This document shows positions 1 through 64,000 of a stretch of DNA of 64,000 nt, one piece after another. Origin of the DNA: Bacteroidia bacterium (GTDB taxonomy: Bacteria; Bacteroidota; Bacteroidia; JAIBAJ01). The notes under the pieces were generated by a model that did not search any database, was not told the origin of the DNA, and worked only from the letters and a program-made list of their open reading frames with translations. The translations under genes were made by a program, and so were the position numbers. The stretch is from contig JAIBAJ010000001.1 in NCBI GenBank assembly GCA_019695265.1, positions 34,347 through 98,346 of the forward strand, written 5' to 3'. The stretch's first letter is position 1. The number at the start of each line of letters is the position of its first letter.

Positions 1-278
1 CCTAAACCTTGGGGTCCTTCGGATTGATTAGCAAAGCTTAGAATGGTTTTATCGGGGCCTTTACCTTTGATGGTAACGTTTGCCACACCTTCCATTGTAA
101 GACCTCGGGTGAAGTTAAACTTCCCTTCCGGCAATTCGATTACATCGCCTGGTTTAGCATTAATAAATTTCTCTTGAATTTCTTTGTATACGGCATCATC
201 GGTTGCGGAAGAGTTGCCACAGGAAGTAATTTGGAAAGCTAAAAATGCAGAGGCTGCCAGGTACAGGAGTTTTTTCAT
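1..278 (-). CDS. Lipoprotein, N-terminal part only; the gene continues beyond the window start
   Basis: ATG at 278 on the minus strand. The reverse-complement translation reads MKKLLYLAASAFLAFQITSCGNSS..., a signal peptide with a lipobox cysteine. No stop codon before position 1. Function unknown. Confidence 0.45.
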   Translation of the reverse strand, partial: MKKLLYLAASAFLAFQITSCGNSSATDDAVYKEIQEKFINAKPGDVIELPEGKFNFTRGLTMEGVANVTIKGKGPDKTILSFANQSEGPQGL

Positions 279-347
279 GAGGATAAATGAGTTGGGTGGA
301 CGAAAATAAGCATATTTCTTTAGAATATTATGGTGTTGAAAAATACC

Positions 348-1643
348 TTACCGGGCAGAGGCCATAAAATCTTCAATATGATCGGCTTCAATTGGAATTT
401 GCTCCATTAAATCGACCGGTTTTCCCAGTGTCACCAAAATATTATTTTCTATTCGAATTCCCAGGTTTTCCTCCTTGATATAGATTCCGGGTTCACAGGT
501 AAACACCATACCGGGTTGAATTGGGGCAAAACGATCACCTATATCATGCACATCCAAGCCAAGAAAATGACCGATACCGTGAGGGTAATATTTAAAAAAG
601 GCAGGTCGTTCGGGGCTGGCATTTTTCACATCGTTGGTGGTTATAAGCCCTAACGACAGCAGTTCATCCTGTATCATTAATCCGGCGGCCTTTCTCAAAT
701 CATCCAAGGCTTTACCGGGAACCATCAGATCTTTTATTTGGCGGTGCACTTTTAGCACCGAATTATACACCTCTTTTTGACGTTTTGTAAATTTCCCGTT
801 TACCGGAATACAACGAGTTAAATCGGCGTTGTAATTGGCGTAGTTTGCACCAAAATCCATCAGAATCACATCCCCATCCAGACAAGGCTTATTGTTTTCG
901 ATATAATGTAAAACACAAGCACTACCGCCGGAAGCAATAATTGGTTCATAAGCATGGCCGGTTGCCCGATTGCGGATAAATTCATGGATTATTTCGGCTT
1001 CAACTTCATATTCCATCACGCCAGGTTTCACAAACTTCATAACCCTTTGGAAGGCTTTATCAGTGATATCGATGGCTTTACGCAACAGATCCACTTCAAT
1101 TGAAGATTTGATAGCTCTGAGTTCGGCCATGATAGGGCCAGAGCGATGGTAATTATGTAGAGGAAATTTGGCTTTTAATTCATTGGCGAAACGTAAATCT
1201 TTGTAAGGAACCATCCAGCCGGAGCGATCATTTTCATTGAGATTCAGATACACATTTTCGGCATGATTCAGAACATAACTCAGAATGGATTCAAAACTTT
1301 CTACCCAAACCACTTTTCGGATACCAGAGGCCTGGGTTGCCTCGGCTTTTGAATATTTATGACCTTCCCAGGTTGCCAAATGCTCGTTGGTTTCAACTAC
1401 AAACAATACCTCCCTGTAATCGTGATTAGGGCAATCCGGTGCCAAAATAAGGATGGATTTTTCCTGATCAATTCCTGTTAGATAGAAAAAGTCGGAGTTT
1501 TGTCTAAATGGATAAACTGCATCACCATTCAAGGGCATTTGATCATTGGAATGAAAAATGGCCACCGAATTGGATTTCAATCGGTTTTTGTAGCGTTGAC
1601 GATTTTCAACAAATAAATCCGGAGATATGGAAGTATACTTCAT
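348..1643 (-). CDS. pepP: Xaa-Pro aminopeptidase (M24 family, PepP-like)
   Basis: 431 aa. Carries the M24 metal-binding motifs HGIGHFLGLDVHD and the pita-bread-fold C-terminus. The N-terminal AMP_N-like region matches aminopeptidase P architecture. Confidence 0.8.
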   Translation of the reverse strand: MKYTSISPDLFVENRQRYKNRLKSNSVAIFHSNDQMPLNGDAVYPFRQNSDFFYLTGIDQEKSILILAPDCPNHDYREVLFVVETNEHLATWEGHKYSKAEATQASGIRKVVWVESFESILSYVLNHAENVYLNLNENDRSGWMVPYKDLRFANELKAKFPLHNYHRSGPIMAELRAIKSSIEVDLLRKAIDITDKAFQRVMKFVKPGVMEYEVEAEIIHEFIRNRATGHAYEPIIASGGSACVLHYIENNKPCLDGDVILMDFGANYANYNADLTRCIPVNGKFTKRQKEVYNSVLKVHRQIKDLMVPGKALDDLRKAAGLMIQDELLSLGLITTNDVKNASPERPAFFKYYPHGIGHFLGLDVHDIGDRFAPIQPGMVFTCEPGIYIKEENLGIRIENNILVTLGKPVDLMEQIPIEADHIEDFMASAR

Positions 1644-1703
1644 GCTTAAGTTTGGTCAAAGGTAAAATTTTGACCTGGTTACCAATTAAAAATACAGAAT
1701 TTC

Positions 1704-3392
1704 CTATTTCACATGCACCACCTTTCTGCTAAGCATGTGGGTGGGAGAAGAAATCATGATGCCATACACGCCCGGAGTTAATCCCAATTCAGAGGCATTA
1801 AGACCAATGGAATGTTCACCCGGATTCAGTTCGGCTTGTAGCAAGAGTTTATTTTTCTCATCCATGCCGCACAGTTCAATTCGAATTTGTTGACGTTCAG
1901 CCAGGGTAAATTTCATTTCGGCATTCCGGCTAAATGGATTTGGGAAAATAGACACTTCGGAAATAGGGCCGGCTGAAACCGGTAATTTATGAATGGACGT
2001 ATTAGAGGTAGAATCGGCATCTTTGAATATGGTAAAATGATCGATAATTTCGCCATAAGCATTCAGGTGCCTACCATCGAGGCGATTATCGTTGATATCC
2101 ATTACAAAGGAACCAACGCAGGTATCACAGCCATAACCGACGTACATGGCGGGATGGTTTAAAGGAGCAGAATCGTCGCTGCTTCCGGAATTACCACAAA
2201 CCACATACACGGTACCCCGATTAGCATTAGAACCTAAGGTGTGCTTATGATAGGCCTGGTCTTGGTCTTCCCTTCCTGAACCGGCATCCAAAACCATAGT
2301 TTCCGGATTAAACGAAGGCAGATCTGAATAAAACCCTTGGAGCAAGTAAGAACGTTCATAAACATGACTATGCCCGCAGACAATCAAATCCACACCATAT
2401 TGTTCCAAAATAGGGGTAATATTTTCTCTCATGGCTTTCATGTAAACTTCCCAAAACGCATCGGCATCGTGACTGCCGGCTGTGTAGGGTGGTTGATGGA
2501 AATAAGCAATTACCCAAGGTTTGGTATTTGCCTGCAAATCGGCGTGCAGCCATTGCGTAAAGGGAGAAGAAGAAAAACCGGAAAGTAAATTAACACCAAT
2601 CCAGTCATCAGAAGGAACAAACAAAGAGCCAATTTCCGAATTAAGGGAGAGGAAGTGAGCATTTCCATAATCATACGAATAGTATAATTCATGGCCTGAA
2701 GCAACACCGCCGCTTTCTCCATTTCTAGGCACTTCGGCCAAATCAAAATAGGGGCCGCTATGTTCGAGGGGAGGTTGAGCATTAGTAACCGGTGAAACAG
2801 AATTGTAATCGTGGTTTCCGGGAGAAGGCATAAAAGGAAGGAAATTAAAAATGCTATCATACCCATTAACCGGATCAAAAACCTTGTTTTGAAATTCTTC
2901 GTCAGTGCCATCGTCATAAGCATTATCTCCCATCCAAATCCAAAGGTCTGTTTCTGCTGCTCCCGGATATTTCATGTAAGCCCGATGGCATTTACCTTGT
3001 TTATCGTTGCCCTTTCCAAAATCGCCGATTCCCCAAACTCTTATTGGTTCAACTGTACCTGGTGTTGGCCAGGTTTTAAACCGGTGCAAACTATCCCCAC
3101 CTTCAACAATGGCTCCGGCTGAATCAGCAATAGCATAAAAATAGGTTGTTGATGGCTGCAAACCCGATATTGTTACTATGTGATTGGTGGCAGTGCCGGG
3201 TACAGATGCAGAACTAGACAAATCGGCGGGACTTAACCCATATTTAACATTGGAAGAAGTGGCCGAATCGCTTCGCCACATCACTTTGATGCTATTCCAA
3301 TTCGGACTTTGCAGGTAAGGTCCGCGGATAATGGATTGAGAATAAAGAGTTGAGCTGGCAACCAAGGCCAAAAGGGTAAACAGTTTTTTCAT
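1704..3392 (-). CDS. Secreted calcineurin-like metallophosphoesterase (purple acid phosphatase-like) with T9SS C-terminal sorting domain
   Basis: Signal peptide MKKLFTLLALVASSTLYSQS. Phosphoesterase motifs GDxxY (GDFGKG, GDNAYDDG) and GNHD (SPGNHDY), plus GHSHVYER. The C-terminal ~80 aa (FPNPFS...MISSP..) resemble a Por/T9SS C-terminal domain. Confidence 0.7.
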   Translation of the reverse strand: MKKLFTLLALVASSTLYSQSIIRGPYLQSPNWNSIKVMWRSDSATSSNVKYGLSPADLSSSASVPGTATNHIVTISGLQPSTTYFYAIADSAGAIVEGGDSLHRFKTWPTPGTVEPIRVWGIGDFGKGNDKQGKCHRAYMKYPGAAETDLWIWMGDNAYDDGTDEEFQNKVFDPVNGYDSIFNFLPFMPSPGNHDYNSVSPVTNAQPPLEHSGPYFDLAEVPRNGESGGVASGHELYYSYDYGNAHFLSLNSEIGSLFVPSDDWIGVNLLSGFSSSPFTQWLHADLQANTKPWVIAYFHQPPYTAGSHDADAFWEVYMKAMRENITPILEQYGVDLIVCGHSHVYERSYLLQGFYSDLPSFNPETMVLDAGSGREDQDQAYHKHTLGSNANRGTVYVVCGNSGSSDDSAPLNHPAMYVGYGCDTCVGSFVMDINDNRLDGRHLNAYGEIIDHFTIFKDADSTSNTSIHKLPVSAGPISEVSIFPNPFSRNAEMKFTLAERQQIRIELCGMDEKNKLLLQAELNPGEHSIGLNASELGLTPGVYGIMISSPTHMLSRKVVHVK

Positions 3393-3556
3393 GCCACAGG
3401 AATGGTCAAATATAGAAAATGATCGGCAATTGAGTTAAAGAGAATATAAAGTTTTTGGTATAAATTTCAGTTGACATCCGTATAAAAATGCCGGATGAAG
3501 GGCCACCCGGTTGCGTGGAGACTAAAATATGCCTTACTTTGCACCAATCAGAAAAC

Positions 3557-4333
3557 ATGTCAAAAAGACCAACCATATTAGTTACCAATGATGATGGCAT
3601 AACTGCACCTGGAATTCGAGCTTTGGTTGAAGCCATGAAAGAAATTGGAGAGGTAGTGGTAGTTGCGCCGGATAGTCCACAAAGTGCTATGGGTCACGCC
3701 ATTACTATTAGCAAACCTCTTCGATTGTATAAAACCGAAATCCATGGTGAAGTTTTGGGTTACCAATGCAGCGGCACACCGGTCGACTGTGTTAAACTGG
3801 CTGTTAACCAAATTTTACACAAAGCACCCGATTTGTGCGTAAGCGGAATCAATCACGGAAGCAATTCTTCCATCAATATTATTTATTCCGGAACCATGAG
3901 TGCCGCCATGGAAGGAGGAATTGAAGGAATTCCAAGCATTGGCTTTTCTCTCCTGAATTATGCTCACGATGCCGATTTTTCCGCGTCCAAAGAAGTGGCC
4001 AAACGAGTGGTTCAACAGGTCCTAAAAAACGGTATGCCTAAAGACACCTTGCTCAATGTAAACATCCCAAATCTACCTTGGGAGCAAGTAAAAGGCATGA
4101 AAATTTGCAGACAAGCCCGGGCCAAATGGAAAGAAGAATTTGACGAACGAAAAGATCCCACCGGCCGACCTTATTTCTGGCTTACCGGTAAATTTATCAA
4201 TATGGACAAAGGGGAGGATACCGACGAATGGGCCCTCGAAAATGGCTATGTTTCCATTGTTCCAGTTCAGTTTGACCTGACTGCCCACCATGCAGTTTCA
4301 ACACTCAATCAATGGGATTTTGATGAAAAATAA
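3557..4333 (+). CDS. surE: 5'/3'-nucleotidase SurE
   Basis: N-terminus ILVTNDDGITAPGIRAL is the SurE signature. Start taken at ATG 3557 (MSKRPTIL) rather than the upstream ORF-track start. Confidence 0.85.
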   Translation: MSKRPTILVTNDDGITAPGIRALVEAMKEIGEVVVVAPDSPQSAMGHAITISKPLRLYKTEIHGEVLGYQCSGTPVDCVKLAVNQILHKAPDLCVSGINHGSNSSINIIYSGTMSAAMEGGIEGIPSIGFSLLNYAHDADFSASKEVAKRVVQQVLKNGMPKDTLLNVNIPNLPWEQVKGMKICRQARAKWKEEFDERKDPTGRPYFWLTGKFINMDKGEDTDEWALENGYVSIVPVQFDLTAHHAVSTLNQWDFDEK

Positions 4334-4640
4334 ATTCGAGTTTAAACGAGATTCAAAACTAACCGGCTTTATTCTAGGACTTCTGTTTCCGCCGGTTTTC
4401 ATGTTTCTGTATTGGTTGTTCCTTCTGCAAAACAAGGTTCCCGATTTGGTCATTTCCCGATTGTACTACGAAAACCAATTAGCTCCTTTCATTGGATTAG
4501 CCCAAATTGCCAACGCCGGATTGTTTTTCTATTTTATTAAAAAATGGGACGCCGATGAAAGTGGCAAAGGAGTCATTTTTGCCATGCTTTTTTATGGGGC
4601 TATTATTTTGTATTTAAAACTGGATACTATTGGATCTTAG
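4323..4640 (+). CDS. Small hypothetical membrane protein (3 predicted TM helices)
   Basis: ATG at 4323 overlaps the surE stop (4331-4333) and is co-oriented with it. The protein is hydrophobic (LGLLFPPVFMFLYWLFLL...). No recognisable family. Confidence 0.45.
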   Translation: MKNKFEFKRDSKLTGFILGLLFPPVFMFLYWLFLLQNKVPDLVISRLYYENQLAPFIGLAQIANAGLFFYFIKKWDADESGKGVIFAMLFYGAIILYLKLDTIGS

Positions 4641-4855
4641 GACTTTACACAAGGAAACGGGAATATTTGCAGGCTTCACCCGCCGAGGTTTTCGGCCCGA
4701 AATTGGCAACTGAATTAATTTCACCGAAGACAGGCTGCAAGCTCAATTCTACAAGCCTTTTTCTTGTCAATTCTGAATAATTCTCGACTACTTCCTGACA
4801 AGGAATCCTAGAATTTTGAATTATTATTGAATTCTTGGACGGATAAATAGTTTTT

Positions 4856-5010
4856 GGCGGGCCCCCTTCCGCCCAAAAGTTGGTTTCAAATCCGGGAATT
4901 CTGCAAGGGCGTTCGGGTCACGCTATCGGCTGTAGTCCTCGGCCCACTTGGCTAACGCCGCGTGCGCCTGTGGGCTACTTGCCTCTATCGTTGCCCGAGG
5001 TGCGAGTCCA
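4856..5010 (+). repeat. Family-1a dispersed intergenic structured repeat, copy A
   Basis: Begins with the GC hairpin GGCGGGCCCCCTTCCGCC. Core is GGCGTTCGGGTCACGCTATCGGCTGTAGTCC...CTGTGGGCTACTTGCCTCTATCGTTGCCCG. Near-identical cores at 15670-15827 (reverse complement), 23008-23160 and 49010-49170. Confidence 0.85.
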
Positions 5011-5045
5011 ACTTAAGGCAATTTTGAAAAGCTTTTCCTAGGTTT

Positions 5046-5090
5046 AACCCAAATTCCAAACGAAGTTAAACTTCTTTTGGAATTTGGGTT
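5046..5090. terminator. Near-perfect ~21-bp-stem hairpin downstream of the minus-strand giant gene; possible terminator
   Basis: AACCCAAATTCCAAACGAAGTT / AACTTCTTTTGGAATTTGGGTT pairs with one mismatch and almost no loop. It lies 43-87 bp 3' of the stop at 5133. No clear U-tract, so intrinsic-terminator status is uncertain. Confidence 0.4.
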
Positions 5091-5132
5091 AAAATGATCA
5101 TTGAAAGTTTGATTATGCAACCTTCAGGCAAA

Positions 5133-8100
5133 CTACCATTTTGTTTCGCGGTCAAAAACCTCCTTCGAAGCATTTTCACCATTTTTGAAATAGTAAATTC
5201 CACCCCAATTCCATTTCACCTTTTGGTATTCATTCACGTTGGTAGGACCTCTATTCACAATAACCCTAGTAATGGTTTTATTCGCTTCCTGAATAAGATC
5301 TTCCGAAACACCTTCCGGGTATTTTTTATACAACTCGGCCATATAATCGGCCTTGGTCTTTACTTCAGGCGCCGCCGAAACTTGTCCGTTCTTTGCTGAA
5401 TATTCAGCTTCCAATTTAGCTCTTAATTCCTTTTCGATTTGAGCTTGTTTATCCAAGGCGTCTTGCTTTGCCATTTCCTTGGCTTTTTTCTCAAATTCTT
5501 TCTTTGCCTGAAACTCTGATGCTGCCTGCCATTGTTCCTCATTGCGTTTCAAACGATCCTCGTTGCGTTGAGCCTTTTCTTTGGCATCTATTTCTTTATG
5601 CTCTGCAGCCAATCGTGCTGCTTCTTCTTTTCTCTGACGCTCCAGTTCCATTTGCCTTTCCTTCTCAGCCATTTGGGCATTTTTGGCTGAATCTCGTTTA
5701 CTTGTATCGAATGCTAGCTGATCTGCTCTTCGTTTTTGATTTGCTTCCCGTTCCGCAGTAGATTTTTCAATGAAAGTTTGTTTGGCTGCTGCATTTGCTT
5801 CCACTTGCGCATTTCTTGTCGAATCTTTATTTTCTTTTACTTCCTTCCTGTAATCCTGAGTCTTTTGATCAGCTTGAGCCTTAGCTTCCTGGTACTCTTT
5901 CAATTTCCTTTCCTTTTCGGCAGCATTGGCAGCCCTAACTGAATCTCTTATTCTAGCTTCATTAGCCAGTTGATTTTCCCTTTGTTGCTTTTCCATTGCC
6001 TTTTCAGCTTCTGAAATTTCTTTTGACAGTTGCTTTTGGCTATTAAAGGTTTGCAGGGCCGCATTTCTATTGGAATCCCTTTCTGCTTTTTGCTCCTGGC
6101 GGTATTGGTTGGTATTTTGTTTTAGGCTTTCCAATGCAACTTGGTGTTCTTCCTTCTGTCTGGCCTTTTCATTGGCTTGTGCAGTCCGAACGGAATCCTT
6201 TATTCTGGCTTCCCTTGCCAATTGTTCTTCCCTTTGTTGCTTTTCCAAAGCTTTTTCAGCTTCCGATTTCTCTTTAGATATTTGCTTTTGGTTGTTAAAT
6301 GTTTCTACTTGTGCTGTTCGGGTGGCATCCTTTTCACTTTTCTGTTGTTCCCTGTACTGATTGGTAGTTTGTTTTAGATTTTCAAGGTTTTTTTGATGCT
6401 CTAATTGTTGGCGATTCTTCTCATTTGCTTGTGCCGTACGCACCGAATCTTTAATTCTGGTTTCATTGGCCAATTGGTTTTCGCGTTTCAGTTGAAGCTC
6501 GGTTTTAGTTGCCAATGCCTTTTCTTGCGACAATTGCTTATCTGCCTCAAATTCAGTTTTTTGAGCGGTGCGGATGCTATCTTTTAAACTTCTCTGGGTT
6601 TCTCTGTAATTGGCTGTTGTGGCCAGTAATTCTTCCTTTTTACGCTGATATTCAGCCATTCTTGCATCCTTTTCCGATTGGGATTTTAGTTTAGCATTTT
6701 CCCTTTCTGCCATTTCTTCCTCTTTCAATTTGGCATTCTTCTCCTCCTGCATTTTGGTTTCCAATTCTTTACGAATTTTTCGTTCCAACTCAGCCCTTAA
6801 CGCTTCCTCAGCCTTTCTATTCTCTTCCGCGGTGGTACTTTCTACAAAAACCTCATTTTGCAAAGCCGTTCTTTCTTCGTTCGCCTCATCTGCTTTGGCT
6901 TTTTTTGCTTTCTGTTGTTCAAGGAATTGACGTTCCTTTTCCTGTTCTTCTTTTCTTCTGTTTTCTGCTTCTTCTCTGGCTTTTTGAAGAGCAGCCAATC
7001 TTGCTTCTTCTTCTTGTTTTCTTTTTTCTTCAGCTTTAATTTTCCTTGCCTGAGCCTCATCCCAAGCTTGCTGTTGGCGAATCTTCATTTCTTCAGCCGG
7101 GGTAAGTCCGGGGGATGGTTTAGAAATAACCGTTGGACTTGCTAACCTTGTATCACCTTCCTGACTTGCCTTTTGAGCAGCGGCTTCCTTGGCTTGTTGT
7201 TGAGCTTTTAATCTTTTTTCGGCTTCCAAAGCTTTTCGATCAGCTTCTTCCTGAGCAATTTGCCAAGCTTTATCGGCTTGTTCCTTTTCCAACCTTGCTT
7301 TATTCTCTGCGGCTAGTCTTTTATCCTCTTCTTCCTTGGCCTGTGCAGCAGCAATTGCTTTTTTCCGGGCTTCTTCCTGTCTTTTACTTTCCTCTGCTTG
7401 GGCTTGAGCGGCTATCAAAGCTTGTTTTTGGGCTTCTTCCTTAGCCAATTGCTCTGATTTAGCCTTTTCTTGCAACAAAAGTTCAGCTTTTTGAGCATTC
7501 TCTGCTGCCAGGCGCTTATCTTCTTCCTCTTTAGCTTTGGCAGCTTCTATTGCCCGCTTTTTGGCCTCTTCTTTCGCCTTTTGTTCAGCTTCTTTTTGAT
7601 TTTTTGCATCTGCTTCTTCTTTGGCTTTAGCTAGTTGAGCATTTTTTTTCTCCTGTTTAGCCTTTTGCAATGCCTCTTCTTTGGCAGCAGCCTCAAGTTC
7701 AGCTTTGGCTTTTGCCTCAGCAGCCAGTCGCTTTTCCTCTTCGGCTTTAGCTTTAGCAATTGCTTCTGATTTGGCCTTTTCTTCTGAGGCTTTTAAGGCT
7801 GCTTCTGCTTCAGCCTTAGCTTTGGCTTCGGCCGCTAGTCTTTTTACTTCTTCTGCTTGGGCTTTGGCGGCGGCTTCTGCCTTGGCCTTTTCCTCAGCAG
7901 CTTTTTTTGCAGCTTCTGCTTTTGCGGCAGCTTCTGCTTCCGCTTTGGCTTTGGCCTCAGCTTCGGTTTTTGCTTTGGCTTCGGCTGCTAGTCTTTTTTC
8001 TTCCTCTGCTTTGGCTTTGGCAGCGGCTTCTGCCTTGGCCTTTTCTTCCGCGGCTTTTTTTGCAGCTTCTGCTTTGGCAGCTGCTTCTGCATCCGCTTTG

Positions 8101-8906
8101 GCTTTGGCCTCTGCTTCGGCTTTTGCTTTGGCTTCGGCAACTAGTCTTTTTTCTTCATCTGCTTGGGCTTTGGCGGCGGCTTCTGCCTTGGCCTTTTCCT
8201 CAGCAGCTTTTTTTGCAGCTTCTGCTTTGGCAGCTGCTTCTGCCTCCGCTTTAGCTTTAGCCTCTGCATCGGCTTTGGCTTTGGCTTCTGCTGCTAGTCT
8301 TTTTTCTTCCTCTGCTTTTGCCTTTGCAGCTGCTGCTTCTTTTTTCTTTGCCTCTTCCAAAGCCTTTTTTTCGGCTTGAGCCTTGGCTGCAGCTTCGGCT
8401 TCCTTCTTATCTACCTCACTTTCAGCAGCTTTCTCTAGCTCTTCCTGCTTCTTTTGAAATTGCATGCTATAATCCAAGTCGTAGTTAAAATCCTGGGTTT
8501 TATTATCCCAACTAATTTTAGCAACAGGGTTGTTATAAATGGCTACACTTGTATTATCCTGTGGCTTAAACAATTCCACCACAAAAGAAAAGTCTGAAGT
8601 TCGAGCGGTACTATCATCGGGAATATTGGTTATGAATTGCAACTTTTTGGTTACATAACCCTCTTTGGAGAACTCAACAATATATTCAGTATTCAGAGCC
8701 AGCTTGTACAACAACTTCCCTGTTTCGGTGGTGGTAAATTCGTCTTCTACCTTGCCTTTTTCAATGTATTTAACTGTAACACCGGCAAGATTCTTTTTGC
8801 CATCCTTTACAACTCCCTTTATATCCAAACCTTGACCCCATGTTTGTAAGTAAAAGAACAAAAGGAACAAGGATGTTAAGAATTTCAGCCTACGTTTGTG
8901 CTGCAT
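5133..8906 (-). CDS. Giant secreted protein: signal peptide, carboxypeptidase-regulatory-like N-domain, TolA-like Ala/Glu/Lys-rich coiled-coil repeats, globular C-terminal domain
   Basis: 1257 aa. N-terminus MQHKRRLKFLTSLFLLFFYLQTWGQG then DIKGVVKDGKKNLAGVTVKY. About 260 aa of AEAKAKAEAEA..EEKRLAAEAKAK repeats with a 51-aa period, and three ~80-aa repeats (SKEISEAEKAMEKQQRENQLANEARIRDSVR). The C-terminal ~100 aa are non-repetitive. Confidence 0.7.
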   Translation of the reverse strand: MQHKRRLKFLTSLFLLFFYLQTWGQGLDIKGVVKDGKKNLAGVTVKYIEKGKVEDEFTTTETGKLLYKLALNTEYIVEFSKEGYVTKKLQFITNIPDDSTARTSDFSFVVELFKPQDNTSVAIYNNPVAKISWDNKTQDFNYDLDYSMQFQKKQEELEKAAESEVDKKEAEAAAKAQAEKKALEEAKKKEAAAAKAKAEEEKRLAAEAKAKADAEAKAKAEAEAAAKAEAAKKAAEEKAKAEAAAKAQADEEKRLVAEAKAKAEAEAKAKADAEAAAKAEAAKKAAEEKAKAEAAAKAKAEEEKRLAAEAKAKTEAEAKAKAEAEAAAKAEAAKKAAEEKAKAEAAAKAQAEEVKRLAAEAKAKAEAEAALKASEEKAKSEAIAKAKAEEEKRLAAEAKAKAELEAAAKEEALQKAKQEKKNAQLAKAKEEADAKNQKEAEQKAKEEAKKRAIEAAKAKEEEDKRLAAENAQKAELLLQEKAKSEQLAKEEAQKQALIAAQAQAEESKRQEEARKKAIAAAQAKEEEDKRLAAENKARLEKEQADKAWQIAQEEADRKALEAEKRLKAQQQAKEAAAQKASQEGDTRLASPTVISKPSPGLTPAEEMKIRQQQAWDEAQARKIKAEEKRKQEEEARLAALQKAREEAENRRKEEQEKERQFLEQQKAKKAKADEANEERTALQNEVFVESTTAEENRKAEEALRAELERKIRKELETKMQEEKNAKLKEEEMAERENAKLKSQSEKDARMAEYQRKKEELLATTANYRETQRSLKDSIRTAQKTEFEADKQLSQEKALATKTELQLKRENQLANETRIKDSVRTAQANEKNRQQLEHQKNLENLKQTTNQYREQQKSEKDATRTAQVETFNNQKQISKEKSEAEKALEKQQREEQLAREARIKDSVRTAQANEKARQKEEHQVALESLKQNTNQYRQEQKAERDSNRNAALQTFNSQKQLSKEISEAEKAMEKQQRENQLANEARIRDSVRAANAAEKERKLKEYQEAKAQADQKTQDYRKEVKENKDSTRNAQVEANAAAKQTFIEKSTAEREANQKRRADQLAFDTSKRDSAKNAQMAEKERQMELERQRKEEAARLAAEHKEIDAKEKAQRNEDRLKRNEEQWQAASEFQAKKEFEKKAKEMAKQDALDKQAQIEKELRAKLEAEYSAKNGQVSAAPEVKTKADYMAELYKKYPEGVSEDLIQEANKTITRVIVNRGPTNVNEYQKVKWNWGGIYYFKNGENASKEVFDRETKW
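5930..6650. repeat. Three tandem copies of a ~240-bp repeat inside the giant CDS (encode ~80-aa repeats)
   Basis: Nucleotide segments starting near 5941, 6181 and 6421 are highly similar, e.g. ...ttctggcttcccttgccaattgttcttccctttgttgcttttcca... recurs. Confidence 0.7.
7690..8340. repeat. About four near-identical tandem copies of a 153-bp repeat inside the giant CDS (encode 51-aa AEK repeats)
   Basis: gctttggcRgcggcttctgccttggccttttcYtcMgc... recurs at about 7861, 8011, 8161 and 8311 with very few substitutions. Confidence 0.8.
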
Positions 8907-8966
8907 CGATTTTCGATTTCAAATAAAAGTTTACAAATATCGTCCAATTCAAATTAGAAACCAAAA

Positions 8967-10121
8967 TTGGCCAGCCTTTTACAAAATATTCCCACTTTAA
9001 GTTACTGGGAAAGTCAAAATTTGCTCTTTAATCCGGACATTTTGGTGATTGGAGCAGGAATAGTCGGATTAAATGCCGCCTATCATGCCAGGTTAAGATT
9101 TCCAAAGGCAAAGATTCTGGTTTTAGAACGTGGGCTTTTACCTATGGGTGCTAGTACCAAAAATGCAGGATTTGCTTGTTTTGGAAGTGCCGGAGAACTT
9201 TTAGACGACCTTGAAAACCAGTCGGAAACCGAGGTATTTGAATTGGTAAAAAACAGGTATGAAGGACTACTTTTACTTCGAGAAACTTTGGGGGATCAAG
9301 CCATGGAATTTAGTCCTTGTGGCGGATATGAACTTTTTTTACCCGAAGAAGCTGAGCATTTTCGAAATTGCTATTCCAAATTAGAATACCTAAATAATCA
9401 ATTAGCTGGCATTCATGGTCAAGAAAACACCTATTCTGAACCCAGCTATAAAATTGATCAATTTGGATTCAAGCAAGTACAATCCATCCTCTTTAACCGT
9501 TTAGAAGGCTCTATTCATACAGGTAAAACCATGGTGGCCTTATGGAAAAAATGTATTGAATCCAACATTATGGTATTGAATGGATTTGAATGCTTAGAAC
9601 TCATTTCATCCAAGTCAGGATATGAAATAAAACTCCAACAAGGATTAAGCATTCATGCTGAACAGGTTGTGGTAGCAACAAATGCCTTTGGCAAACAATT
9701 AATTCCGGAATTAGAAATTCAACCCGGAAGAGCCCAGGTATTAATAACTTCACCAATTGAAAATTTGCCTTTTTCAGGCACCTTCCATTTTGACCGGGGC
9801 TATTATTATTTCCGAAATGTAGGAAACCGGGTGTTGTTTGGAGGAGGAAGGAATTTGGACTTTGAAGGAGAACAAAGCTATGACTTTCAGCTAAGCGCTA
9901 TTATTCAAAACCAATTAGAAGAATATTTGCACCAAGTTATCCTTCCCGGAAAAAACTTCGAAATCGAACAGCGATGGAGTGGAATAATGGGATTAGGTCC
10001 GAACAAAGGCACCATTTTGAAAAAGCTAGAAACGGGTTTAGTGGTTGCCGTTCGAATGGGAGGAATGGGTGTTGCCCTGGGAAGCCTGGTTGGTAAAAAA
10101 GCTTCTGAACTTTTGAATTAG
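8967..10121 (+). CDS. FAD-dependent oxidoreductase (DAO/glycine-oxidase-like family)
   Basis: Rossmann dinucleotide motif ILVIGAGIVGLNAAYH near the N-terminus, 384 aa. The ORF-track start is a TTG at 8967; the true start is uncertain. Confidence 0.65.
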   Translation: MASLLQNIPTLSYWESQNLLFNPDILVIGAGIVGLNAAYHARLRFPKAKILVLERGLLPMGASTKNAGFACFGSAGELLDDLENQSETEVFELVKNRYEGLLLLRETLGDQAMEFSPCGGYELFLPEEAEHFRNCYSKLEYLNNQLAGIHGQENTYSEPSYKIDQFGFKQVQSILFNRLEGSIHTGKTMVALWKKCIESNIMVLNGFECLELISSKSGYEIKLQQGLSIHAEQVVVATNAFGKQLIPELEIQPGRAQVLITSPIENLPFSGTFHFDRGYYYFRNVGNRVLFGGGRNLDFEGEQSYDFQLSAIIQNQLEEYLHQVILPGKNFEIEQRWSGIMGLGPNKGTILKKLETGLVVAVRMGGMGVALGSLVGKKASELLN

Positions 10122-12502
10122 TTTTCCTTCTTGATGTGTAATTTCTCCAAATCCACATCTTCTTCTTCATCGTAATACTGTAACCATGGATCTTCAAAGG
10201 TTTTCCGGGTATTGGCTTTGTCGATACTTAATAACATGGACGGAAGAATAAACAAATTGGAAAACATGGCCACAACCAAAGTGAAAGAAGTTAGAATACC
10301 CAAGGCCTTGGTTCCCCCAAAAGTGGAAAAACTAAAAATCCCAAAACCGCAAAACAAAACAACGGAGGTATAAATAATACCAATACTTGCTTCCTTCAAG
10401 GCTGCATTTACGGCCTTTTTAATATTCCAGTCGTGGTTTTTCAATTCTTGTCTGTATTTAGCTAAAAAGTGAATAGTATTATCAACTGCAATACCAAAAG
10501 CAATACTAAAAACCAAAATGGTAGAAGGTTTTATAGCGATATCCGCCATTCCCATAATTGCTGCGGTTAATACAAGCGGAATCAAATTGGGGACCAGGCA
10601 TACAAATACCATTTGAAAATTCGAGAACATTCCTGCCATCAGCAATGCAGTTAATACCAAGGCCCAAAACAAGCTTGAGTATAAATCATCAATTAAATAG
10701 TCAGTTCCTTTTAAAAAAACAATACTGGTACCTGTCATTGTAACCTCGTACTTTTTAGGATCAAAAATGCTATCGATTTTCGGCCTTAATTCCTTCTTTA
10801 TCCTATGCAATTCCAATGTTCCGATATCCTTCATATGAGCACTCACTCTTGTAACCTGCCTATTGCTATCGATAAAGCTTTTCAGCATGTTTTGCTTTTG
10901 TTTTCCAACCTGAACATATTGCAAAATAAACACTTGCTCCTGGCTTGAAGGCAAACTATACATCGTACTATCTCCATAGTAAAAGCCTTGTTTTGAAAAC
11001 TTCAATACTTCATTAATGGACAAAGGCCGGGCAAACTCTTTATACTTAGCTAACTCCTCTTGCAACTTCTCCAGTTTTCTAAAAACGGAGGCATTCATAA
11101 CTCCCCTTTTACGTTTGGTATCCACACTAATTTCAAAGGGCATCACTCCGTGATAATTCTCTTCAAAATAGTGCAAATCGGTTAATACCCGGTGATCTTG
11201 CGGTAAATCATCCACGATATTGCCCGTGGTTTTTATTTTTGAAATATAGTAACCACCTAGTCCAACCAAGATAAAAGAAGCAATGTAAATGAGGTTGCGA
11301 TGAAAATGGATGATATAACTGATCCATTCTACCAGGGTATTGGTGTATTTGCTTTCCAAATGATCGGTATCCTTGCTGGATGGAGCAGGCAAATAGCTTA
11401 GCACAATGGGCATCAACGTTATACTATGCACATATAAAATCATAATTGCAATCGTACTTATCACCCCAAATTCCATAATTACCTGACTTTCAGTAAAGGC
11501 AAATGTTACAAAGCCGGCTGCAGTGGTTGCATTGGTCAAAAAAGTTGAATTCCCTACTTTGTGAATAACTCGCATAAGGGCTTTAACCTTGTTACCATGT
11601 GATTTAAATTCAAAATGATACTTATTGAGAATGAAAACACAGTTTGGAACACCTAATACAATCAATAGCGTAGGAACAATAGCAGTGAGAACCGAAATTT
11701 TATATCCGAATAAAACATTAAGTCCCATGCACCAAATTACCCCAATGCCTACAGTAAGCATGGAATAAAAAACCACACTGAACGATCGGAAGAAGAAATA
11801 CATAATTAAGGCCAATGCCAAAGCAGCCAAAATCATGAAAACCCTTAATTCGCGCTGAACCAATACCGAAAGCACTGTTCGAATGTATGGCAAACCCGAA
11901 TAGTGTACTTCCATGCCTGAAGTTTGACCATAGCTATCTCCAATTTCTTGAACACGTTCTATAAAATCATTTCTTCCTTTACTATCCAATAATTTCCTAT
12001 TCATGGTTACCGCCATCATGTAACTATGAGTTTCAGGATTGTACAGAATATCGCGGTAAAATGGTAAAGACAAAACAAGGTTCTTAACCGAATCCAATTC
12101 CACCTGACTATCCGGACGTTTAGTAAAGATAGGCTTAAACTCAAACTTCTTCAATGAGTCGTTTCGAACCAGGTTATAAACACTGGCAACGCTCACCACC
12201 CCTTCCACACCATTCAAATTCTTTAATTCCTGGCTTAAATCATACCATTTCTGAAAATGATCCAATCGGAACATGTTGGAATCGGAAATACCAATAACAA
12301 ATACATTTCCATCTTCACCAAAGGTTTTCTTAAACCGTTCATATTCTATGTAAGTAGTATCGTCGGTTGGGAGCAATTTGGCAAAATCATACCGAATTTC
12401 ATTTTTTGAGGCAAGCCAACCAAACCAAACCGTGATGGCCATGGTTACCACCAAAATAACTAATCGTTTTCGCAATAGAAACCTTCCTATAACCTGCCAC
12501 AT
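10118..12502 (-). CDS. MMPL/RND-superfamily membrane transporter (HAE3-like exporter)
   Basis: 794 aa with two 5-6 TM bundles separated by periplasmic loops. Matches the SSD/MMPL family profile (GIGVDYSIH-like regions). Confidence 0.65.
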   Translation of the reverse strand: MWQVIGRFLLRKRLVILVVTMAITVWFGWLASKNEIRYDFAKLLPTDDTTYIEYERFKKTFGEDGNVFVIGISDSNMFRLDHFQKWYDLSQELKNLNGVEGVVSVASVYNLVRNDSLKKFEFKPIFTKRPDSQVELDSVKNLVLSLPFYRDILYNPETHSYMMAVTMNRKLLDSKGRNDFIERVQEIGDSYGQTSGMEVHYSGLPYIRTVLSVLVQRELRVFMILAALALALIMYFFFRSFSVVFYSMLTVGIGVIWCMGLNVLFGYKISVLTAIVPTLLIVLGVPNCVFILNKYHFEFKSHGNKVKALMRVIHKVGNSTFLTNATTAAGFVTFAFTESQVIMEFGVISTIAIMILYVHSITLMPIVLSYLPAPSSKDTDHLESKYTNTLVEWISYIIHFHRNLIYIASFILVGLGGYYISKIKTTGNIVDDLPQDHRVLTDLHYFEENYHGVMPFEISVDTKRKRGVMNASVFRKLEKLQEELAKYKEFARPLSINEVLKFSKQGFYYGDSTMYSLPSSQEQVFILQYVQVGKQKQNMLKSFIDSNRQVTRVSAHMKDIGTLELHRIKKELRPKIDSIFDPKKYEVTMTGTSIVFLKGTDYLIDDLYSSLFWALVLTALLMAGMFSNFQMVFVCLVPNLIPLVLTAAIMGMADIAIKPSTILVFSIAFGIAVDNTIHFLAKYRQELKNHDWNIKKAVNAALKEASIGIIYTSVVLFCGFGIFSFSTFGGTKALGILTSFTLVVAMFSNLFILPSMLLSIDKANTRKTFEDPWLQYYDEEEDVDLEKLHIKKEN

Positions 12503-12671
12503 GGTATCATAAATGGAGCGCGAAGGTAGTGGAATATATGTTCTAACCAGCTAACTTGGTTCCTATTCACCTTGGATTAACAAAACAGGCAGAAAGTTTA
12601 ATATACCTTTCACCTAATTTATACTTCCTTAACAGTCAATCCACTATACATTTTCATGCCGGTAAACAGAC

Positions 12672-13187
12672 TTATCCTTCCTTAGGATTAGCAGGACCAT
12701 CCAGGAGAAGCTGATAAAAAACCAAATCCAACCATTTCCCAAATTTGTATCCCACCTGTTTGAAATGTGCCACCGGTTCAAAACCAAACTTCCGATGTAA
12801 GGCTATGCTAACCAGATTTTCGGCATCAATTCCGGCCACTAAGGTATGTACTTCGTTTTTTTGAGCCTCCTGAATAAGTTTGGAATACAATTCAATCCCT
12901 ATTCCTTTTCCTTGATGAAGAGGATGCACATAAACCGAACTCTCCATAGTATATTGGTAGGCTGCCCAAGCTCTGAATGGGCCATACGAAGCAAAACCTA
13001 CTACCCTACCTTGTTCCAAAGCCACCAATACCGGATGCCCCAATCTACATTTCTCTTCCCACCATTGCCTTCGCATTTCCAGGCTATGTGCCTGATAGTT
13101 ATATACCGCAGTTGTATTTAAAATGGCATGGTTGTAAATCTCTAAAATACCTTCTAAATCCTGCCCTTGTGCAAATTGTATCTCCAT
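12672..13187 (-). CDS. GNAT family N-acetyltransferase (phosphinothricin-acetyltransferase-like)
   Basis: 171 aa. ILEIYNHAI..TAVY..Q and GKGIGIELYSKLIQEA fit the PAT/GNAT fold. Confidence 0.7.
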   Translation of the reverse strand: MEIQFAQGQDLEGILEIYNHAILNTTAVYNYQAHSLEMRRQWWEEKCRLGHPVLVALEQGRVVGFASYGPFRAWAAYQYTMESSVYVHPLHQGKGIGIELYSKLIQEAQKNEVHTLVAGIDAENLVSIALHRKFGFEPVAHFKQVGYKFGKWLDLVFYQLLLDGPANPKEG

Positions 13188-13487
13188 GACTTTTAATGCC
13201 CAAAACTAAACATATTTCTATGGAAATAGTATTCCTTACAACCTGAGTTTTAGCAACTTTTCCTTTTCCCAAAAACCCCAAAAAATTAATGTGTGTTAAA
13301 CTACCAATGTTATTTGAGAAATAGGCAAAAAACATTTGTTAAATAGCAATGGCAAATGCCGATGCAAATTTTTATAATAAACCTTCCTATTTTTGGAACA
13401 AGTGCTCATTTTATGGTGCTAAGGTTTCATAAAAATCCTGGCACCTCATGCATTTGGGTTTAAGAATGCCTTTACTTTGCTAACGAA

Positions 13488-15017
13488 ATGTCTACCCTCA
13501 AAAAACTATTTTCCGATACAGCTATTTATGGTGTTAGCAGCATTGTAGGGCGGATGTTGAGTTACCTGCTTACCCCGCTTTACACCTACAACCTGATACC
13601 TAAGGAATATGGGGTAGTAACCGAAATGTATGCCTACTCTTCATTTCTGAGCATTTTATTAACCTATGGCATGGAAACGGCCTTTTTCCGGTTTTACGCA
13701 GGTGAAGACAATAAGAAATCTGTTTTTGCTACGGCCATGTTTAGCTTGCTTTCCAGTTCCCTGGTTTTTCTGGTTCTGGCTTGGTTGTTCCGATGGCCAT
13801 TGGCTCATTTTCTGAATGGTTCCGGAGGAAGTGAAATGGCCGAAAACTATGCCGTTTACCTGGTTTGGTTTGCCTTGATTGTGGTAATCGACGCCATTAC
13901 CTCCATTCCGTTTGCCCGCCTCCGTGCAACCAACCGTCCGGTACGATTTGCATTAATTAAGTCCCTCAACATTCTCAGCTATGTATTCTTTAACCTCTTT
14001 TTCATCTTAGGTATTCCTTACCTGAAACAACAAGGCAGTCTTCCCTGGCTTACCTCCAACCTAGGTCAATATAAGCTGGTTAATTATATCTTCATATCCA
14101 ACTTGATTTCCAGTGGATTAACCCTTCTTTTACTCCTTCCAGAGCTTGGATTTTCCATTCGTGACATCGAAAAAAAAATGTGGAATCGGATGATACGCTA
14201 CGCACTTCCCATTCTCATAATGGGTTTGGCAGGAATGGTCAATGAAACCTTTGATCGAGTGCTACTCAAATACCTGCTACCCTTGCCCTACGATGAAAAA
14301 ATGCACCAAGTGGGTGTTTACGGCGCTTGTTACAAACTCTCCATTATCATGAGTATTTGCGTTCAAGCCTTCCGGTATGCAGCCGAGCCTTTCTTTTTTA
14401 ACCGACACAAAGAAGGAGGAGGACGAAAAATTTACGCCCAGGTAATGACCTATTTTGTATTTGGCTGTAGCCTGGTTTTCCTGGGAACCATGTTGTATAT
14501 GGATGCTATTCAATATTTTATTGGTCGAAATGGAAGTCAGTTTCTCGAAGGACTTCCCATTGTGCCCTACCTCCTCCTAGCCAACCTCTGTTTAGGTATT
14601 TATTACAATTTAGGTATTTGGTTTAAACTCACCGATAAAACCTTGTTTGGTTCCTATATTTCCATTTTTGGAGCCATCCTTACCTTGGTTCTAAACTTTA
14701 TCCTCATTCCTTGGCTGGGTTACATGGGCGCGGCATACACCACTTTAATCTGCTATTTCAGCATGATGGTTGTTTCCTATTTTTGGGGACAGAAGTACTT
14801 TCCAATCGAATACGATTTGGGCAAATTCTTAATCATTCCAGGTTTTGCACTTGGTCTATACGCCCTAAGCATTAGTTTGCAGCCGGTTTCCATGGTATTG
14901 CAAATGTCACTCAACACCGCTTACCTACTACTTTTCCTTGGGGTTTCTTACCTAATAATTTCTAAGGATTGGTTTAAATTTGTACCCAACTTCACTTCCA
15001 ACACTACCATTTCATGA
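13488..15017 (+). CDS. Polysaccharide biosynthesis protein / oligosaccharide flippase (MOP/Wzx-like)
   Basis: 509 aa with about 12-14 TM helices and a Wzx-like topology. The 3' end overlaps the dut start. Confidence 0.65.
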
Positions 15018-15445
15018 AAGTTCGCATCCTAAACCGCTCTCATCATCCATTGCCTTCGTATGAAACTGCTGCTGCAGCAGGCATGGATTTACGAGCCAAT
15101 TTAGATGAACCTATCGTACTTAAACCCTTAGAACGAGCCTTGGTGCCAACCGGTTTATATATGGAAATTCCGGTGGGATTTGAAGCTCAGGTGAGGCCCC
15201 GAAGCGGTTTAGCGGCCAAAAAAGGAATTACCGTTTTGAATTCTCCCGGTACCGTTGACGCCGATTACCGTGGCGAGGTGAAGGTGATTTTAGTGAATCT
15301 TTCGAACGAAAATTTCATCGTGAACGATGGGGAACGAATTGCGCAGTTGGTAATTGCGGCCCATGCTCAGGCCGAATGGGTTGAAGTAAATGAATTAAGC
15401 GAAACCGATCGGGGAGCAGGAGGATTTGGCAGTACAGGAAAATAA
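15014..15445 (+). CDS. dut: dUTP diphosphatase
   Basis: [21 protein letters not shown] and the [11 protein letters not shown] motifs are diagnostic of Dut. 143 aa. Confidence 0.92.
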
Positions 15446-15460
15446 TTTTTTGTTTCCTTT

Positions 15461-15610
15461 GGCGGGTCCCATTCGCAGAAATTTTGTGCCTTTTTCGAAG
15501 TATTTCCGGGCTCATGGTCGGGCTTTCGGCGTTACTCCTCGGCCCACTTGCTAGCGCCGCGTGGTCCTGTGGGGTAACTGCCTCTATCCCTACCCGACGG
15601 TACCCCTGAG
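15461..15610 (+). repeat. Family-1 (1b-like) intergenic structured repeat, copy B1
   Basis: GGCGGGTCCCATTCGC...ATGGTCGGGCTTTCGGCGTTACTCCTCGGCCCAC...CTGTGGGGTAACTGCCTCTATCCCTACCCG. It shares its 5' and 3' modules with the interrupted copy at 31530-31771. Confidence 0.8.
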
Positions 15611-15669
15611 CTTGGTAAACTTTAACCCACTTCAGGAACTTGAAATGTTCTATCCAAAATAGTCCTATT

Positions 15670-15827
15670 GGGGCTTGCACCCTCGGGCAACGATAGAGGC
15701 AAGTAGCCCACAGGACACCTACGGCTTTAGCCTAGGTGGACGAGGACTACAGCCGAAAGCGTGACCCGAACGCCAATGCATTTATGATGGGGATTTGCAA
15801 AAAGCCAGGATGGCGGAGGGGGCCCGC
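15670..15827 (-). repeat. Family-1a repeat, copy B2, in inverted orientation to B1
   Basis: Its reverse complement matches copies A, C and F almost base for base (GGCGTTCGGGTCACGCTTTCGGCTGTAGTCCTCGTCCACCTAGGCTAAAGCCGTAGG...CTACTTGCCTCTATCGTTGCCC). It ends with GGCGGAGGGGGCCCGC. Confidence 0.85.
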
Positions 15828-15863
15828 ATAAAAACCAACTTAATCTTCAAAAAACCAACCGAA

Positions 15864-17249
15864 TTAGTAGCCCAAATCGCCTCGTACATAAATAAGTTCC
15901 ATCACCCCTTTGATGAACTTGGCCCGGTACTCGGCCAGCTTTAATTCCGCATCCATCCAGCGGGTTTCGCGGGTGTTGAGCAAAAACAGACTGCTTTCGC
16001 CGGAGTCAAACTTCATTTTCTCGGCCGACAAAAGTTGCTTACTGAGGCGGGCATTTTGCTCTGCATTGGACAATTGCTGACTAAGGATGTTCAGGTTTTT
16101 TTGAATTACCTCCAACTTCAGGTCCAATTCATTCCGTTTGGTGGTTAAATCGAGGGCATTGTTTTGGAGATTCAACTTCGCAATTTTATAATCGTTTCGG
16201 GCCGAACGAAGCAGCAAAGGCATAGCAAACTGCACCCCCCACTTGTAATTGGAGGTATTAAAGAGGGCGTTGGAAGAAGGCGAATTACCAAGAAAATTGT
16301 ACTTCACGTCCAACTTGGGTTTAATCATTTCGGCTCTAAACTTTTTTTCCACCTCCAGAACTTGTTGATAGGCCTGGTACTTAGAAATTTCGGGATTCAC
16401 TTGAGGTCCGGCGGCCAACAATTGCAAATATTTGGTTTTCATCCAATTATAAGTTTGTTCCAAACTATCTTCCACGGCCAAAGTGCCACGCATGGAGAAT
16501 TCCTGATTGGGGGCCAACCAATTTTGAGCAAGCAGAAAATTCTCCACTTTATTCAAATCCATTTTTACGCTTTGCACTTGCAGGAGGCGGCTTTGCAGGA
16601 GAATAAAGGCTTCGACCGAATCGATTGCGGCATTTTCGCCAATTTCGGCCAAGGATTTTATGCCTTGAAAGCGTTTATCGGCCAGGTCGAGAAAGTAAGT
16701 AGAAAGACTAAGTTCCTTAAGAGTAAAAATCCAATCGAAATATGCTACAGAAGCCTGGTAGAGAAGTTCGTTCTGCAAACGGTTTTTCTCGGCATCGTAG
16801 TACTTTTCATAGCCTTTAGCTTTCAGCAATTCGGCTCGGCGCTTGTCAATGAACATTCCTTGTCCGAGGGCGGTTTCCACTCCAATAAATGGCAATCCGG
16901 CAGCGGGAGTTTTCTCTTCAGGATTGAGGTAAACCCCTTGTGAAAAGCCATAACCTGCTGAAAGGTATTGAGAAGCGAACAAAGGTTGTTTAACCTGGAG
17001 ATTAAGGACTGAATAGTAGTTTTTACCATCGAAGGTTTTGTTATCGAAATCGCCCGACAAGAATGGATCGAACCCGCCTTGGGCTGAGCGTTTAGCCAAA
17101 CGGCCCATTTCTCCAACATTATTGGCTTTTTGAAACAAAGGGTGATTGGACTTAACCCTTTCCAGGAATGCTTGAAAGCCGAGGTTTTCCTGAGCTTTTG
17201 TTTGAAGTGCCAGGAAGGAAAGCAGGAACAGAAGGAGTTTATTTTTCAT
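15864..17249 (-). CDS. TolC-family outer membrane efflux protein
   Basis: Signal peptide MKNKLLLFLLSFLALQTKAQE, about 460 aa of helical/barrel repeats typical of OEP/TolC. The start overlaps the upstream HlyD gene stop by 11 bp, which indicates an operon. Confidence 0.75.
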   Translation of the reverse strand: MKNKLLLFLLSFLALQTKAQENLGFQAFLERVKSNHPLFQKANNVGEMGRLAKRSAQGGFDPFLSGDFDNKTFDGKNYYSVLNLQVKQPLFASQYLSAGYGFSQGVYLNPEEKTPAAGLPFIGVETALGQGMFIDKRRAELLKAKGYEKYYDAEKNRLQNELLYQASVAYFDWIFTLKELSLSTYFLDLADKRFQGIKSLAEIGENAAIDSVEAFILLQSRLLQVQSVKMDLNKVENFLLAQNWLAPNQEFSMRGTLAVEDSLEQTYNWMKTKYLQLLAAGPQVNPEISKYQAYQQVLEVEKKFRAEMIKPKLDVKYNFLGNSPSSNALFNTSNYKWGVQFAMPLLLRSARNDYKIAKLNLQNNALDLTTKRNELDLKLEVIQKNLNILSQQLSNAEQNARLSKQLLSAEKMKFDSGESSLFLLNTRETRWMDAELKLAEYRAKFIKGVMELIYVRGDLGY

Positions 17250-19584
17250 TTTTACCCTCCTTCGAATCCAGGCTTTTGGTTTGTGGTTTATAGAATTCGG
17301 GCGGGAAACCATTGATTTTTCGCCAAATTTCGTACACTACCGGAACTTCTTTCAGTATTAATATTCCTTTTACCCCACTACCAACCTGAATAGAAACCGG
17401 CCAAGATTCACTATCCTTTTTAGCCAGCACTCGAAACTTACCATTGGGAGAAATTACCTTATCTACCGACACCACGGTAGCCTGGTAGGTACCAAAACTG
17501 ATACCGGGCCAACCGCTAAACACAAAGGCCGGCCAGCCATCGAACGTAAGCTGCATGGATTGTCCTTTTTCCACTAATGGAAGATCCATGGGTTCAATAT
17601 AAACCTCTACGGAATAATTACCCAGGTTAGGAACAAAGCTTACCAAGGCTTCACCTTCTTTGGTTAAATCACCAACACCTTGTTTAAAGGTACGGGTAAT
17701 AAATCCATCCTGGGGGCAAAGCACATAGTAATAAGAATTTCGAATGCTATAGTTTGACAATTGGTTTTGCATTTTTGTTAATCCCGCTTCGGCATCATAG
17801 AGCGTTGATAAAGTGGAGAACTTTTCAGATTCGGCCTTCATCAGCTTTTCGTTGTATTCCTGTTTAATGGCATTCAGTTCAATGTAAGCATTGGTAAGGT
17901 CATTTTTAGAAATCATAAATTTGTTTTCAGCCTCAATTACTTTGGCATGGCTATCTTGCAATTTAGCTTTACGGTTTTCAAAATCAGTTTTTGAAATTAC
18001 CCCTTTGCTCAGGAGGGATTCAAAACGTTGAAATTGTTCCGAAGTAATGGTGTAATTATTGGCGATGGAAGCATAGTTTGCACTATCGGATTTTACTTTA
18101 CCCTGCATTTGGGTTACTTTGTTTTTAACCTGCTGCATTTTAAGCGGATAAGCCTTGTTGATGGCATCTATTTGCGCATCGATGGAATTAATTTTACTTT
18201 CATAGGAATGGATGGAAGATTCTTTTGAATTGACCTGAGCCTGGGTTCTTTCCACCAATTTAGGATCCATATAATCCTCTTTAATTTCTGAAATCAAGGC
18301 AATGGTATCTCCTTTTTTAAGGAAATCACCTTCCTTAATAAACCAACGTTCGATACGACCCGAAATACGGGAGGTAATGTTTTGGGGGCGATCGGTAGGA
18401 TTCAAGGTGGTAACTGCACCTTCCGACTGAATGGTTTGGTTCCAAGGCAGAAAGAGGGTTATGATGGAAATTCCACCGATTGTATAAAGTATGGTTTTAA
18501 TTTTCTTTGAATAGGTGTGGTTATAAATTCTATCGAGAAAACGTTTGTAAAGTCCATCGTACTTCAGGTGGGTTTGATAATCTTCCTGTTGATCTAATTC
18601 CAGCACTTGGTATAGCTTTTCCGTAGCGGTTAGAACATCATAAATGGTACGAAGCTCCACAACAATTTTCTCGACACCATTAATAATGAGAACCACCAAA
18701 ATTTCAGAAGCCACAAATTGGCCGATATTAAGCAAACCCCATTGAACGAAAAGCACACCAACCAGAAGAATGAGTGAAGTAAACAATACCTTAAATAGGA
18801 GAATGCTTTTGAACTGCAATTCCAGAATTTGAAAATTTTTGGTTTTGGTTTCCAGGTAATGGCTCAATTTTTCTTCGGTTTCATGAAAAATAAAGGGAGC
18901 ATCCATGGTTTTATCCTGGTTCTTTAAACCAATAAAAACATTTTGCAACCAATCAACAAACTGGTATTTTCGTTTTGATTCATTCAAGCTAGCCTCCATA
19001 GAACGTTGTCCATAGTATCGAAGCAAAAAATAATACAACACCGAAACTACAAGGGTAAAAGACAAAAAAAGAGGGCTGTATGCCGATAGAATCAGTAAAC
19101 AAAAGGCGATACTTATAGCGGCAAATGAAATATCAATGAGAATTTTAGTAAGTCCTTTTTGAAGGGTTAATACATCGAAAAACTGGTTTATTTTACTTGG
19201 GATGTATTCATTGAGGTAAAGATCCGATTTAAGGTGGGCTACTTTTTCGGCAAATTTTACTCCAAAAAACACCAAAATACTTTGCTGAATGGTCTCATTT
19301 ATTCTCATTTGCCAAAGCTGGAATGCAGAAACAAAAACCAGACAAAGAATAGTGAGTGTGCAGAGTAAGAACAAGGACGACGATAACTTACCGGTCATGG
19401 TATAGGTTACAACGGCTTGAATTCCGAGAGGAACCGCTACATAAAAAAGGCTTTGCAGGGCCGAAAGGAGATAAATTCGACGAATATTTGCCCGAAGGGG
19501 TTGGAGCAATTGCAGGAGTCTGTTTAATTCAATCATGGTTTGCAAAAGTACACACGGATTTGAAAATGATAGTATTGCTATCAT
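17239..19584 (-). CDS. Fusion protein: N-terminal ABC-exporter transmembrane domain (no ATPase domain) + C-terminal HlyD-family membrane fusion protein
   Basis: The first ~330 aa are a 6-TM ABC_membrane-like domain ending in the canonical TMD-NBD linker ATEKLYQVLELDQQED. It runs directly into an HlyD N-terminal TM helix (ILYTIGGISIITLFL), the biotinyl/lipoyl-like hairpin motif (IKEGDFLKKGDTIALISE) and a long coiled coil. No Walker A/B or ABC signature motif is present. Confidence 0.6.
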   Translation of the reverse strand: MIAILSFSNPCVLLQTMIELNRLLQLLQPLRANIRRIYLLSALQSLFYVAVPLGIQAVVTYTMTGKLSSSLFLLCTLTILCLVFVSAFQLWQMRINETIQQSILVFFGVKFAEKVAHLKSDLYLNEYIPSKINQFFDVLTLQKGLTKILIDISFAAISIAFCLLILSAYSPLFLSFTLVVSVLYYFLLRYYGQRSMEASLNESKRKYQFVDWLQNVFIGLKNQDKTMDAPFIFHETEEKLSHYLETKTKNFQILELQFKSILLFKVLFTSLILLVGVLFVQWGLLNIGQFVASEILVVLIINGVEKIVVELRTIYDVLTATEKLYQVLELDQQEDYQTHLKYDGLYKRFLDRIYNHTYSKKIKTILYTIGGISIITLFLPWNQTIQSEGAVTTLNPTDRPQNITSRISGRIERWFIKEGDFLKKGDTIALISEIKEDYMDPKLVERTQAQVNSKESSIHSYESKINSIDAQIDAINKAYPLKMQQVKNKVTQMQGKVKSDSANYASIANNYTITSEQFQRFESLLSKGVISKTDFENRKAKLQDSHAKVIEAENKFMISKNDLTNAYIELNAIKQEYNEKLMKAESEKFSTLSTLYDAEAGLTKMQNQLSNYSIRNSYYYVLCPQDGFITRTFKQGVGDLTKEGEALVSFVPNLGNYSVEVYIEPMDLPLVEKGQSMQLTFDGWPAFVFSGWPGISFGTYQATVVSVDKVISPNGKFRVLAKKDSESWPVSIQVGSGVKGILILKEVPVVYEIWRKINGFPPEFYKPQTKSLDSKEGKNEK

Positions 19585-19617
19585 AAATAAATGTTAATAT
19601 ATCATCTTTTATATATT
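19567..19617. promoter_or_regulatory. Candidate TetR operator palindromes in the tetR / efflux-operon divergent intergenic region
   Basis: TGATAG-TATTG-CTATCA (19567-19583) overlaps the efflux gene start codon. AATATAT-N8-ATATATT lies at 19596-19617. Confidence 0.35.
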
Positions 19618-19657
19618 CACTACTATTTTCTTTTAATTTTGCTGCGTTTTCAGAACC

Positions 19658-20329
19658 ATGGAATTAGAATTGAAGGTTAGAATGAACGACAAGCTATTTG
19701 TTCGTGATCCGGAGTCTACCGAATTAGGCAGAAGGATTGTGCGCCAAGGTTTGCTTTTAATTCAGGAAATAGGTTTTGAGCAATTTACCTTTAAGAAACT
19801 GGCAACCATAATCAAAACTACGGAGGCCGGCATTTACAGGTATTTTGAAAACAAACATAAGCTTTTGGTGTATCTGGTGGATTGGTATTGGACAGTACTT
19901 CGGTATCAGATCAGGGTAAGACTAAACAACCTGGACAATGCGGAAAAGAAGTTGAAATTAGTCATTCAACTGCTGGTTGATTGGGGCACAGAACCGCTAA
20001 TGGAAGACCCTATACAAAGAGGCTTGTATCATATTGCAATTTCAGAAGGAAATAAAACATATTTAACCAAGGATGTTGGATTGGACAACGGCAATCAGTT
20101 TTTCAAACCCTATAAAGACTTGTGTAAGGACATTTCGGAGATCATGCTGGAGCTCAAACCCAACTTTCCATTTGCCTTATCCTTATCCAGCACCTTGGTT
20201 GAAACTTCTCACCTCCAGAATTACTTCATGGAGAACCTACCCTCCCTCACTGATTTTGGAAAACAAAGCGATAAAACACCATTGATCCGTTATTTGGAAC
20301 ATTTGGTGTTTTCTGCTTTATTGAATTAA
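19658..20329 (+). CDS. TetR/AcrR family transcriptional regulator
   Basis: N-terminal HTH RRIVRQGLLLIQEIGFEQFTFKKLATIIKTTEAGIYRYFENKHKLL is the TetR_N signature. It is divergent from the efflux operon. Confidence 0.8.
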   Translation: MELELKVRMNDKLFVRDPESTELGRRIVRQGLLLIQEIGFEQFTFKKLATIIKTTEAGIYRYFENKHKLLVYLVDWYWTVLRYQIRVRLNNLDNAEKKLKLVIQLLVDWGTEPLMEDPIQRGLYHIAISEGNKTYLTKDVGLDNGNQFFKPYKDLCKDISEIMLELKPNFPFALSLSSTLVETSHLQNYFMENLPSLTDFGKQSDKTPLIRYLEHLVFSALLN

Positions 20330-20373
20330 GTAAGTTTGAGGCAATAACTAGCCTTTTCTTGGGTTTGCCAACC

Positions 20374-21717
20374 ATGAAATTATCACTTCAACCTTTTATT
20401 ATATGCCTGGCCATTCAACTGTTGGCATGCATAACACCGAAAGCACAGACAATATCGGCAGAAGGGTTGAAATCTGATTTTCAGCATTTGAGACAACAAT
20501 TAGAGAAAACCCATCCCGGATTGTATTTGTACACCTCCAGGGAAAGATTGGATTTTGTTTTTGACAGCTTGATGAATTCCTTCAATCAGTCACTCACCGA
20601 TCAGCAGTTTTATTCCACTATTTGTGTTTTGCAGCAAGAAATAAAGGATGGTCACACCCTTTTTCTACCCGAAATAAAAGAAAGCAATGTATACCTTCCC
20701 TTTCATTTTGCATTTCAAAACAATCAACTTTATATCACCAGGAACGACAATAAGGCAATTACTATATCAACACCTGCTTTGGTCAAATCCATTAACGGAG
20801 TTCCCACCCAACAAATAATCCAGGAAATGCGAAAAAGATTAAGCAGAGATGGAAACAGTTTTGCTTATGCCGATTGGGTTATTCATACCTACTTTCGAAT
20901 GTATTATCAGTTCTTTTTTGGTTCTCAACCCCAGTTTGAAGTAGAACTTGAAACCAACAAGGTTCCATCCAAAATCCTTTGCCAGGGATTGAGCATGCAA
21001 CAAATCAGCACCATTCGGCAATGCGGACCGGAAAAACAACAAGAGAAAGGAATTGAAATGAACTTTTGGCCTAAGAAAGGGTATGCCTATTTAAAAATTA
21101 AGGATTTCCATTCCTCCAATTATCGCTCCACCTACCACCAACATTTTAAGAAAGAAGTCAAACAATTTTTCGATTCCGTCCGACTTCAAAGATTGGACAA
21201 TGTGATTTTGGATTTACGCGACAACCAAGGTGGAGATATAAAAAACGGGGTTGAATTACTCTCCTATCTGATGACCACACCCTTTGAAATGGTTTGTAGT
21301 TACCGGAAAAAGAACTGGGGAAAGACTATTGGCCCACAGATGGGATATCACCAACCCAAAAAAAACGCCTTTCGAGGACAAGTAATAGTTTTGATTAATG
21401 GCGGAAGCTTTTCCAATTCAGTAATTGTTTCAAAAGCTATGAAAAGAGCCAACCGCGCCACTTTTATTGGGTCCGAAAGCGGAGGAAATCCATACGTATT
21501 TTCAGGATTTGCAAAAACCATTGTTTTACCTCATTCCAAAATTCAGGTTGAAATCCCAACCACGGTATTGGTATTGGACCAAAAATCCATGGATCAAACC
21601 TCCTTTACAAACGACCTTTTGGACTATCCTTGCCTTCAGGATGTGCAAACGCCAGTTTCGGATTTAGATCCTTGCATGGAAAAAGCCATTCAATTGGCAA
21701 AAGAAAAAACCAAGTAG
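20374..21717 (+). CDS. Secreted S41-family (tail-specific/C-terminal processing) peptidase-like protein
   Basis: Signal peptide, LDLRDNQGGD motif and INGGSFSNS...SKAMK resemble the S41 core, although the usual catalytic Ser motif is diverged. Confidence 0.5.
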   Translation: MKLSLQPFIICLAIQLLACITPKAQTISAEGLKSDFQHLRQQLEKTHPGLYLYTSRERLDFVFDSLMNSFNQSLTDQQFYSTICVLQQEIKDGHTLFLPEIKESNVYLPFHFAFQNNQLYITRNDNKAITISTPALVKSINGVPTQQIIQEMRKRLSRDGNSFAYADWVIHTYFRMYYQFFFGSQPQFEVELETNKVPSKILCQGLSMQQISTIRQCGPEKQQEKGIEMNFWPKKGYAYLKIKDFHSSNYRSTYHQHFKKEVKQFFDSVRLQRLDNVILDLRDNQGGDIKNGVELLSYLMTTPFEMVCSYRKKNWGKTIGPQMGYHQPKKNAFRGQVIVLINGGSFSNSVIVSKAMKRANRATFIGSESGGNPYVFSGFAKTIVLPHSKIQVEIPTTVLVLDQKSMDQTSFTNDLLDYPCLQDVQTPVSDLDPCMEKAIQLAKEKTK

Positions 21718-21795
21718 ACCATTGGCGCTCAAAAGAGTATGCTTAAATTTTGCAGACAAACCTTAGAAAAGTAAAAACCTTAATTTTGGCCGGCA

Positions 21796-22944
21796 ATGGA
21801 ACCTGAATTTGATGTGGTAGTTGTGGGAGGCGGTCCGGCAGGATGTGCAACAGTTTTGGGTCTTCATGGGAAAGGCTTCAAAGTGGCCTTGGTTGACAAG
21901 TTCAGCTTCCCTCGTGACAAGGTTTGTGGCGACGCCATTCCCGGTCCAAGTTTCCAAGCCTTGGATTTAATCAACCCGGATTGGGGCAAAAAAGTAAGAG
22001 AATTAAGCAATAGCACAGCAGTTCAATCATCCAGTGCCGTTTTTCCATTTCAAACCACCTTCAGGTATGAATGGAAGTTGTTTGCCTACAATTGCAAACG
22101 ATTGGTCTTTGACGACTTTATTTTTCAGTTAGTTAAGAAGGAAACCCAAACCCAAATATTTGAAAACACCTCCATAAGTTCCATTGTTGAGGAAGAAAAT
22201 CATTTGGTTTTAACCGATAAAAATGGAAATCGAATTACCACTCGATGTGTGGTAGGAAGTGATGGGGCAAAATCGGTTGTTAAGCGCTGTTTACAAAAGG
22301 AGTTGAACGAAAAAGCCGGGGTATTTGCAGCAGTCAGAGCTTATTATACCGGGATTACAGGTTGCAAGGAAGGTGAAAATGAATTTCATTATATACCCGG
22401 TGTGGATGGGTATTTTTGGATATTTCCATTACCGCAAGGTTGGTATAATGTAGGCTTTGGATTATTAAATAAGAAAGGAAAATCAGCAGAAAGTCCAATC
22501 AATGTGAGGAAAAAACTGGAAGAAATTATTCAATTACCTACATTTAAAGAACGATTTGCAAAGGCGGAAATTCAAGGAGCAGTAAACGGACATGGTTTGC
22601 CCTTATGGACTAAGAAACAATCCATTTCAGGCAATCGCTTTCTGTTGACCGGTGATGCTGCCAATTTAATTGACCCCCTTCAAGGACATGGCATTGACAA
22701 AGCGATTTGGAGTGGATATTTTGCTTCCAAACATATTCAAAAGTGCATGGAATTGAATAGATTTGATAGTGCATTTATGCAGAATTATGACCATAAAATC
22801 AACCAAACTCTGGGTAAGGAACTCAGACGCAATTACTTTTTTTATTGGATTTTAATTCATTTCCCGGTTCTGTTCAAACTAATTTCATGGCTCAAACCAC
22901 CACAATGGGTAGTGAATTGGTTCATTAGGTTTTTCAAAATTTAA
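21796..22944 (+). CDS. FAD-dependent oxidoreductase, geranylgeranyl-reductase family
   Basis: FDVVVVGGGPAGCATVLGL (GxGxxG), CGDAIP and the C-terminal GDAANLIDPLQGHGIDKA motif are typical of the GG-reductase/FixC family. Confidence 0.7.
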   Translation: MEPEFDVVVVGGGPAGCATVLGLHGKGFKVALVDKFSFPRDKVCGDAIPGPSFQALDLINPDWGKKVRELSNSTAVQSSSAVFPFQTTFRYEWKLFAYNCKRLVFDDFIFQLVKKETQTQIFENTSISSIVEEENHLVLTDKNGNRITTRCVVGSDGAKSVVKRCLQKELNEKAGVFAAVRAYYTGITGCKEGENEFHYIPGVDGYFWIFPLPQGWYNVGFGLLNKKGKSAESPINVRKKLEEIIQLPTFKERFAKAEIQGAVNGHGLPLWTKKQSISGNRFLLTGDAANLIDPLQGHGIDKAIWSGYFASKHIQKCMELNRFDSAFMQNYDHKINQTLGKELRRNYFFYWILIHFPVLFKLISWLKPPQWVVNWFIRFFKI

Positions 22945-23007
22945 TTCTACCTAAAGATTGCCAAAAAGTCAAATGACGAATCGGCTAGATTTTAAAATAC
23001 GTTTTAT

Positions 23008-23160
23008 GCGGGCCCCCTCCGCCTTACCCTAACTTTGCTAAACCCCAAAATGCTTGCATGGGCGTTCGGGTCACGCTTTCGGCTGTAGTCCAAGCCCACT
23101 CCGCTAAACGCTGCGTTGGCTTGGAGCTACTTGCCTCTATCGTTGCCCGATGCGAAACCT
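23008..23160 (+). repeat. Family-1a repeat, copy C
   Basis: GCGGGCCCCCTCCGCC...GGCGTTCGGGTCACGCTTTCGGCTGTAGTCCAAGCCCACTCCGCTAAACGCTGCGTTGGCTTGGAGCTACTTGCCTCTATCGTTGCCCG. The central stem shows compensatory substitutions relative to the other copies. Confidence 0.85.
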
Positions 23161-23460
23161 CAACCGGTAGTTTCTAACCCAACTTGTCTTTGTAACACCA
23201 ATGTTATTTAAACCCAAAATTCTGCATTAGAAATCGTGATGAGGCTTTCAAATACAACAAAGACAGGGGCTTCAAGGTAATTTTTGGGTAAAGAAATAGT
23301 GAACTATTTTGAAAATCACAGTGGTAACTGCCGATGCAAACACTGTTTAGGCAATATATTTCAAAGTATCCATGCACTAATCCGGATTTACAAACAGTTC
23401 AAGTGCCTAAAAGAGCAAAGAGTCGCTAGGCTTAATTTAATCCCGGAAGCAAACTTCCCA

Positions 23461-23492
23461 AAAAAAGCCCCGGATTATCCGAGGCTTTTTTG
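23461..23492 (-). terminator. Rho-independent terminator downstream of the TonB-dependent receptor gene
   Basis: AAAAAAAGCCCCGGATTATCCGAGGCTTTTTTGG is a GC stem flanked by A-run and T-run, 62-93 bp 3' of the receptor stop at 23554. It could act bidirectionally. Confidence 0.65.
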
Positions 23493-23553
23493 GAGTACTT
23501 TCTTTCTAAAATCAATCCATTCATTTTTGGAATTCGATTGATGGAACAATCGG

Positions 23554-26367
23554 CTATAAATCCGGGATATCGAACGTCCATTGTGCGTAGAACATTCTTC
23601 CAATGTAAGGACCACCATAAATTTCTTTGTGAAGGTTGTTTAGGATATTGGAAGCGCCCAAACGAATGGTAGAAAAGTATTTTGGAAACTCATAATTCAC
23701 TTGAACATCAACTAAATTATAGGCGGCAACTTGTCCATCGCCAAATGAAGATTGCCACAAATAAGTATCAACCCATTGCCAATTCACGCCAAAGCCAAAG
23801 TTCTTAATCACCTTTCTTCCTTTAATTCCTGCATTTACTTTATGTTTAGCGGTATTAAAACCAGGCAAAATTGGATCGGTTAATTTGCTATCGTCCAAAC
23901 TTGCAAAGGTATAGTTGGCTGAAAACACATATTTATTAGTAAGGTAGTAAGCCAAACCAATAGAACCGCCGTAGGTCATCACATCTTGGTCGGCATTCAC
24001 AGCGATTTGGTATACCTGATAAGTTTTATTTGCTGAAGTATTGGTTAAAATGGCATCAACACCGCTTTCTTCTCCGGCAACTGCTCCATGCAAAGGCTCA
24101 ACCACTCGAATATTTCCGATAAATCCTCTGTATCGACTAACGTAACCGCTCAAATCAACATACAATCGTTTAAACCAAATTCCTCGGTATCCGGCTTCCA
24201 CTGTTTGAATTTGTTCAGGACGCAAAGGTTTCAACTGTATTGGTTGAAGCAAACTTGGCTGAATGGAGCCTATATAGTTTCCATTGGCATCGGTAGAATC
24301 GTATTGAGCTTGAAATGCTTTCACCGATTCAAGGGTATAGAGGTTGTTATATCCATTCAAATTCCCCGGCAAATAGATAGGACCCAAATCCAAACCTATG
24401 TATTGATTTTGGAGGGTTGGCATCCGGAAAGCTTGTTGTGCACTAACTCGGAAAACATGACCGGATTTGGTAGTCCACATAATGGCAAACCTTGGAGAAA
24501 ACTGCGGTTTAAAATTGGTATTTTTATCTACCCTTCCGGAAGCCATTAATTTCAATTTCTTATCAAAAAAGCTCTTACTTAATTGTAAAAATGCCCCATA
24601 TTCATAGTTATTTATCCGGGTAAATTTGGCTTTGGTATCCGGAGCTCCATCAGGTAAGGTATCGGCCGAATTAATTAAAGTATCAGTAAAAATGGTACCG
24701 TAGCTTTGGGGTCCATAGCGTCTGAAGGAACCGCCTACCATAGCTTCCATAAAATTAATTGGAAGGCTGTATTGCAAATCAAGGTGTTGGATGGAAGAAT
24801 TATCAATGAATTTGGAGCCTTTTTGCAAATTGCCGCTGCTAACAATGGAATTTCTTAAGGTTTCGAATTCGGAGGTTCCGGGTTGGTAGAAAGCTTCTTG
24901 GTAAGCAACTTGGGTGGCATAAGCAGTAGCTTTCTCTACATCTTCCACACTGGCATTATCATCGAAATCGTTGGTTAGAGGGCGCAAGGTATCAACATAA
25001 GCAGAGATATACTTAGACACCCAACGTTTGATTCCTTCTTTTGATAAATTTATTCCGGTAAAAACGATATCGTAGGAATCTCCTGCATTTTCGAAAGTGG
25101 TATAAGCTCTTACCAGTAAGCGTTTACTTTGAAATTCGATCTTATGTTGTTGGAAAAGAATGTTATTAATGCTGTAACGGTTTGTACCTTGATAAATCGC
25201 TGTTCCATTACCTAGCTTATAATCATAACTCAGTATCATATCAGGCTTAATTTTATAGGATAAATTCACTCCTACCTTAATACTGTTCACATTGGTTTTT
25301 GCCAGATCGGTTTCCATATAGCCAGGGGTTCGAATTTCTCGTTGATTTAGGCCTTGATAAGTAACCGGATTAAAATTCAGGTAATTGTTCAATGCAATAA
25401 AATCCTGAACTTCCTGTGGGGTGTTATTGATGGTGTCGTATTGTTGCTTTTCGAGAATGGAAGCCAGGTTTTGGGTAACATTTAGTTTACCATATTTATT
25501 GACAGTGGTATCGGTAGCTCTCCAGTCGTCTGCTCTCATGAAGGAACCGGTTACTTTAAATGCAAATTTTTTGTTTTTGCCAATAACCTTTGCATATCTG
25601 AATTGACCTTCAGCCATGTTTCTGCTTCCACCTTTTAGTTGTAGAGAAAGCCCTTGGTAATCGAATGGGCTTTTAGTTTTCATACTCACTACTCCTTGCA
25701 TTGCATTAGGGCCATATAGTGCTGATGCCGGACCTGTGATTACCTCTACACTTTGCAAATCGAGGTCATTAGCACCAACCAGGTTACCGATTGCGAAATT
25801 TAAGCCTGGAGCCTGGTTATCCATACCATCCACCATTTGAACCACCCTAACCGGTGCAGAAGTATTAAATCCGCGCATATTAATTGCCTTAAATCCCATG
25901 GATGATGTAGCTATATCAACTCCCTGAATATTGGAAAGTCCTTGGTAGAAATCGCCTGAAGTTACCTCCTTAATTTCCTTTTCGTTCATTTTATGAATCG
26001 ATACCGGAGCCTGAAGGATGGTTTCACTTAACCTGGAAGAAGTTACCACCACCTCTTTGCCTGGAATAATAGCCATTTCCATCTCAATGGTAAGTGCTTT
26101 ACCCGGTCCGGAAACCGGTACTTCAAGTTTCTCATATCCAATATAAGAAACTTGCAAAACCACAGGTTTGGAAAAATCCAATTCCAAAGCAAAAGAACCA
26201 TTAGCTTCGGTAGTGGTGCCTATTGCAGCACCTTTGACCAGGATAGTCGCTCCAATTAAGGGTTCTTTCGTTTTTTTATCGGTAACATAACCGGTAACCT
26301 TGCCTTTTTGTGCAAATGCAAAAAGGGTAATAAAGCCAAAAATAAGGCTAAGTAGAAGTTTTCTCAT
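23554..26367 (-). CDS. TonB-dependent receptor with N-terminal carboxypeptidase-regulatory-like domain
   Basis: 937 aa. Signal peptide, then a CarbopepD_reg-like region (KGKVTGYVTDKKTKEPLIGATILVKG), a plug domain and a long beta-barrel region. Confidence 0.8.
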   Translation of the reverse strand: MRKLLLSLIFGFITLFAFAQKGKVTGYVTDKKTKEPLIGATILVKGAAIGTTTEANGSFALELDFSKPVVLQVSYIGYEKLEVPVSGPGKALTIEMEMAIIPGKEVVVTSSRLSETILQAPVSIHKMNEKEIKEVTSGDFYQGLSNIQGVDIATSSMGFKAINMRGFNTSAPVRVVQMVDGMDNQAPGLNFAIGNLVGANDLDLQSVEVITGPASALYGPNAMQGVVSMKTKSPFDYQGLSLQLKGGSRNMAEGQFRYAKVIGKNKKFAFKVTGSFMRADDWRATDTTVNKYGKLNVTQNLASILEKQQYDTINNTPQEVQDFIALNNYLNFNPVTYQGLNQREIRTPGYMETDLAKTNVNSIKVGVNLSYKIKPDMILSYDYKLGNGTAIYQGTNRYSINNILFQQHKIEFQSKRLLVRAYTTFENAGDSYDIVFTGINLSKEGIKRWVSKYISAYVDTLRPLTNDFDDNASVEDVEKATAYATQVAYQEAFYQPGTSEFETLRNSIVSSGNLQKGSKFIDNSSIQHLDLQYSLPINFMEAMVGGSFRRYGPQSYGTIFTDTLINSADTLPDGAPDTKAKFTRINNYEYGAFLQLSKSFFDKKLKLMASGRVDKNTNFKPQFSPRFAIMWTTKSGHVFRVSAQQAFRMPTLQNQYIGLDLGPIYLPGNLNGYNNLYTLESVKAFQAQYDSTDANGNYIGSIQPSLLQPIQLKPLRPEQIQTVEAGYRGIWFKRLYVDLSGYVSRYRGFIGNIRVVEPLHGAVAGEESGVDAILTNTSANKTYQVYQIAVNADQDVMTYGGSIGLAYYLTNKYVFSANYTFASLDDSKLTDPILPGFNTAKHKVNAGIKGRKVIKNFGFGVNWQWVDTYLWQSSFGDGQVAAYNLVDVQVNYEFPKYFSTIRLGASNILNNLHKEIYGGPYIGRMFYAQWTFDIPDL

Positions 26368-26533
26368 TGGGCAGGTAAGCGATTTTTAGGTTTTTTTAAG
26401 ATAAACGCCGCTAAGCTATAAATTTTTTAATACGTTCTTACGAATTTGATAAAACGCAGTAAACATTCTTCATTTTAAAAAAAGACTTTCCAATACAAAT
26501 ACTTCCTTCCATCTTTGTACTCCAAATTTACAC

Positions 26534-27625
26534 ATGAATCCAACCAGAATCATACTAAGTGGAGGAGGAACAGGAGGACATATTTTTCCTGCGATTGCCA
26601 TCGCCAACGCATTAAAATCGATTGATCCAAAGTGTGAAATTCTATTTGTAGGTGCGAATGGCCGCATGGAAATGGAGAAGGTTCCGGCGGCAGGCTACCC
26701 GATTAAAGGCTTGAACATTGCCGGCCTTCAACGATCGTTAAGCCTTTCAAATCTTAGTTTTCCTTTCAAGGTGATTGGAAGTTTACTGGATGCGAGAAAA
26801 ATAATTCAGGAATTTAATCCGGATGTGGCGGTAGGAGTTGGAGGTTATGCCAGTGGACCTTTGTTATTTATGGCATCCATTATGGGAATACCTACCTTGA
26901 TTCAGGAACAAAATTCCTTTGCAGGCATAACCAACAAAATTTTAGGTAAAAAGGCCCACCGTATTTGTGTCGCATACGAAGGGATGGAAAAATTCTTTCC
27001 AAAAGACCGAATACTACTTACAGGAAATCCGGTAAGAAAGGACATATTGGATTTAACAGGAAAGCGAGAATTGGCAATTTCAAAATTTGGTTTGGATCCT
27101 AATAAACCCATTTTACTTTCCATTGGAGGTAGTTTAGGTGCCAGAACCATTAATGAAAGTTTATTTGCCGGGAGTAAACAGCTTGAAGAATCGGGAATTC
27201 AGGTTTTGTGGCAAACCGGAAAAACCTATTTTTCCAAGGCAAAAGAAAAACAAAGCGAATACATTCAGGTTTATGAATTTATTAAGGAAATGGATTTGGT
27301 TTATGCTGCAGCAGATGTTGTTATTTCCAGGGCAGGAGCCAGCAGTATCTCAGAGCTTTGCTTGGTTGCAAAGCCCTGCATTTTAGTCCCCTCGCCCAAT
27401 GTTTCAGAGGATCATCAAACCAAAAACGCCATGGCTTTGGTAAACAAACAGGCAGCCCTTTTGGTAAAAGATACCGAAGCGGGTGAAAAACTAACCAAGT
27501 TGGCTATTGATTTAATTTCTAACAAAGAAAAACAAAAACAATTGCAACTGGAAATAGCCAAATTGGGATTACCCGACAGTGCTAATCAAATTGCCAAAGA
27601 GGTTTTGAATTTAGTTGCAAAATAA
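26534..27625 (+). CDS. murG: MurG-type GT28 glycosyltransferase (UDP-GlcNAc:lipid I GlcNAc transferase)
   Basis: ILSGGGTGGHIFPAIAIANAL N-terminal G-loop, GGSLGARTIN, AADVVISRAGASSISEL. The full-length protein (363 aa) fits the GT28 fold. The gene is not in a dcw cluster here. Confidence 0.7.
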   Translation: MNPTRIILSGGGTGGHIFPAIAIANALKSIDPKCEILFVGANGRMEMEKVPAAGYPIKGLNIAGLQRSLSLSNLSFPFKVIGSLLDARKIIQEFNPDVAVGVGGYASGPLLFMASIMGIPTLIQEQNSFAGITNKILGKKAHRICVAYEGMEKFFPKDRILLTGNPVRKDILDLTGKRELAISKFGLDPNKPILLSIGGSLGARTINESLFAGSKQLEESGIQVLWQTGKTYFSKAKEKQSEYIQVYEFIKEMDLVYAAADVVISRAGASSISELCLVAKPCILVPSPNVSEDHQTKNAMALVNKQAALLVKDTEAGEKLTKLAIDLISNKEKQKQLQLEIAKLGLPDSANQIAKEVLNLVAK

Positions 27626-27626
27626 G

Positions 27627-28277
27627 CTATTGAAAGGCATTCTCCAGGTAGCTGACTTCTTCGTCTGTAACGGTATCGACAAATTCATTAAAAACATCTG
27701 CCTTTACAATTTTGGTAGCCCGGTAACCTTCTTCAACAAAATCATACAATGGTTGTACCCCAAAAATTACTGCAAATCCTTTTGCAGCCTTTAACAACAT
27801 ATCGTTAAACGGGCGATGCGCCAATTGATAGGAAACAATCATGCATTTAACCGACATACGAAGTTGTTGCCTTCTATCATCTTCCCGACCGAACTCTTTG
27901 TATAGTTCTTGAAAGGCCTCTTGGCTTATTTTTTCACCTTCTTTCCAACCTTTCTCTAACAATAGTTTTGCCATTCCCCGATCCAAATCATGGGTCATTT
28001 GATTAAGATCAATCAGATTTTCCAAATTCTCCTGAGTATCGGCGGCTAACTGATTCTTAACCTTGTCATAAGTATTGATGGCAATTTGGATAATGGTATC
28101 TTGCGCCTCCAAGTCATAAATTTTTTCGAAAAAGAATTTAACTAACTTCTCCGTATCTGTTCGGCCGAAATAGGTTTTATAGGTTTGATGGAAACGTTCT
28201 ACCTGACAACGAACAATTTCTTCCTGGGCTTTCCTTAATAAAGGATTCTCCGCATTATCTTCTTTCTTTTTAGCCAT
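27627..28277 (-). CDS. Hypothetical protein
   Basis: 216 aa with coding-like composition and no signal peptide. No recognisable motifs. Confidence 0.5.
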   Translation of the reverse strand: MAKKKEDNAENPLLRKAQEEIVRCQVERFHQTYKTYFGRTDTEKLVKFFFEKIYDLEAQDTIIQIAINTYDKVKNQLAADTQENLENLIDLNQMTHDLDRGMAKLLLEKGWKEGEKISQEAFQELYKEFGREDDRRQQLRMSVKCMIVSYQLAHRPFNDMLLKAAKGFAVIFGVQPLYDFVEEGYRATKIVKADVFNEFVDTVTDEEVSYLENAFQ

Positions 28278-28425
28278 GAATGGAGCTTATCAAAATTGAT
28301 GCGAATTTAGATGCAGAATCGAGCCGGAAATGGAATTTTGGAAAAGTAAGGCTCATTGTTAAAAAATACCATGTTTTTATGTCTTTTTGGCGTGTCGTTT
28401 CTGCCAAGTGCTACCTTCGCAGCCC

Positions 28426-29574
28426 ATGGAAACAAAATTCTACAACGGTTTACGTATCGGATTTTTAGGAGGAGGTCAACTTGGAAGGATGGCTATTCAA
28501 GAAGCTATTTCCTTAAACACCTGGATTGGTGTTCTCGACCCGGACCCTGATGCCCCATGTAAATATATAGCTCATGAATTTCACCAAGGCTCTCTCCAGG
28601 ACTACCAAACCGTGCTTGAATTTGGCAGAAAATTTAACCTGGTTACCATCGAAATAGAGCATGTTAACACCCAGGCCTTATTTGATTTAGAGAAGGAAGG
28701 CATACAGGTTTTTCCTCAGCCTTCTATTTTAGAGATGGTTAAGGACAAAGGCCTGCAAAAGCAGTTTTACCTTGAAAATGGCATTCCAACATCAAGGTTT
28801 AAACTCATAGATGCAGATAAATCAATACATCAATATAATTGGAGTTATCCCTTTATTCAAAAATTAAGAAAAGGCGGATACGATGGCAAAGGTGTAACCA
28901 AAATTGAATCTGCAAAAGATTTAGGGTTTTCTGAAGCCAGTTTAATCGAAGAATGTATTGATTTTAAAAAGGAAATTGCAGTAATAGTGGCACGCAACCT
29001 CCAAGGTGAAATCAAGACCTTTCCGATGGTTGAAATGGAATTTGACCCAAAAGCCAATTTAGTTGAATTTTTGTATTGGCCCAGCGACGAAACACAAGAG
29101 ATTCAAAATAAAGCTGCGGAAATTGCCATTAACCTGGCTGCCAAAACCGGCATTGTTGGCTTACTTGCCGTAGAAATGTTTCTTACACGGGACGGGCAAA
29201 TCCTGGTTAACGAAATTGCACCCAGAACGCATAACAGCGGCCACCACACGATAGAAGCTGCCCGAACATCGCAATTTATGCAACACCTTAGAGCCTTGTT
29301 AAACCTGCCTTTGGGTAGTACCGATTTGGTTTATCCCGCAGCCATGATTAACCTCCTTGGCGAAGAAGGTCATACCGGATTGGTGGAATACCAAGGCCTG
29401 GAACAAGCACTTGCAATGCCCGGGGTGTATGTACATTTATACGGTAAAAACACCACCAAGCCTTTTCGGAAAATGGGTCATATCACCATTACCGGAACCA
29501 ATTTATCTGATGTAAAGGAAAAGGCCAAACTGGTAAAATCCATGGTAAAAGTAAGAAGCGTTAATAAAACATAA
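28426..29574 (+). CDS. purK: N5-carboxyaminoimidazole ribonucleotide synthase
   Basis: RIGFLGGGQLGRM N-terminus, ATP-grasp core (IQKLRKGGYDGKG, LAVEMF) and C-terminal PFRKMGHITITG are all PurK hallmarks. Start taken at ATG 28426. Confidence 0.88.
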   Translation: METKFYNGLRIGFLGGGQLGRMAIQEAISLNTWIGVLDPDPDAPCKYIAHEFHQGSLQDYQTVLEFGRKFNLVTIEIEHVNTQALFDLEKEGIQVFPQPSILEMVKDKGLQKQFYLENGIPTSRFKLIDADKSIHQYNWSYPFIQKLRKGGYDGKGVTKIESAKDLGFSEASLIEECIDFKKEIAVIVARNLQGEIKTFPMVEMEFDPKANLVEFLYWPSDETQEIQNKAAEIAINLAAKTGIVGLLAVEMFLTRDGQILVNEIAPRTHNSGHHTIEAARTSQFMQHLRALLNLPLGSTDLVYPAAMINLLGEEGHTGLVEYQGLEQALAMPGVYVHLYGKNTTKPFRKMGHITITGTNLSDVKEKAKLVKSMVKVRSVNKT

Positions 29575-29638
29575 TTTCGTCCAACTACCTTATCAGCCAA
29601 GGCTTTAACATCGGTCTGTTTTCTACTTTTGCGCCCCC

Positions 29639-31501
29639 ATGTTTAGGCAGTTCCTGTTACTTTTATTTTTTGGATTATTGTTCGGTTTAAATACCATTGC
29701 CCAAAATCCCCTTAGCCCCGGTGATAGCAGGCCAGGCAATTACGAATATCAAAAGACAAACCGGCAATACAAGCATTTTTCGAAAAAGAGCTTTTACCTC
29801 AGCATGCGCGATGGGGTTAAGTTAGCGGTGGATGTGTACATTCCCAAGGGATTGAAAAAAGGACAAAAAATTCCGGCAATACTTTACCAAACCAGGTATT
29901 TTCGATCCATTCAACTTCGCGGTCCATTGTTGGGAAATGTGTTTAAAATGATTCCAAGTACCCCCAATTTCGAAATGAAGGAGTTCATTAGAAATGGTTA
30001 TGCCCTCATTTGTGTGGATGTTAGAGGTACAGGTTCTTCGTTTGGCAAACGAACCCTTTCCTTACCGGATTCCAATGAAATTAAGGATGGCGCTGAAGTG
30101 TGTGATTGGATTATCAAACAAAAATGGAGCGATGGAAAAATTGGCGCAACCGGCATTTCATACATTGGAATAACGGCCCAATTTCTAATGATGAACAGGC
30201 ATCCTGCAGTTAAAGCTGTTGCCCCTTTGTTTACACCGTTTGATTTTTACGACGATGTTGGTATGCCGGGTGGGATTTTTGCAGAAAAGTTCATTACCGG
30301 ATGGAATAAAGTGTGTGAACGAATGGATCAAGGAATCATTCCAAGGCATTTAGATTTTGTAAAGAAAATGTTGGTGAGTGGAGTTGGAAAAGCTGACCCC
30401 TGGAGAGGCTGGATTTTACGAAAAAAGGCATTTAATGACCATAAAGACAACTTTTATCAAAACCATCCTGGAACCGTTTTAGAATTTATGGATGACAGTT
30501 GCTCCCTGGATGGTTGTATACCTAGAAAAGCCTTTAAAAGCCCCCATTTGGTCTACCAGGAATTAAATCAAGATCAAGTTCCGGTTTATTCTTACACCGG
30601 TTGGTGGGACTTAGGCTTTACCAAAGGAGGAGTTAGGCAGTTTTTAAACTATTCAAATCCTCAAAACAAACTTATGCTGGGACCATGGAGCCATGGAGGA
30701 GTTACCAACATAAGTCATTACAGCTTAGGCAAAACCCAATTTGACCACATTGGTGAAGTGATGAAATTTTTCGATTACCACCTCAAAGGAATTTCAACCG
30801 GTATAGAGAAAGAACCCAAGGTTTCATACTATACCATCGGTGCCGAAAAATGGAACAGTTCCAACACCTGGCCTCCAGCTAATTCCATTCCGAATAAGGT
30901 TAGCGTTGGTAAAGATTGGCAGGCATCTGCCAAGGTTAATGATGGCTTTGTTTTGAAAGCAGATTCAAGTTTTGGAACCGGAATTTACTCCCGCTGGAAT
31001 TTAGGCTTTAGTCTTCCTCAAGCCGGTTTCCCTGATTTAAAAGACTGGGATCAAAAAACCTTGTACTTCCTTTCCAATCCCTTGGACCAAAATACCGAGG
31101 TGACAGGACATCCTGTCATTTCGTTGAAATTAAAATCGAACAAAACAGATGGTGCCCTGTTTGCCTACCTATTGGATGTAGATACAACCGGTAAGGTGCA
31201 TTATGTTTCGGAAGGACATTTGCGCCTTGCTCATTCAAAAACCTATGACAAACCGGTTAACTACCAAGATGTTGTACCTTACCACAGTTACTACCGAAAA
31301 GATGCCATTCAACTTTCTTCTGACGAATACACCCAAGTGGTTTTTGATTTTTTTCCGGTTTCTTATGAGTTTAGAAAAGGGCATCGAATGAAACTTGCCC
31401 TGGCAACAGGCGACAAAGATTATTTTCATGCCATAACCGAAGCTGATACCTATTACGAAATCAGTCAGGATTTGGAATTGACCTTACCGATACTTCATTA
31501 A
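29639..31501 (+). CDS. CocE/NonD-family alpha/beta hydrolase (X-Pro dipeptidyl-peptidase S15-like), secreted
   Basis: Signal peptide. DGVKLAVDVYIP and the nucleophile elbow GISYIGITA fit the CocE/NonD N-domain, followed by a large C-terminal beta-sandwich. Confidence 0.7.
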   Translation: MFRQFLLLLFFGLLFGLNTIAQNPLSPGDSRPGNYEYQKTNRQYKHFSKKSFYLSMRDGVKLAVDVYIPKGLKKGQKIPAILYQTRYFRSIQLRGPLLGNVFKMIPSTPNFEMKEFIRNGYALICVDVRGTGSSFGKRTLSLPDSNEIKDGAEVCDWIIKQKWSDGKIGATGISYIGITAQFLMMNRHPAVKAVAPLFTPFDFYDDVGMPGGIFAEKFITGWNKVCERMDQGIIPRHLDFVKKMLVSGVGKADPWRGWILRKKAFNDHKDNFYQNHPGTVLEFMDDSCSLDGCIPRKAFKSPHLVYQELNQDQVPVYSYTGWWDLGFTKGGVRQFLNYSNPQNKLMLGPWSHGGVTNISHYSLGKTQFDHIGEVMKFFDYHLKGISTGIEKEPKVSYYTIGAEKWNSSNTWPPANSIPNKVSVGKDWQASAKVNDGFVLKADSSFGTGIYSRWNLGFSLPQAGFPDLKDWDQKTLYFLSNPLDQNTEVTGHPVISLKLKSNKTDGALFAYLLDVDTTGKVHYVSEGHLRLAHSKTYDKPVNYQDVVPYHSYYRKDAIQLSSDEYTQVVFDFFPVSYEFRKGHRMKLALATGDKDYFHAITEADTYYEISQDLELTLPILH

Positions 31502-31529
31502 TCCAAATCGGAAAAGAACCAACTTTTCG

Positions 31530-31771
31530 GGGTTTAGCCGGGTAGGGATAGTGGCAGTTATACCGAATGGACATTATGTTTAGTCCAATTTTAGGTATTA
31601 ATTCCTATTGAAAAATAGGCCTAACATACTGTATACTCGGCATTTACCAATTTTAATTTATAAAAGCCTTCGGACTATTTATAAATTAAAATTGGTATAA
31701 CGCCGAAAGCCCGACCATTCGCCTTCCTTGGTTTGGATTAGGCACTGCTTTTGGTGCGAATGGGACCCGCC
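31530..31771 (-). repeat. Family-1b repeat, copy E, interrupted by a family-2 element
   Basis: The reverse complement reads GGCGGGTCCCATTCGC...ATGGTCGGGCTTTCGGCGTTA, then the family-2 insert, then TAACTGCCACTATCCCTACCCGG. The flanks align with copy B1 (15461-15610). Confidence 0.8.
31561..31697 (-). repeat. Family-2 repeat (about 137 bp), nested inside family-1 copy E
   Basis: Near-identical to 39965-40102. It carries a perfect 20-bp inverted repeat TACCAATTTTAATTTATAAA / TTTATAAATTAAAATTGGTA with a 13-nt loop. Confidence 0.85.
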
Positions 31772-31788
31772 AAATAAAAAACAAAAAA

Positions 31789-34700
31789 TTACACCCTAAC
31801 AACTTCCGAATTGGCGGTGTAATAAAGAAGCAACTCACTGACTTTCAAACCCATATCACTCAATGATTCTCCATACTCTTTTAATTGCTTTTGATGCTTT
31901 GGAGAAGGCAAGCCGGTTTTAAAATCGATAATCACTGCCTTTCCATCGGCGACAAGCACCCGATCGGGACGCAAGGTTTTGCCATTGGGTAAAAGAATTT
32001 CCTGTTCATTGAGCACTTCCCACTCGGGGCTGAAATACTTTTGAAGGTCGGAATGAGCAACCAACTGCTGAAGATAATGGATAAATTCGGCCAGGTCGCT
32101 ATCGGCAAGTCGCTGATTTTGAACAAGTTTCATGGATGCCGATTCAACATCCTCCTTGGTTTTTATATATGACATGGCTTCGTGAACCAACACTCCATAT
32201 TGAATAGCCCGGCGAGAAGGAGAGGACTGATTTTTATTCAAATCGGCTTTCACCAGGAGGTTTTGCCTCCAATTTGCCGAAGTGGTTAACTTGGTTTGAT
32301 AAACCGGATTTTCTGAAAGTGTTTCGCGTGAAGGCTTGCTTGGTTGAACCGGTTGCCCCCAGCGGTAAAGACCTTCAGCGATTTGGGCTCCGGAGCTGAT
32401 GGCAAAATCGGACAACTGCAGAAAAGGGTTATCGTTGGCTTTGGGATGGAGCTTTTGAAAAAGGTATAAACGTTCGCGAGGGCGGGTAGTTGCTACATAG
32501 AGCAGGTTGGCTTTATCGAGAATTGCCTTATCTTTTTGGAGATCATACAGCATTCCGGCATCGGTTCCGGCAAGGTGTGAACTTGAAGTAAGCAATACAT
32601 TGGGTATGGGCAAATTGGGCGAATCGTACCAAAAGAGAAAGCCTTTACTTGATTCAAATTGGATAAACGGAATAATAACCACCGGGAATTCCAGACCTTT
32701 GGATTTATGAATAGACATAACGGTAATGGAATTGGAGGCCTGAGCTGATTTTACCTTTAGGTTGTTCTTATTTTCTTCGAAATAGGATAAAAAAGCCATT
32801 AAGTTATCGCCATACCTTTTGCTATAATTGAGGGCTTCATCGAGTAAGAACTGGGTATTGATATCCATTTGAGTAAGCCAAAAATTAGCCAGTTCCAGGA
32901 ATAAATCATGCAAGGGTAAACCAAGCAGATAAGAGCGAGAGGGAGGGTTGGATTTAAGGTCCAACAATGGCTGCAAACCCTGCTTTTTCACTTTTGACAA
33001 CAGAGAATCAAGGTCGAGGTTTAGTTGGGCGCTCAGGTATTTAGACGCGGTTGCCAAGGACAAGGTATCGGAAGGATAGGCAATAGCGCCGGCCAAGGCG
33101 ATTAACAGTTTCACATTGGGGGAAGAAACAATCAGCAAGGACTCGGCAGACAGCACCTGGATTCCTTCTTTCAGCAATTGCTCGGCCAGGTAGGCACCAA
33201 ATCTGTTTTTGGTAGTAAGGATGGTTATATCGGAATAGGAATAACCATCTTGAACTGCTTGTTGAATGGTTTGCAAAGTCCAGTCCCAATTTACCTGATA
33301 CCCATCAACTTCGTCCTCTTTGGAAGTTTGCCAGGTTTGCAATTGCACCATTCCACCGGTATTGGATGGTTCAAACCCTTGTTCGTAGTCGGTAAAAATA
33401 GACTGGTTGCGCGGTGAAAGATGTTGACAAAGAAAGGAGTAGAAGGCATTGTTAAATTCAATAATTTCTCTTTTGCTTCGGCGATTGACGCTGAGGTTAA
33501 ACAATTCGAAGTTATCGTTTAGTCGGGCTTCGCGAATGGCTTTAAGTTGAAAAAATCGTTTGTTTTCATCGGTCGAAAGTTGCCGTGCCAGTAGTCCCGG
33601 AGAAAGGTAGATAGCTGGTAATTTGGCAAATTGTTCAACCTCACCGCCTCTGAACCGATAAATAGCTTGTTTGGCATCACCCACCAAAAGGTTATAGTTT
33701 CCATTGGAAAGAGATTCATCGATGAGGGGCAACAGGTTAAGCCATTGCATCACTGAGGTATCTTGAAACTCGTCGATGAGGAAACTACGGTAACGTTGGC
33801 CAATTTTTTCATACACAAAAGGGGCGGGCTCAGTAGAAACAATGGCACTGATTTTCAGATTAAACTCACTAATCAGCACCACATTCAACGTTTCCTTTAT
33901 TTCCTGAAATGCTTTTTCAATTTCATTGATAACTACCAGAGAATTAAAGGTTTTTAGGATATTTTTATAGAGAATAAGAGTGGGGTAATCTGTTTCAATA
34001 AAATCCAGGTAGCGTTTATATACCAAGGTAATATCGTTTAGATATGGATCGAGTTGGCTTTGCAAATGGCTCTTGTCTTTGGCAAACCATTCCCCATTTT
34101 CAACAGCTTTTTCTACATGTGAATTAGGTTTTTTAAACTCCCCATTAACCAACTTTTTCCAATGGACACCAAATCCACTATTACCATTTTTAAAATCAAT
34201 CAATAATACTCCCGATTTATCAAGAATGGCCAGCATATCAACGCCTATATTCTTACCCTTATTTTCTAATTCAACCACTTTCTGTTTAAACTCCACCTTC
34301 TTATCGAGCAGGGCAGAAATGGAATAGTCGCGGTAATTGTCGAGTTGTAAATAGCTTTCTTCTTTTAATTGTTCCTTTGCAAAAGAAAACAGATTATCAA
34401 AAATTTTATAGGACGATTCCCCCTCTAGTTTATCTAAGGCGAACTCGGTTAGGGCAATTTTAAGAACTTCATTATTGGCAACCTCATCCAACACCTTGGT
34501 AATGGCTTGGGTTAAGACTTTTTCCGAATCCAATTCCACCTCAAAATCCTGGCTTAAGCCCAAATCGCGTGCAAAGCTGCGAATAACCTTGGAGGTAAAT
34601 TTATCGATGGTTTGAATAGAAAAATCCTCGTATTGGTGTAGAATGGTTCGAAAAATGCGTAAGCTCCGTTCGGTGATAATACTTGGAGACAATTGAAGTT

Positions 34701-34950
34701 CGGCCGACAGAACCTCCCCCATGGCTTGCACTTTCGAATTCCAGGGCCAGGATGAAAGACCTTCCAAACTGGAAATGACACGGTTCTTCATTTCTGCGGT
34801 GGCCTTATTGGTAAAAGTTATTGCCAATATGCCACGGAAGGTAGAAGCATCGCCTTGCTCCATTCCGCGCAGACATAATTTAAGGTATTCCTTGACCAGG
34901 GTAAAGGTTTTTCCTGATCCGGCTGAGGACCTGTAAACTGAAAATGCCAT
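31789..34950 (-). CDS. UvrD/Rep-family helicase with C-terminal PD-(D/E)XK nuclease domain (AddA/RecB-like helicase-nuclease)
   Basis: Walker A SSAGSGKTFTL at the N-terminus with UvrD-like motifs through the first ~700 aa. The C-terminal DRVLVADGKAVIIDFKTG matches the RecB-type nuclease motif. Start taken at ATG 34950 (MAFSVYR). Confidence 0.75.
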   Translation of the reverse strand: MAFSVYRSSAGSGKTFTLVKEYLKLCLRGMEQGDASTFRGILAITFTNKATAEMKNRVISSLEGLSSWPWNSKVQAMGEVLSAELQLSPSIITERSLRIFRTILHQYEDFSIQTIDKFTSKVIRSFARDLGLSQDFEVELDSEKVLTQAITKVLDEVANNEVLKIALTEFALDKLEGESSYKIFDNLFSFAKEQLKEESYLQLDNYRDYSISALLDKKVEFKQKVVELENKGKNIGVDMLAILDKSGVLLIDFKNGNSGFGVHWKKLVNGEFKKPNSHVEKAVENGEWFAKDKSHLQSQLDPYLNDITLVYKRYLDFIETDYPTLILYKNILKTFNSLVVINEIEKAFQEIKETLNVVLISEFNLKISAIVSTEPAPFVYEKIGQRYRSFLIDEFQDTSVMQWLNLLPLIDESLSNGNYNLLVGDAKQAIYRFRGGEVEQFAKLPAIYLSPGLLARQLSTDENKRFFQLKAIREARLNDNFELFNLSVNRRSKREIIEFNNAFYSFLCQHLSPRNQSIFTDYEQGFEPSNTGGMVQLQTWQTSKEDEVDGYQVNWDWTLQTIQQAVQDGYSYSDITILTTKNRFGAYLAEQLLKEGIQVLSAESLLIVSSPNVKLLIALAGAIAYPSDTLSLATASKYLSAQLNLDLDSLLSKVKKQGLQPLLDLKSNPPSRSYLLGLPLHDLFLELANFWLTQMDINTQFLLDEALNYSKRYGDNLMAFLSYFEENKNNLKVKSAQASNSITVMSIHKSKGLEFPVVIIPFIQFESSKGFLFWYDSPNLPIPNVLLTSSSHLAGTDAGMLYDLQKDKAILDKANLLYVATTRPRERLYLFQKLHPKANDNPFLQLSDFAISSGAQIAEGLYRWGQPVQPSKPSRETLSENPVYQTKLTTSANWRQNLLVKADLNKNQSSPSRRAIQYGVLVHEAMSYIKTKEDVESASMKLVQNQRLADSDLAEFIHYLQQLVAHSDLQKYFSPEWEVLNEQEILLPNGKTLRPDRVLVADGKAVIIDFKTGLPSPKHQKQLKEYGESLSDMGLKVSELLLYYTANSEVVRV

Positions 34951-35141
34951 TTCTGAGGTTTTGCCGACTAAAGTAACTAAAGCCTGTGTAACCAACCGGA
35001 AAAAGCAAGTTGAAATCGATATACTTTTTATGAACAATTGAAAATTTCTCGGGCAAACTCCTTAATTTTGTATTCGTCATGGGGAAAGTACCTTGGCAAT
35101 TTCAGTAGTCAATTAAGTTTAATCCTTTCAATATCAAACCA

Positions 35142-35549
35142 ATGCCAAACGAAATTATCGGACGCATTTTCAAATTTGCCGGAGAAACCACCGGACAAGG
35201 AGCCAATGGTCCTTGGGTAAAATCAACCGTTATTTTAGAAACCACTACAGACCGCTATCCAAAAAAGATCGCTTGTCAATTTTGGACCGACAAAGCCAAT
35301 GAGATTAAAAATTATAAAGTTGGTGACGAGGTAAGGGTTTCGTTTGATGTGGAAAGCCGCGAATACAACGATCGCTGGTACACCGATCTTAGAGCATGGA
35401 AAGTAGAACGTATGGGAGCTACTGCAGCACCTGGAGCATCCTACACTCAGGCTCAACCTACTTCAGCCTATGCAGCAACTTCTGAACCAAATGGAGCGGA
35501 TGCCTTTAATCCGAGTTTGGCTGCTGCCGATGATGATTTGCCGTTCTAA
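35142..35549 (+). CDS. DUF3127-family protein (OB-fold-like)
   Basis: MPNEIIGRIFKFAGETT...WVKSTVILETTTDRYPKKIACQFWTDKANEI matches the conserved N-terminus of the Bacteroidota DUF3127 family. The low-complexity Ala/Ser tail ends in DDDLPF. Confidence 0.6.
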   Translation: MPNEIIGRIFKFAGETTGQGANGPWVKSTVILETTTDRYPKKIACQFWTDKANEIKNYKVGDEVRVSFDVESREYNDRWYTDLRAWKVERMGATAAPGASYTQAQPTSAYAATSEPNGADAFNPSLAAADDDLPF

Positions 35550-35567
35550 TTTAAACCCCCTATCTTT

Positions 35568-35603
35568 AAAAGCCGATTCCTTGCCGAATCGGCTTTTTTT
35601 TTA
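35568..35603 (+). terminator. Rho-independent terminator after the DUF3127 gene
   Basis: AGCCGATTC-CTTGCC-GAATCGGCT followed by a T-run of nine. It lies 19 bp after the stop. Confidence 0.8.
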
Positions 35604-35687
35604 CCCTTAAAGAACTTCCTTATGTAACATTAGTATCTGTTTATACCAAAAAAAGGGTATACTTTTGCCTTCCCAATTGAAGAGAAA

Positions 35688-37106
35688 ATGAAAATTGAAC
35701 AAATTTATACCGGCTGCCTGGCCCAAGGTGCTTATTATATTGTTTCCGAAGGTGAAGCAGCCATTATTGACCCATTACGCGAAACCCAACCTTACATAGA
35801 CAGATTGGAACGCGATGGTGTGAAATTAAAATATATACTCGAAACTCACTTCCATGCCGATTTTGTTTCCGGACACCTCGACCTCAGCAAAAAAACCGGT
35901 GCTCCCATCGTTTATGGACCTCTAGCTAAACCCGAATTCGATGCCATCATTGCCGAAGACGGTCAACTTTTGCCATTGGGTAAGCTAAACCTTCAAGTGC
36001 TTCATACCCCCGGACATACCTTAGAAAGCACCACCTATCTATTGAAAGATGAAAATGGAAAAGATTATTGCATTTTCTCAGGCGATACCCTGTTTTTGGG
36101 CGATGTAGGAAGACCCGACCTAGCTCAAAAAGCAGCCAATATGACCCAGGATGAATTGGCCGGCTTGCTTTACGAAAGCCTGTATAACAAGATTTTACCT
36201 TTAGCCGATGATGTTATTGTGTATCCGGCACACGGCGCAGGGAGTGCTTGTGGTAAAAACATGATGAAAGAAACTGTGGACACCCTGGGAAATCAAAAAC
36301 GCATGAATTATGCCCTTAACCAGGCTTCGAAACAAGATTTTATTGTCGCTGTTACCGATGGCTTATTGCCTCCTCCCGCCTATTTTGGAATGAATGTAGC
36401 CATGAATAAAAAGGGTTACCAAAGCTTTGAAACCGTTTTAAACAATGGCATGAGAGCTCTCAACGCCAATGAATTTGAAGTGGCTGCCGAAACCGCCGGT
36501 GGGGCGCTATTGCTTGATACCCGGGATAGTAAAAACTTCTGCAAAGGATTTATACCGCAATCAATAAACATTGGCATTAATGGAGATTTTGCCCCTTGGG
36601 TGGGTGCCCTGATCGGCGATGTAAATCAGCCCATTTTGCTTATTACAGAGCCCGGAAAAGAGCAGGAAACCGTTACCCGCCTTACCCGCGTTGGTTTCGA
36701 CAACATCTTGGGTCATTTGGCAGGCGGTTTCGAAACCTGGGTAAACGCCGGTAAAGAAGTAGACCGCGTAAACCGAATTTCGGCCACCCAATTTGCCCGG
36801 GATTTTGATGTTAAAACCGATATGGTCATCGATATTCGCAAAGAAACAGAATATGCTGCAGAGCACGTGGAAGAAGCCTTTAACAAGCCTTTGTCCGACA
36901 TAAATGAATGGATAAAGGACATTAACCAAAACCAACATTTCTTTTTGCATTGCGCCGGTGGTTACCGCAGCATGATTGCAGCTAGCATTCTTCAGGCCAG
37001 AGGTTTCCGCAATTTTTCCGAAGTGGAAGGTGGATTTAAATCCATTGCCGAAACAGAAGTGCCAAGAACCAATTTTATTTGCCAAAGCAAGCTGATTGCC
37101 AAATAG
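35688..37106 (+). CDS. MBL-fold metallo-hydrolase fused to tandem rhodanese domains (persulfide dioxygenase-sulfurtransferase, CstB/ETHE1-like)
   Basis: ETHFHADFVSGH metal-binding motif, HTPGHT and AHGAGS. The C-terminal half has two rhodanese-like domains, with the active-site Cys region in HCAGGYRS. Confidence 0.7.
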   Translation: MKIEQIYTGCLAQGAYYIVSEGEAAIIDPLRETQPYIDRLERDGVKLKYILETHFHADFVSGHLDLSKKTGAPIVYGPLAKPEFDAIIAEDGQLLPLGKLNLQVLHTPGHTLESTTYLLKDENGKDYCIFSGDTLFLGDVGRPDLAQKAANMTQDELAGLLYESLYNKILPLADDVIVYPAHGAGSACGKNMMKETVDTLGNQKRMNYALNQASKQDFIVAVTDGLLPPPAYFGMNVAMNKKGYQSFETVLNNGMRALNANEFEVAAETAGGALLLDTRDSKNFCKGFIPQSINIGINGDFAPWVGALIGDVNQPILLITEPGKEQETVTRLTRVGFDNILGHLAGGFETWVNAGKEVDRVNRISATQFARDFDVKTDMVIDIRKETEYAAEHVEEAFNKPLSDINEWIKDINQNQHFFLHCAGGYRSMIAASILQARGFRNFSEVEGGFKSIAETEVPRTNFICQSKLIAK

Positions 37107-37148
37107 TTAAACATTTATTTTTAGAAGAATTTTTTATTTTTTTTGGAT

Positions 37149-37295
37149 GCGGGTACCTTCGCATGGGCTTTGCACAGTGAACAAAGTTGAGTAAGGCTCA
37201 GGTCCGGGCTATTCGTTCCAAGTCCTCGCTGCCTAGGCTATCGCCGTAGGCAGCTGTGGGCTTTCCACTGCTATCCCTACCCGGGGTGCAAAGCC
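37149..37295 (+). repeat. Family-1b repeat, copy D
   Basis: GCGGGTACCTTCGCAT...GGCTCAGGTCCGGGCTATTCGTTCCAAGTCCTCGC...CTGTGGGCTTTCCACTGCTATCCCTACCCGG. The reverse complement of 58944-59084 aligns along its whole length. Confidence 0.8.
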
Positions 37296-37683
37296 TAAAT
37301 GTAGTGCTTTGAATCGAGGTATAAGGGTTGCCGAACCAAACTTATACCTTGCAAACAACCAAACCCCAGATGGCTTGGAAGCCTACAGCCCCTAAGCTAA
37401 ACCCGGTAGAGCCAAATAGCTTTGCCACCCCGAAAAGCCCGTGAAAAGGCATGAACTTGGATGGCAAACTATGGGCGATAACGGGGATGAAGATTTTTCG
37501 GGCAGCTAACCCTCGTTTTCAAAAAAAACAAACAACTTCTTATTATTCTAAGCCTTATGTAACTTTTGTAGCTAAGCAACGGGGACCAAGCAACTACATT
37601 TGCCGATATTAATCAATTTAGGTTTTACCTTTACTTGGCTTCCGGAATGAAAAATCCAAGTACATTGGCGGCCTGAGTTAAAG

Positions 37684-38493
37684 GTGGAGCAAATGGAAAT
37701 TGCAGGATTTTTGGCATCGATTTTTATTGGAATAACCCTAGGACTCATTGGCGGAGGGGGAAGCATTTTGACCGTTCCGGTATTGGTATACCTTTTTGGC
37801 GTGGAACCGGTGCTGGCAACTGCTTATTCTTTGTTTATTGTTGGACTTACCAGTGCGGTGGGTTCGCTGAGTTATTTTAGGAAAAATTTAGTGAACGTGA
37901 AAACGGCTTTGGTTTTTGGAATGCCATCGATTGCAGCCGTATTTGCAACCCGAGCCTACCTCGTTCCGGCCATACCCAAAGAGGTGATGGAAATTGATGG
38001 TTGGGTATTAAGCAAAAATTTACTGTTGATGTTGCTTTTTGCTGTTTTAATGATTGCAGCCTCGTATAGCATGATTAAAAAAGATCCACCATCGTCCGGA
38101 AAAAAATCGGAAGGAGATCAGGTTTTTAATTATCCACTTATTTTGATTGAAGGAATGATTGTGGGCATTTTAACCGGTTTGGTTGGTGCCGGTGGAGGAT
38201 TTTTGATTATTCCGGCACTTGTTATTTTGAGTAAATTACCCATGAAGGAGGCTGTAGGAACCTCGTTGGTGATAATTGCGGCAAAATCATTGATTGGCTT
38301 TTTGGGTGAAGGTTCAGAAACAGTTATTGATTGGGTATTTTTGGCCAAAGTTTCAAGCTTTGCTATTGTAGGAATTGTTATTGGATCCTATTTATCGAAA
38401 AACATAGACGGTTCCAAATTAAAACCAGCGTTTGGATGGTTTGTGTTGGTGATGGGAATTTATATTATTGCCAAGGAAACCCTTCTAAAATAG
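37684..38493 (+). CDS. TauE/SafE-family sulfite/sulfur-anion exporter
   Basis: 269 aa with 7-8 TM helices. The duplicated GGGGSILTVPVL / GAGGGFLIIPAL motifs are typical of TauE. Confidence 0.75.
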   Translation: MEQMEIAGFLASIFIGITLGLIGGGGSILTVPVLVYLFGVEPVLATAYSLFIVGLTSAVGSLSYFRKNLVNVKTALVFGMPSIAAVFATRAYLVPAIPKEVMEIDGWVLSKNLLLMLLFAVLMIAASYSMIKKDPPSSGKKSEGDQVFNYPLILIEGMIVGILTGLVGAGGGFLIIPALVILSKLPMKEAVGTSLVIIAAKSLIGFLGEGSETVIDWVFLAKVSSFAIVGIVIGSYLSKNIDGSKLKPAFGWFVLVMGIYIIAKETLLK

Positions 38494-38504
38494 GATAATA
38501 TAAG

Positions 38505-39914
38505 TTGAAACGAATGGCAAACCCAATTAAAAAAGCCTTTCTTACCATGTTAGGTTTGATAGGACTTGTTATGGTTGTCCAATCTCAAAAACCTGAACCG
38601 GTCCGTTCCGACTCTTCCAAATTATGGAATGCCTTCAAGGGTGGAAAAGTAAGCGGATTAATTAGGTATTATTTTAGTGCTACCGACAACCACTCACCCT
38701 ACACCGACTATTTTGCCAATGCCTTGGGCGGTGCAATAAAATACGAAACAGGAAATTTTCATGGCTTTAGAGCGGGTATAGAAGTTTATTCCAACTTCAA
38801 TTTGGGTTCCTCTGATTTATCAAAACCCGATTCCATTTCAAGGCAATTAGACCGATACGAATTGGGATTATTTGATGTAGAAAATCCGGCCAACAAGCGG
38901 GATATTACCCGACTAACCGAGTTATACCTTTCCTATACTATTAGTAAAACCACCCTTAAATTGGGACGACAAGCCTTACAAACCCCATTTTTGAATGTTC
39001 AGGATGGGCGAATGCAACCCAGCGTGGCACAAGGTATCGTTTTTGAAACCCAAAACCTGGGAAAAATGAAAATAGAGGGAGGCTGGATAATAGGAATTTC
39101 GCCTCGAAGCAGCTCCAGGTGGTTTTCAACGGCAGGCTCGGTTGGAGTTTATTCCATGGGAGTTACCACCTCCGGTAAAAAAGCCAATTATTACGGGGCC
39201 ATTTCGAGCAAAGGTGTTTTTTTTCTGGGAACTCAATGTTCGCCAATTCCCTGGTTTAAATGGACTGTTCATGATTTATTTTTTGAAAATGTAATGAATA
39301 CGGTTTTGGTTCAAATCGATTTAAACTGGGCCATTAAACCGAACTGGAAAATTATTGGCGGAGCACAATCTATTAGGCAGGATGCGGTGGGAAATGGAGG
39401 GAATCCAAATCCGGAAAACACCTATATCAATCCCAAGGCTTCAGCAATTACTTTGGGTGGACGGCTAGGATTTGAATGGAAAGGATTGGAGTTTACCACC
39501 AACTATAACCGAATTTTCAATAATGGAAGGTTCTTAATGCCAAGGGAATGGGGAAGAGAACCCTTTTATACCTTTATTCCCAGGGAACGAAATGAAGGGG
39601 CAGGAAATGTTCATGCCTGGGTAGCAAAACTTCAATATGGATGGGAAAAAACCGGAATAAAGATTGGATTGGCAGGAGGTTATTATCAATTCCCGGATGC
39701 TAAAGACTTTCGCCTCAATAAATACGGAATGCCCTCTTATGCTCAACTCAACCTTGATATCAAATACCGGTTTACAAAATGGTTAAAAGGCCTAGATGCC
39801 CAATTACTAGTGGCGGGAAAAATAAACCGGGCCAATATGTATGGAGAAGCAAAGTATGAAATAAACAAAGTTAACCTGGTTTTGTACAATTTTATTCTAA
39901 ACTACCTCTTTTAG
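38505..39914 (+). CDS. Hypothetical outer-membrane beta-barrel (porin-like) protein
   Basis: Signal peptide, alternating amphipathic strands and a C-terminal aromatic residue (..NYLF). Co-oriented and tightly linked to the TauE gene. Confidence 0.5.
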   Translation: MKRMANPIKKAFLTMLGLIGLVMVVQSQKPEPVRSDSSKLWNAFKGGKVSGLIRYYFSATDNHSPYTDYFANALGGAIKYETGNFHGFRAGIEVYSNFNLGSSDLSKPDSISRQLDRYELGLFDVENPANKRDITRLTELYLSYTISKTTLKLGRQALQTPFLNVQDGRMQPSVAQGIVFETQNLGKMKIEGGWIIGISPRSSSRWFSTAGSVGVYSMGVTTSGKKANYYGAISSKGVFFLGTQCSPIPWFKWTVHDLFFENVMNTVLVQIDLNWAIKPNWKIIGGAQSIRQDAVGNGGNPNPENTYINPKASAITLGGRLGFEWKGLEFTTNYNRIFNNGRFLMPREWGREPFYTFIPRERNEGAGNVHAWVAKLQYGWEKTGIKIGLAGGYYQFPDAKDFRLNKYGMPSYAQLNLDIKYRFTKWLKGLDAQLLVAGKINRANMYGEAKYEINKVNLVLYNFILNYLF

Positions 39915-39964
39915 AATAGCATCGAAAATAAAAACTACAGGCACGCTGAAAAACACGGCAAGTA

Positions 39965-40102
39965 ATACCAATTTTAATTTATAAATAGTCCGAAGGCTTT
40001 TATAAATTTAGATTGGTAAATGCCGAGTATACAGTATGTTAGGCCTATTTTTCAATAGGAATTAATACCTAAAATTGGACTAAACATAATGTACATTCGG
40101 TG
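39965..40102 (+). repeat. Family-2 repeat, copy 2
   Basis: Near-identical to the reverse complement of 31561-31697. It ends 3 bp before the stop codon (40106-40108) of the convergent gene. Confidence 0.85.
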
Positions 40103-40105
40103 TAA

Positions 40106-40675
40106 CTACTCAGACTCCAGACATAAAAAAGGAAAACGACTTTTCAAACGAGGCAAATCTCGCTCTTCAACCGGTAAAAACTTCCAACTTTCGCCGTTGC
40201 CCGAAATTGCAATTAAAAAACGATCGGTAAGAACCTCTTCCCCTCCGGGAGATTTTATAAAAGAAGTTCTTTGTTTGAGTAAACATTGATATTCCTTATT
40301 GCAAAAGAAAATTTTACCTTTTCCTAACACTTCAAAACCACGCAATTGAAGATGAAGCGAATCCAAGTCTTGCTTATAGTTTTTGTGTTCCGATTCAAAC
40401 TCTTCAAAAACCTGAGTACCCAAGGCAAAAGGATGGAAATAAAAATAAACCGTTTTTAAATCATTCTCTTGAATGGCCTTGTTTCGCAGGTTTAACTCCC
40501 TTTCAATCCTATTTCGCAACCACTCATTGTGCTGAATCAGTGCATTGGCATTGGTAACCGAATCTGTTTGAGCATGTGCAACCGACCACCCTATAAAAAA
40601 CAACACCATTGACGGAAAAAATCGACGCAACAAAAGCAAGTAACTCATACTTTTTTTATTCAACTTAGATAACAA
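40106..40675 (-). CDS. Hypothetical secreted protein
   Basis: 189 aa with a signal peptide (MSYLLLLRRFFPSMVLFFIGWSVAHAQ). No recognisable family. Confidence 0.5.
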   Translation of the reverse strand: MLSKLNKKSMSYLLLLRRFFPSMVLFFIGWSVAHAQTDSVTNANALIQHNEWLRNRIERELNLRNKAIQENDLKTVYFYFHPFALGTQVFEEFESEHKNYKQDLDSLHLQLRGFEVLGKGKIFFCNKEYQCLLKQRTSFIKSPGGEEVLTDRFLIAISGNGESWKFLPVEERDLPRLKSRFPFLCLESE

Positions 40676-40791
40676 GCTCCGAACGAAAAATGGAAAACAA
40701 CATCATCCATTCACCTGATTCTGTTGAACTTAGCCCTCCAACGCAATTATTACCTGAAGGTTCTTCCTTGAGTAATTCAACAATCAAAAAA

Positions 40792-42345
40792 CTAATCTTG
40801 CAATAAAATACGACCTTGGGACAGTAAGGAATTATTATTCATGATTCGGTAGGAATACATACCGGCAGGTAATTCCTTTTTTGCAAACAAATAAGTGCTT
40901 CCTTGAATATCAGTGATATGCTTAACAAGTTGTCCATTGGTATTGTAAATCAGCAATTCTCCATTTTGACATGGGTTATTAAATTGAAAATGAACCTGGT
41001 TATTGCTTGGATTAGGGAAGGATTGAACGGAGGAATTAGTTGTAGTTTCTGCTAAACCGACCGGTGAACCAATGGTATTATGGTATCGGGCAATAGCAAA
41101 ATAATTTTGAGAATTATAAGCTGCACCAGCCAACAGAATTTTACCATCCTGTTGCAAGGCAAGGGAATAACCAACGGCATCCCCTATTCCTTCAAAATCA
41201 GTGGTAACTTTTCCGTCTGCATCAAACGTTGTATCCAAACTTCCGTCCATTTGGTACTTCGCTAAAGCAAAATAGATATCGCTTCCGATGCTATGGTATC
41301 CACCGACCAAAACTTTGCCATCTATCTGAACAATTAAATCCACCGGGGCACCATAATCATTTACTGTACCCCAATCGGTATAAACCACACCACTGTTTCC
41401 CCAGCTTAAATCCAGGTTTCCGTCCGAATTTATTCGAATAATGATAAAATCATAATAGCTATTGTCTATGTATCCTGCCAATAGAATTTTCCCATCCGGC
41501 TGAACATCCAATGCATAACCATATTCATTGAAAGAACCAAATATTCCGGCAGTTACAATACCGTCGCCATCAAAGGTATTGTCAAGACTGCCATCAGTAT
41601 TGTATCTGGCAATTAAAAAATTAGCATTCGTATTATCAAAGCTAAAACCGCCTACCAGTATTTTCCCGTCAGACTGCAATTTAACCGAATAACCATAATC
41701 GTCTAAGTTTGCCGACACCGGAGTAACAACAATTCCATCGGTACTAAAGGTATTGTCTAAACTTCCATCTGCATTTAAACGAACCATAATTAAATCATTG
41801 TTTCCTGAGCCGGAACTTCCACCTGTTAGTACGATTTTTCCATCGCCTTGTAATACCAAAGATTCAACCCTTTGGTTAGGATTACCGGGCACAATGGCAG
41901 CCGCATTTGTTCCAAAACTTAGATCTGGTTCACCTGTTGGAAGCAACCTAACAACCATCATCAAATCTCCAAGTCCATCGTTGGTGAATCCGCCGACCAA
42001 AATTTTTCCATCCGGTTGAACGGCTAAACAATTGGCTCTGTCTTCATTGGTGTTAATTCCAAAGGTGGTATAACCATAAACACTGAATGAAGAATCAATA
42101 CTACCATCCTCCAAAAACTGCATTACAGCAAAATCATACGAATTCGCAGTATAGGAATGTCCGGCAATAAGGATTTTGCCATTGTCAAGGGCAACAATTC
42201 CTTTGGCTGCATCATCAAAGGTTCCAATGGATGCCATTACTTTTCCATCGGTATCAAAACTCAAATCCAGGGAACCATCCTGAGCAAAACAGGGCAAACT
42301 GAAACCCATTCCAATAGCGATTAGTGCTGAATAAATTTTTTCCAT
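40792..42345 (-). CDS. Delta-60-repeat beta-propeller protein with T9SS C-terminal sorting domain
   Basis: Signal peptide. About 8 repeats of the DGSLDxTF..DGKV/I..G motif. The C-terminal ~80 aa (SFPNPSNNQVHF...AGMYSY..) resemble the T9SS C-terminal domain. Confidence 0.7.
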   Translation of the reverse strand: MEKIYSALIAIGMGFSLPCFAQDGSLDLSFDTDGKVMASIGTFDDAAKGIVALDNGKILIAGHSYTANSYDFAVMQFLEDGSIDSSFSVYGYTTFGINTNEDRANCLAVQPDGKILVGGFTNDGLGDLMMVVRLLPTGEPDLSFGTNAAAIVPGNPNQRVESLVLQGDGKIVLTGGSSGSGNNDLIMVRLNADGSLDNTFSTDGIVVTPVSANLDDYGYSVKLQSDGKILVGGFSFDNTNANFLIARYNTDGSLDNTFDGDGIVTAGIFGSFNEYGYALDVQPDGKILLAGYIDNSYYDFIIIRINSDGNLDLSWGNSGVVYTDWGTVNDYGAPVDLIVQIDGKVLVGGYHSIGSDIYFALAKYQMDGSLDTTFDADGKVTTDFEGIGDAVGYSLALQQDGKILLAGAAYNSQNYFAIARYHNTIGSPVGLAETTTNSSVQSFPNPSNNQVHFQFNNPCQNGELLIYNTNGQLVKHITDIQGSTYLFAKKELPAGMYSYRIMNNNSLLSQGRILLQD

Positions 42346-42472
42346 TGATTAATTTTTGCTGTTGATTAATTTGAAAAATCCTCACAAAGTAATAAAATCT
42401 ACATTCCTAGAAAAAAGGAAAGAAAATCATCTTCTTATTTACAAACTTATGCCAAATAGATTAAGGAAAATC

Positions 42473-43591
42473 CTATGATTTGGTATTCATTAAATTTATT
42501 CCTAACTCATTGGACCTTCCGACGATTAAAGGGTCAATTTTACCAATGGCCATTTCATCTTTGTTCGAGAAAGGAACTTTATGTAAAATGTAACGCATCG
42601 CATTCAACCTGGCCCTTTTCTTACAATTGGATTTTACAATTATCCATGGAGCATCGGAGGTGTCGGTATGAAAAAACATTTGCTGCTTGGCCACGGTATA
42701 TTCTTTCCATTTACCCAGGGATGCCTTGTCAATTGGCGACAACTTCCATTGTTTAAGTGGATGATTTTCTCTTTCTTTAAACCTTCTCTTTTGCTCTTCG
42801 CGGGTAACGCTAAACCAAAATTTAAACAATAAAATTCCGCTTTGCACTATGTTCTTTTCAAATTCAGGAGCTTGTTGCATAAACTCATGGTATTCTTTAT
42901 CCGAGCAAAATCCCATTACTTTTTCAACGCCGGCACGGTTATACCATGAACGGTCAAAAAGTACAATTTCGCCCTTGGTAGGTAAATGTTTGATATACCT
43001 TTGAAAATACCATTGTCCACGTTCCTCTTCCGTAGGTTTTTCTAAGGCCACCACTCTGGCTCCCCTAGGATTCAGGTGTTCCATAAACCGTTTGATGGTT
43101 CCTCCTTTTCCGGCCGCATCTCTTCCTTCAAATAAAATAACCACTCTACTTCCGGTCTCCTTCACCCAGTTTTGCAACTTCAATAACTCAACCTGTAAAT
43201 CGTATTTATTTCGTTCATAGTTTTTCCTCGACATCAGGTTCTTGTAAGGATATTCAGCTTCCCTCCAATTGCCTAATAATTCCTCATCAGGATGAACCTT
43301 GATAGGCTGTTCATTTAAATTAGTTTGTAAGGTTTGGAGCACCTCTTTTTGCTCCTCCATGCTAAAATCTTTCAGGTAATCCAACAACTCGGTTTTACTT
43401 TTTGGCCCCTTTTTTAAAATTCCTTCTGCTACTGCAGCTTCGTGCTGTAGCTTAGCCTGGGTTCTAACCTGAACGGTTTTAGACTTCACTTGTTGAGGCG
43501 ACTTCCCTCCAATGACATCTCCGCTTGAAACCTTCTTTACTGCTGTTTTTACTGTGATTTGTTTTTCTTCCATTGCTTCTTTCTTGACCAT
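42473..43591 (-). CDS. Polyphosphate kinase 2 (PPK2) family protein with ~100-aa N-terminal extension
   Basis: Walker A-like FEGRDAAGKGGTI, then FDRSWYNRAGVE and lid-region motifs typical of PPK2. The N-terminal K/Q-rich extension is not part of the core fold. Confidence 0.75.
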   Translation of the reverse strand: MVKKEAMEEKQITVKTAVKKVSSGDVIGGKSPQQVKSKTVQVRTQAKLQHEAAVAEGILKKGPKSKTELLDYLKDFSMEEQKEVLQTLQTNLNEQPIKVHPDEELLGNWREAEYPYKNLMSRKNYERNKYDLQVELLKLQNWVKETGSRVVILFEGRDAAGKGGTIKRFMEHLNPRGARVVALEKPTEEERGQWYFQRYIKHLPTKGEIVLFDRSWYNRAGVEKVMGFCSDKEYHEFMQQAPEFEKNIVQSGILLFKFWFSVTREEQKRRFKERENHPLKQWKLSPIDKASLGKWKEYTVAKQQMFFHTDTSDAPWIIVKSNCKKRARLNAMRYILHKVPFSNKDEMAIGKIDPLIVGRSNELGINLMNTKS

Positions 43592-43708
43592 TATTATTAT
43601 TTTATTAAGGCAAGGTTAATTGCCTATACAAAGTAAGGCAGAGCCCATAAAGTGCGCAAGAAAAACCACCTGAGATTGGTCAGTTTTCCTCCTGACAATT
43701 GGCAGGAA

Positions 43709-44278
43709 TTAGTGGCCGGTTTGTTTGGCCCATTCCGTCGAGTTAATCCGAAAAACATCCACCGGAAATTGATGAAACAGGGTCGTTTTTTCCGGTTTCA
43801 TCCCGTTGGAATACGCGACCCGCTTGGAATCCAGGTTCTCTACATGAATAATGGAAATTAAGGTATCACTGATTGAATTTTCAAAGCAAACATCACGACA
43901 TTTTCGAGCAGCCTCTGTGGCAAAACCCTTGCCCCGAAAGGCAGGCATTAAAGAATATCCAATTTCCAATTCCTCTTTCTCGTCCACCTTTTGCACCAGC
44001 AAGCCACATTGCCCTACTAACTTACCCGATCCCTTTTCCACCAATACATTCATACCTCCCAAATCATTTTCATACCTGTTATAAACGCGGTTAAACCATT
44101 CCCTGCATTTTTCCTCTGCGCTCCTCCTATCATTTGGGAAAATATAATTCAACGATAGCGGATCAGTGCAAAACCTTAACCAATCCTGAAAGTCTGCTTC
44201 TTCCAACTTCCTAAAATGAAGTCTTTCGGTTTCTTGCCCAAACAAAAGCAAGACTTGATTATCTTTTCTAAATGGCAT
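43709..44278 (-). CDS. GNAT family N-acetyltransferase (RimJ/RimL-like)
   Basis: 189 aa. LVGQCGL..., ..FRGKGFATEAARK match the GNAT motif A region. Confidence 0.65.
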   Translation of the reverse strand: MPFRKDNQVLLLFGQETERLHFRKLEEADFQDWLRFCTDPLSLNYIFPNDRRSAEEKCREWFNRVYNRYENDLGGMNVLVEKGSGKLVGQCGLLVQKVDEKEELEIGYSLMPAFRGKGFATEAARKCRDVCFENSISDTLISIIHVENLDSKRVAYSNGMKPEKTTLFHQFPVDVFRINSTEWAKQTGH

Positions 44279-44358
44279 TTCAAAAGGAAATTAATTTCAG
44301 ATTTATGCTCATTCACTTTCCGACCCTGCCTTATGAAAAACCTTAAATTCCGTTTGGC

Positions 44359-46011
44359 CTATTCCAGGATTACTCGCTGATGATACAGCTTTTCGCCCAT
44401 TTGAATTTTCACCATGTAGCAACCGGGCGATGAGGAATTAAGGGTAAGCGGCAGGGCAAGCTGTCCATACGCTTTTTCTAGCTGAGCGACCTTCTTCCCT
44501 TGCAAATCATAAACCTCGACACTTGCTTCGGAACGGGACTTAAAATCAATTTGATAATAACCGTTGCCGGGATTGGGGTAAACAATAAACGGGGTGGCGT
44601 CGATTATAGGAGAATTGATACCATTATACAAAATACATGTATCTGACAACGAATTCCTATTTTCAATAATTCCTTGCGAAACCAAGGCATGTCCGGCAAA
44701 ACCCGGAAAATCGGAAGGGTACAAAATGGAACTAAACAATTGGTTAAGCGTGGGGGTAGAATCTTGTTCCAGTATTCCGATTTTAGCATCGGGATTTACA
44801 TAAGCCCAGTACTGATTTCCGAGGGTATCAATTTCAAAAAAACGACCGGCAGCACCATCCGTAACAAACACATGGCCATTGGGCAACATTTGGGCACTTC
44901 CAACATTAATCGAATACCAATTTTTTTCATTGTTCCGGTTGTAAACCCAACTTTGATTGGCCGGCAAATAGGGCAATGTTTGATCATAATTATAACCTAA
45001 AACCGGAGGATTGATAATCTCAACCGTGGAAAAGGGCGTACCCGGATGCCCCAAGCCATTGTTAAAAACCATGATTTGATTTTCAAATGGCAAACCCGGC
45101 TTTATCCAATGTGCATTGTGTTGCCCATAAAATACTGAACTGGTTCCATGCCCATAAGAAGCCGGATTTCCCCAACGGTATAGCAAGTCTCCCCCCTTGC
45201 CTGAATTTCCTCCAACATGTCCGGCGGCTTCTTCGGTGGTTGTACTTTTGTCTATTATCCAAATCTCATTAAAAGCATGCACACTAACCATTATTTGATT
45301 CAAAACCGGATTGTAATCAATGGAATTTAAATGGATCCAATCCGAATTAGAAGCAAATGCCTTAAAATTGATATCCACCAAGTGAGGATTGTCTGCCACA
45401 ACCCCAAAATTGGGCTTAGTATTATCAAAATCCTGTATTAAATGATCCCACAGCTTCCATTCCCATACAATATTTGCCTCATTGGTGCCAACCGGCTGTA
45501 TCTCCATAATTTTCTCGCTAAATAAGGTTTGAGCACATTGCGATGGATTTCTTCCTCGCGCCATTGCTTGTGGTTTGGTTTTCAAATCCCAGGCAAACAA
45601 TAAAATATTTCCATTCTCCAAAGGCAAAATATCATGGTGCTGGCATTGCAACGAATCCGAAATTGTGTAGGACCACAAAACATTTCCATTCCAATCCTGC
45701 TTATGAATCACTCCTCCTCTGCCTCCGGCCACAAAATTGGTATTGGTCAATGAACCGGTAACATAAAGAAATCCATCCTGACCTAAATATCCCGACAATC
45801 CGGGATTATTAGGAATATCCCATGATTTACCCACACTTCCACAATGATCAACCAAATAAGTTTTGTGTGAAGCAACCGGACTAAAGATAAAATATCCATC
45901 CTGAAAACTTCCCGGATCATTCTGAATCAAACCCACAGTATTTTGTGATTGACCCCTGAAGTCTATACCAAAAACAAACAGCAGAATGGCTACTAAAGTT
46001 AAATTACGCAT
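44359..46011 (-). CDS. Arylsulfotransferase-like beta-propeller protein with T9SS C-terminal sorting domain
   Basis: Signal peptide. The HHDILPLENGNILLF and EIWIIDKSTTTEEAAGHVGG...LLYRWGNPASY segments resemble the ASST family. The C-terminal ~90 aa are T9SS-like (VYPNPGNGYYQI...CYMVKI). Confidence 0.5.
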   Translation of the reverse strand: MRNLTLVAILLFVFGIDFRGQSQNTVGLIQNDPGSFQDGYFIFSPVASHKTYLVDHCGSVGKSWDIPNNPGLSGYLGQDGFLYVTGSLTNTNFVAGGRGGVIHKQDWNGNVLWSYTISDSLQCQHHDILPLENGNILLFAWDLKTKPQAMARGRNPSQCAQTLFSEKIMEIQPVGTNEANIVWEWKLWDHLIQDFDNTKPNFGVVADNPHLVDINFKAFASNSDWIHLNSIDYNPVLNQIMVSVHAFNEIWIIDKSTTTEEAAGHVGGNSGKGGDLLYRWGNPASYGHGTSSVFYGQHNAHWIKPGLPFENQIMVFNNGLGHPGTPFSTVEIINPPVLGYNYDQTLPYLPANQSWVYNRNNEKNWYSINVGSAQMLPNGHVFVTDGAAGRFFEIDTLGNQYWAYVNPDAKIGILEQDSTPTLNQLFSSILYPSDFPGFAGHALVSQGIIENRNSLSDTCILYNGINSPIIDATPFIVYPNPGNGYYQIDFKSRSEASVEVYDLQGKKVAQLEKAYGQLALPLTLNSSSPGCYMVKIQMGEKLYHQRVILE

Positions 46012-46202
46012 ACTATTTTCAAATTTTAAACCTCCCGAAGAAGGTATGGCAAAAGGCAAAAATAGAAAACACCTAGTAATATGCTCTACTTCAAAGCTTT
46101 ATTTTAACTCGCATCACCTTCCCATACGGAAACCTTCCGAAAAAAAGACAACTTCCTGCACTCCACTTTCAATCAAGCGATGGAAGATTTACCTACTCAA
46201 AA

Positions 46203-46601
46203 TTAAAACACCGTAGAATCGTTTGGCTTGGTATCGGCACTTCCGGGATGGTAATGGCTATGATGATCTACCGGCCTGGTTAACACTTTAATATCATCTG
46301 CAACTACCTCTGTTGAATAGCGCTTATGCCCCTCCTTATCCTCCCAGCTTCGAGTATGTAAATGGCCTTCAATATAAACCTGAGTCCCTTTTTTAAGCAA
46401 TTTCTCAGCTATTTCCGCCAAACCTCGCCAAGCTACTACATTATGCCATTCCGTTTGATCCTGTCTATTTCCATTTTTATCCTTAAAGTGCTCGGTGGTT
46501 GCAAGGGGAAAACTAGCTATGGTAGCTCCGTTCTCTAAATACCTAAGTTCAGGATCCTTACCCAAATTGCCTATCAATAGAACTTTGTTTAATCCGGCCA
46601 T
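46203..46601 (-). CDS. ssb: Single-stranded DNA-binding protein
   Basis: MAGLNKVLLIGNLGKDPELRY...TEWHNVVAWRGLAE...GTQVYIEGHLHTRSWEDKEGHKRYSTEVVADDI has an OB-fold with the canonical SSB motifs. 132 aa. Confidence 0.85.
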   Translation of the reverse strand: MAGLNKVLLIGNLGKDPELRYLENGATIASFPLATTEHFKDKNGNRQDQTEWHNVVAWRGLAEIAEKLLKKGTQVYIEGHLHTRSWEDKEGHKRYSTEVVADDIKVLTRPVDHHSHYHPGSADTKPNDSTVF

Positions 46602-46703
46602 GAAAAAAAATTAAAATATGTTTCCAAAGAAATACAATTTTTTGGACATAAAAAAATTATTATTAATTTTTTATTCTTGTAAAAACCTATAAAAATAATA
46701 CAA

Positions 46704-47714
46704 TTATTCAAGCGGATAAACCACCAAAGTCTCCAACTTTGCGGTATCTTTCACCACATCAGGGTCAGTGAGGTAAATTTCCCAAGCAGGTGCCTTTTGC
46801 CGCTTGTTTTGCTCCTTCATCCAAATCGCAATTCGGGCGTGTGCAGCGGAAGTTTTAGCAAAATCACCCCGATACAAACATTGAGCAGAACGAACCTTTT
46901 CAAATCTTTTATAAAAAATTCGTTTATGCCCCAACACAGGCCTATCAATCGGTATACCGGCATCAACCTGAATTTGAGCTGCACTAAAACGATGGTAAAT
47001 GGCAAAAGTAGGACCTTCCATCCTTATATGTTCTTGCTTCATATAAGCTAAAATATCCCTATAAGCCGCACTAAGCTTTTCCCCAATTTCTTTTTCCGTA
47101 CACTTAATCGAAATCAGAAGAGCCTGTTTCGGACTAAAATCTTTCTCCTCTACAACCATGGCCGGCTTTTCTTCCTCCTTTTTCACCTTAGGTTGCCCCT
47201 CCACCAATTGTTTGATTTGAACTAATCCTTTCTCATAATCCGGTCCCATCATCCCATCCATAAACAAACCAAACGGCCTTTCCCAAAACGCCAACTTGCC
47301 TACATTGGTCCATACAATCTTAGTAGCAGAACCTTGAGGAATTAATTCAAACTTCCCAACCGACTTAGCGCCGAAATCCAACATATGCATCGAATATCCC
47401 ACACTATCCTCGGTGGAATAAAGCACCTTCAACTCTCCCTCTCCACTCTCTTTCCCTTTCCAATGCATAAATGCACCGGCTCCACGCTCCGGACCATCAT
47501 ACCTGATACTCATTCCGGGATCCATCTTCACCCATGGTGACCAATGCTCATTCCAATGATGAAAATTATCTAACTCTGCCTGAATGTACCCTGCATCCCC
47601 TTCCACAACTATTTCCCTGCTTACCTCAAAATGGTCGGGTAAAAAGTAAAACCCGACAAATAGCACAAAAGCAGCTATTCCCAAGCCTATTCCAATCCGT
47701 TTTATCATCTTCAT
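46704..47714 (-). CDS. SRPBCC (Bet v1/polyketide-cyclase-like) + GyrI-like small-molecule-binding domain protein
   Basis: N-terminal TM/signal segment, then an SRPBCC-like region. The C-terminal ~150 aa (..IRMEGPTFAIYHRF...WEIYLTDP..) resemble the GyrI-like effector-binding fold. Confidence 0.45.
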   Translation of the reverse strand: MKMIKRIGIGLGIAAFVLFVGFYFLPDHFEVSREIVVEGDAGYIQAELDNFHHWNEHWSPWVKMDPGMSIRYDGPERGAGAFMHWKGKESGEGELKVLYSTEDSVGYSMHMLDFGAKSVGKFELIPQGSATKIVWTNVGKLAFWERPFGLFMDGMMGPDYEKGLVQIKQLVEGQPKVKKEEEKPAMVVEEKDFSPKQALLISIKCTEKEIGEKLSAAYRDILAYMKQEHIRMEGPTFAIYHRFSAAQIQVDAGIPIDRPVLGHKRIFYKRFEKVRSAQCLYRGDFAKTSAAHARIAIWMKEQNKRQKAPAWEIYLTDPDVVKDTAKLETLVVYPLE

Positions 47715-47810
47715 TTAAATAATAGATAGGCTCAAATATAGCAAAAGAATTTCTCTCCTCCGTTTCCGAAAGCATGTTTTTATGCAAAATGAACCCTAAG
47801 AATTACTCCC

Positions 47811-48437
47811 CTAAGAATGTAAATCGGCCGATATCAGTCGTATAAATTCACTCCTGGTTTTGCCTTCCAAAAATTCACCTGTAAAAGCCGATGTGGTAGT
47901 AACTGAATTCTGCTTTTGAACTCCCCGCATCTGCATACACAAATGCGCACATTCAATCACTACTGCAACCCCTTTCGGATGCAAGGTTTCCTGAATACAA
48001 TCCCTGATTTCATTAGTCAATCGCTCCTGAACCTGCAAGCGACGAGCAAAGGCATCTACTACCCTCGGAATTTTACTCAAACCCACTATCTTCCCATCCG
48101 GAATATAGGCAATATGAGCCTTGCCAAAAAAAGGCAATAAATGATGTTCGCATAAAGAATACAATTCAATATCCTTCACCAACACCATTTGACTATAATC
48201 CTCGTTAAACATGGCTGAGCGCATAATTTCACCCGGATCAATGTCGTAACCCGAAGTAAGAAACTGCATCGCTTTAGCAGCCCTCTCCGGCGTTTTTAAT
48301 AGGCCTTCCCGGTCAATGTTCTCGCCCAGGTCTTTTAAAATCGAACCGTAACTAAATGACAAATCTTTTGTTGTTTTCTCGTCATACCGGTCAATTTTTT
48401 CGTAGCCCTTGTCTTGTTTGTTCTTTCTGTATGTCAT
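47811..48437 (-). CDS. folE: GTP cyclohydrolase I
   Basis: [18 protein letters not shown]...[10 protein letters not shown]...RLQVQERLT is the FolE signature. Start taken at ATG 48437 so that it does not overlap the upstream queD-like gene. Confidence 0.88.
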
Positions 48438-48456
48438 AAAAATGGTAACAAGTTTC

Positions 48457-48876
48457 TTATTCTCCCCGGTACTCCACAGAGTTGTTCTCCGTTTCAAATA
48501 TCCGCACCGAATAGAGTTTTGCATGGTGCTCCTGAATCAATGGATCCAAAATCTTCCATATCGCAATTGCCATATTTTCCGTACTCGGCAAAATCCCCGC
48601 CATAAACGGAACATCCACATTCAAATTCTTATGATCCAACTTAACAATTACTTCCCTTTGAATCAAAACAGCCAGGTCTTTCAAATTAATGATAAAACCT
48701 GTTTCCGGATTTGGTCTACCTTTTACCGTTACCAATAACGTAAAATTATGTCCATGCCAATTGGCATTCGAACAACGTCCAAAAACTCTTTGATTTTCTT
48801 CTTCACTCCAATCAGAACGATGCAAACGATGGGCTGCATTAAAATTTTCCTTCCTGGTTAAATATACTTCTGGCAT
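48457..48876 (-). CDS. queD: 6-carboxytetrahydropterin synthase / 6-pyruvoyl-tetrahydropterin synthase family (QueD/PTPS)
   Basis: [17 protein letters not shown] and the zinc-ligand and catalytic motifs of the PTPS fold. 139 aa, directly upstream of folE. Confidence 0.75.
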
Positions 48877-49009
48877 ATTTCACAAAAGTAGCTAGAACTA
48901 ACTTTGAAACACTAATTCATCGCAATTCTTTTGGTTTTTTAAGGTTTCCTCCCCACCATTTCCGCACTTGCTGTCTTATTTTGTCAAAATTTTTTAGGTT
49001 TTTTATTTA

Positions 49010-49170
49010 GGCGGGCCCCCTTCCGCCAACCACCCTTCTTGCCAAATTTTCAAGGCTAAGCACATGGCGTTCGGGTCACGCTATCGGCTGTAGTCCTCGT
49101 CCCCCTAGGCTAAAGCCGTAGTGGGCCTGTGGGCTACTTGCCTCTATCGTTGCCCGGGCACTCCGAACCT
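49010..49170 (+). repeat. Family-1a repeat, copy F
   Basis: GGCGGGCCCCCTTCCGCC...GGCGTTCGGGTCACGCTATCGGCTGTAGTCCTCGTCCCCCTAGGCTAAAGCCGTAGTGGGCCTGTGGGCTACTTGCCTCTATCGTTGCCCG. Confidence 0.85.
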
Positions 49171-49242
49171 GGCTCCTGCAAGCCTCTAAGCTTTTACCTC
49201 TTCCACTAACTACCAACCGTTGAAATCTTTACCCAACCCGGC

Positions 49243-50709
49243 TTGGCCACAATGAAAACAAAACTACTTTCGTTAGAACCTAAGCTCATTTGTATGCAAC
49301 CGACAGGCAAACTTCCCATATGGATTTTCAACCATCTTAAACCTGTTGGGCTTTCCCTGCTTTTTTCCGGTCTACTCCTCTCTTCCTTCGCTCAACAAAA
49401 AAAGGAAGTCCAACCTCCTTTAACACGTATTCTATTTGTTTTCGACGCCTCACAAAGCATGTACGGTCGCTGGCAAACCGGCGTTAAAATGGAAGTAGCT
49501 AAAAAACTCCTTTCCAACCTTTTGGATAGCCTTGCACGAGTAGACAATCTGCAACTGGCATTGCGTTGCTACGGACACCAAAGCAAATTCCCACCCCAGG
49601 ATTGCAAAGACACCAAATTGGAAGTCCCCTTTGGACCCAATACTGCACCTAAAATAAAAAACAGAATCATGCAATTGGTTCCTTCCGGCACAACACCAAT
49701 TGCCTACAGTCTCGAAAAGGCCGCCAATGACTTTACCCCTTGTGGAAATTGCCGGAATATTATTATTCTTATAACCGACGGTATCGAAGAATGCAACGGT
49801 GATCCTTGTGCCGTTTCCGCAGCTTTGCAAAAAAACGGAATCATCCTCAAACCTTTTGTAATCGGCGTAGGATTGGGAGTCGACATTAAAAAACAATTTG
49901 AATGTGTCGGAAATTTTTACGATGCTTCCAACGAAGAACAATTCCGGACGGTTTTGAATGTGGTCATTTCCCAAGCATTGAATAGCACCACCATGCAGGT
50001 TAACTTGTTAGATATCGCAGGCAAACCAACCGAAACCAATGTGGATATGACCTTTTATGACGAATTTTCCGGACGAATCCGCTACAACTTTGTACATACG
50101 CTCAACCACAAAGGCAATCCAGATACCCTGCAAGTGGACCCTTTAGGTTCTTACAAAATAGTTGTCCATACTATTCCTCCGGTCGAAAAAGACAGCATTA
50201 TCTTAATTCCCGGAAAGCATACCGTGGTTGGAATTGATGCGCCTCAAGGTTTCTTGGTACTCAAAACAAGCGGCCACAGCGAATACAAAAACCTCCAGGC
50301 CATTGTTCGAAAAAAAGGGGATACCAAAACCTTATTAGTCATGCCTTTCGATGAGGTAGAAAAGCTTATCGTAGGCGAATACGACCTGGAGATATTAACC
50401 TTGCCCCGCTTGTATATCAATGATGTTCAAATAACCCAAAGCCATACTACAACCGTTTCTATCCCACAAGCCGGAATTGCCAATATACTTAAAAAAGGAC
50501 CAGGCTACGGAAACATTTGTTTAGAAGAAAACAATGAGTTGAAAAATATTTACAACTTAAAAGAGAATAACATCCAAGAAAATGTTGTTTTGCAACCTGG
50601 AAGGTACCGCATATTTTTCCGTCCAAAAGGCTCAAAAGAATCAATTTACACCCTTGAAAAACAGGTTAAAATTGAATCGGGCAGTTCGGTCAATGTGCAA
50701 TTGTACTAA
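49243..50709 (+). CDS. von Willebrand factor type A (vWA) domain protein with C-terminal domain of unknown function
   Basis: MIDAS motifs DASQS ... SGTTPI ... ITDG within ILFVFDASQSMYG...IIILITDGIEECNGDPC. The ~250 C-terminal residues are uncharacterised. Confidence 0.65.
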   Translation: MATMKTKLLSLEPKLICMQPTGKLPIWIFNHLKPVGLSLLFSGLLLSSFAQQKKEVQPPLTRILFVFDASQSMYGRWQTGVKMEVAKKLLSNLLDSLARVDNLQLALRCYGHQSKFPPQDCKDTKLEVPFGPNTAPKIKNRIMQLVPSGTTPIAYSLEKAANDFTPCGNCRNIIILITDGIEECNGDPCAVSAALQKNGIILKPFVIGVGLGVDIKKQFECVGNFYDASNEEQFRTVLNVVISQALNSTTMQVNLLDIAGKPTETNVDMTFYDEFSGRIRYNFVHTLNHKGNPDTLQVDPLGSYKIVVHTIPPVEKDSIILIPGKHTVVGIDAPQGFLVLKTSGHSEYKNLQAIVRKKGDTKTLLVMPFDEVEKLIVGEYDLEILTLPRLYINDVQITQSHTTTVSIPQAGIANILKKGPGYGNICLEENNELKNIYNLKENNIQENVVLQPGRYRIFFRPKGSKESIYTLEKQVKIESGSSVNVQLY

Positions 50710-50730
50710 AACTCCTAAAACCCGGTTTGC

Positions 50731-51684
50731 ATGAACATAACAAAATACTCCGAAGATAAAGACACCCGCAGTGGGTTTGGTGAAGGACTCTTAGAATTGG
50801 GAAGAACCAATCCCAATGTAGTTGCCCTTTGCGCCGATTTAACAGGCTCCCTTAAAATGGATGCTTTTGAAAAAGAATTTCCTGACCGCTTTTTTCAGGT
50901 AGGAATTGCAGAAGCCAATATGATTGGAATTGCTGCCGGAATGACCATTGGTGGTAAAATTCCATTTACAGGAACATTTGCTAATTTTAGCACCGGCAGG
51001 GTATATGACCAAATACGTCAATCGGTTGCATACAGCGGAAAAAATGTGAAAATTTGCGCCTCACATGCAGGCTTAACCCTTGGAGAAGATGGTGCAACCC
51101 ACCAAATTTTGGAAGATATCGGCTTAATGAAAATGCTGCCCGGCATGGCCGTTATTAACCCTTGCGACTTCAACCAAACCAAAGCGGCTACTATTGCCAT
51201 CGCTGAATACGATGGCCCTGTTTACCTCCGATTTGGCCGACCTAAAATCGCCAACATTACCCCTCCTGACCAAAAATTTGAAATAGGTAAAGCAGTCCTG
51301 CTTAAAGAAGGTAAGGATGTTTCCATTTTCTGCACAGGACACCTCGTAATTAAGGCTGTAATGGCCGAAGAAATTCTCGCAGCAAAAGGTATTAATGCCG
51401 AAATTATTAATATTCATACCATCAAACCGCTGGATGAAGATGCCATTCTAAAAAGTATTGCCAAAACCGGTTGTGCCGTTAGCTGCGAAGAACATCAAAT
51501 GGCCGGTGGTTTAGGCGATAGCATTGCCCAGGTTTTGGCTAAAAACAACCCTAAACCATTGGAATATGTAGCGGTAAATGATTCATTCGGTGAAAGTGGC
51601 ACTCCGGATGAACTAATGGCTAAATATGGTTTGGAAGTTAAAAACATTGTGGAGGCCGTAGAAAAAGCCTTGGCTCGTAAATAA
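50731..51684 (+). CDS. Transketolase, C-terminal subunit (pyrimidine-binding + C-terminal domains)
   Basis: GFGEGLLELG...NVVALCADLTGS...FFQVGIAEANMIGIAAGM is the Transket_pyr signature. 317 aa is the typical length for the split-transketolase B subunit. Confidence 0.8.
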   Translation: MNITKYSEDKDTRSGFGEGLLELGRTNPNVVALCADLTGSLKMDAFEKEFPDRFFQVGIAEANMIGIAAGMTIGGKIPFTGTFANFSTGRVYDQIRQSVAYSGKNVKICASHAGLTLGEDGATHQILEDIGLMKMLPGMAVINPCDFNQTKAATIAIAEYDGPVYLRFGRPKIANITPPDQKFEIGKAVLLKEGKDVSIFCTGHLVIKAVMAEEILAAKGINAEIINIHTIKPLDEDAILKSIAKTGCAVSCEEHQMAGGLGDSIAQVLAKNNPKPLEYVAVNDSFGESGTPDELMAKYGLEVKNIVEAVEKALARK

Positions 51685-51704
51685 GTTCAATACCTCTTCC
51701 GGTT

Positions 51705-52724
51705 ATGAATGAAATCTCCCGAAAAAAGCCGGCATTCCCAATTCATCCTTCCTTTAGGAATTACCTGGAACAATACGGCAGGGAAAACGATTTGCCTGTA
51801 AATTACCACCACCTCGAAGATTGGGAACTTTCGGTGCCCCTTTTAGATAAAATAGGTAATGACACGCTTTGGGAAACGGTTTTCTTTAACCCGGAAAAAA
51901 CAAAATGGCTAAATGCCGGACTTACCAGCATTTATGCCCTTTTAAAGACCGAAGGCGATGTAGATGTTATGGAACATCTGCAAGTGGAACGTATCGACTA
52001 TTGCACGTTCGGAAATAGCAATCCTTTCCGTATCCGCATCATCAACCGATTAAACGACAATTACGATTACTTCTATGTAAAAAAGGCCGATGCCTCCCGC
52101 GTCTATGGTTTGGAATTAGAACACCTATTGTCGCCCAACCGAATGAGCTACATCACCGACGATAACACCTTAATCGAAGAACATGTAGCAGGAATTCCCG
52201 GCGATAGCTTTATGCGGGATTATATGCACCAACGACCTACCAACCGGGTTAGATTGGCTAAGGAGTTTGTTAAATTCAACGAACGTTGCTTTGTCCGATT
52301 GCTTGGCGATATGCGAGCTTACAACTATGTTATCGATATCACCCCCGATTTCGATGATTTGCAATACCGAATTCGTGCCATCGATTTTGACCAACAAAGT
52401 TATGAGGGCCGAAAAAACCTCTATTTGCCTCAATTCTTCAAAGAAAACAAACCCATTGTCGATCTATGCATCGAACTCCTAACCTTTGAAAGCTTTCAAC
52501 AATACCAAAAAGAAGAGCGAAGCGCTATTGCTCGAAGGTTTAAGGCCGAAAAAGAAAAGTTGGAACAATTACTATTAGTCATGTCAAAGGACGAAATTAG
52601 TACCGAGGAAAAGGTGAAATCACTAGCTTCGGAATTGGGTGAATATTACCAATCTTCTGCTTTTGCTCAAGCCAAAACCATGGGGGATTTACTCTTGTTG
52701 AGTTTAACCCAAAACCAACATTAA
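51705..52724 (+). CDS. Hypothetical protein with protein-kinase-like catalytic motifs
   Basis: 339 aa. LLGDMRAYNYVIDI has the D-x4-N spacing of a kinase catalytic loop. RIRAIDFDQ is DFG-like. Confidence 0.45.
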   Translation: MNEISRKKPAFPIHPSFRNYLEQYGRENDLPVNYHHLEDWELSVPLLDKIGNDTLWETVFFNPEKTKWLNAGLTSIYALLKTEGDVDVMEHLQVERIDYCTFGNSNPFRIRIINRLNDNYDYFYVKKADASRVYGLELEHLLSPNRMSYITDDNTLIEEHVAGIPGDSFMRDYMHQRPTNRVRLAKEFVKFNERCFVRLLGDMRAYNYVIDITPDFDDLQYRIRAIDFDQQSYEGRKNLYLPQFFKENKPIVDLCIELLTFESFQQYQKEERSAIARRFKAEKEKLEQLLLVMSKDEISTEEKVKSLASELGEYYQSSAFAQAKTMGDLLLLSLTQNQH

Positions 52725-52727
52725 TTC

Positions 52728-53261
52728 CTACCTTTCAAAAAAACTAAAGTTCACCTTTCCGTAATTTCTATGCTCCCGAAAATTGGGATGTTTAGAAAAA
52801 TCAACCCGGCCGGGATGCTCCAATAGCAGGATTCCTCCTTCTGATAACAAGTTTGTAGAAAATAGTGCATCCGGTATACTATCCAACTTTTCCAAATCAT
52901 ATGGAGGATCACAAAAAATCAAATCAAAACTACCCGAATACGTTTTAATAAAACCAAACACATCTGCTTTGTTGGCCGACAAACCTTGTATTGCCAATTT
53001 CTCCGCGGTTTCTTTGATGAATCGTATGCAACCAAAATCTTTATCTACCGCCACCACTTTTGGGCAACCCCTGCTGCTGAATTCAAACGATATGCTACCG
53101 GTACCGGCAAACAAATCCAAAACCTTACACTCTTCAAAATCTATGCGATTGCTCAGGATATTGAACAATGCTGTTTTGGCAAAATCGGTGGTAGGCCTAA
53201 CAGGCAAACCCTTTGGTGGATGAAGAATCCTACCCTTCAATTGTCCGGCTATGATGCGCAA
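52728..53261 (-). CDS. rsmD: 16S rRNA (guanine966-N2)-methyltransferase
   Basis: MRIIAGQLKGRIL..P...RPTTDFAKTALFNIL, LDLFAGTGSISFE and DPPY are RsmD signatures. Confidence 0.85.
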   Translation of the reverse strand: MRIIAGQLKGRILHPPKGLPVRPTTDFAKTALFNILSNRIDFEECKVLDLFAGTGSISFEFSSRGCPKVVAVDKDFGCIRFIKETAEKLAIQGLSANKADVFGFIKTYSGSFDLIFCDPPYDLEKLDSIPDALFSTNLLSEGGILLLEHPGRVDFSKHPNFREHRNYGKVNFSFFER

Positions 53262-54100
53262 TGATATAAGGAATAAAGAGTTGAATAACGGTATTGGGCC
53301 GACCCACTTAAGGCTTGTGCTAAGGAATAACCTTGGTACTTTTCTTGGATTTCGACCTGGAATATATACTTCCTCATTAGTGTTAATAGTTCACCGCCAG
53401 GCTCAATTTCACCAGACACTAATGCGTGAACCTTTAGCGGATCCAACTGGTTTTGCTGTATCGCAAATAATATAAAATAAACAGCCTCCTCTATCGAACG
53501 AAATGGGAATATATTGTAAAAAACCAAGGAAGAAGAATCAAAGATGGCTAAAAAAACATAGGCATCCAACACTGCCATCCGAATGCTGCATCCATCCAAT
53601 CGTGCTTGTTGCAAAAACACTTGAGAAACGGAAAACTTATTAGGCGACTTTTGGGCTGCCCACTTAACCAATTCATTCGGAATGGCTTGAATAATTTCGG
53701 CATCCATTCCCGGCACCGGAAACTTTTGCAAACCTTCGTCGGGTTTGGCAGAAAAATGATGCTTTGTTAAACTCAAGGCATCTATTTCACGAGCAAAAAC
53801 GGATGGGACCAGCAAGGACTTTTCTGAACAAAAGGCAATTTTGATAGAATCATAGGACAAGCCTAACCAAGCCTCTTCCTTTTCCAAAACCCTCAGCAAT
53901 TCAGGAAAATCATAAAATTGATGAATTCCGGAACTATACTCCTTTACACCCAGGTAACAAAGTCTGGATTTATCCAATACGGCCAATTGCACCCGACTTG
54001 GGCATATTAATACCGACAAGTGGTAAGCACTTGCAGCCGCAGCAGTATAAGATTGATCTACGGCCTCATATAACAGATTACATGCAATTCTGGATTCCAA
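53249..54100 (-). CDS. DUF3822-family protein
   Basis: 283 aa. It is the conserved partner gene upstream of rsmD in Bacteroidota and overlaps the rsmD start by 13 bp. Confidence 0.5.
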   Translation of the reverse strand: MESRIACNLLYEAVDQSYTAAAASAYHLSVLICPSRVQLAVLDKSRLCYLGVKEYSSGIHQFYDFPELLRVLEKEEAWLGLSYDSIKIAFCSEKSLLVPSVFAREIDALSLTKHHFSAKPDEGLQKFPVPGMDAEIIQAIPNELVKWAAQKSPNKFSVSQVFLQQARLDGCSIRMAVLDAYVFLAIFDSSSLVFYNIFPFRSIEEAVYFILFAIQQNQLDPLKVHALVSGEIEPGGELLTLMRKYIFQVEIQEKYQGYSLAQALSGSAQYRYSTLYSLYHCAS

Positions 54101-54269
54101 GGTCTCACAAAGGTAATACCGATTGATTATGTAGTATCGACCAAAAATTTAAGCTAGTCAAAAACAATGGAAGCCATATTGGATTAGCCAATAGGGCAGT
54201 TACTTAATGAACATGGGTATAACAGAAAAAACCAACAAGCCAAGCTAAACCATTACCAGCCAGCTTAGA

Positions 54270-54803
54270 TTAGAAGCTAATGGTAATAAATCCGCTGGTT
54301 TGCAAAGGCGCAGTTGGAACATTATCGAACTTCACACTCTCAGCGGCTTGCTTGGCTTTGGTATACAAGTAGTTACTGGTGGTAGTAGAACCGGCTGCTC
54401 CAGGTTCTGCTTTCATTACATTACCATACTTATCTATAGTAATTGCAACCACCACAACCCCTGTTTCTTGCGTGCCGTTGGTAATCTTTGGAGGCGTTTT
54501 GATAGTTCTGCCTGCCATCACATATTTTACAGAATACGTACCGGCCTGTACCGTTTTTTCTTCAGCGTTTCCGGAAGAAGTAGATACAGTATTGCTTGAA
54601 ACAGGTTCATCTAAATTAATTAATTTGATACTACCCAATGGCCAGGAATTGATGGTACCATTGATCATAAACTTGGCCTCATCGTTGGCAACTGATACCA
54701 ATCGACCTTTTTTTACTTCTCCTGATTTAAGAGTTACCGAATGCTGGGCTATTGCAAATACCGGGGCAAACAGGGAAACAAGTACACTTAACTTTCTCAT
54801 CAT
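54270..54803 (-). CDS. Secreted protein with TonB C-terminal-like domain
   Basis: Signal peptide. The C-terminal ~80 aa (GVVVVAITIDKYGNVMKAEP...YLYTKAKQAAESVKFDNVP...SGFITISF) resemble the TonB_C fold. Confidence 0.4.
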   Translation of the reverse strand: MMRKLSVLVSLFAPVFAIAQHSVTLKSGEVKKGRLVSVANDEAKFMINGTINSWPLGSIKLINLDEPVSSNTVSTSSGNAEEKTVQAGTYSVKYVMAGRTIKTPPKITNGTQETGVVVVAITIDKYGNVMKAEPGAAGSTTTSNYLYTKAKQAAESVKFDNVPTAPLQTSGFITISF

Positions 54804-54901
54804 TTTATTTTCTCAAAAATAGGCTTTGAACCAGATAAAAATAAAACAGTCCGGTGAAGAAGTATCAACCGGACTGTGTTTATTTAGCTTTTACGCTGGA
54901 A

Positions 54902-56719
54902 CTATCCATTCATGGAAATTAAGAATTCTTCGTTGGAACGAGAATCTTTTATCCGATCCCTTACAAATTCCATTGCTTCCAATGGTGTCATATCTGACAA
55001 ATGGTTTCGCAATACCCAAATTTTTTGCAGCATTTCCTTACCCACTAATAAATCATCGCGGCGTGTGCTAGACGATACAATATCAATTGCAGGGTAAATA
55101 CGTTTGTTGGAGATTCGACGATCCAATTGTAATTCCATGTTACCGGTACCTTTAAACTCTTCAAAAATTACCTCATCCATTTTAGAACCGGTATCAATCA
55201 AGGCGGTAGCGATGATGGTTAAGGAACCACCGTTTTCAATTTTTCGGGCCGACCCAAAAAAACGTTTAGGCTTTTGAAGTGCATTAGCCTCCACCCCACC
55301 CGATAATACTTTTCCGGAAGCCGGAGCTACGGTGTTGTATGCACGAGCCAATCGAGTGATACTGTCGAGCAAAATCACCACATCGTGGCCCACTTCCACC
55401 AAGCGTTTGGCCTTTTCTAATACGATATTGGCAATTTTTACATGCCTATCAGCCGGTTCATCGAAAGTAGAAGATATTACTTCGGCATTCACACTTCTAG
55501 CCATATCGGTAACCTCCTCCGGCCTTTCATCAATCAGCAGAATAATTAAATATACTTCCGGATGATTAGCTGCTATAGCATTGGCTACATCCTTCAACAA
55601 AACTGTTTTACCGGTTTTTGGCTGAGCCACAATAAGACCTCTTTGGCCTTTTCCAATTGGGGCAAACAAATCCATGATACGGGTACTGATATTTCCCGCA
55701 GGTCCGGTTAAATTCAGTTTTTCATCCGGGAACAAAGGAGTTAAAAAATCGAAAGGAACACGATCCCGTACATTTTGTGGTTCGCGTCCATTGATAAATT
55801 CTACCTTTATTAACGGGAAGTACTTTTCTCCTTCACGCGGAGGACGCACTGTACCTTGCACGGTGTCCCCAGTTTTTAAGCCAAATAATTTAATCTGGCT
55901 TTGACTAACATACACATCATCCGGAGAACTTAAATAATTATAGTCAGAAGAGCGAAGGAAACCATAACCATCCGGCATAATTTCTAAAACCCCTTCAGTT
56001 GATACAATACCATCAAAATTATAAAGCAACTCATCAATTTGCTGCTTGCGATCTTTTTGAGGGAAAGCTTGCTGATACGCTGCATTTCTGCCTCCTGCAA
56101 TAGCTTGAGGATTACCCGAATTTTGTGCAACAGGTTGAGCTTGGCTTGTTGCTCCCTGATTTTGACCTTGATTTTGACCTTGATTATCGTTTCTGTCGTA
56201 CCGTTGACGAGGATACCTTTCTCTGCGTTGATACCCTTGACCCTCTGCAGATGCCGGAACTTCCGGAGCAACTGCCGGTTTCTCTTCAACACCTTCAGCG
56301 CTTGGAGAAACAGCATTTTCAACCGGAGTTTTTACCTCTTGCACGGGCTCAACCACCTCTGCCACCGGAGCTTCGGAAACAGGTATAATTTCCACCTCTT
56401 CCAATACAGGTTTAGTTGGTTCTTCAGCAAACAAATCCTTAGGCACAACAGGTTCCGGAGTTGATACTGCCGGTTCTGATTTGCGGGGACGTTTTGCCTT
56501 TGACTTTGCAACTTCTTCGGCTACCGGAGTCGCAGCCTTTTCCGCTTTTACCGGTTCTGCTTCTGCCTTATGCTTTTTAGGCTGTTTTTTCCATTCATGT
56601 ATGGCATCGATTAATTCTTGCTTACGCATAATTTCGAAACCTTCTATACCTGATTCTTTGGCAATTTTCTTTAAATCGGCCACCATCATGTTGGCCATAG
56701 CATCCAAACTAAAATCCAT
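54902..56719 (-). CDS. rho: Transcription termination factor Rho (with Bacteroidota-type N-terminal insertion)
   Basis: Rho_N region, then a low-complexity insertion of about 200 aa. The ATPase core has the Walker A motif QPKTGKT and the RecA-like Q- and R-loop motifs. 605 aa. Confidence 0.92.
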
Positions 56720-57247
56720 CCAGAAAAAATATTTTGATTAAAGACACAAAAACTGTGTGGGTAGTGATAAACTAAAGGAATAAGTGAAAAAATTGATTTA
56801 GCGACGTGCTAACTGATTCAGCGAATCGGCCGCAATATTACAACAAAATTCTAAACCACAAAATTTCTTTTGGAATATCCACCAAATGCCAAAACATACT
56901 ACTACCTTTTCTGCATAAGTTCAAATGAAATGGAATGTTAAAGGACTGTTTACAACTTGTCTATTCGCTTTTGAATTCCTTTTCAGAAAGAATAACCGGG
57001 CAATTACCCATACTGCCATTTTCAACCTGGTACTAATTCTAACCGTCAGGCTCTTTTTGAACTAAACCAAAATTAGAAGGGCGGTAACCCACATTCACCG
57101 GAAAAACATAGACACCATCAACCCGAAAAATCATTTTCATACTATTTAAATTGCTAAAATTCAACAACTTAATCTCAAAAATCCGCCAATTACTTCTTGC
57201 TGAGTCGAATCAGTTTTCAATTCCCAGGATTTCTCTAATTTCGCTGC

Positions 57248-57700
57248 ATGATTCAAAGGATTCAAAGCATCTTTTTAGGCATTGCCGCCCTTTTCTTACT
57301 TTCTACCGTTTTTTTACCTGTTGCTGATATGATTCGAGATGGTCAAACCATGGGTATTATGTTGTCGGGGTTGGTTGACGAAGAAACCGGCCTCTTTGAA
57401 CAAAACCTTTGGCAACCAACCCTCTGCTTTCTGTCTGCATTTTTGGCCATAGCAACCATTTTTATGTATACGGATCGCGATCGTCAAATGCGAATTACCA
57501 AACTAAACCTGGTTCTGGCTTTCATTTTATCAATTACTACCCCCCTGATGGCCAGAATGGAAATTTTAAAAGATACTGATTTAGTCGTATTTAAATTTCC
57601 GGTGGTTTTCCCGGCAGTGGCAGTCATTTTATTGTATTTAGCTTTAAGAGCTATAAAAAAGGATGATGATCTAGTTAAATCAGCCGATCGCTTGAGATAA
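57248..57700 (+). CDS. DUF4293-family membrane protein
   Basis: 150 aa with 4 TM helices. It is the conserved neighbour divergent from rho in Bacteroidota. Confidence 0.55.
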   Translation: MIQRIQSIFLGIAALFLLSTVFLPVADMIRDGQTMGIMLSGLVDEETGLFEQNLWQPTLCFLSAFLAIATIFMYTDRDRQMRITKLNLVLAFILSITTPLMARMEILKDTDLVVFKFPVVFPAVAVILLYLALRAIKKDDDLVKSADRLR

Positions 57701-57709
57701 TTATTACCC

Positions 57710-58912
57710 GTGCGTATTCTCCAAATTTGTTCCAAACCACCTTATCCGGCAGTTGATGGTGGTTGTGTTACTTCCATCTCCCTTGCAAATTCCCTTTTAG
57801 GCAATGGACATTCGCTTAAACTGTTTTGCCTATCAACCTTTAAACACCCTTACCTGCCTGAACAATTTCCACCTCAGTTTTTAACTGAAACAGATTTAGA
57901 ATGTGTTCCGGTTGAAATTGAGGTAAAAATTTTCCCGGCTCTGCTAAGTCTATTTGATAGCGGAAGTTACAATGTTGACCGTTTCTTTTCACCACTGGCC
58001 GACCAAACACTGATTCGGATTATTACTGAAGAAAATTTTGATTGCATAATTCTGGATGGACTTTATTCATCGGTTTACCTGCAAGGTTTGCAATATTATT
58101 CCAAGGCAAAAATTATTCTGCGTCAGCACAACATCGAATTTATGGTGTGGAAGACCCTTGCAGAAAAAGAAAAAAACCCAGTTAAAAAGTACTTTTTCCA
58201 GCACTTGTCTCAAAAGCTTGAAAAATACGAACATTCCATCCTCAAGGAGGTAGATGCCGTTATAGGAATCTCAAAGGAAGAAACGGATGTTTTCCATTCT
58301 TTAACCGAAAAACCTTGTTATTGGATTCCTACCGGCATGAAAACCGGAAAACATTTGCCCAACTACAACCAAGTAGCTTGCCAATTTGTTGGAAGCATGG
58401 ATTGGACACCCAATAGCGAAGGCGTGTTGTGGTTTTTAAACGAAATATGGCCATTGCTCTTGGCAAAACTACCTCAAGCTCAGTTTTTTTTGGCGGGAAG
58501 AAGCATGCCCTCAGCCATTCAAAACATCGACTTACCCGGATTTGAAAAACTGGGTTACGTTGAAAACCTGGATGAATTTTGGAGAAAATCGGGAGTTTTA
58601 GTTGCGCCTTTGTTATCGGGGGGAGGTTTAAAAATTAAGATTATCGAAGCCATGATGCATGGCTTGGCAGTTGTTACAACACCACACGGGGCTGAAGGAT
58701 TGCCCGGTTTACCCGGAAAAGATTACTTAGTTGCTGAAAATGCAAAGGATTTTGTGGAAATTTTGTCAAGGCTTTTGCCCGATGTTACTCAAAAAGAAAC
58801 ACTTGGAAAAAATGCTCGATGTTTGGCCCAACAGCATTTTGGAGAAAAAGAAATAGGCGACAAATGGAACCGAGTGGTACTCGAAACTTGTTACAACACC
58901 CCCACCGGTTAA
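57710..58912 (+). CDS. Glycosyltransferase family 4 (GT-B fold)
   Basis: The C-terminal region (GGGLKIKIIEAMMHGLAVVTTPHGAEG, E-x7-E-like) is typical of GT4/GT1. Confidence 0.7.
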   Translation: MRILQICSKPPYPAVDGGCVTSISLANSLLGNGHSLKLFCLSTFKHPYLPEQFPPQFLTETDLECVPVEIEVKIFPALLSLFDSGSYNVDRFFSPLADQTLIRIITEENFDCIILDGLYSSVYLQGLQYYSKAKIILRQHNIEFMVWKTLAEKEKNPVKKYFFQHLSQKLEKYEHSILKEVDAVIGISKEETDVFHSLTEKPCYWIPTGMKTGKHLPNYNQVACQFVGSMDWTPNSEGVLWFLNEIWPLLLAKLPQAQFFLAGRSMPSAIQNIDLPGFEKLGYVENLDEFWRKSGVLVAPLLSGGGLKIKIIEAMMHGLAVVTTPHGAEGLPGLPGKDYLVAENAKDFVEILSRLLPDVTQKETLGKNARCLAQQHFGEKEIGDKWNRVVLETCYNTPTG

Positions 58913-58943
58913 CAACCCAAGATTGCTTTCTTGCAGGATTTTT

Positions 58944-59084
58944 GGGGCTTGTCCGGGTAGGGATAGGAGTGGATAGCCCACAGCCCCAAACACTTTTGGG
59001 GCGAGGACTAGGAACGGATAGCCCGGGCCTGAGCCAATAAAAACTAGTAACCATCTGTTAACCCTATGCGAAGGCACCCGCATA
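58944..59084 (-). repeat. Family-1b repeat, copy G
   Basis: The reverse complement (TATGCGGGTGCCTTCGCAT...GGCTCAGGCCCGGGCTATCCGTTCCTAGTCCTCGCCCC...CTGTGGGCTATCCACTCCTATCCCTACCCGG) aligns with copy D. Confidence 0.8.
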
Positions 59085-59186
59085 AAAACTTGAACTGAAA
59101 TTTTACTCCTGCTTTGTACAAATCCTTTCACGAAAGCGAAACCAAACTATTCCCTGTTTCCTTCATTATTTCTATCTTTGCCCCTA

Positions 59187-62100
59187 ATGGAAACTACCGT
59201 TTACCAACCCCAACATAAAATCCGTATTGTTACTGCGGCATCTTTGTTTGATGGCCACGATGCAGCAATTAACATTATGCGCAGAATTATCCAAAGTAGT
59301 GGAGCTGAAGTGATACACCTGGGCCACGATCGTTCGGTGAAAGAAATTGTTGATTGCGCTATTCAGGAAGATGTGCAGGCGATTGCTATTACCAGTTATC
59401 AAGGCGGACACGTTGAATTTTTCAAATACATGTACGACCTCTTGCAAGAACGAGGTGCCGGACAAATTAAAATCTTTGGAGGTGGTGGTGGCACCATACT
59501 TCCAACCGAAATTGAAGAACTGCATCGTTACGGAATTACCCGAATTTACTCACCCGACGACGGACGTTCGCTAGGCTTGCAGGGAATGATTAACGATTTG
59601 CTTAAAACCTGCGATTTCCCAACCGGTTTTAACCTAAACGGGGAAGTAAAACACCTGGCAGAAAAGGATATTAAATCCATCGCTAAACTTATTTCAGCAG
59701 CCGAAAACAACCACAATGAATTTGACCAAGTTTTCAAAGCCGGAACCGATAAAAAAGTTGCCGTATTAGGAATTACTGGTACCGGTGGAGCCGGAAAATC
59801 TTCATTGGTAGATGAATTGGTAAGACGTTATTTGCTCGATTTCAAGGATAAAACCATTGCCATTATTTCGGTGGATCCCTCGAAACGAAAAACAGGTGGA
59901 GCACTACTGGGAGACCGAATCCGGATGAATGCCATTAACAACGACCGGGTTTATATGCGTTCCCTGGCAACCCGTCAAAGTAATCTGGCCCTTTCAAAAT
60001 ATGTAAAAGATGCCGTTGAAATTGTGAAGGCCGCCGGTTTTGACTTGGTGGTACTTGAAACATCAGGAATTGGTCAAAGTGATACTGAAATTCTAGAACA
60101 TAGCGACGTGTCATTGTACGTTATGACTCCCGAATATGGTGCTGCTACCCAACTTGAAAAGATTGATATGTTGGACTTTGCCGATGTAATTGCTTTAAAC
60201 AAATTCGACAAACGCGGCGCCCTGGATGCCCTGCGCGACGTGAAAAAGCAATATAAACGTAACCACCAGCTCTGGGAAACCCCCGACGACGATTTGCCGG
60301 TTTTTGGAACCATTGCTTCCCAATTTAACGACCCGGGAATGAATCGTTTGTATGTGGCTATTATGCAAACCATTGCGAAAAAAACCGGTCTTAATTTCCC
60401 TTCCAACTTCCACATCACCAACGAGATGTCGGAAAAAGTGTATATCATCCCCCCCAGCAGAACCCGTTACCTCAGCGAAATTTCAGAAACAAATCGAAAC
60501 TACGACCAATGGGTAAAGGATCAAGTAGAAATTCAACACCAGCTTGAAGGTTTGGAAACCGCCCAAAAATTAGTACATTCTGCTGAAGCCAAACTAGCCC
60601 TCGATCAAGCTTTTGAAGCACTTTCCCGACAATTCGACCCCCAAAATAAACACCTCATTGACGAACTGCCTAAAAAGATTGAAAACTACCGCAATGAATT
60701 TTTTGTCTTTAAGGTTAGAGACAAAGAATTAAAGGTAAAAACCCATTCAGAAAGTTTATCTCACCTTCAAATACCAAAGGTTGCTACACCAAAATTCCGC
60801 TCCAAAGCCGATCAATTGAATTGGGTTTTGCAAGAGAATTTCCCTGGCGAATTTCCTTATACTGCCGGGGTTTTCCCCTTTAAACGTGAAGGAGAAGACC
60901 CTACCCGAATGTTTGCCGGTGAAGGTGGACCAGAACGAACCAATAAACGTTTCCATTATGTTTCCAAAGGTCTTCCTGCCAAACGACTTTCAACGGCTTT
61001 TGATTCGGTTACTTTGTATGGGCAAGATCCGGACTACCGCCCGGACATCTACGGAAAAATAGGCAATTCCGGGGTTTCCATTTGCTGCCTCGATGATGCA
61101 AAAAAACTTTACTCCGGCTTCAACCTGGCCGACCCCCGAACCTCTGTTTCCATGACCATCAATGGTCCGGCTGCCATTCTTACTGCCTATTTTATGAATG
61201 CTGCCATTGACCAACAATGCGAAATTTATATCAGGCAAAATGGATTAGAGCAAGAAGTTGAAGCTACCATACAAGCCATTTACCAAGGCAAACCCAGACC
61301 AAAATACCAAGGCGAAATTCCGGATGGCAATGATGGACTAGGTTTGATGTTACTAGGTGTTACCGGCGACCAGGTTTTACCAAAAGAAGTTTATGAAAAA
61401 ATAAAAATCGATACCCTGGCCGCTGTTCGGGGCACCGTTCAAGCTGACATTCTAAAAGAAGATCAGGCACAAAATACCTGCATTTTCAGTACTGAATTTT
61501 CGCTTCGGGTAATGGGTGACGTACAGGATTATTTTATCCGAAACAACGTTAGAAACTTCTATTCCGTTAGTATTTCAGGTTACCACATTGCCGAAGCCGG
61601 AGCCAACCCTATTTCCCAATTGGCCTTTACCTTGGCCAATGGATTTACCTACGTTGAATACTACCTCAGCCGAGGTATGGATGTAAACAAATTCGCTCCC
61701 AACCTTTCCTTCTTTTTCAGCAATGGAATCGATCCTGAATACTCCGTTATCGGAAGGGTAGCACGCCGTATTTGGGCAAAAGCTATGAAATTGAAATACA
61801 AGGCAAACGAGCGCAGCCAAATGTTGAAATACCACATCCAAACCAGCGGCCGCAGTCTGCATGCTCAAGAAATCGATTTTAACGACATCCGAACCACCTT
61901 GCAAGCCTTGTATGCCATTTACGACAACTGTAACTCCTTGCATACCAATGCCTACGATGAAGCCATTACCACCCCTACCGAAGCTTCCGTTCGTCGCGCC
62001 ATGGCCATTCAGTTGATTATAAACCGGGAATTGGGATTGGCAAAAAATGAAAATCCGTTGCAGGGTTCCTTTATTATTGAAGAGTTAACCGATCTAGTAG

Positions 62101-62528
62101 AAGAGGCAGTGTTAGCCGAATTCGATCGGATTACCGAACGCGGTGGTGTACTCGGCGCTATGGAAACCATGTACCAGCGCGGCAAAATTCAGGAGGAATC
62201 CTTGTACTATGAAACCCTGAAACATACAGGAGAATTTCCCATCATCGGAGTAAACACGTTTTTATCTTCTCAAGGTTCGCCAACCATCATTCCAAACGAG
62301 GTTATCCGTGCCACCGAAGAGGAGAAAAAATACCAAATTTCAATGCTGGAAAATCTTCACCAAATGCAGGCTATTCAAGCAAAACAAGGATTGGAAAGTT
62401 TGCAAAAAACAGCCGTTCAAAACCAAAATATTTTCGAAAACCTCATGGAAACCGCTAAATATTGTTCCCTTGGACAAATTACACAGAGCCTATTTCAGGT
62501 TGGTGGACAATACCGTCGAAATATGTAA
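59187..62528 (+). CDS. icmF: Fused isobutyryl-CoA mutase (B12-binding domain + MeaB-like GTPase + acyl-CoA mutase catalytic domain)
   Basis: The N-terminus has the B12 DxHxxG motif ([12 protein letters not shown]), the middle has the MeaB P-loop [17 protein letters not shown], and the C-terminal ~550 aa are a methylmalonyl-CoA-mutase-like TIM barrel. The ~1100-aa length matches IcmF. Start taken at ATG 59187. Confidence 0.85.
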
Positions 62529-62729
62529 TTTTAAAGTTGAAGGATATTTTTAGGAAACAAACGTATGCTGCCCGAACTATCACCTGCCCCGCTATTCACT
62601 GCAATGCCAGCCTGCCCTTTAAGCCATGGCTTTGGCATTTCCGTTGCTATCGGGTTTAGTTTAGCAGGTTCATCTTTTAATCAATCTTGGGTTGGCGGGG
62701 TATCCATCTAACGCTCAAAAACATCTTCC

Positions 62730-63641
62730 ATGTCGATTCTAACACAGAACATTACCAAAGTTTATGGAACCCAAAAAGCCTTAAACAATGTCAGTTTTGA
62801 AGTTCCTGCAGGACAAATTGTTGGTTTCCTAGGCCCCAATGGTGCCGGAAAATCAACTATGATGAAAATCCTGACCTGCTACATCCCACAAACAGAAGGC
62901 AAGGCAGAAGTATGCGGATTTGATGTTGCCGAAAATCCGCTCGAAGTCAAAAAACAGGTCGGATACCTTCCCGAACACAATCCGCTATACCTGGAAATGT
63001 ATGTAAAGGAATACCTGGCTTTTTGCGCTTCTATTCATGGCTTGGGTAAACAGTCCGACAAACTTGCCAAGGAAATGATTGAAAAAACCGGCCTTGGTCC
63101 TGAACAACATAAAATAATTGGCACACTATCCAAGGGTTATCGCCAACGGGTTGGCTTGGCTCAAGCTATGATTCACAACCCCAAAGTTCTTATACTCGAC
63201 GAACCCACCTCCGGCTTAGACCCCAATCAGTTGGTTGATATACGTAATCTCATCCTTCAATTAGGGAAAGAAAAAACCGTTTTACTTTCAACCCATATTA
63301 TGCAAGAGGTTGAAGCTGTTTGCGACCGGGTAATTATCATCAACAAGGGTAGCATTGTTGCCGACAAACCTATTGGTGAAATTCAACATCAAGGAGGGAA
63401 AACAATCGTTTCAGTTGAGTTCGACAAGCCGGTTGCCGATCATGTATTAAAAGGAATAAGTGGTGTAATTCAAGTTAAAAACATAGGTAAAAACACGTGG
63501 ATTCTAGAGGGCAAATCCAACCTGGATCTTCGTCCCGCCATTTTCCAATTTGCAGTTGAAAAAGGACTCGCAGTTTTAACCATGCAAAAGGAAGAACAAA
63601 GTTTAGAAGAAACCTTCCAAAAACTTACTAAAGGTTCCTAA
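62730..63641 (+). CDS. gldA: ABC transporter ATP-binding protein, GldA-like (gliding-motility-associated ABC ATPase)
   Basis: Walker A GPNGAGKST, signature LSKGYRQRVGLA, Walker B ILILDEPTSGLD. The N-terminus MSILTQNITKVYGTQKALNNVSFEV closely resembles flavobacterial GldA. Confidence 0.6.
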   Translation: MSILTQNITKVYGTQKALNNVSFEVPAGQIVGFLGPNGAGKSTMMKILTCYIPQTEGKAEVCGFDVAENPLEVKKQVGYLPEHNPLYLEMYVKEYLAFCASIHGLGKQSDKLAKEMIEKTGLGPEQHKIIGTLSKGYRQRVGLAQAMIHNPKVLILDEPTSGLDPNQLVDIRNLILQLGKEKTVLLSTHIMQEVEAVCDRVIIINKGSIVADKPIGEIQHQGGKTIVSVEFDKPVADHVLKGISGVIQVKNIGKNTWILEGKSNLDLRPAIFQFAVEKGLAVLTMQKEEQSLEETFQKLTKGS

Positions 63642-63694
63642 TTTCAACTTTCCATAAGCAAATAGGAAGTGAATCGGATAAGTGATTCAACTTC

Positions 63695-64000
63695 CTATTT
63701 CTTTTTGCGTTGCTTCATATAATTTTGAACCGCAGCTTTGCTGGTAAGCCAATTTCTGCCTTCTTTGTAAGCATCAATTTTTCCGGTTCGGGCCAACAAA
63801 CTGATATATTCCGAACTGTATGGTAATTTTTCTTCTTTAACCAAATTAGTTATTTCAAGGTATTCCTGATCATAACCTTCGGTAGGAAAAGAATTCAAGT
63901 ATATGTTTAACGATCGCTCTTGAGCCTGAAGTACCAACAACAACAACTTGGAATAATTACCCTGATTAGCCTGATTTAGCGCCTCGTAATATTTCTTTCG
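63695..64000 (-). CDS. Hypothetical protein (TPR-like), 5'-truncated by window end
   Basis: Stop at 63695. The reading frame stays open to position 64000 (...RKKYYEALNQANQGNYSKLLLLVLQAQERSL...). The ORF-track start is a TTG internal to this frame. Confidence 0.35.
   Translation of the reverse strand, partial: RKKYYEALNQANQGNYSKLLLLVLQAQERSLNIYLNSFPTEGYDQEYLEITNLVKEEKLPYSSEYISLLARTGKIDAYKEGRNWLTSKAAVQNYMKQRKKK

Follow-up and report, generated by a model that had tools for sequence, protein, structure and literature searches.

A three-armed, GC-rich intergenic repeat family in a Bacteroidia bacterium with one arm resembling the Flavo-1 motif

Repeat copies in the window

The window, meaning the whole 64-kb stretch of DNA analysed here, carries a GC-rich intergenic repeat of about 140 bases with a conserved three-armed fold. 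A search with the covariance model R1, run with filters off, recovers nine loci: seven full-length copies (72-100 bits, E 3e-16 to 4e-23), one copy interrupted by a MITE, and one diverged locus that consists of a single arm. The copies have a GC content of 55-62%, compared with 41% for the window, and a degenerate 30-mer taken from the repeat's 3' side has six matches where 100 shuffles predict 0.00. The first-pass annotation had placed the seven full copies and the interrupted one to within a few bases, and missed the ninth. Its division into subfamilies 1a and 1b holds, with two copies being hybrids of these. Since pairwise identity among the window copies is just 39-77%, the family is both old and diverse.

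4856-4998, plus strand: copy A (1a), a full three-way junction (R1 100 bits, E 4e-23), at a convergent junction where the nearest co-oriented ORF ends 215 nt before it
15461-15597, plus strand: copy B (hybrid; R1 98.8 bits), starting 15 nt past the stop of a dUTPase gene (Pfam dUTPase), tail-to-tail with copy C
15683-15828, minus strand: copy C (1a; R1 87.2 bits), 35 nt past the stop of an outer-membrane efflux protein gene (15864-17312, minus strand)
23007-23150, plus strand: copy D (1a; R1 72.4 bits), 62 nt past the stop of a FAD-binding protein gene
31530-31771, minus strand: copy E (hybrid), degenerate and interrupted (weak R1 match at 31670-31771, E 0.04), 17 nt past the stop of a UvrD-like helicase gene
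37148-37284, plus strand: copy F (1b; R1 87.5 bits), sense between tandem genes, 41 nt past the stop of an MBL-rhodanese gene
49010-49157, plus strand: copy G (1a; R1 87.4 bits), in a divergent intergenic region with a VWA-domain gene 94 nt downstream
about 58953-59085, minus strand: copy H (1b; R1 83.5 bits), antisense between tandem plus-strand genes
62588-62653, plus strand: diverged relative of the P3 arm only (R1 27 bits, E 6.9e-5, model positions 63-133), 60 nt past the stop of a 1116-aa gene

Six of the eight copies A-H follow a co-oriented gene, five of them at 15-62 nt and one at 215 nt; the exceptions are copies G and H. The REP/BIME-like concentration at 3' gene ends noted earlier is thus seen here too, as is the divergent position of copy G.

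Copy E is split in two: 31702-31771 contains P1, P2 and the start of P3, and 31530-31555 contains the 3'-terminal part of P3 and the P1 3' strand. The upper part of P3 is replaced by an unrelated, AT-rich MITE of 146 nt (31556-31701). This MITE has a second, inverted copy in the window at 39962-40107, which is 97% identical.

Anatomy of the element

The element folds into a closed three-way junction, where the clamp P1 holds two arms, P2 and P3. Copy A illustrates the arrangement.

4846-4855, plus strand: T-rich leader directly 5' of the element, an example of the flank profile of 157 copies
4858-4862, plus strand: P1 5' strand, CGGGC, pairing with 4993-4997
4863-4917, plus strand: P2 arm (5' strand 4863-4873, variable loop 4874-4906, 3' strand 4907-4917), with a 3x3 internal loop
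4920-4991, plus strand: P3 arm, a long irregular hairpin whose internal loops are conserved and whose U.G and G.U pairs are invariant; the Flavo-1-homologous part
4993-4997, plus strand: P1 3' strand, GCCCG, pairing with 4858-4862

P1 is a 5-bp clamp (GGCGGGY...RCCCG). P2 is a freely covarying arm with a loop of 35-45 nt, and its complementarity is complete (9/9) in 50 of 129 copies. In P3, the conserved arm of 70-90 nt, the internal loops hardly vary (GCUAUYCG / CUAUCC) and two wobble pairs are invariant; the arm is pseudo-symmetric, with CUAU and GC steps present on both strands. Subfamily 1a has GTAG...CTAC at the base of the upper helix of P3. The first-pass annotation had described a core behind a terminal hairpin, GGCGGGCCCCCT(T)CCGCC, but this sequence forms no hairpin by itself. 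The first half supplies the P1 5' strand, whose partner is the 3'-terminal RCCCG; the second half supplies the P2 5' strand, whose partner GGCG..GGG immediately precedes the core.

The element is preceded by a T-run, with T at position -3 in 89% and at -2 in 94% of 157 copies, and T or A at -1 in 98%. The 5' junction is conserved, with TTT outside and GG inside. No terminator hairpin precedes the T-run in about 150 of the 157 copies, and the element borders have neither terminal inverted repeats (TIRs) nor target duplications.

Covariation and the folding strand

The pairing is maintained across three sets of copies, with 91-95% of alignment cells paired compared with 38-52% in slid controls. 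In the seed alignment, 90.6% of cells are paired (controls 39-49%) and double-change cells number 194, against 74 in shuffles. In 150 copies from a related genome the figures are 93.5% (39-49%) and 684 against 229, and in a compact set of 74 distinct sequences from unrelated metagenomes 94.6% (38-52%) and 315 against 104. The closing pair of P1 covaries between C-G and U-A (27/16 in alignment A3, 92/40 in alignment A4), in the metagenome compact set covariation extends to all five P1 pairs, and every P2 pair has double changes in the related-genome and metagenome sets. The earlier view of a structured, GC-rich intergenic family with real compensatory change is therefore well founded. The change it had singled out in copy D, TCCAAGC/GCTTGGA in the upper P3 helix, is present in the sequence. 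The P3-only relative also has covarying helices (CCG/CGG, AATGCC/GGCATT) and retains the internal-loop sequences.

The wobble pairs differ between the strands. Of the 150 copies from the related genome, 149 retain U.G and 142 retain G.U; in the compact set the numbers are 69 and 67 of 73, respectively. At variable pairs, G.U exceeds A.C (122 vs 18 and 68 vs 16). Both the invariant wobbles and the surplus of G.U indicate that it is the hairpin-first strand that folds; this strand reads T-run, GGCGGGY...RCCCG and is opposite to the Rfam orientation of Flavo-1.

Copies in related genomes and their evolution

Further copies exist beyond the window. The 800 kb covered of a related 4.4 Mb genome contain at least 162, and this count together with the nine loci in 64 kb agrees with the earlier impression of an unusually high density. 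In the related genome, co-oriented genes are found as the 5' neighbour 90 times, against 48. The median distance from stop codon to element is 46 nt (IQR 27-78), compared with 394 nt to the start codon that follows. Of neighbouring copies, 22 pairs lie tail-to-tail, one head-to-head and none in tandem. Where the gene context is strictly tandem, the long form has only a slight sense bias (38 sense vs 24 antisense, p about 0.1). No replichore bias was detected among the copies (72 vs 61). At least one copy (L216) has a canonical terminator about 250 nt downstream, so the element is not needed as a 3' end. Interrupted copies are tolerated, both in the window (copy E) and at locus L072.

Compact versions of 75-120 nt are widespread in Bacteroidota. 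Between tandem genes these relatives are antisense in 25 cases and sense in 11, a bias opposite to that of the long form.

Orthologous loci give evidence of structure-preserving evolution. In three copy pairs from two related genomes, the changes fall mostly in the P2 loop (8), and the stems have only one single change and two compensated pair flips. In five Aquimarina species, an 84-nt element beside lepA is almost invariant between flanks that cannot be aligned; here the reverse complement of the element lies in the lepA 5' UTR.

Relation to Flavo-1

The first-pass annotation could assign the repeat to no named family. P3, however, matches the Rfam model of Flavo-1 (RF01705) on the opposite strand, with scores of 26.5-32.1 bits (E 1e-3 to 2e-5), so the family is not unnamed: its main arm is a diverged form of this orphan motif, and the repeat is a variant of it that has been extended and amplified. 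The relationship is clear, but the matches are sub-threshold: the gathering score of 42 bits is reached by no copy. They come from 1b copies and compact relatives, including copy F (31.6 bits, E 3.5e-5, minus strand 37198-37285) and copy H (26.5 bits, E 8.8e-4, plus strand 58952-59032); 1a copies do not match the model even at E<=10. The matches at 32.1, 31.6 and 26.5 bits have the same layout of loops and helices, and P3 aligns across the whole 76-position model with its helices and three internal loops (GAU.G.AG.GGAA... / ...CGGA.AGC). The homology of P3 to Flavo-1 thus counts among the findings shown.

Flavo-1 (Weinberg et al. 2010, PMC2864571) is likewise an orphan motif confined to Bacteroidota, multi-copy and intergenic. 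In the F. psychrophilum transcriptome its matches lie sense, antisense or outside transcribed regions (PMC9723704), so that either orientation to transcripts occurs there as well. The repeats described here differ in that the hairpin forms just one of the arms at a three-way junction, whose covarying P1 and P2 are absent from the Rfam model, and in that the wobble pairs place the folded strand opposite to that of Rfam. The present copies are also GC-rich, occur about once per 5-7 kb, and have a fixed position behind stop codons.

Comparison with other repeats

REP, BIME and REPIN elements share many properties with this family. They are extragenic, GC-rich and structured, occur in hundreds of copies at 3' gene ends and convergent junctions, lack TIRs and target duplications, and retain pairing among diverse copies. 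In addition, a single-copy RAYT gene (REP-associated tyrosine transposase, TnpA_REP) lies between inverted copies in the related genome. However, REPs are simple hairpins of 20-40 nt with a conserved 5' GT[AG]G, whereas this element is a 140-nt three-way junction in which the corresponding tetranucleotide varies (GTAG, CTAG, CAAG, CAAA).

Enterobacterial ERIC/IRU and the bcr1 repeats of the Bacillus cereus group are 120-155 nt long, are co-transcribed with their neighbours, and form long imperfect hairpins with compensatory changes. They resemble the present repeats in size, folding and compensatory change, but are unrelated in sequence. ERIC is a single long hairpin and bcr1 has a TTTAT target duplication; neither is known to have a three-way junction with an arm conserved across a phylum. 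The IS200/IS605-derived PATEs also lack TIRs and target duplications, have structured ends, insert 3' of a short AT-rich motif and belong with the HUH Y1 enzymes. Here, in contrast, the two arms are unlike one another, replication-strand bias is lacking, and no tnpA or tnpB gene adjoins any copy in the 800 kb.

Alternative explanations

The repeats might be purely selfish, REPIN-like DNA without a role at the RNA level, which we consider unlikely while granting it a real chance. The top strand would fold as single-stranded DNA, RAYT as a HUH tyrosine transposase would bind P3 and cut at the T-run/GGCGGG and RCCCG borders, and copies would persist harmlessly behind genes. The conserved 5' junction, the GTAG...CTAC of subfamily 1a and borders like those of REP and IS200/IS605 would suit this, as would the "atypical secondary structures" around Bacteroidetes RAYT genes (Quentin et al. 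2018, PMC6006769). RAYT, the sole candidate mobilising enzyme seen, is only a lead. Its gene lies between two inward-facing copies (L075, L121/L122), and the canonical GTAG double-foot REP of its clade is not amplified in the related genome, occurring once in the 800 kb and the window, inside the RAYT gene itself. However, the association is limited to one orthologous locus. A separate double-foot hairpin of 28 nt is apparently the cognate REP of the clade. More distant homologues of this RAYT (57-65% identical) lack nearby copies of the repeat, and one of them sits in canonical REP arrays. RAYT is found at none of 96 compact loci. The replichore bias predicted by lagging-strand transposition is absent, the strict tail-to-tail orientation points to transcription coupling, and stem preservation is unexpected for neutral junk, although gene conversion could mimic it.

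Independently transcribed sRNA genes, such as sponges of an RNA-binding protein or its partners, with a promoter in the T-rich leader, would explain the strand asymmetry and conserved wobbles. Rfam classes Flavo-1 as an sRNA gene, and many compact copies are divergent from one neighbour and convergent with the other, as is typical of sRNAs. This is quite improbable given that the bases upstream depart from the Bacteroidetes -7 box TAnnTTTG (the required A occurs in just 6% of copies) and no terminator follows the element. Several compact copies adjoin a canonical terminator on their 5' side, which leaves no room for a promoter, and sRNA genes would not usually come as hundreds of diverse paralogues at the ends of genes. 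Still less credence goes to a site that acts at the level of DNA, either architectural or bound by a protein (in nucleoid organisation, topology or replication), any extrusion of hairpins being incidental. It would accommodate the pseudo-symmetry of P3, the reversed orientation bias of compact forms and the published Flavo-1 matches, orientation-independent and often untranscribed; but recognition of a duplex explains neither why three helices covary nor why G.U outnumbers A.C, and the tail-to-tail rule links orientation to the neighbouring gene. Unconventional terminators or attenuators would fit positions just past stop codons in a window where consensus terminators are not enriched (23 vs 22.6 expected). 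They are very improbable, since the T-run comes before the structure and not after it on either strand, L216 has its own terminator, and some copies are antisense or in promoter regions. Least plausible of all is a SINE-like element retroposed on the Rfam strand, with a variable purine-rich simple-repeat tract as its 3' tail from reverse-transcriptase slippage. Many copies do have length-polymorphic tracts at the T-run end, (TTCTCAC/TTTTCTC)n or AATTTTT-type, which vary between strains with identical flanking genes. Yet the same simple repeats occur elsewhere in these intergenic regions, target-site duplications are absent, a reverse transcriptase was seen near no copy, and the wobble pairs favour the opposite strand.

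A possible role at 3' gene ends

Overall, the observation of the first-pass annotation is confirmed and its interpretation partly supported. The best reading, to which we give a little less than an even chance as a whole, is that the repeats belong to the Flavo-1 hairpin superfamily of Bacteroidota as an extended member amplified in this lineage, are REP-like in behaviour, and act as a folded module of 3' UTRs. Against the 3' UTR role stand the reversed bias of compact forms, the Aquimarina reverse complement in a 5' UTR, the published Flavo-1 matches in antisense or untranscribed regions, the weak sense bias in tandem contexts, the terminator downstream at L216 and the tolerance of interrupted copies.

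Because copies in this genome and its relatives lie in sense 15-80 nt behind stop codons, transcription of the gene upstream should continue into them, and the module would then fold within the 3' UTR. Copies may have spread as DNA by means of an enzyme acting in trans, for which the single RAYT gene between two copies in the related genome is the one candidate seen. Once folded, the module would most likely serve as a protective or processing structure at the 3' end, comparable to REP in E. coli mRNAs, and the near-invariant loops and two wobble pairs of P3 might form a recognition platform for a conserved Bacteroidota factor.

A dispersed family of GC-rich repeats

The window carries a family of GC-rich intergenic repeats, found both by direct reading of the loci and by a repeat search. 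A degenerate 30-mer covering the conserved 3' side of the element has six matches in the window and none across 100 shuffles. A covariance model of the element (R1), run over the window with filters off, returns seven full-length copies scoring 72–100 bits and also recovers one interrupted copy. These lines of evidence agree that the family proposed in the first-pass annotation is real; R1 adds a ninth locus that had been overlooked. The copies have a GC content of 55–62%, compared with 41% for the window, and the identity among them is merely 39–77%. They fall into subfamilies 1a and 1b, with two hybrids, and are listed here with the neighbouring features discussed below.

4856: copy A, subfamily 1a
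4999–5040: 3' tail (example)
5043–5093: TIR-MITE family, perfect 51-nt palindrome
5133–8906 (-): 1257-aa ORF of strongly skewed composition, with 153-nt tandem repeats at 7648–8354 and no Pfam match
15315–15680 (-): 121-aa ORF spanning copy B
15461: copy B, hybrid
15612–15625: TIR-MITE family
15683: copy C, subfamily 1a
23007: copy D, subfamily 1a
about 23205–23240 onward: TIR-MITE family
31530–31771: copy E, hybrid, interrupted
31556–31701: AT-rich MITE, 146 nt, within copy E
37148: copy F, subfamily 1b
37285–37320: 3' tail (example)
39962–40107: AT-rich MITE, second copy
49010: copy G, subfamily 1a
58766–59131 (-): 121-aa ORF spanning copy H
58953: copy H, subfamily 1b
62588–62653: diverged arm-only copy

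The two 121-aa ORFs probably arise as artefacts of the GC-rich repeat sequence, and might be annotated as hypothetical proteins.

A covarying three-way junction

An exact-pattern scan with one genome per species gave at least 120 stretches. About 100 of the matches listed come from a single complete chromosome, OZ260106.1 ('uncultured Bacteroidia bacterium CRY1-m2-bin03', 4.43 Mb), and the remaining matches listed are from Aquimarina, Ulvibacter, Luteirhabdus and one Cyclobacteriaceae MAG. Across more than 100 copies, the initial GGCGGGY pairs with the 3'-terminal RCCCG to form a clamp (P1), and the partners track each other, GGCGGGT occurring with TACCCG and GGCGGGC with TGCCCG. The next 9–12 bases pair with those immediately 5' of the core and enclose a variable loop of 35–45 nt (P2; examples of the paired strands are CCTTTTCGCC/GGCGAAAAGG, CCCAGCCGC/GCGGCTGGG and TGCTTTCGCC/GGCGAAAGCA). 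The remainder of the element is a long irregular hairpin (P3), and strands of 1, 2 and 1 nt form the junction. Taken together, the three pairings therefore make the element a closed three-way junction. The same pairings show that the 'terminal hairpin' described at first is not a local structure, since its halves belong to P1 and P2; the local hairpin was dropped in favour of these two pairings.

In a MAFFT seed of 50 copies, 90.6% of cells are paired, as against 39–49% in slid controls, and double-change cells number 194, as against 74 after shuffling. The corresponding values are 93.5% (slid, 39–49%) and 684 (shuffled, 229) for 150 copies of the related genome OZ260106.1, and 94.6% (slid, 38–52%) and 315 (shuffled, 104) for 74 distinct compact copies from unrelated metagenomes; the latter two alignments were fitted to the model and are thereby biased towards the structure. 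This bias is absent from the MAFFT seed and from a model-free test of P2, where 50 of 129 copies have a complementarity of 9/9. In the compact set, whose metagenome contigs had been retrieved by a pattern touching solely the 5' side of P3, covariation extends to all five P1 pairs. The helices of P3 also covary (G-C/A-U, G-C/C-G, U-A/A-U), while its internal loops and two wobble pairs are nearly invariant. Covariation thus exceeds both slid and shuffled controls in three alignments, which bears out the compensatory pairing that had been noted from the window copies. UNCG tetraloops in P2 were considered as proof of an RNA; since the register could be that of a 3-bp stem capped by a triloop or of a 2-bp stem capped by a tetraloop, the argument was dropped.

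The hairpin-first strand, on which the element reads T-run, GGCGGGY...RCCCG, is probably the better-folding one, because of the invariant wobbles and an excess of G.U over A.C pairs. The P3 U.G pair is retained in 149 of 150 long copies and 69 of 73 compact ones, and the G.U pair in 142 of 150 and 67 of 73; read on the opposite strand, these are C.A and A.C mismatches. Among the variable pairs, G.U outnumbers A.C by 122 to 18 in long copies (about 33 to 14 without the ambiguous apical pairs) and by 68 to 16 in compact ones. The excess is 4–7-fold, and lies on the strand opposite to that of Flavo-1 in Rfam. The strand call is held with good rather than full confidence, because model-based alignment may add some G.U pairs.

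Three orthologous pairs of copies, shared by OZ260106.1 and contigs of JGI sample 3300043333, were compared. The P2 loop has eight differing positions and the P3 apical loop one, while the stems have one uncompensated change and two compensated flips from T-A to A-T. This pattern fits purifying selection on pairing, with gene conversion between copies as an alternative source. The length of the leader microsatellite varies even between strains with identical dUTPase.

Position relative to genes

In the window, a co-oriented gene precedes six of the eight copies, at a distance of 15–215 nt. Copies B and C form a tail-to-tail pair flanked by dUTPase and efflux-protein genes. R1 finds 162 copies in 800 kb of OZ260106.1, a portion chosen because every 8-kb block had at least one exact match. 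With gene context taken from our own crude ORF calls, 90 copies in this portion have a co-oriented gene as their 5' neighbour and 48 have a divergent one. The median distance from stop codon to element is 46 nt (IQR 27–78), and from element to the next start codon 394 nt. The placement at 3' gene ends, first noted in the window, thus stands. Neighbouring copies less than 1.5 kb apart are tail-to-tail in 22 cases, head-to-head in one and tandem in none; each copy therefore belongs with the gene in front of it. Where genes are strictly in tandem, the preference for sense is only 38 to 24 (p about 0.1).

In the compact relatives (75–120 nt), little is left of P2, either a short hairpin or no more than a few bases. 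Where they lie between tandem genes, 25 are antisense and 11 sense, counts that are not fully independent, as the loci are partly related. In five Aquimarina species the element is found beside the start of lepA, with a conserved TATCTTTG box beyond it that looks like the lepA promoter; this places the reverse complement of the element within the lepA leader. The Aquimarina element is nearly invariant amid unalignable flanks, which shows that one orthologous locus is under constraint.

In front of every copy there is a T-rich leader, with TT(T/A) at positions -3 to -1. In about 150 of 157 copies the leader is not the U tract of an upstream terminator, a strong hairpin being present there in only about 5 (mean z -0.1), nor does its profile fit the Bacteroidetes promoter TAnnTTTG. 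Pyrimidine-rich simple repeats, (TTCTCAC/TTTTCTC)n or CCCCAATTTTTAATTTTTAATT, abut the 5' side of many copies (L216 3010–3045, L218 3012–3056 and L219 2712–2786, and also L012, L026, L035 and L049; L-numbers denote loci from other genomes and metagenome contigs). After the 3' strand of P1, long-form copies have a loosely conserved tail of 40–60 nt (..GTGC..CGTGCCCGGTTTTTGGTG..) that resembles the P2 loop, and may have arisen by partial duplication, form a fourth part of the structure or act as a binding motif.

Comparison with known mobile and regulatory elements

The element differs from several familiar classes. Flank profiles reveal neither a duplicated target nor, apart from the 5-bp P1, an inverted terminal repeat, whereas a classical MITE has terminal inverted repeats (TIRs) of at least 10 bp and a target-site duplication; two other repeat families in the same DNA do have both. 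Elements of the IS200/IS605 type, which transpose as single-stranded DNA, have a strong replication-fork orientation bias. In contrast, across the GC-skew domains of OZ260106.1 the element is unbiased, with 72 copies co-oriented with the leading strand and 61 against. In an intrinsic terminator a GC-rich hairpin is followed by a U tract, while here the T run lies on the 5' side and purines dominate the 3' flank. Integron attC sites occur in clustered arrays, close cassettes and have R''/R' core sites; the copies do not match this, and are scattered across the entire 4.4-Mb chromosome, on either strand, beside housekeeping genes. A phage origin was rejected, a scan of viral contigs having given no match. 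No tRNA- or tmRNA-like structure was found, and HDV-like, hammerhead, hatchet and twister ribozymes were rejected because their topology does not fit and Rfam gives no match.

A precise empty site was found neither in two syntenic blocks shared by the window and OZ260106.1 nor at the dUTPase locus of four genomes; synteny breaks or the intergenic DNA is unalignable.

The same DNA contains other insertions. Copy E is broken by an unrelated 146-nt AT-rich MITE that replaces its upper P3; the two window copies of this MITE are 97% identical, with an apparent TTA/TA target duplication, and others are present in L003, L106 and L218 (3280–3590); in L218 it is nested with the TIR-MITE. The TIR-MITE family has ends TTTAACCCA(A/G)ATTA.GCATTAGAAAT and, away from the palindrome at 5043–5093, forms a TIR-bearing MITE about 190 nt long. 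Its loci beyond the window are L072 5370–5530, L075 2260–2450 and L218 3285–3470. It breaks one three-way-junction copy (L072), and at one site it is present in OZ260106.1 and missing from a close relative (L218 vs L216). Between two conserved genes (84–92% amino-acid identity), L039 5830–6360 corresponds to window 62529–62729; L039, in the related genome, carries an insert of 590 nt that contains a CCCCAAGTTA tandem repeat and an ORF fragment, and the window has the diverged P3-only hairpin there instead. Stretches L002, L005, L016, L027, L058 and L101, from CBDIPL010000005.1 ('Sediminibacterium sp. CRY1-m2-bin07', 94.8 kb), are identical, flanks included, to parts of OZ260106.1 from the same sample. 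Two bins with different taxonomic labels thus seem to share this DNA.

Relation to Flavo-1

At the gathering threshold, Rfam gives no match to the element in the window, at 11 loci from other Bacteroidota or at 18 loci from the related genome. When short stretches are scanned at permissive thresholds, the P3 arm aligns with Flavo-1 (RF01705) over model positions 1–76, including conserved loop residues and three internal loops. The scores are 32.1 bits for a compact metagenome copy, 31.6 for copy F and 26.5 for copy H, all below the gathering threshold of 42 bits, and all three matches are on the strand opposite to the hairpin-first orientation. Type 1a copies have no Flavo-1 match at E<=10, and a scan for other Rfam families at this cut-off over copies B and C yielded noise only.

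Flavo-1 was put forward in 2010 as a candidate non-coding RNA of Bacteroidetes (PMC2864571), and is among the most abundant sRNA families listed (PMC9029176). In the Flavobacterium psychrophilum transcriptome its matches are sense, antisense or outside transcribed regions, and its function could not be inferred (PMC9723704). Like the present element, it is found in Bacteroidota, in many copies and in intergenic DNA; the Rfam model lacks the P1 clamp and the P2 arm, and its RNA strand appears to differ from the folding strand that the wobble pairs support here. Given the P3 match, the family is a known orphan motif in an extended, GC-rich and amplified variant form. It belongs to a Flavo-1 superfamily, to which it adds the three-way-junction architecture, REP-like amplification, a fixed position behind genes and, likely, a reassignment of the strand. 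The first-pass annotation was therefore right about the family and its placement, and wrong about the terminal hairpin and in holding that no named family could be assigned; the Rfam scan it proposed does find a relationship, below the gathering threshold. A literature search with sequence strings of the element gave no match, general searches on REP and MITE elements in Bacteroidetes brought up no description of it, and it is missing from the REP tables of Quentin et al. 2018 (PMC6006769).

A RAYT transposase as a possible partner

The main rival to a function in the host is that the element is purely a selfish substrate of a RAYT (REP-associated tyrosine transposase), which we consider unlikely. 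In its favour, a motif scan found one HUH/Y gene, L075 1470–2114 (-), that is flanked by two inward-facing copies. This gene is a RAYT by NCBIfam, with a score below the model cut-off, and its homologues are named 'REP element-mobilizing transposase RayT'. Metagenome contigs L121/L122 have the same arrangement with an 88% identical RAYT; because synteny is shared, this is one orthologous locus and counts as a single observation. On the other side, homologues at 57–65% identity have no copies of the element nearby, and RAYT is absent from all 96 compact loci and from the window. One of these homologues sits in arrays of a canonical double-foot REP, GTAGAGACGCAAAATATTGCGTCTCTAC (canonical hairpin GTAGAGACGCAAAATTTTGCGTCTCTAC), which in the related genome occurs once, within the RAYT gene. 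REPs are short palindromes of 20–40 nt with a 5' GT[AG]G foot, whereas the three-way-junction element is 140 nt long and has GTAG only in subfamily 1a, at a position that covaries. No protein family recurs beside copies in the 800 kb of OZ260106.1, which led us to reject a multi-copy transposase adjoining them. The link between RAYT and the element is thus a lead and not a finding.

The RAYT genes have further features of their own. In L123 (3117–3977 and 4276–4307), arrays of the GTAGAGACGCAAAATATTGCGTCTCTAC REP with a 57-nt period surround and enter the RAYT gene, and one such REP is translated in frame within the RAYT of L075 and L121 (..VETQNFASLR..). In metagenome contigs L125–L130 and L222–L225, homologues 56–57% identical to the L075 protein are embedded between hsdS and hsdR in type I restriction-modification operons, with reading frames that overlap or abut, which suggests a domesticated role for these homologues.

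Interpretation and significance

The reading we tentatively favour, at somewhat less than even confidence, is that of a REP-like element working as a folded 3' UTR module. The element would fold as a module in 3' UTRs, with P3 offering a platform for a putative factor. A broader proposal is more doubtful: Flavo-1 might be not an sRNA gene, but the recognition arm of a three-way-junction element that is found throughout the Bacteroidota and folds on the strand opposite to Rfam's. In some lineages, this element might form a REPIN-like population of several hundred copies, kept with a single RAYT and co-opted as a 3' UTR module. If this were true, a 15-year-old orphan motif would gain a mechanism, and Bacteroidota would have a counterpart to the REP-RAYT system whose substrate is far more complex.

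Despite its abundance among Rfam sRNAs, Flavo-1 has been without a function since 2010. The hundreds of diverse copies in this lineage, invisible to standard Rfam annotation, reveal its hairpin as one arm of a larger three-way junction with strong covariation. They also point to the strand that folds, and link the element with the 3' ends of genes and perhaps with a RAYT transposase. What was an orphan motif can now be framed as hypotheses open to test, in which it would stabilise 3' UTRs, serve as the substrate of a RAYT or provide a platform for a P3-binding protein.

Follow-up and report, generated by a model that had tools for sequence, protein, structure and literature searches.

A giant-rod member of an uncharacterised Bacteroidota protein family, with a possible role as a cell-envelope tether

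The open reading frame at 5133-8906 of the window (the whole 64,000-nt stretch of DNA analysed here) is a real gene of an uncultured Bacteroidia bacterium and encodes an exported protein of 1257 residues. Sequence comparison places this protein in a large, unnamed and uncharacterised Bacteroidota family, among whose members it is unusually long; in this family, two conserved end domains are joined by a linker. We propose, with about even confidence, that it is a Sec-exported cell-envelope protein, which would serve as a tether or spacer with two end domains and be resized by gain and loss of repeats.

Gene, signal peptide and genomic context

The 1257-residue frame listed in the earlier note was recovered on the minus strand, open throughout without interruption, and its end domains are kept in orthologues at the syntenic position. 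The main features of the gene are as follows.

5133-8906, minus strand: complete gene, 1257 codons plus stop (ATG at 8906-8904, stop at 5135-5133; from the ORF list and translation)
8835-8906, minus strand: predicted Sec/SPI signal peptide, aa 1-24 (MQHKRRLKFLTSLFLLFFYLQTWG, then Q; from the sequence pattern)
8442-8834, minus strand: N-domain, aa 25-155, a transthyretin/CarboxypepD_reg-like beta-sandwich followed by a conserved beta-hairpin junction motif leading into the rod
5136-5384, minus strand: C-domain, aa 1175-1257 (83 aa), composed of a helix, a five-strand antiparallel sheet and a helix
5043-5093, minus strand: long perfect hairpin with the 15-bp core AACCCAAATTCCAAA/TTTGGAATTTGGGTT (from sequence and self-match)

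The N-terminus consists of KRRLK, a hydrophobic core of 12-13 residues and TWG|QG, and a small residue followed by Q stands right after the hydrophobic core in 54 of the 60 full-length family members. This pattern, with Gln as the predicted mature N-terminus, agrees with the Bacteroidetes Q-rule for signal peptide cleavage (PMC5837995). The hydrophobic segment itself is not conserved in sequence across the family, as expected if it is cleaved off as a signal peptide and does not serve as an anchor. The protein is predicted to be Sec-exported and cleaved at residue 24|Gln, which supports the previous description of a secreted protein. The same description of it as a surface protein fared worse: the protein lacks a T9SS C-terminal sorting domain, which is clearly present in two other proteins of the window, and has no lipobox Cys. 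It is most probably periplasmic or outer-membrane-associated.

The hairpin lies about 40 nt downstream of the stop codon, and the RNA fold of 5030-5132 reaches -35.8 kcal/mol (z = -6.0); it resembles a terminator, but lacks a U-tract. The gene is neighboured by genes for SurE, an FAD oxidoreductase and an MMPL/RND transporter. Among the five different contexts compared for the family, none was shared between lineages.

End domains, family and orthologues

The N-domain was matched by Pfam CarboxypepD_reg (PF13620) and SdrD_B (PF17210) at 16.7-21 bits, below the cut-offs of about 30-32 bits. In the AF2 model of a homologue (P0005), strands were placed at 37-153 with pLDDT of about 90, and Foldseek with this model matched teneurin CarboxypepD_reg, SdrD B, transthyretin and the SusC NTE (6ytc), in agreement with the carboxypeptidase-regulatory-like beta-sandwich named before. 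The junction motif NPVAKI..DFNYDLDY..FQK (family form NPVAKI..DFDYD.DY) is invariant or nearly so across the family. The window also encodes a TonB-dependent receptor with such an N-terminal module (23554-26367).

The C-domain contains EYQKVKWNWGGIYYF and is non-repetitive, as the earlier note had it, being 83 aa in size instead of about 100 aa; its family signature is YP.G..E....K.ITRV......EY.KV.[WH].WGG.YYF. No match to it was found in Pfam, NCBIfam, PHROGs, PDB sequence or fold searches, consistent with the previous view that the domain combination belongs to no characterised family. A C-domain profile retrieved 1072 cluster representatives at E <= 1e-3 (306 of them at <= 1e-10), always with the domain at or near the C-terminus, and all taxon-named sources are Bacteroidota. 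Both end domains were found together in 35 proteins, mostly of 286-470 aa, with a combined N- and C-domain profile; the seven genomic loci (GTDB species representatives) with the common architecture all come from uncultured Bacteroidia or Flavobacteriales MAGs. The median protein length in the family is about 407 aa. All members share one architecture, but their linkers measure about 115-2050 aa and are of four kinds: A/E/K-rich, Pro-rich, polar or TPR-like. Long rods, of about 740-2050 aa, were also seen in independent assemblies, and clusters at 90% identity are mostly uniform in length (1050 aa in 5/5 listed members, 408 aa in 9/11).

A syntenic orthologue of 1146 aa (L001) is present in a complete MAG chromosome. 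It shares 80% identity with the window protein in the N-domain and 92% in the C-domain, comparable values for neighbouring housekeeping proteins being 71-92%, while the A/E/K part of the rod is only 48-60% identical, with many repeat indels and a different organisation. Comparison of repeat counts, as proposed in the earlier note, revealed that the orthologue lacks exactly one 84-aa unit, equivalent to aa 899-982 of the window protein. In five sister species, the proteins are 909-911 aa long and 84-96% identical with at most three gapped columns, and the rod of about 740 aa contains no Pro or Gly; from this uniformity we take length to be selected rather than random. Length differs between lineages but is not hypervariable: related species differ in repeat number, yet within the sister clade lengths agree within 2 residues.

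Helical rod and its tandem repeats

The middle of the protein is extremely rich in Ala, Glu, Lys and Gln (255 A, 212 E, 199 K and 102 Q) and helix-prone, confirming the low-complexity helical region reported before. Its parts are listed below.

7647-8441, minus strand: Ala/Glu/Lys-rich first part of the rod, aa 156-420 (composition profile)
7851-8309, minus strand: three full 153-bp (51-aa) units, aa 200-352, at 8157-8309, 8004-8156 and 7851-8003 (TRF, repeat search)
7740-7850, minus strand: truncated fourth 51-aa-type unit of 37 aa, aa 353-389, with the start of a full unit and an internal 14-aa deletion
7098-7157, minus strand: sole Pro/Gly-containing break of the rod, aa 584-603 (GDTRLASPTVISKPSPGLTP; P/G positions)
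5619-6626, minus strand: four diverged 252-bp (84-aa) tandem units, aa 761-1096 (register and identities)

In the rod of about 1000 aa (1018 aa), Pro and Gly are absent from aa 155-583 and aa 604-1173. The break between these arms is not conserved, as the rod of L001 contains a single Gly and those of L003-L007 no Pro or Gly. Residues 156-420 reach 49% Ala and 49% charged residues, and 2-10% are hydrophobic; the A/E/K part carries 0.2-0.33 i/i+4 opposite-charge pairs per residue, whereas the 84-aa repeat region carries few. With a hydrophobic content of 2-18%, the rod displayed no 3.5-residue periodicity. The A/E/K linker of P0005 was modelled by AF2 as continuous helices (pLDDT about 80-93). 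The best reading is an alpha-helical rod of the TolA-domain-II or single-alpha-helix type rather than a canonical heptad coiled coil; the coiled coil of the earlier note is thus retained as helix only. As one continuous helix, the rod would measure about 150 nm (1018 aa x 0.15 nm). The periplasm is about 25-30 nm wide, hence a simple perpendicular spanning model fails for this giant member, and a continuous helix would have to lie in plane, form bundles or be extracellular.

TRF detected the 153-bp array at 7804-8317 (3.4 copies, 90% matches, score 846) as well as a 111-bp period at 7698-7921. The motif EEKRLAAEAK recurs at spacings of 51, 51, 51 and 37, and degenerate sequence flanks the array; the about five 51-aa copies counted previously therefore come down to three full units, one truncated unit and degenerate flanks. 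Pairs of full units differ at 12-14 of 153 nt (90.8-92.2% identity), more than the handful of substitutions claimed, with 8-9 synonymous and 3-5 non-synonymous codon differences and a longest exact shared run of 71 nt. These units are 91-92% identical among themselves, whereas no stretch of the orthologue longer than 110 nt matches them at above 74%; their origin or homogenisation thus postdates the split from the nearest relative available, in line with the expansion proposed for this array. The second array, previously described as three near-identical copies of about 240 bp, has a period of 252 bp and four copies; each unit consists of two 42-aa halves with a common KDS[IV]RTAQ motif. It went undetected by TRF, and its units are only 42-67% identical in DNA and 36-63% in protein, which indicates that the array is old and, by the test that the earlier note set, refutes its recent expansion. 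Phase variation is not indicated either: every unit length is divisible by 3, which rules out on/off switching, and the 153-bp units are 8-9% diverged.

Proposed function and comparison with known systems

According to our proposal, the signal peptide would be cleaved to leave a mature Gln N-terminus carrying the beta-sandwich. The two end domains would dock on separate envelope partners, with the rod controlling the spacing or mechanical coupling of these partners. The rod of this lineage has grown and shrunk as 51-aa and 84-aa units were duplicated in tandem or deleted in frame, and across the family the spacer between the conserved end domains varies freely in length and chemistry. The Ala-rich helical domain II of TolA and the Pro-rich domain II of TonB are known periplasm-spanning spacers (bioRxiv 10.1101/2024.11.27.625625), and the family uses linkers of both chemistries, suggesting a parallel with them. 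The anatomy, the family, the history of the repeats, the conservation of the end domains and the lack of TolA, T9SS and lipoprotein features are shown here, whereas cellular location, partners and spacer role are inferred, and the binding role of the C-domain is a guess, as this domain has no sequence or structural relative of known function.

An assembly artefact, by collapse or expansion of near-identical repeats, is quite improbable as the source of the rod or its repeat number. The 153-bp repeats are about as long as a short read, and related short-read contigs break at the rod; however, the 12-14 distinguishing substitutions make the three units resolvable, the frame is intact over 3.77 kb, long rods occur in independent assemblies, and the colinear orthologue lies at the same syntenic position of a complete chromosome. 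Another reading, in which the rod folds back as an antiparallel hairpin or bundle and both end domains form a composite head, as in an exported SMC/Rad50-like protein, draws on the single P/G-rich break near mid-rod and on the two helices of similar length (94 and 108 aa) around a low-confidence break in the P0005 model. We consider it unlikely, given that relatives do not conserve the break, the two arms differ in length (429 vs 570 aa), the model has a pTM of 0.43, which makes domain placement unreliable, fold-search matches are not significant, and hydrophobic residues are too scarce in the rod to stabilise a two-helix seam.

The helical rod of tandem repeats also recalls a fibrillar cell-surface adhesin or antigen of the M protein or Alp family type, with repeats providing rapid size or phase variation. 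RecA-dependent unequal exchange could act on exact shared runs as long as 71 nt, repeat number differs between species, and short-read contigs with relatives (P0001, P0002, about 0.9 kb) stop at rod boundaries. This reading is nevertheless unlikely: besides the missing sorting domain and lipobox Cys, the 8-9% divergence of the 153-bp units, with its synonymous excess, argues that they were long kept apart, divergence among the 252-bp units reaches 33-58%, every unit is in frame, and length is constant in the sister species and in most 90%-identity clusters. Streptococcal M and Alp-family proteins share with our protein a signal peptide, a helical rod of in-frame tandem repeats and repeat numbers differing between lineages; unlike it, they bear a surface-anchoring signal, near-identical repeats (8-58% diverged here) and heptad periodicity, whereas our protein comes from a Gram-negative Bacteroidota host and conserves its length within the sister clade.

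It is highly improbable that the protein is the organism's TolA or another TolA/TonB-type energy transducer, with an inner-membrane anchor, an Ala-rich domain II spanning the periplasm and a C-domain contacting outer-membrane partners. The composition of aa 156-420 resembles TolA domain II (E. coli; NCBIfam TIGR02794), both being Ala/Glu/Lys-rich, strongly helix-prone and repetitive; tolA_full matches the P0005 linker at 24.4 bits, below its cut-off of 59.45, and one PGAP record labels a 408-aa family member 'cell envelope integrity protein TolA'. Yet no TolA or TonB model matches the window protein even at E <= 1. Where TolA has a membrane anchor motif, our protein has a short, unconserved hydrophobic N-terminus without a Ser/His motif, followed by the conserved small-residue/Q cleavage motif; it carries an additional beta-sandwich; its C-domain, although small, globular and C-terminal in an envelope protein as in TolA, shows no relation to TolA-III or TonB-C in sequence or fold; its neighbours are not tolQRB-pal; and its rod is 4-5 times longer than TolA-II. 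TolA identity, failing on anchor, domain III and operon context, is largely refuted, and the 'TolA-like' of the earlier note applies to the composition of part of the rod. TonB is comparable in its Pro-rich spacer, which occurs in some family members.

Two further known systems resemble parts of the protein. The NTE of SusC-like transporters (PDB 6ytc) leads to a plug and barrel, whereas our N-domain, which unlike CarboxypepD_reg/transthyretin-like modules scores under the Pfam thresholds, leads to a family-specific hairpin and the helical rod; both have the same beta-sandwich fold class and form the mature N-terminus of a Sec-exported Bacteroidota protein. Single alpha-helix (SAH, ER/K) linkers, such as myosin lever extensions (PMC4183817, PMC5378345), differ in that our protein is exported and bacterial, its rod of about 1000 aa is far longer than cited SAH domains such as de novo 98-residue helices (PMC5347031), its Ala content (up to 49%) is far above that of classic ER/K helices, and its 84-aa repeat region has few i/i+4 pairs; the rod is thus a candidate SAH at most. 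Both are nevertheless highly charged and hydrophobic-poor with dense i/i+4 acid-base pairs, and both bridge two functional domains, with repeat number tuning the length.

Layout, export signal and rod chemistry

The window protein is encoded by one unbroken ORF of 1257 codons at window positions 5133-8906, whose extent is that given in the earlier note and whose strand is minus; plus-strand ORFs of 95-232 aa within the same interval are by-products of biased composition. The product is rich in Ala (20%), Glu (17%), Lys (16%) and Gln (8%) and contains no Cys. Its layout is listed below, and the anatomical description previously made from the sequence alone was broadly right.

aa 1-24: predicted Sec/SPI signal peptide, from the sequence pattern (KRRLK, then a 12-13-residue hydrophobic core, then TWG|Q)
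aa 25-155: N-domain, beta-sandwich, with sub-threshold CarboxypepD_reg and SdrD_B scores
about aa 156 to 1174: rod, without Pro or Gly except in one break
window 7851-8309, minus strand: three full 51-aa units of the rod
from aa 353: fourth unit of the 51-aa type, cut to 37 aa
aa 584-603: the 20-residue Pro/Gly-containing rod break
aa 761-1096 (window 5619-6626, minus strand): four 84-aa (252-bp) units
aa 1097-1174: helical "neck" between the 84-aa array and the C-domain
aa 1175-1257: C-domain

The N-domain scored 16.7-21 bits against the Pfam models CarboxypepD_reg and SdrD_B, whose cut-offs are about 30-32 bits, and with 16.7-20.7 bits it missed the gathering threshold of PF13620 (CarboxypepD_reg, 32.3 bits); the homologous proteins P0036, P0095 and P0136 reached 30.4-31.6 bits against PF13620, also under the cut-off. 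The fold was assessed on another homologue, P0005, whose N- and C-regions are 43% identical to those of the window protein. The AF2 model of P0005 has a seven-strand prealbumin-like beta-sandwich (N-domain pLDDT about 90), with Foldseek matches (E 1e-4 to 1e-2) to teneurin CarboxypepD_reg, SdrD B, transthyretin/HIUase and the SusC NTE (6ytc).

The hydrophobic N-terminal segment is 12-13 residues long, lacks His, and is unconserved in sequence across the family described below. A small residue followed by Q comes after this core in 54 of 60 family members, in line with the Q-rule described for SPI substrates in Bacteroidetes (PMC5837995). No lipobox was found in the window protein, and a lipoprotein was ruled out by the absence of Cys. 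Sorting domains of the type IX secretion system (T9SS; Por_Secre_tail, PF18962, and CHU_C, PF13585) gave no match at E <= 1 with either the whole protein or its C-terminal 155 aa, while the same search detected clear ones in two other proteins of the window, at 40792-42345 (E 1.3e-8) and 44359-46059 (E 1.7e-11), so T9SS cargo was ruled out as well. Those two minus-strand genes encode a DUF5122 beta-propeller protein and an arylsulfotransferase-like protein, and their Por_Secre_tail domains show that the organism has a type IX secretion system.

The rod had been described as a coiled coil. A canonical coiled coil has 3.5-residue hydrophobic periodicity with about 25-30% apolar core positions; in the rod, the hydrophobic fraction is 0.02-0.18, and a 3.5-residue Fourier peak was dominant in none of five segments, by a home-made test with which Ala-based packing is still compatible. 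A single-alpha-helix domain would be a monomeric helix with dense Glu-Lys/Arg pairs at i/i+4 and without a hydrophobic seam. Opposite charges are paired at i/i+4 with 0.2-0.33 pairs per residue in aa 148-540 and 0.04-0.10 in the 84-aa repeat region. Because hydrophobic residues are few, the 3.5-residue periodicity is missing and i/i+4 pairs are dense in the Ala/Glu/Lys-rich first section (A/E/K part, aa 156-420), the rod is predicted to be helix-prone, of the TolA-II or single-alpha-helix type, rather than a demonstrated heptad coiled coil.

Rod repeats and their divergence

Tandem Repeats Finder (TRF) detected a 153-bp array at 7804-8317 (3.4 copies, 90% matches, score 846), far above chance. 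In the protein, the motif EEKRLAAEAKAK recurs at aa 200, 251, 302, 353 and 390, with spacings of 51, 51, 51 and 37, so that about five copies, as first reported, become three full units and one of 37 aa, flanked on both sides by degenerate A/E/K sequence. Any two full units differ at 12-14 of 153 nt (90.8-92.2% identity), which is more than a handful of substitutions; 8-9 codons differ synonymously only and 3-5 non-synonymously, and the longest exact run, 71 nt, is common to units 1 and 3. The second array, described as three copies of a repeat of about 80 aa encoded by near-identical 240-bp DNA, has four copies of 84 aa and a period of 252 bp. Each unit is composed of two 42-aa halves, both with KDS[IV]RTAQ, and the copies are only 42-67% identical in DNA and went undetected by TRF. 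The repeats are real; "near-identical", "handful of substitutions", "about 5 copies" and "240 bp" were wrong or overstated.

The syntenic locus L001, in a complete 4.43-Mb MAG chromosome, encodes an orthologue of 1146 aa. Its flanks share about 74% nucleotide identity with the window and comprise FAD oxidoreductase and MMPL transporter genes on one side, and SurE, phosphoesterase and aminopeptidase P genes on the other. A global alignment of the two proteins gave 71% identity over 1116 aligned positions, distributed as follows.

Identity of the window protein to the L001 orthologue by region, with neighbouring proteins
N-domain: 80%
A/E/K part: 48-60%, with numerous indels
aa 601-760: 70%
Helical neck, aa 1097-1174: 82%
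C-domain: 92%
Neighbouring housekeeping proteins: 71-92%

The window protein has exactly one 84-aa unit more than the orthologue (the gap is aa 899-982), and the remaining units align one-to-one, indicating that this array is older than the split between the two genomes and has since gained or lost just one unit. Identity among the 153-bp units is 91-92%, whereas no stretch of the L001 gene longer than 110 nt matches them at more than 74%, and the arrays of that gene have other periods (66, 135 and 174 bp, with 71-77% matches). Since the 153-bp units are much closer to each other than to L001, their triplication or homogenisation is younger than the split; with 8-9% divergence and a synonymous excess, it is nevertheless not recent in the sense of a contingency locus. 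Of the recent expansion proposed earlier, the relative youth of the 153-bp units stands, though they have already diverged by 8-9%, and the 84-aa array is too old for it.

The orthologues in five sister species (L003-L007; proteins 84-96% identical) are 909-911 aa long with at most three gapped columns, their rods of about 740 aa contain neither Pro nor Gly, and their genes have almost no detectable tandem DNA repeats. Elsewhere in the family, members of the same 90%-identity cluster mostly have identical lengths. Since length is conserved both in the sister clade and within such clusters, rod length differs between lineages and is constant within them. The comparison of repeat counts with relatives, as the earlier note had proposed, revealed one 84-aa unit fewer in L001 and a practically fixed length in the sister species. 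A size- or phase-variable gene is taken here as one with tandem DNA repeats at least about 95-100% identical and with copy-number differences between strains. At 90.8-92.2% identity for the 153-bp units, 42-67% for the 252-bp units and fixed lengths in the sister species, the suggested phase or size variation is largely unsupported, and the outcome for expansion and variation together is mostly deflationary.

The rod repeats are also unlikely to be an assembly artefact, as the repeat units can be told apart, the reading frame is intact, and the orthologue in a complete chromosome is colinear. Contigs of 0.9 kb carrying two homologous proteins, P0001 and P0002, stop at rod boundaries, which would fit short-read assemblies breaking up within rods of this kind. 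Short-read assemblies tend to do so, and full-length sequences of the family are therefore under-represented.

The C-domain and the Bacteroidota family

The C-domain of the window protein is covered by no Pfam, NCBIfam or PHROGs model, which agrees with the earlier statement that the domain combination was not assignable to a characterised family, and phmmer and hmmsearch gave zero matches to it in the PDB. In an AF2 model based on a 23-sequence alignment (mean pLDDT 88.9), a five-strand antiparallel sheet is preceded by one helix and followed by another.

When the N-domain and the C-domain were each used alone in word-indexed homology searches of 5.8 billion proteins, only one short fragment was retrieved per domain. 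It took profiles to reveal how large the family is. The C-domain profile gave 1072 matches at E <= 1e-3 among 1.84 billion representatives (306 at <= 1e-10), always with the domain at or near the C-terminus. A concatenated N+C profile found 35 proteins, mostly only 286-470 aa long and with both end domains present; cultured carriers among these are Saccharicrinis carchari and Carboxylicivirga mesophila (Marinilabiliaceae). The seven loci found by a degenerate-pattern scan of GTDB species genomes are all in uncultured Bacteroidia or Flavobacteriales MAGs. A scan of metagenome contigs with the N+C profile detected no relative, and the motif EYQKVKW had no true matches.

The family is defined here by a beta-sandwich N-domain, a variable linker and a "WGG-YYF" C-domain. 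The window protein carries the junction motif NPVAKI..DF[DN]YD.DY in its N-domain and ends in the C-domain motif ITRV...EY.KV.[WH].WGG.YYF, both of which are invariant or nearly so in the family alignments (A2, A3, A4). Sixty recognisably full-length members have a median length of 407 aa, with six of at least 900 aa, four of at least 1200 aa and a maximum of 2282 aa. Linkers range from about 115 to 2050 aa and are of four kinds: helical and A/E/K-rich; rich in Pro, with EKPEPKP runs like those of TonB; short and polar; or composed of TPR-like repeats of 57 aa in long arrays. In source records the members are named "hypothetical protein", "tetratricopeptide repeat protein", "PEGA domain-containing" and, once, "cell envelope integrity protein TolA". 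The window protein is a genuine, unusually long member of this large unnamed Bacteroidota family of exported proteins, and the family and its C-domain are uncharacterised.

The longest and most repeat-rich form found is P0079 (2282 aa; see also P0184/P0185), with a linker of dozens of near-identical 57-aa TPR-like repeats in which 34 YPx motifs were counted. Another member of its cluster is shorter by 9 aa. Recent repeat expansion is more plausible for this form than for the window protein.

Likeness to TolA, gene neighbourhood and a possible spacer role

The earlier note had called the protein TolA-like, and the likeness holds for the Ala-rich helical composition of TolA domain II (Ala makes up 45-49%, and charged residues 49%, of aa 197-343 in the window protein); on the equivalent linker of P0005, the tolA_full model (TIGR02794) scored 24.4 bits against a cut-off of 59.45. 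The likeness does not extend further. TolA domain I, an uncleaved TM helix with Ser/His engaging the TolQR or ExbBD motor, appears to be missing, and domain III, with the TolA/TonB fold, has no counterpart in Pfam or NCBIfam searches at E <= 1 or in PDB searches by phmmer and hmmsearch. Instead of a tolQ-tolR-tolA-tolB-pal cluster, the gene adjoins SurE, a 116-aa ORF, an FAD oxidoreductase and an MMPL/RND transporter, and this non-Tol neighbourhood recurs in L001. Automated annotation sometimes calls family members "TolA" or "TPR protein" from composition alone.

A comparison of gene neighbourhoods in five lineages found no conserved partner. At two Marinilabiliaceae loci (L008, 3599-4747; L011, 3577-4734), the gene for a CarboxypepD_reg-domain protein (about 385 aa) is followed by one for a Usp-domain protein and then by that of a short family member; this arrangement is limited to that lineage, and there was no other hint of local conservation in the neighbourhood. 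The 116-aa ORF (window 4290-4640, plus strand) overlaps the 3' end of surE and has no Pfam match; it is 63% identical to a counterpart at the syntenic L001 position and is, by this conservation, probably a real small gene. Farther away, at 59178-62528 (plus strand), a 1116-aa protein fuses a B12-binding domain, a MeaB-like GTPase and a methylmalonyl-CoA mutase catalytic domain, in an order resembling the IcmF type.

About 40 nt past the stop codon of the window gene lies a perfect long hairpin (window 5043-5093; 15-bp core stem; fold energy -35.8 kcal/mol, z = -6.0). It has no U-tract on either strand, and its Rfam matches were only chance-level ones to miRNA-precursor models. A consensus scan for sigma-70 promoters and terminators gave no more sites than in shuffled sequence. 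A separate GC-rich intergenic element of about 170 nt (GC 0.60-0.66 against about 0.40 in the genome) is dispersed through the 64-kb window, which has at least five copies, and a further copy lies in the related MAG:

window 4840-5015
window 15450-15615
window 15660-15845, minus strand
window 22990-23170
window 49000-49175
L001 2880-3050

The copies are 74-92% identical across 83-168 aligned nt and begin with a GGCGGGCCCCCTCCGCC hairpin. Their RNAalifold consensus has 30 pairs, five with compensatory changes, and no Rfam family matches; the element could be REP/MITE-like or a multicopy small RNA.

Other identities were weighed for the window protein. Peptidoglycan binding was suggested by a weak LysM-like Pfam match in the helix before the C-domain of P0005 and was not adopted, as the score was 19.1 against 20.9 bits, the LysM model was matched only in part, and a different fold is modelled for the window C-domain. 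PHROGs gave no match, and there is thus no sign of a phage tail or tape-measure origin. The mid-rod break could serve as the hinge of an SMC-like fold-back of the rod; this was down-weighted because the break is unconserved in relatives and the placement of the domains in the AF2 model of P0005 is unreliable (pTM 0.43).

Two different conserved globular ends, a freely varying spacer and a clade-wise constant length are expected of a tether or strut joining two envelope partners at a fixed distance, and we infer this role from the family pattern. Typical linkers of about 115-290 aa would extend roughly 17-45 nm if helical, comparable to the periplasmic width and to TolA/TonB spacers (architecture summarised in bioRxiv 10.1101/2024.11.27.625625). 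The window rod, with 1018 residues and about 150 nm as a continuous helix, cannot simply span the periplasm, and would lie in-plane, bundle, oligomerise or sit outside the cell. The findings hold no mechanistic surprise, and the function is a presumed one. If the tether reading is true, a widespread Bacteroidota envelope component of more than 1000 clusters at 50% identity would be unnamed, its signature domain having neither a Pfam model nor a solved relative, and the linker series of about 115-2050 aa would offer a ready-made experiment matching spacer length to envelope architecture.

A bolder reading, which we consider rather improbable, is that the family forms an unrecognised Bacteroidota class of envelope "ruler" or tether, a soluble Sec-exported protein with two different binding heads whose spacer genetically sets their separation. 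Lineages would retune this separation by gain or loss of repeats or by swapping the spacer (A/E/K helix, Pro-rich or TPR solenoid). The "WGG-YYF" C-domain would then be a new fold family, and the giants of 900-2300 aa, the window protein among them, would be signs of unusual envelope geometry, or of in-plane periplasmic scaffolds, in their lineages. In function, such a ruler would correspond to distance control of the TolA-II, TonB-II or Lpp type, although it would lack a membrane anchor.

Follow-up and report, generated by a model that had tools for sequence, protein, structure and literature searches.

ERIC/IRU, Correia/NEMIS and RUP/BOX elements measure 100–200 bp; they are palindromes, long though imperfect, whose ends carry clear inverted repeats, and Correia and RUP elements are in addition associated with target duplications. 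In cyanobacteria, small dispersed repeats are said to be nested in mini-transposons, as reportedly found by Elhai et al. in 2008 (Genome Research). Structured MITE-like repeats have been reviewed by Delihas (2011, PMC3184786). The repeat family analysed here, family 1, is previously undescribed. Its closest kind are the REP/ERIC/MITE-like structured repeats, and it is distinguished by a branched fold, invariant internal-loop nucleotides and an exchangeable tip. The window, i.e. the whole 64-kb stretch of DNA that was analysed, harbours exactly eight full copies (E ≤1e-19), with and without filters, as detected with a covariance model (R1) built on 14 copies.

Two of these copies, B1 and B2, fill the 418-nt gap between the convergent genes dut and a TolC-family outer membrane efflux gene (Table 1). 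A pair of inverted copies lying tail to tail between these genes had been reported in a preliminary description of this DNA, and the coordinates, the gene ends and the two cores bear this out; the central-hairpin motif quoted there was also located. The distance between the copies, given as about 60 bp, has to be corrected to 87 nt from core to core, most of which consists of loosely conserved 3' tails of 15–35 nt with the alignment consensus AGGTGCAAGCCCCAA. A repeat search found inverted arms of 38 nt with 82 % and of 29 nt with 79 % complementarity between B1 and B2, and blastn aligned the two copies over 88 nt with 74 % identity, while B2 and copy F are 95 % identical over 92 nt. B1 and B2 differ in scaffold, 5' module and tip and represent the two most different subfamilies. 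Since they belong to different scaffold subfamilies (~74 % identity), they probably result from independent insertions and not from an inverted duplication. An ORF overlapping B1 on the minus strand (15315–15680) had no Pfam match and was treated as spurious.

Table 1. Positions of the dut–tolC intergenic features, the further family-1 copies and other elements mentioned in the text (numbering of the window)
Feature	Position	Strand	Remarks
dut (dUTP diphosphatase)	15014–15445	+	Pfam dUTPase, 6.2e-32; exact match MBX7180505.1; upstream gene of B1
B1, T-rich leader TTTTTTGTTTCCTTTG	15446–15461	+	directly 3' of the dut stop codon
B1, R1 match span	15456–15601	+	
B1, core	15462–15596	+	135 nt; R1, 126.6 bits, E 2e-29; start GGCGGG at 15461/15462, end CCCG at 15596
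B1, P1 5' strand	15463–15467	+	
B1, 5' module with P2	to about 15515	+	
B1, long hairpin	15516–15591	+	
B1, apical hairpin	15537–15573	+	A/L002-like type, exchangeable module
B1, central-hairpin motif GGCCCACTTGCTAGCGCCGCGTGG	15541–15564		
B1, P1 3' strand	15592–15596	+	
Spacer between cores	15597–15683		B1 tail rightwards from 15597, B2 tail leftwards from 15683
B2, R1 match span	15679–15833	-	
B2, P1 3' strand	15688–15684	-	
B2, core	15827–15684	-	144 nt; subfamily 1a; R1, 136.9 bits, E 5.5e-32
B2, P1 5' strand	15826–15822	-	
B2, T-rich leader	15828–15863	-	includes a 20-nt tandem duplication (15830–15844 + 15850–15864)
TolC-family outer membrane efflux gene	15864–17312	-	Pfam OEP, 3.3e-21; 461 aa, MBX7180506.1; upstream gene of B2
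Copy A (1a)	4851–5002	+	R1, 142.4 bits
Copy C (1a)	23002–23154	+	R1, 111.8 bits; canonical terminator downstream
Copy D (B1-like scaffold)	31534–31776	-	R1, 93.4 bits; tip replaced by family-2 element
Copy E (1b)	37143–37288	+	R1, 85.7 bits
Copy F (1a)	49005–49161	+	R1, 130 bits; divergent intergenic region
Copy G (1b)	58949–59087	-	R1, 87.5 bits; antisense to both adjacent genes
Family-2 element within copy D	31556–31701		146 nt, AT-rich
Family-2 element, second copy	39962–40107		
Canonical terminator (A-tract, hairpin, T-tract)	~23463–23493		
Second canonical terminator	35568–35597		
rho	54902–56719		encodes Rho

A family-1 copy comprises 128–146 nt, to which a T-rich leader at one end and a short tail at the other are added. 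Judged by their end motifs, eight 5' modules and eight 3' modules are present in the window and pair without exception, and a 22-base degenerate pattern of the family matched five times against zero expected matches. A T-run precedes GCGGG in every copy, in the forms TTTAT, TTTAG or TTTGG. Given that B1 and D have 19 nt of leader in common (TAATTTTTTGTTT..TTTGG), the T-rich leader may belong to the element itself.

Beyond the window, one copy was found in the chromosome of an uncultured Bacteroidia organism (L001), and further copies on metagenome contigs (L002, L003, L005/L010, L007 with two copies, L008 and L009) and in relatives of the window organism (L012, L017, L018, L019 with three copies, L020 and L026). 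An exact 23-mer scan gave a single match among the GTDB representative genomes (OZ260106.1, uncultured Bacteroidia) and zero matches in metagenomes, while the scan with the degenerate pattern yielded nine loci; L004 and L006 are chance matches to this pattern in GC-rich coding DNA and were discarded. Rfam 15 gave no match across the window at the gathering threshold, only chance-level matches (E 1.7–9.8) in 15400–15900 when searched to E 10, and none for the copies at eight other loci. Likewise, plasmid and phage records searched by blastn, as well as viral contigs, were without a family-1 match, and the literature searched by sequence returned one match only, an unrelated beetle satellite. 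HIP1-associated repeats, and with them a cyanobacterial origin, were rejected, as GCGATCGC occurs zero times and the encoded proteins belong to a Bacteroidia MAG, nine of the ten that were compared being identical to MBX71804xx/5xx entries.

The spread of the family is lineage-specific. The strain of ERZ27275342 (L012, L019 and L020) has near-identical DNA, with 96 % column identity at the A locus, and shows the same B2–spacer–B1 layout with a few SNPs, the same copy A and two more copies beyond the window; its contig L019 holds three copies within 15 kb. In SRR11524805 (L018 and L026; TolC 88 %, VWA 93 %), copies are present at the C and F sites, where the cores are 100 % identical to those of the window and the flanking intergenic DNA is ~65 % identical, plus one after tolC, whose spacing from the stop codon is different and whose tip and 5' hairpin are unrelated. 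ERR9903362 (L017; TolC 78 %) has one copy, located after a TetR gene, and ~67 kb of L013, L021, L023 and L025 (TolC 71 %, VWA 78–88 %) contain zero copies. The synteny of dut and tolC is lost in more distant relatives. Several of the relatives' short-read contigs terminate inside copies, as expected of a high-copy repeat, and family 1 thereby breaks short-read assemblies of the lineage. A search for empty sites with TolC and VWA homologues and with 12 contigs returned no filled/empty pair: in close relatives, either the copies are shared with the window or the contig breaks off within a copy. The conserved cores at the C and F sites could mean that the copies function in place instead of persisting as selfish DNA, and gene conversion among copies would produce the same pattern of conserved cores and diverged flanks.

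The fold common to the family was estimated by RNAalifold on 14 copies and is a three-way junction of 29 pairs, 16 of which are changed on both sides, i.e. compensatory. While 91.8 % of the alignment cells are paired in this fold, only 35–49 % are paired when the partners are slid by 1–3 columns, and the covariation score was reached by none of 500 shuffles. The closing helix P1 (5 bp) joins the 5'-terminal CGGG[C/U] with the 3'-terminal [G/A]CCCG, the variable pair being C-G nine times and U-A five times with no exceptions. P2 (CCC..CG with CG..GGG) closes the 5' hairpin, whose loop is variable and ~40 nt long; in L001, L008 and L017, this helix is longer and all changes in it are compensated. 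The other parts are P3 (NNG with CNN, found as ACG/CGT, GGG/CCC, AGG/CCT and GCG/CGC), a conserved and unpaired 5x5 internal loop (CU[A/U]UC / UCUAU), P4 (GGC/GCC), P5 (GUAGUCC/GGGCUAC and variants) and, at the tip of the long hairpin, the variable and exchangeable apical hairpin. A 5' hairpin of the form GCGG...CCGC is present without a matching 3' hairpin. G·U cells outnumber A·C cells by 30 to 7, and two G·U positions are near-fixed; therefore, the fold belongs to one strand, namely the one starting with the T-rich leader. The same excess led us to reject, as the main reading, a poly(A)-like retroposon tail, which the leader resembles when read on the opposite strand. Both copies had been described as strongly structured on their own, which is true by covariation and only weakly so by energy, with minimum-free-energy folds of -44.4 kcal/mol for B1 (z +0.6) and -53.5 kcal/mol for B2 (z -2.5).

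The preliminary description had further proposed that B1 combines the 5' module of copy E with a central hairpin of the 1a kind and thus reflects modular exchange between subfamilies. The second part is supported, the apical hairpin of B1 being 88 % identical to that of L002 and 82 % to that of A, both 1a, compared with 48 % for E and 38 % for G. In the 5' module, D (56 %) and G (55 %) are slightly closer to B1 than E (50 %), with 30–37 % for the 1a copies. Considering that the scaffold of B1 is 90/88 % identical to that of D and 48/73 % identical to that of E, B1 consists of a D-like scaffold with an A/L002-like tip, and modular exchange as such is borne out. Two types of apical hairpin occur, each on both scaffold subfamilies: the first on the 1a copies A and L002 and on B1, with a related tip recognized by eye on copy D of L020, and the second on the 1a copies B2 and F, with a similar but diverged version on E (1b). 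The tip of copy D differs between strains. In the near-identical strain (L020) it is a normal, B1-like tip, while in the window a family-2 element with its own terminal inverted repeats has taken the place of this tip and of the upper stem. Modular exchange accordingly happens over short times. The pair on L007, which comes from another organism, also lies tail to tail, with two different scaffolds, one tip type in common and a spacing of ~225 nt.

For the placement of the repeats, the larger non-overlapping ORFs were taken as genes. A repeat element is present in each of the five convergent regions that measure 30 nt or more (four of family 1, one of family 2), compared with one of nine divergent and two of 17 tandem regions of that size, and three of these five convergent spacers consist almost wholly of repeat sequence with its leader and tail. 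The remaining three convergent junctions, which are free of repeats, have widths of -4, 1 and 3 nt. In the tandem regions, copy E is in sense and copy G in antisense orientation. Six of the eight copies in the window are single and one pair exists; with eight copies distributed over 10–30 usable intergenic regions, the probability of finding two in one region is 0.64–0.98. Five copies lie on the plus and three on the minus strand, a small sample, and the GC skew is uniformly negative.

We therefore consider it probable (roughly 0.6) that B1 and B2 were inserted independently of each other, as copies of a non-autonomous repeat that depends on its structure and has expanded in one uncultured Bacteroidia lineage. 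Copies would persist mainly where they are least harmful, namely 3' of stop codons in convergent intergenic regions. Since each copy's leader adjoins the gene it follows, two copies in a convergent region lie tail to tail, and the ~370-bp composite palindrome would be a by-product of this placement. In sense transcripts, B1 would form the 3' UTR of dut and B2 that of the tolC-like gene. By analogy with REP and ERIC elements, the local fold of each copy might act as a barrier to 3' exonucleases or as a weak factor-dependent block to read-through, while the long B1:B2 hairpin would only form in read-through RNA or single-stranded DNA.

Mobilization would probably depend on an enzyme that reads single strands or structures. 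No transposase, reverse transcriptase, TnpB or RAYT was identified by Pfam among the ~45 ORFs of the window. The longest words common to the 5' and 3' flanks of 17 copies, whose ends are inferred, measure 4–9 nt (mean ~5.9), while under the null they average 5.6 and reach 10 nt, so that target-site duplication does not exceed the null. Terminal complementarity comprises 5 bp only (CGGG[C/T] with [G/A]CCCG), below the ~10-bp inverted repeats of MITEs. Taken together, one-strand folding, the lack of a target duplication above the null and the 5-bp terminal complementarity fit a single-strand (HUH/Y1-type) or structure-reading enzyme better than a DDE transposase. If the insertion reading is right, the locus is no special device and exemplifies how a selfish structured repeat fills the convergent junctions of a compact genome. 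REP-like systems in Bacteroidota are little studied, and the clear covariation, branched fold, invariant loop and swappable tip offer a handle for finding the mobilizing enzyme in this phylum.

Alternatively, the pair, or family-1 copies in general, may have been co-opted as a bidirectional transcription stop or insulation between convergent genes, which we regard as unlikely. Here, stable RNA structures would block read-through, perhaps together with Rho acting on C-rich, G-poor motifs (AAACCCCAA). In line with this, every convergent region with space holds a repeat, although such an enrichment is equally predicted by insertion and by a terminator or insulator role; the dut–tolC spacer is without any other terminator-like site, the genome encodes Rho and, at orthologous sites, conservation is higher in the core of a copy than beside it. 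A precedent is given by REP325 of Escherichia coli, which is reported to be a partly Rho-dependent terminator and mRNA stabilizer (bioRxiv 10.64898/2026.03.23.713779); according to the same preprint, convergent genes with a REP between them tend to be more highly expressed on both sides.

The energies also speak for a strong structure in read-through transcripts. The 418-nt spacer folds with -168.9 kcal/mol as plus-strand RNA (z -6.5; two halves summed -126.7) and with -176.3 kcal/mol as minus-strand RNA (z -7.7; halves -132.2), compared with about -78 kcal/mol as single-stranded DNA (halves about -56). The long B1:B2 hairpin thus gains ~42–44 kcal/mol over the separate halves as RNA and ~22 kcal/mol as DNA, and pairs between the copies are predicted to dominate after the growing transcript exceeds ~250 nt. 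According to these folding models, both read-through RNA and single-stranded DNA, where exposed, could adopt the hairpin on thermodynamic grounds. The composite palindrome of the preliminary description therefore stands in thermodynamic terms only, as a single B1:B2 hairpin in the spacer fold. Under the insertion reading, dut and the efflux gene have received complementary structured 3' UTRs, which could couple the fates of both RNAs.

Nevertheless, the bidirectional terminator suggested earlier finds no support in the gap itself, as on both strands of 15446–15863 hairpins with a T-run behind them are absent, and the two sites listed by a terminator scan are both in coding DNA. A U-tract is absent after all helices of the element, while canonical hairpin-plus-U terminators are present in the same genome. 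One of these follows copy C, which itself comes after a stop codon and is therefore part of a 3' UTR, where it is not the terminator. In addition, the three abutting convergent pairs do without the element, such a role does not suit copies F (divergent) and G (antisense and flanked by tandem genes), and more diverged relatives lack family 1.

A selected function at the RNA level appears somewhat less likely again. Family-1 copies would then be functional structured RNAs, i.e. 3'-UTR cis elements or processed small RNAs bound by a specific protein, which were duplicated and retained by selection, with B1 and B2 serving dut and tolC. This would explain the strong covariation and the invariant unpaired nucleotides of the 5x5 loop across organisms, as well as the conserved cores at orthologous sites, and the low-copy members in distant Bacteroidia (L001 and L010) could indeed be functional RNA genes. 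A further argument is that the strand with more G·U than A·C cells has the same sense as the gene upstream. In a convergent region, the 5' end of any copy necessarily faces a co-oriented gene, which makes this orientation automatic. However, the adjacent genes are functionally unrelated (dut, TolC, a reductase, a helicase, a hydrolase and a VWA protein), all orientation classes are represented among the copies, with G as an antisense case, copy D contains another repeat and there is no match to an Rfam family. Moreover, the family reaches a density of around one copy per 8 kb in a single lineage but is missing from ~67 kb of more diverged relatives.

A cruciform or fragile palindrome at the DNA level that promotes inversion, deletion or recombination, the hotspot of the preliminary description, is very improbable: cruciform extrusion needs near-perfect arms and short spacers, whereas these arms are 74–82 % complementary and 77–87 nt apart, the order and orientation in L012 are unchanged with a few SNPs (a weak test for inversions and deletions, as its contig ends inside B1), and subfamilies are mixed in both B1/B2 and L007a/b, as would remain if near-identical inverted neighbours had been lost. 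In favour of a fragile site, the stronger fold of the single-stranded DNA spacer compared with its halves and the tip turnover between strains at copy D can be cited.

Family 1 was compared with known systems, among them intrinsic bidirectional terminators. GC-rich stable hairpins between convergent genes are found in both, but family 1 is far larger, branched and without a U-tract on either strand, and the true terminators of the window look unlike it. DDE-type MITEs differ by their terminal inverted repeats of about 10 bp or more, which the ends of family 1 lack. ERIC/IRU, Correia/NEMIS and RUP/BOX elements resemble it in size, in being intergenic and co-transcribed with their neighbours, in RNA folding that can alter mRNA stability and in lineage-specific expansion into subfamilies; they differ in that they have no sequence similarity to family 1, in which complementarity of the ends is limited to five bases, two hairpins form locally and a duplication was not detected.

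The PATEs derived from IS200/IS605, which Y1 HUH transposases move as single strands (Kamoun 2018, PMC6006769), are alike in that the conserved feature is the secondary structure of one strand, in having no terminal inverted repeats of normal length and in a short, conserved, T-rich stretch that precedes the left end. They also lack a target duplication, and none above the null was seen in family 1. In contrast to family 1, IS200/IS605 ends have similar subterminal hairpins at both ends; furthermore, no tnpA or tnpB was found in the window, where the strand bias is 5:3 only.

REP, BIME and REPIN–RAYT systems are also high-copy and extragenic, fold as single strands and are enriched at gene 3' ends and in convergent gaps (Bertels & Rainey 2011, PMC3116915; Nunvar 2010, PMC2817692). 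As in family 1, their inverted pairs are able to form long hairpins in single-stranded DNA or mRNA. They lack target duplications, of which family 1 shows none above the null, and roles in mRNA stabilization and partial termination have been proposed for them (bioRxiv 10.64898/2026.03.23.713779). While REPs are simple palindromes of 20–40 nt with a GTAG/CGTC tag, family 1 is a three-way junction of 128–146 nt. GTAG is found in the 1a copies only, inside helix P5, and is replaced elsewhere by CTAG, TTAC, CAAG or GTAC with compensating partners; since it covaries as part of a stem, it is not the REP tag, and we rejected it as a REP signature. The REPIN unit is a doublet, over-represented and more conserved than singlets, whereas singlets dominate in family 1 (in a small sample), and the two known pairs vary in spacing (87 versus ~225 nt), each mixing two subfamilies. 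Among the ~45 ORFs of the window, no RAYT gene was seen.

The likeness to the cyanobacterial repeats lies in small structured modules within larger repeats, in exchange that preserves hairpins and in compensatory changes, while phylum and sequences are different and the exchanged unit in family 1 is a tip of 30–40 nt or an AT-rich element of 146 nt. It is conceivable, if doubtful, that family 1 is a structure-read mobile element of Bacteroidia that is moved as a single strand and whose tip is a separate cassette, shuffled between scaffold subfamilies within one genome and, from one near-identical strain to another, replaceable by the 146-nt element while the stem is kept. If so, it would represent a nested modular mini-mobile system, comparable to yet distinct from both REPIN–RAYT and the small dispersed repeats of cyanobacteria.

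Across all intergenic regions of the window, convergent genes are either directly adjacent (junctions of -4, 1 and 3 nt) or separated by a spacer containing a repeat element. Among spacers of 30 nt or more, repeats occupy all five of the convergent type, one of nine divergent and two of 17 tandem ones. Canonical bidirectional terminators were clear in two cases, and terminator-like sites were not enriched in the window relative to shuffled sequences (22, 16 and 18 found; 23, 24 and 22 expected).

A second repeat family in the window is an AT-rich element of 146 nt with an internal 20-bp hairpin and inverted repeats at its termini (GT[T/A]ATACC...GGT[A/G]TAAC). Its two copies share 97 % identity; one is hosted by a convergent intergenic region, while the second occupies the place of the hairpin tip in copy D of family 1, the structured repeat, and is not present in copy D of the near-identical strain L020. 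Another repeat, found once on each strand, may constitute a third family or else be distantly related to family 1. Its sequence comprises a T-run leader followed by GCTGCCCGAA and CCCCG[C/T]TAT...CTA[T/C]CGGGTTTAG, and the long-hairpin part of R1, the covariance model of family 1, matched its plus- and minus-strand copies weakly (E 0.11 and 0.26, respectively).

Between the tail of family-1 copy A and the stop codon of a 1257 aa ORF there is a near-perfect palindrome (94 %), after which no T-run follows. The ORF, which has no Pfam match, contains 153-nt tandem repeats as well as further repeats of 81 and 242 nt.

At the TolC-gene end, a 20-nt tandem duplication, ATT(C/A)(G/A)GTTGGTTTTT, separates the stop codon from the leader of copy B2; it is not present in the relative L018, where the family-1 copy lies about 12 nt past the stop codon. 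The TolC-family ORF encodes 482 aa when counted from the first ATG, the form called on an ENA contig, and 461 aa in the NCBI annotation.

Features in the window and in contigs of relatives and other organisms
Feature	Sequence	Position (strand)	Remark
146-nt element	Window	39962-40107
146-nt element	Window	31556-31701
Candidate repeat	Window	62529-62729 (+)
Candidate repeat	Window	37340-37560 (-)
Bidirectional terminator	Window	35568-35597	A-tract, GC hairpin, T-tract
Bidirectional terminator	Window	about 23463-23493	A-tract, GC hairpin, T-tract
Palindrome, 51-nt	Window	5043-5093
1257 aa ORF	Window	5133-8906 (-)
153-nt tandem repeats	Window	7648-8354
20-nt tandem duplication	Window	15830-15864
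TolC-family ORF	Window	15864-17312
Tail-to-tail family-1 pair	L007	947-1099 (+), 1317-1403 (-)	Different organism
CTCA[C/T]-type tract	L007	1225-1310
CTCA[C/T]-type tract	L017	4790-4860
Short family-1 variant	L010	3419-3535 (-)	106-nt core, without long P2 loop
tmRNA gene	L010	3589-3987 (+)	Rfam RF00023, 144 bits

The family-1 repeat breaks up assemblies of this lineage; in related strains, contigs assembled from short reads have an end within a family-1 copy (L011, L012, L018 at both ends, L026 and L009). The second tail-to-tail pair, on metagenome contig L007, combines two different scaffold subfamilies with one apical hairpin type in common, at a core-to-core distance of about 225 nt. C-rich, G-poor tracts downstream of genes in relatives could be Rho-loading regions. 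On metagenome contig L010, the short family-1 variant lies 54 nt upstream of the tmRNA gene, in divergent orientation.
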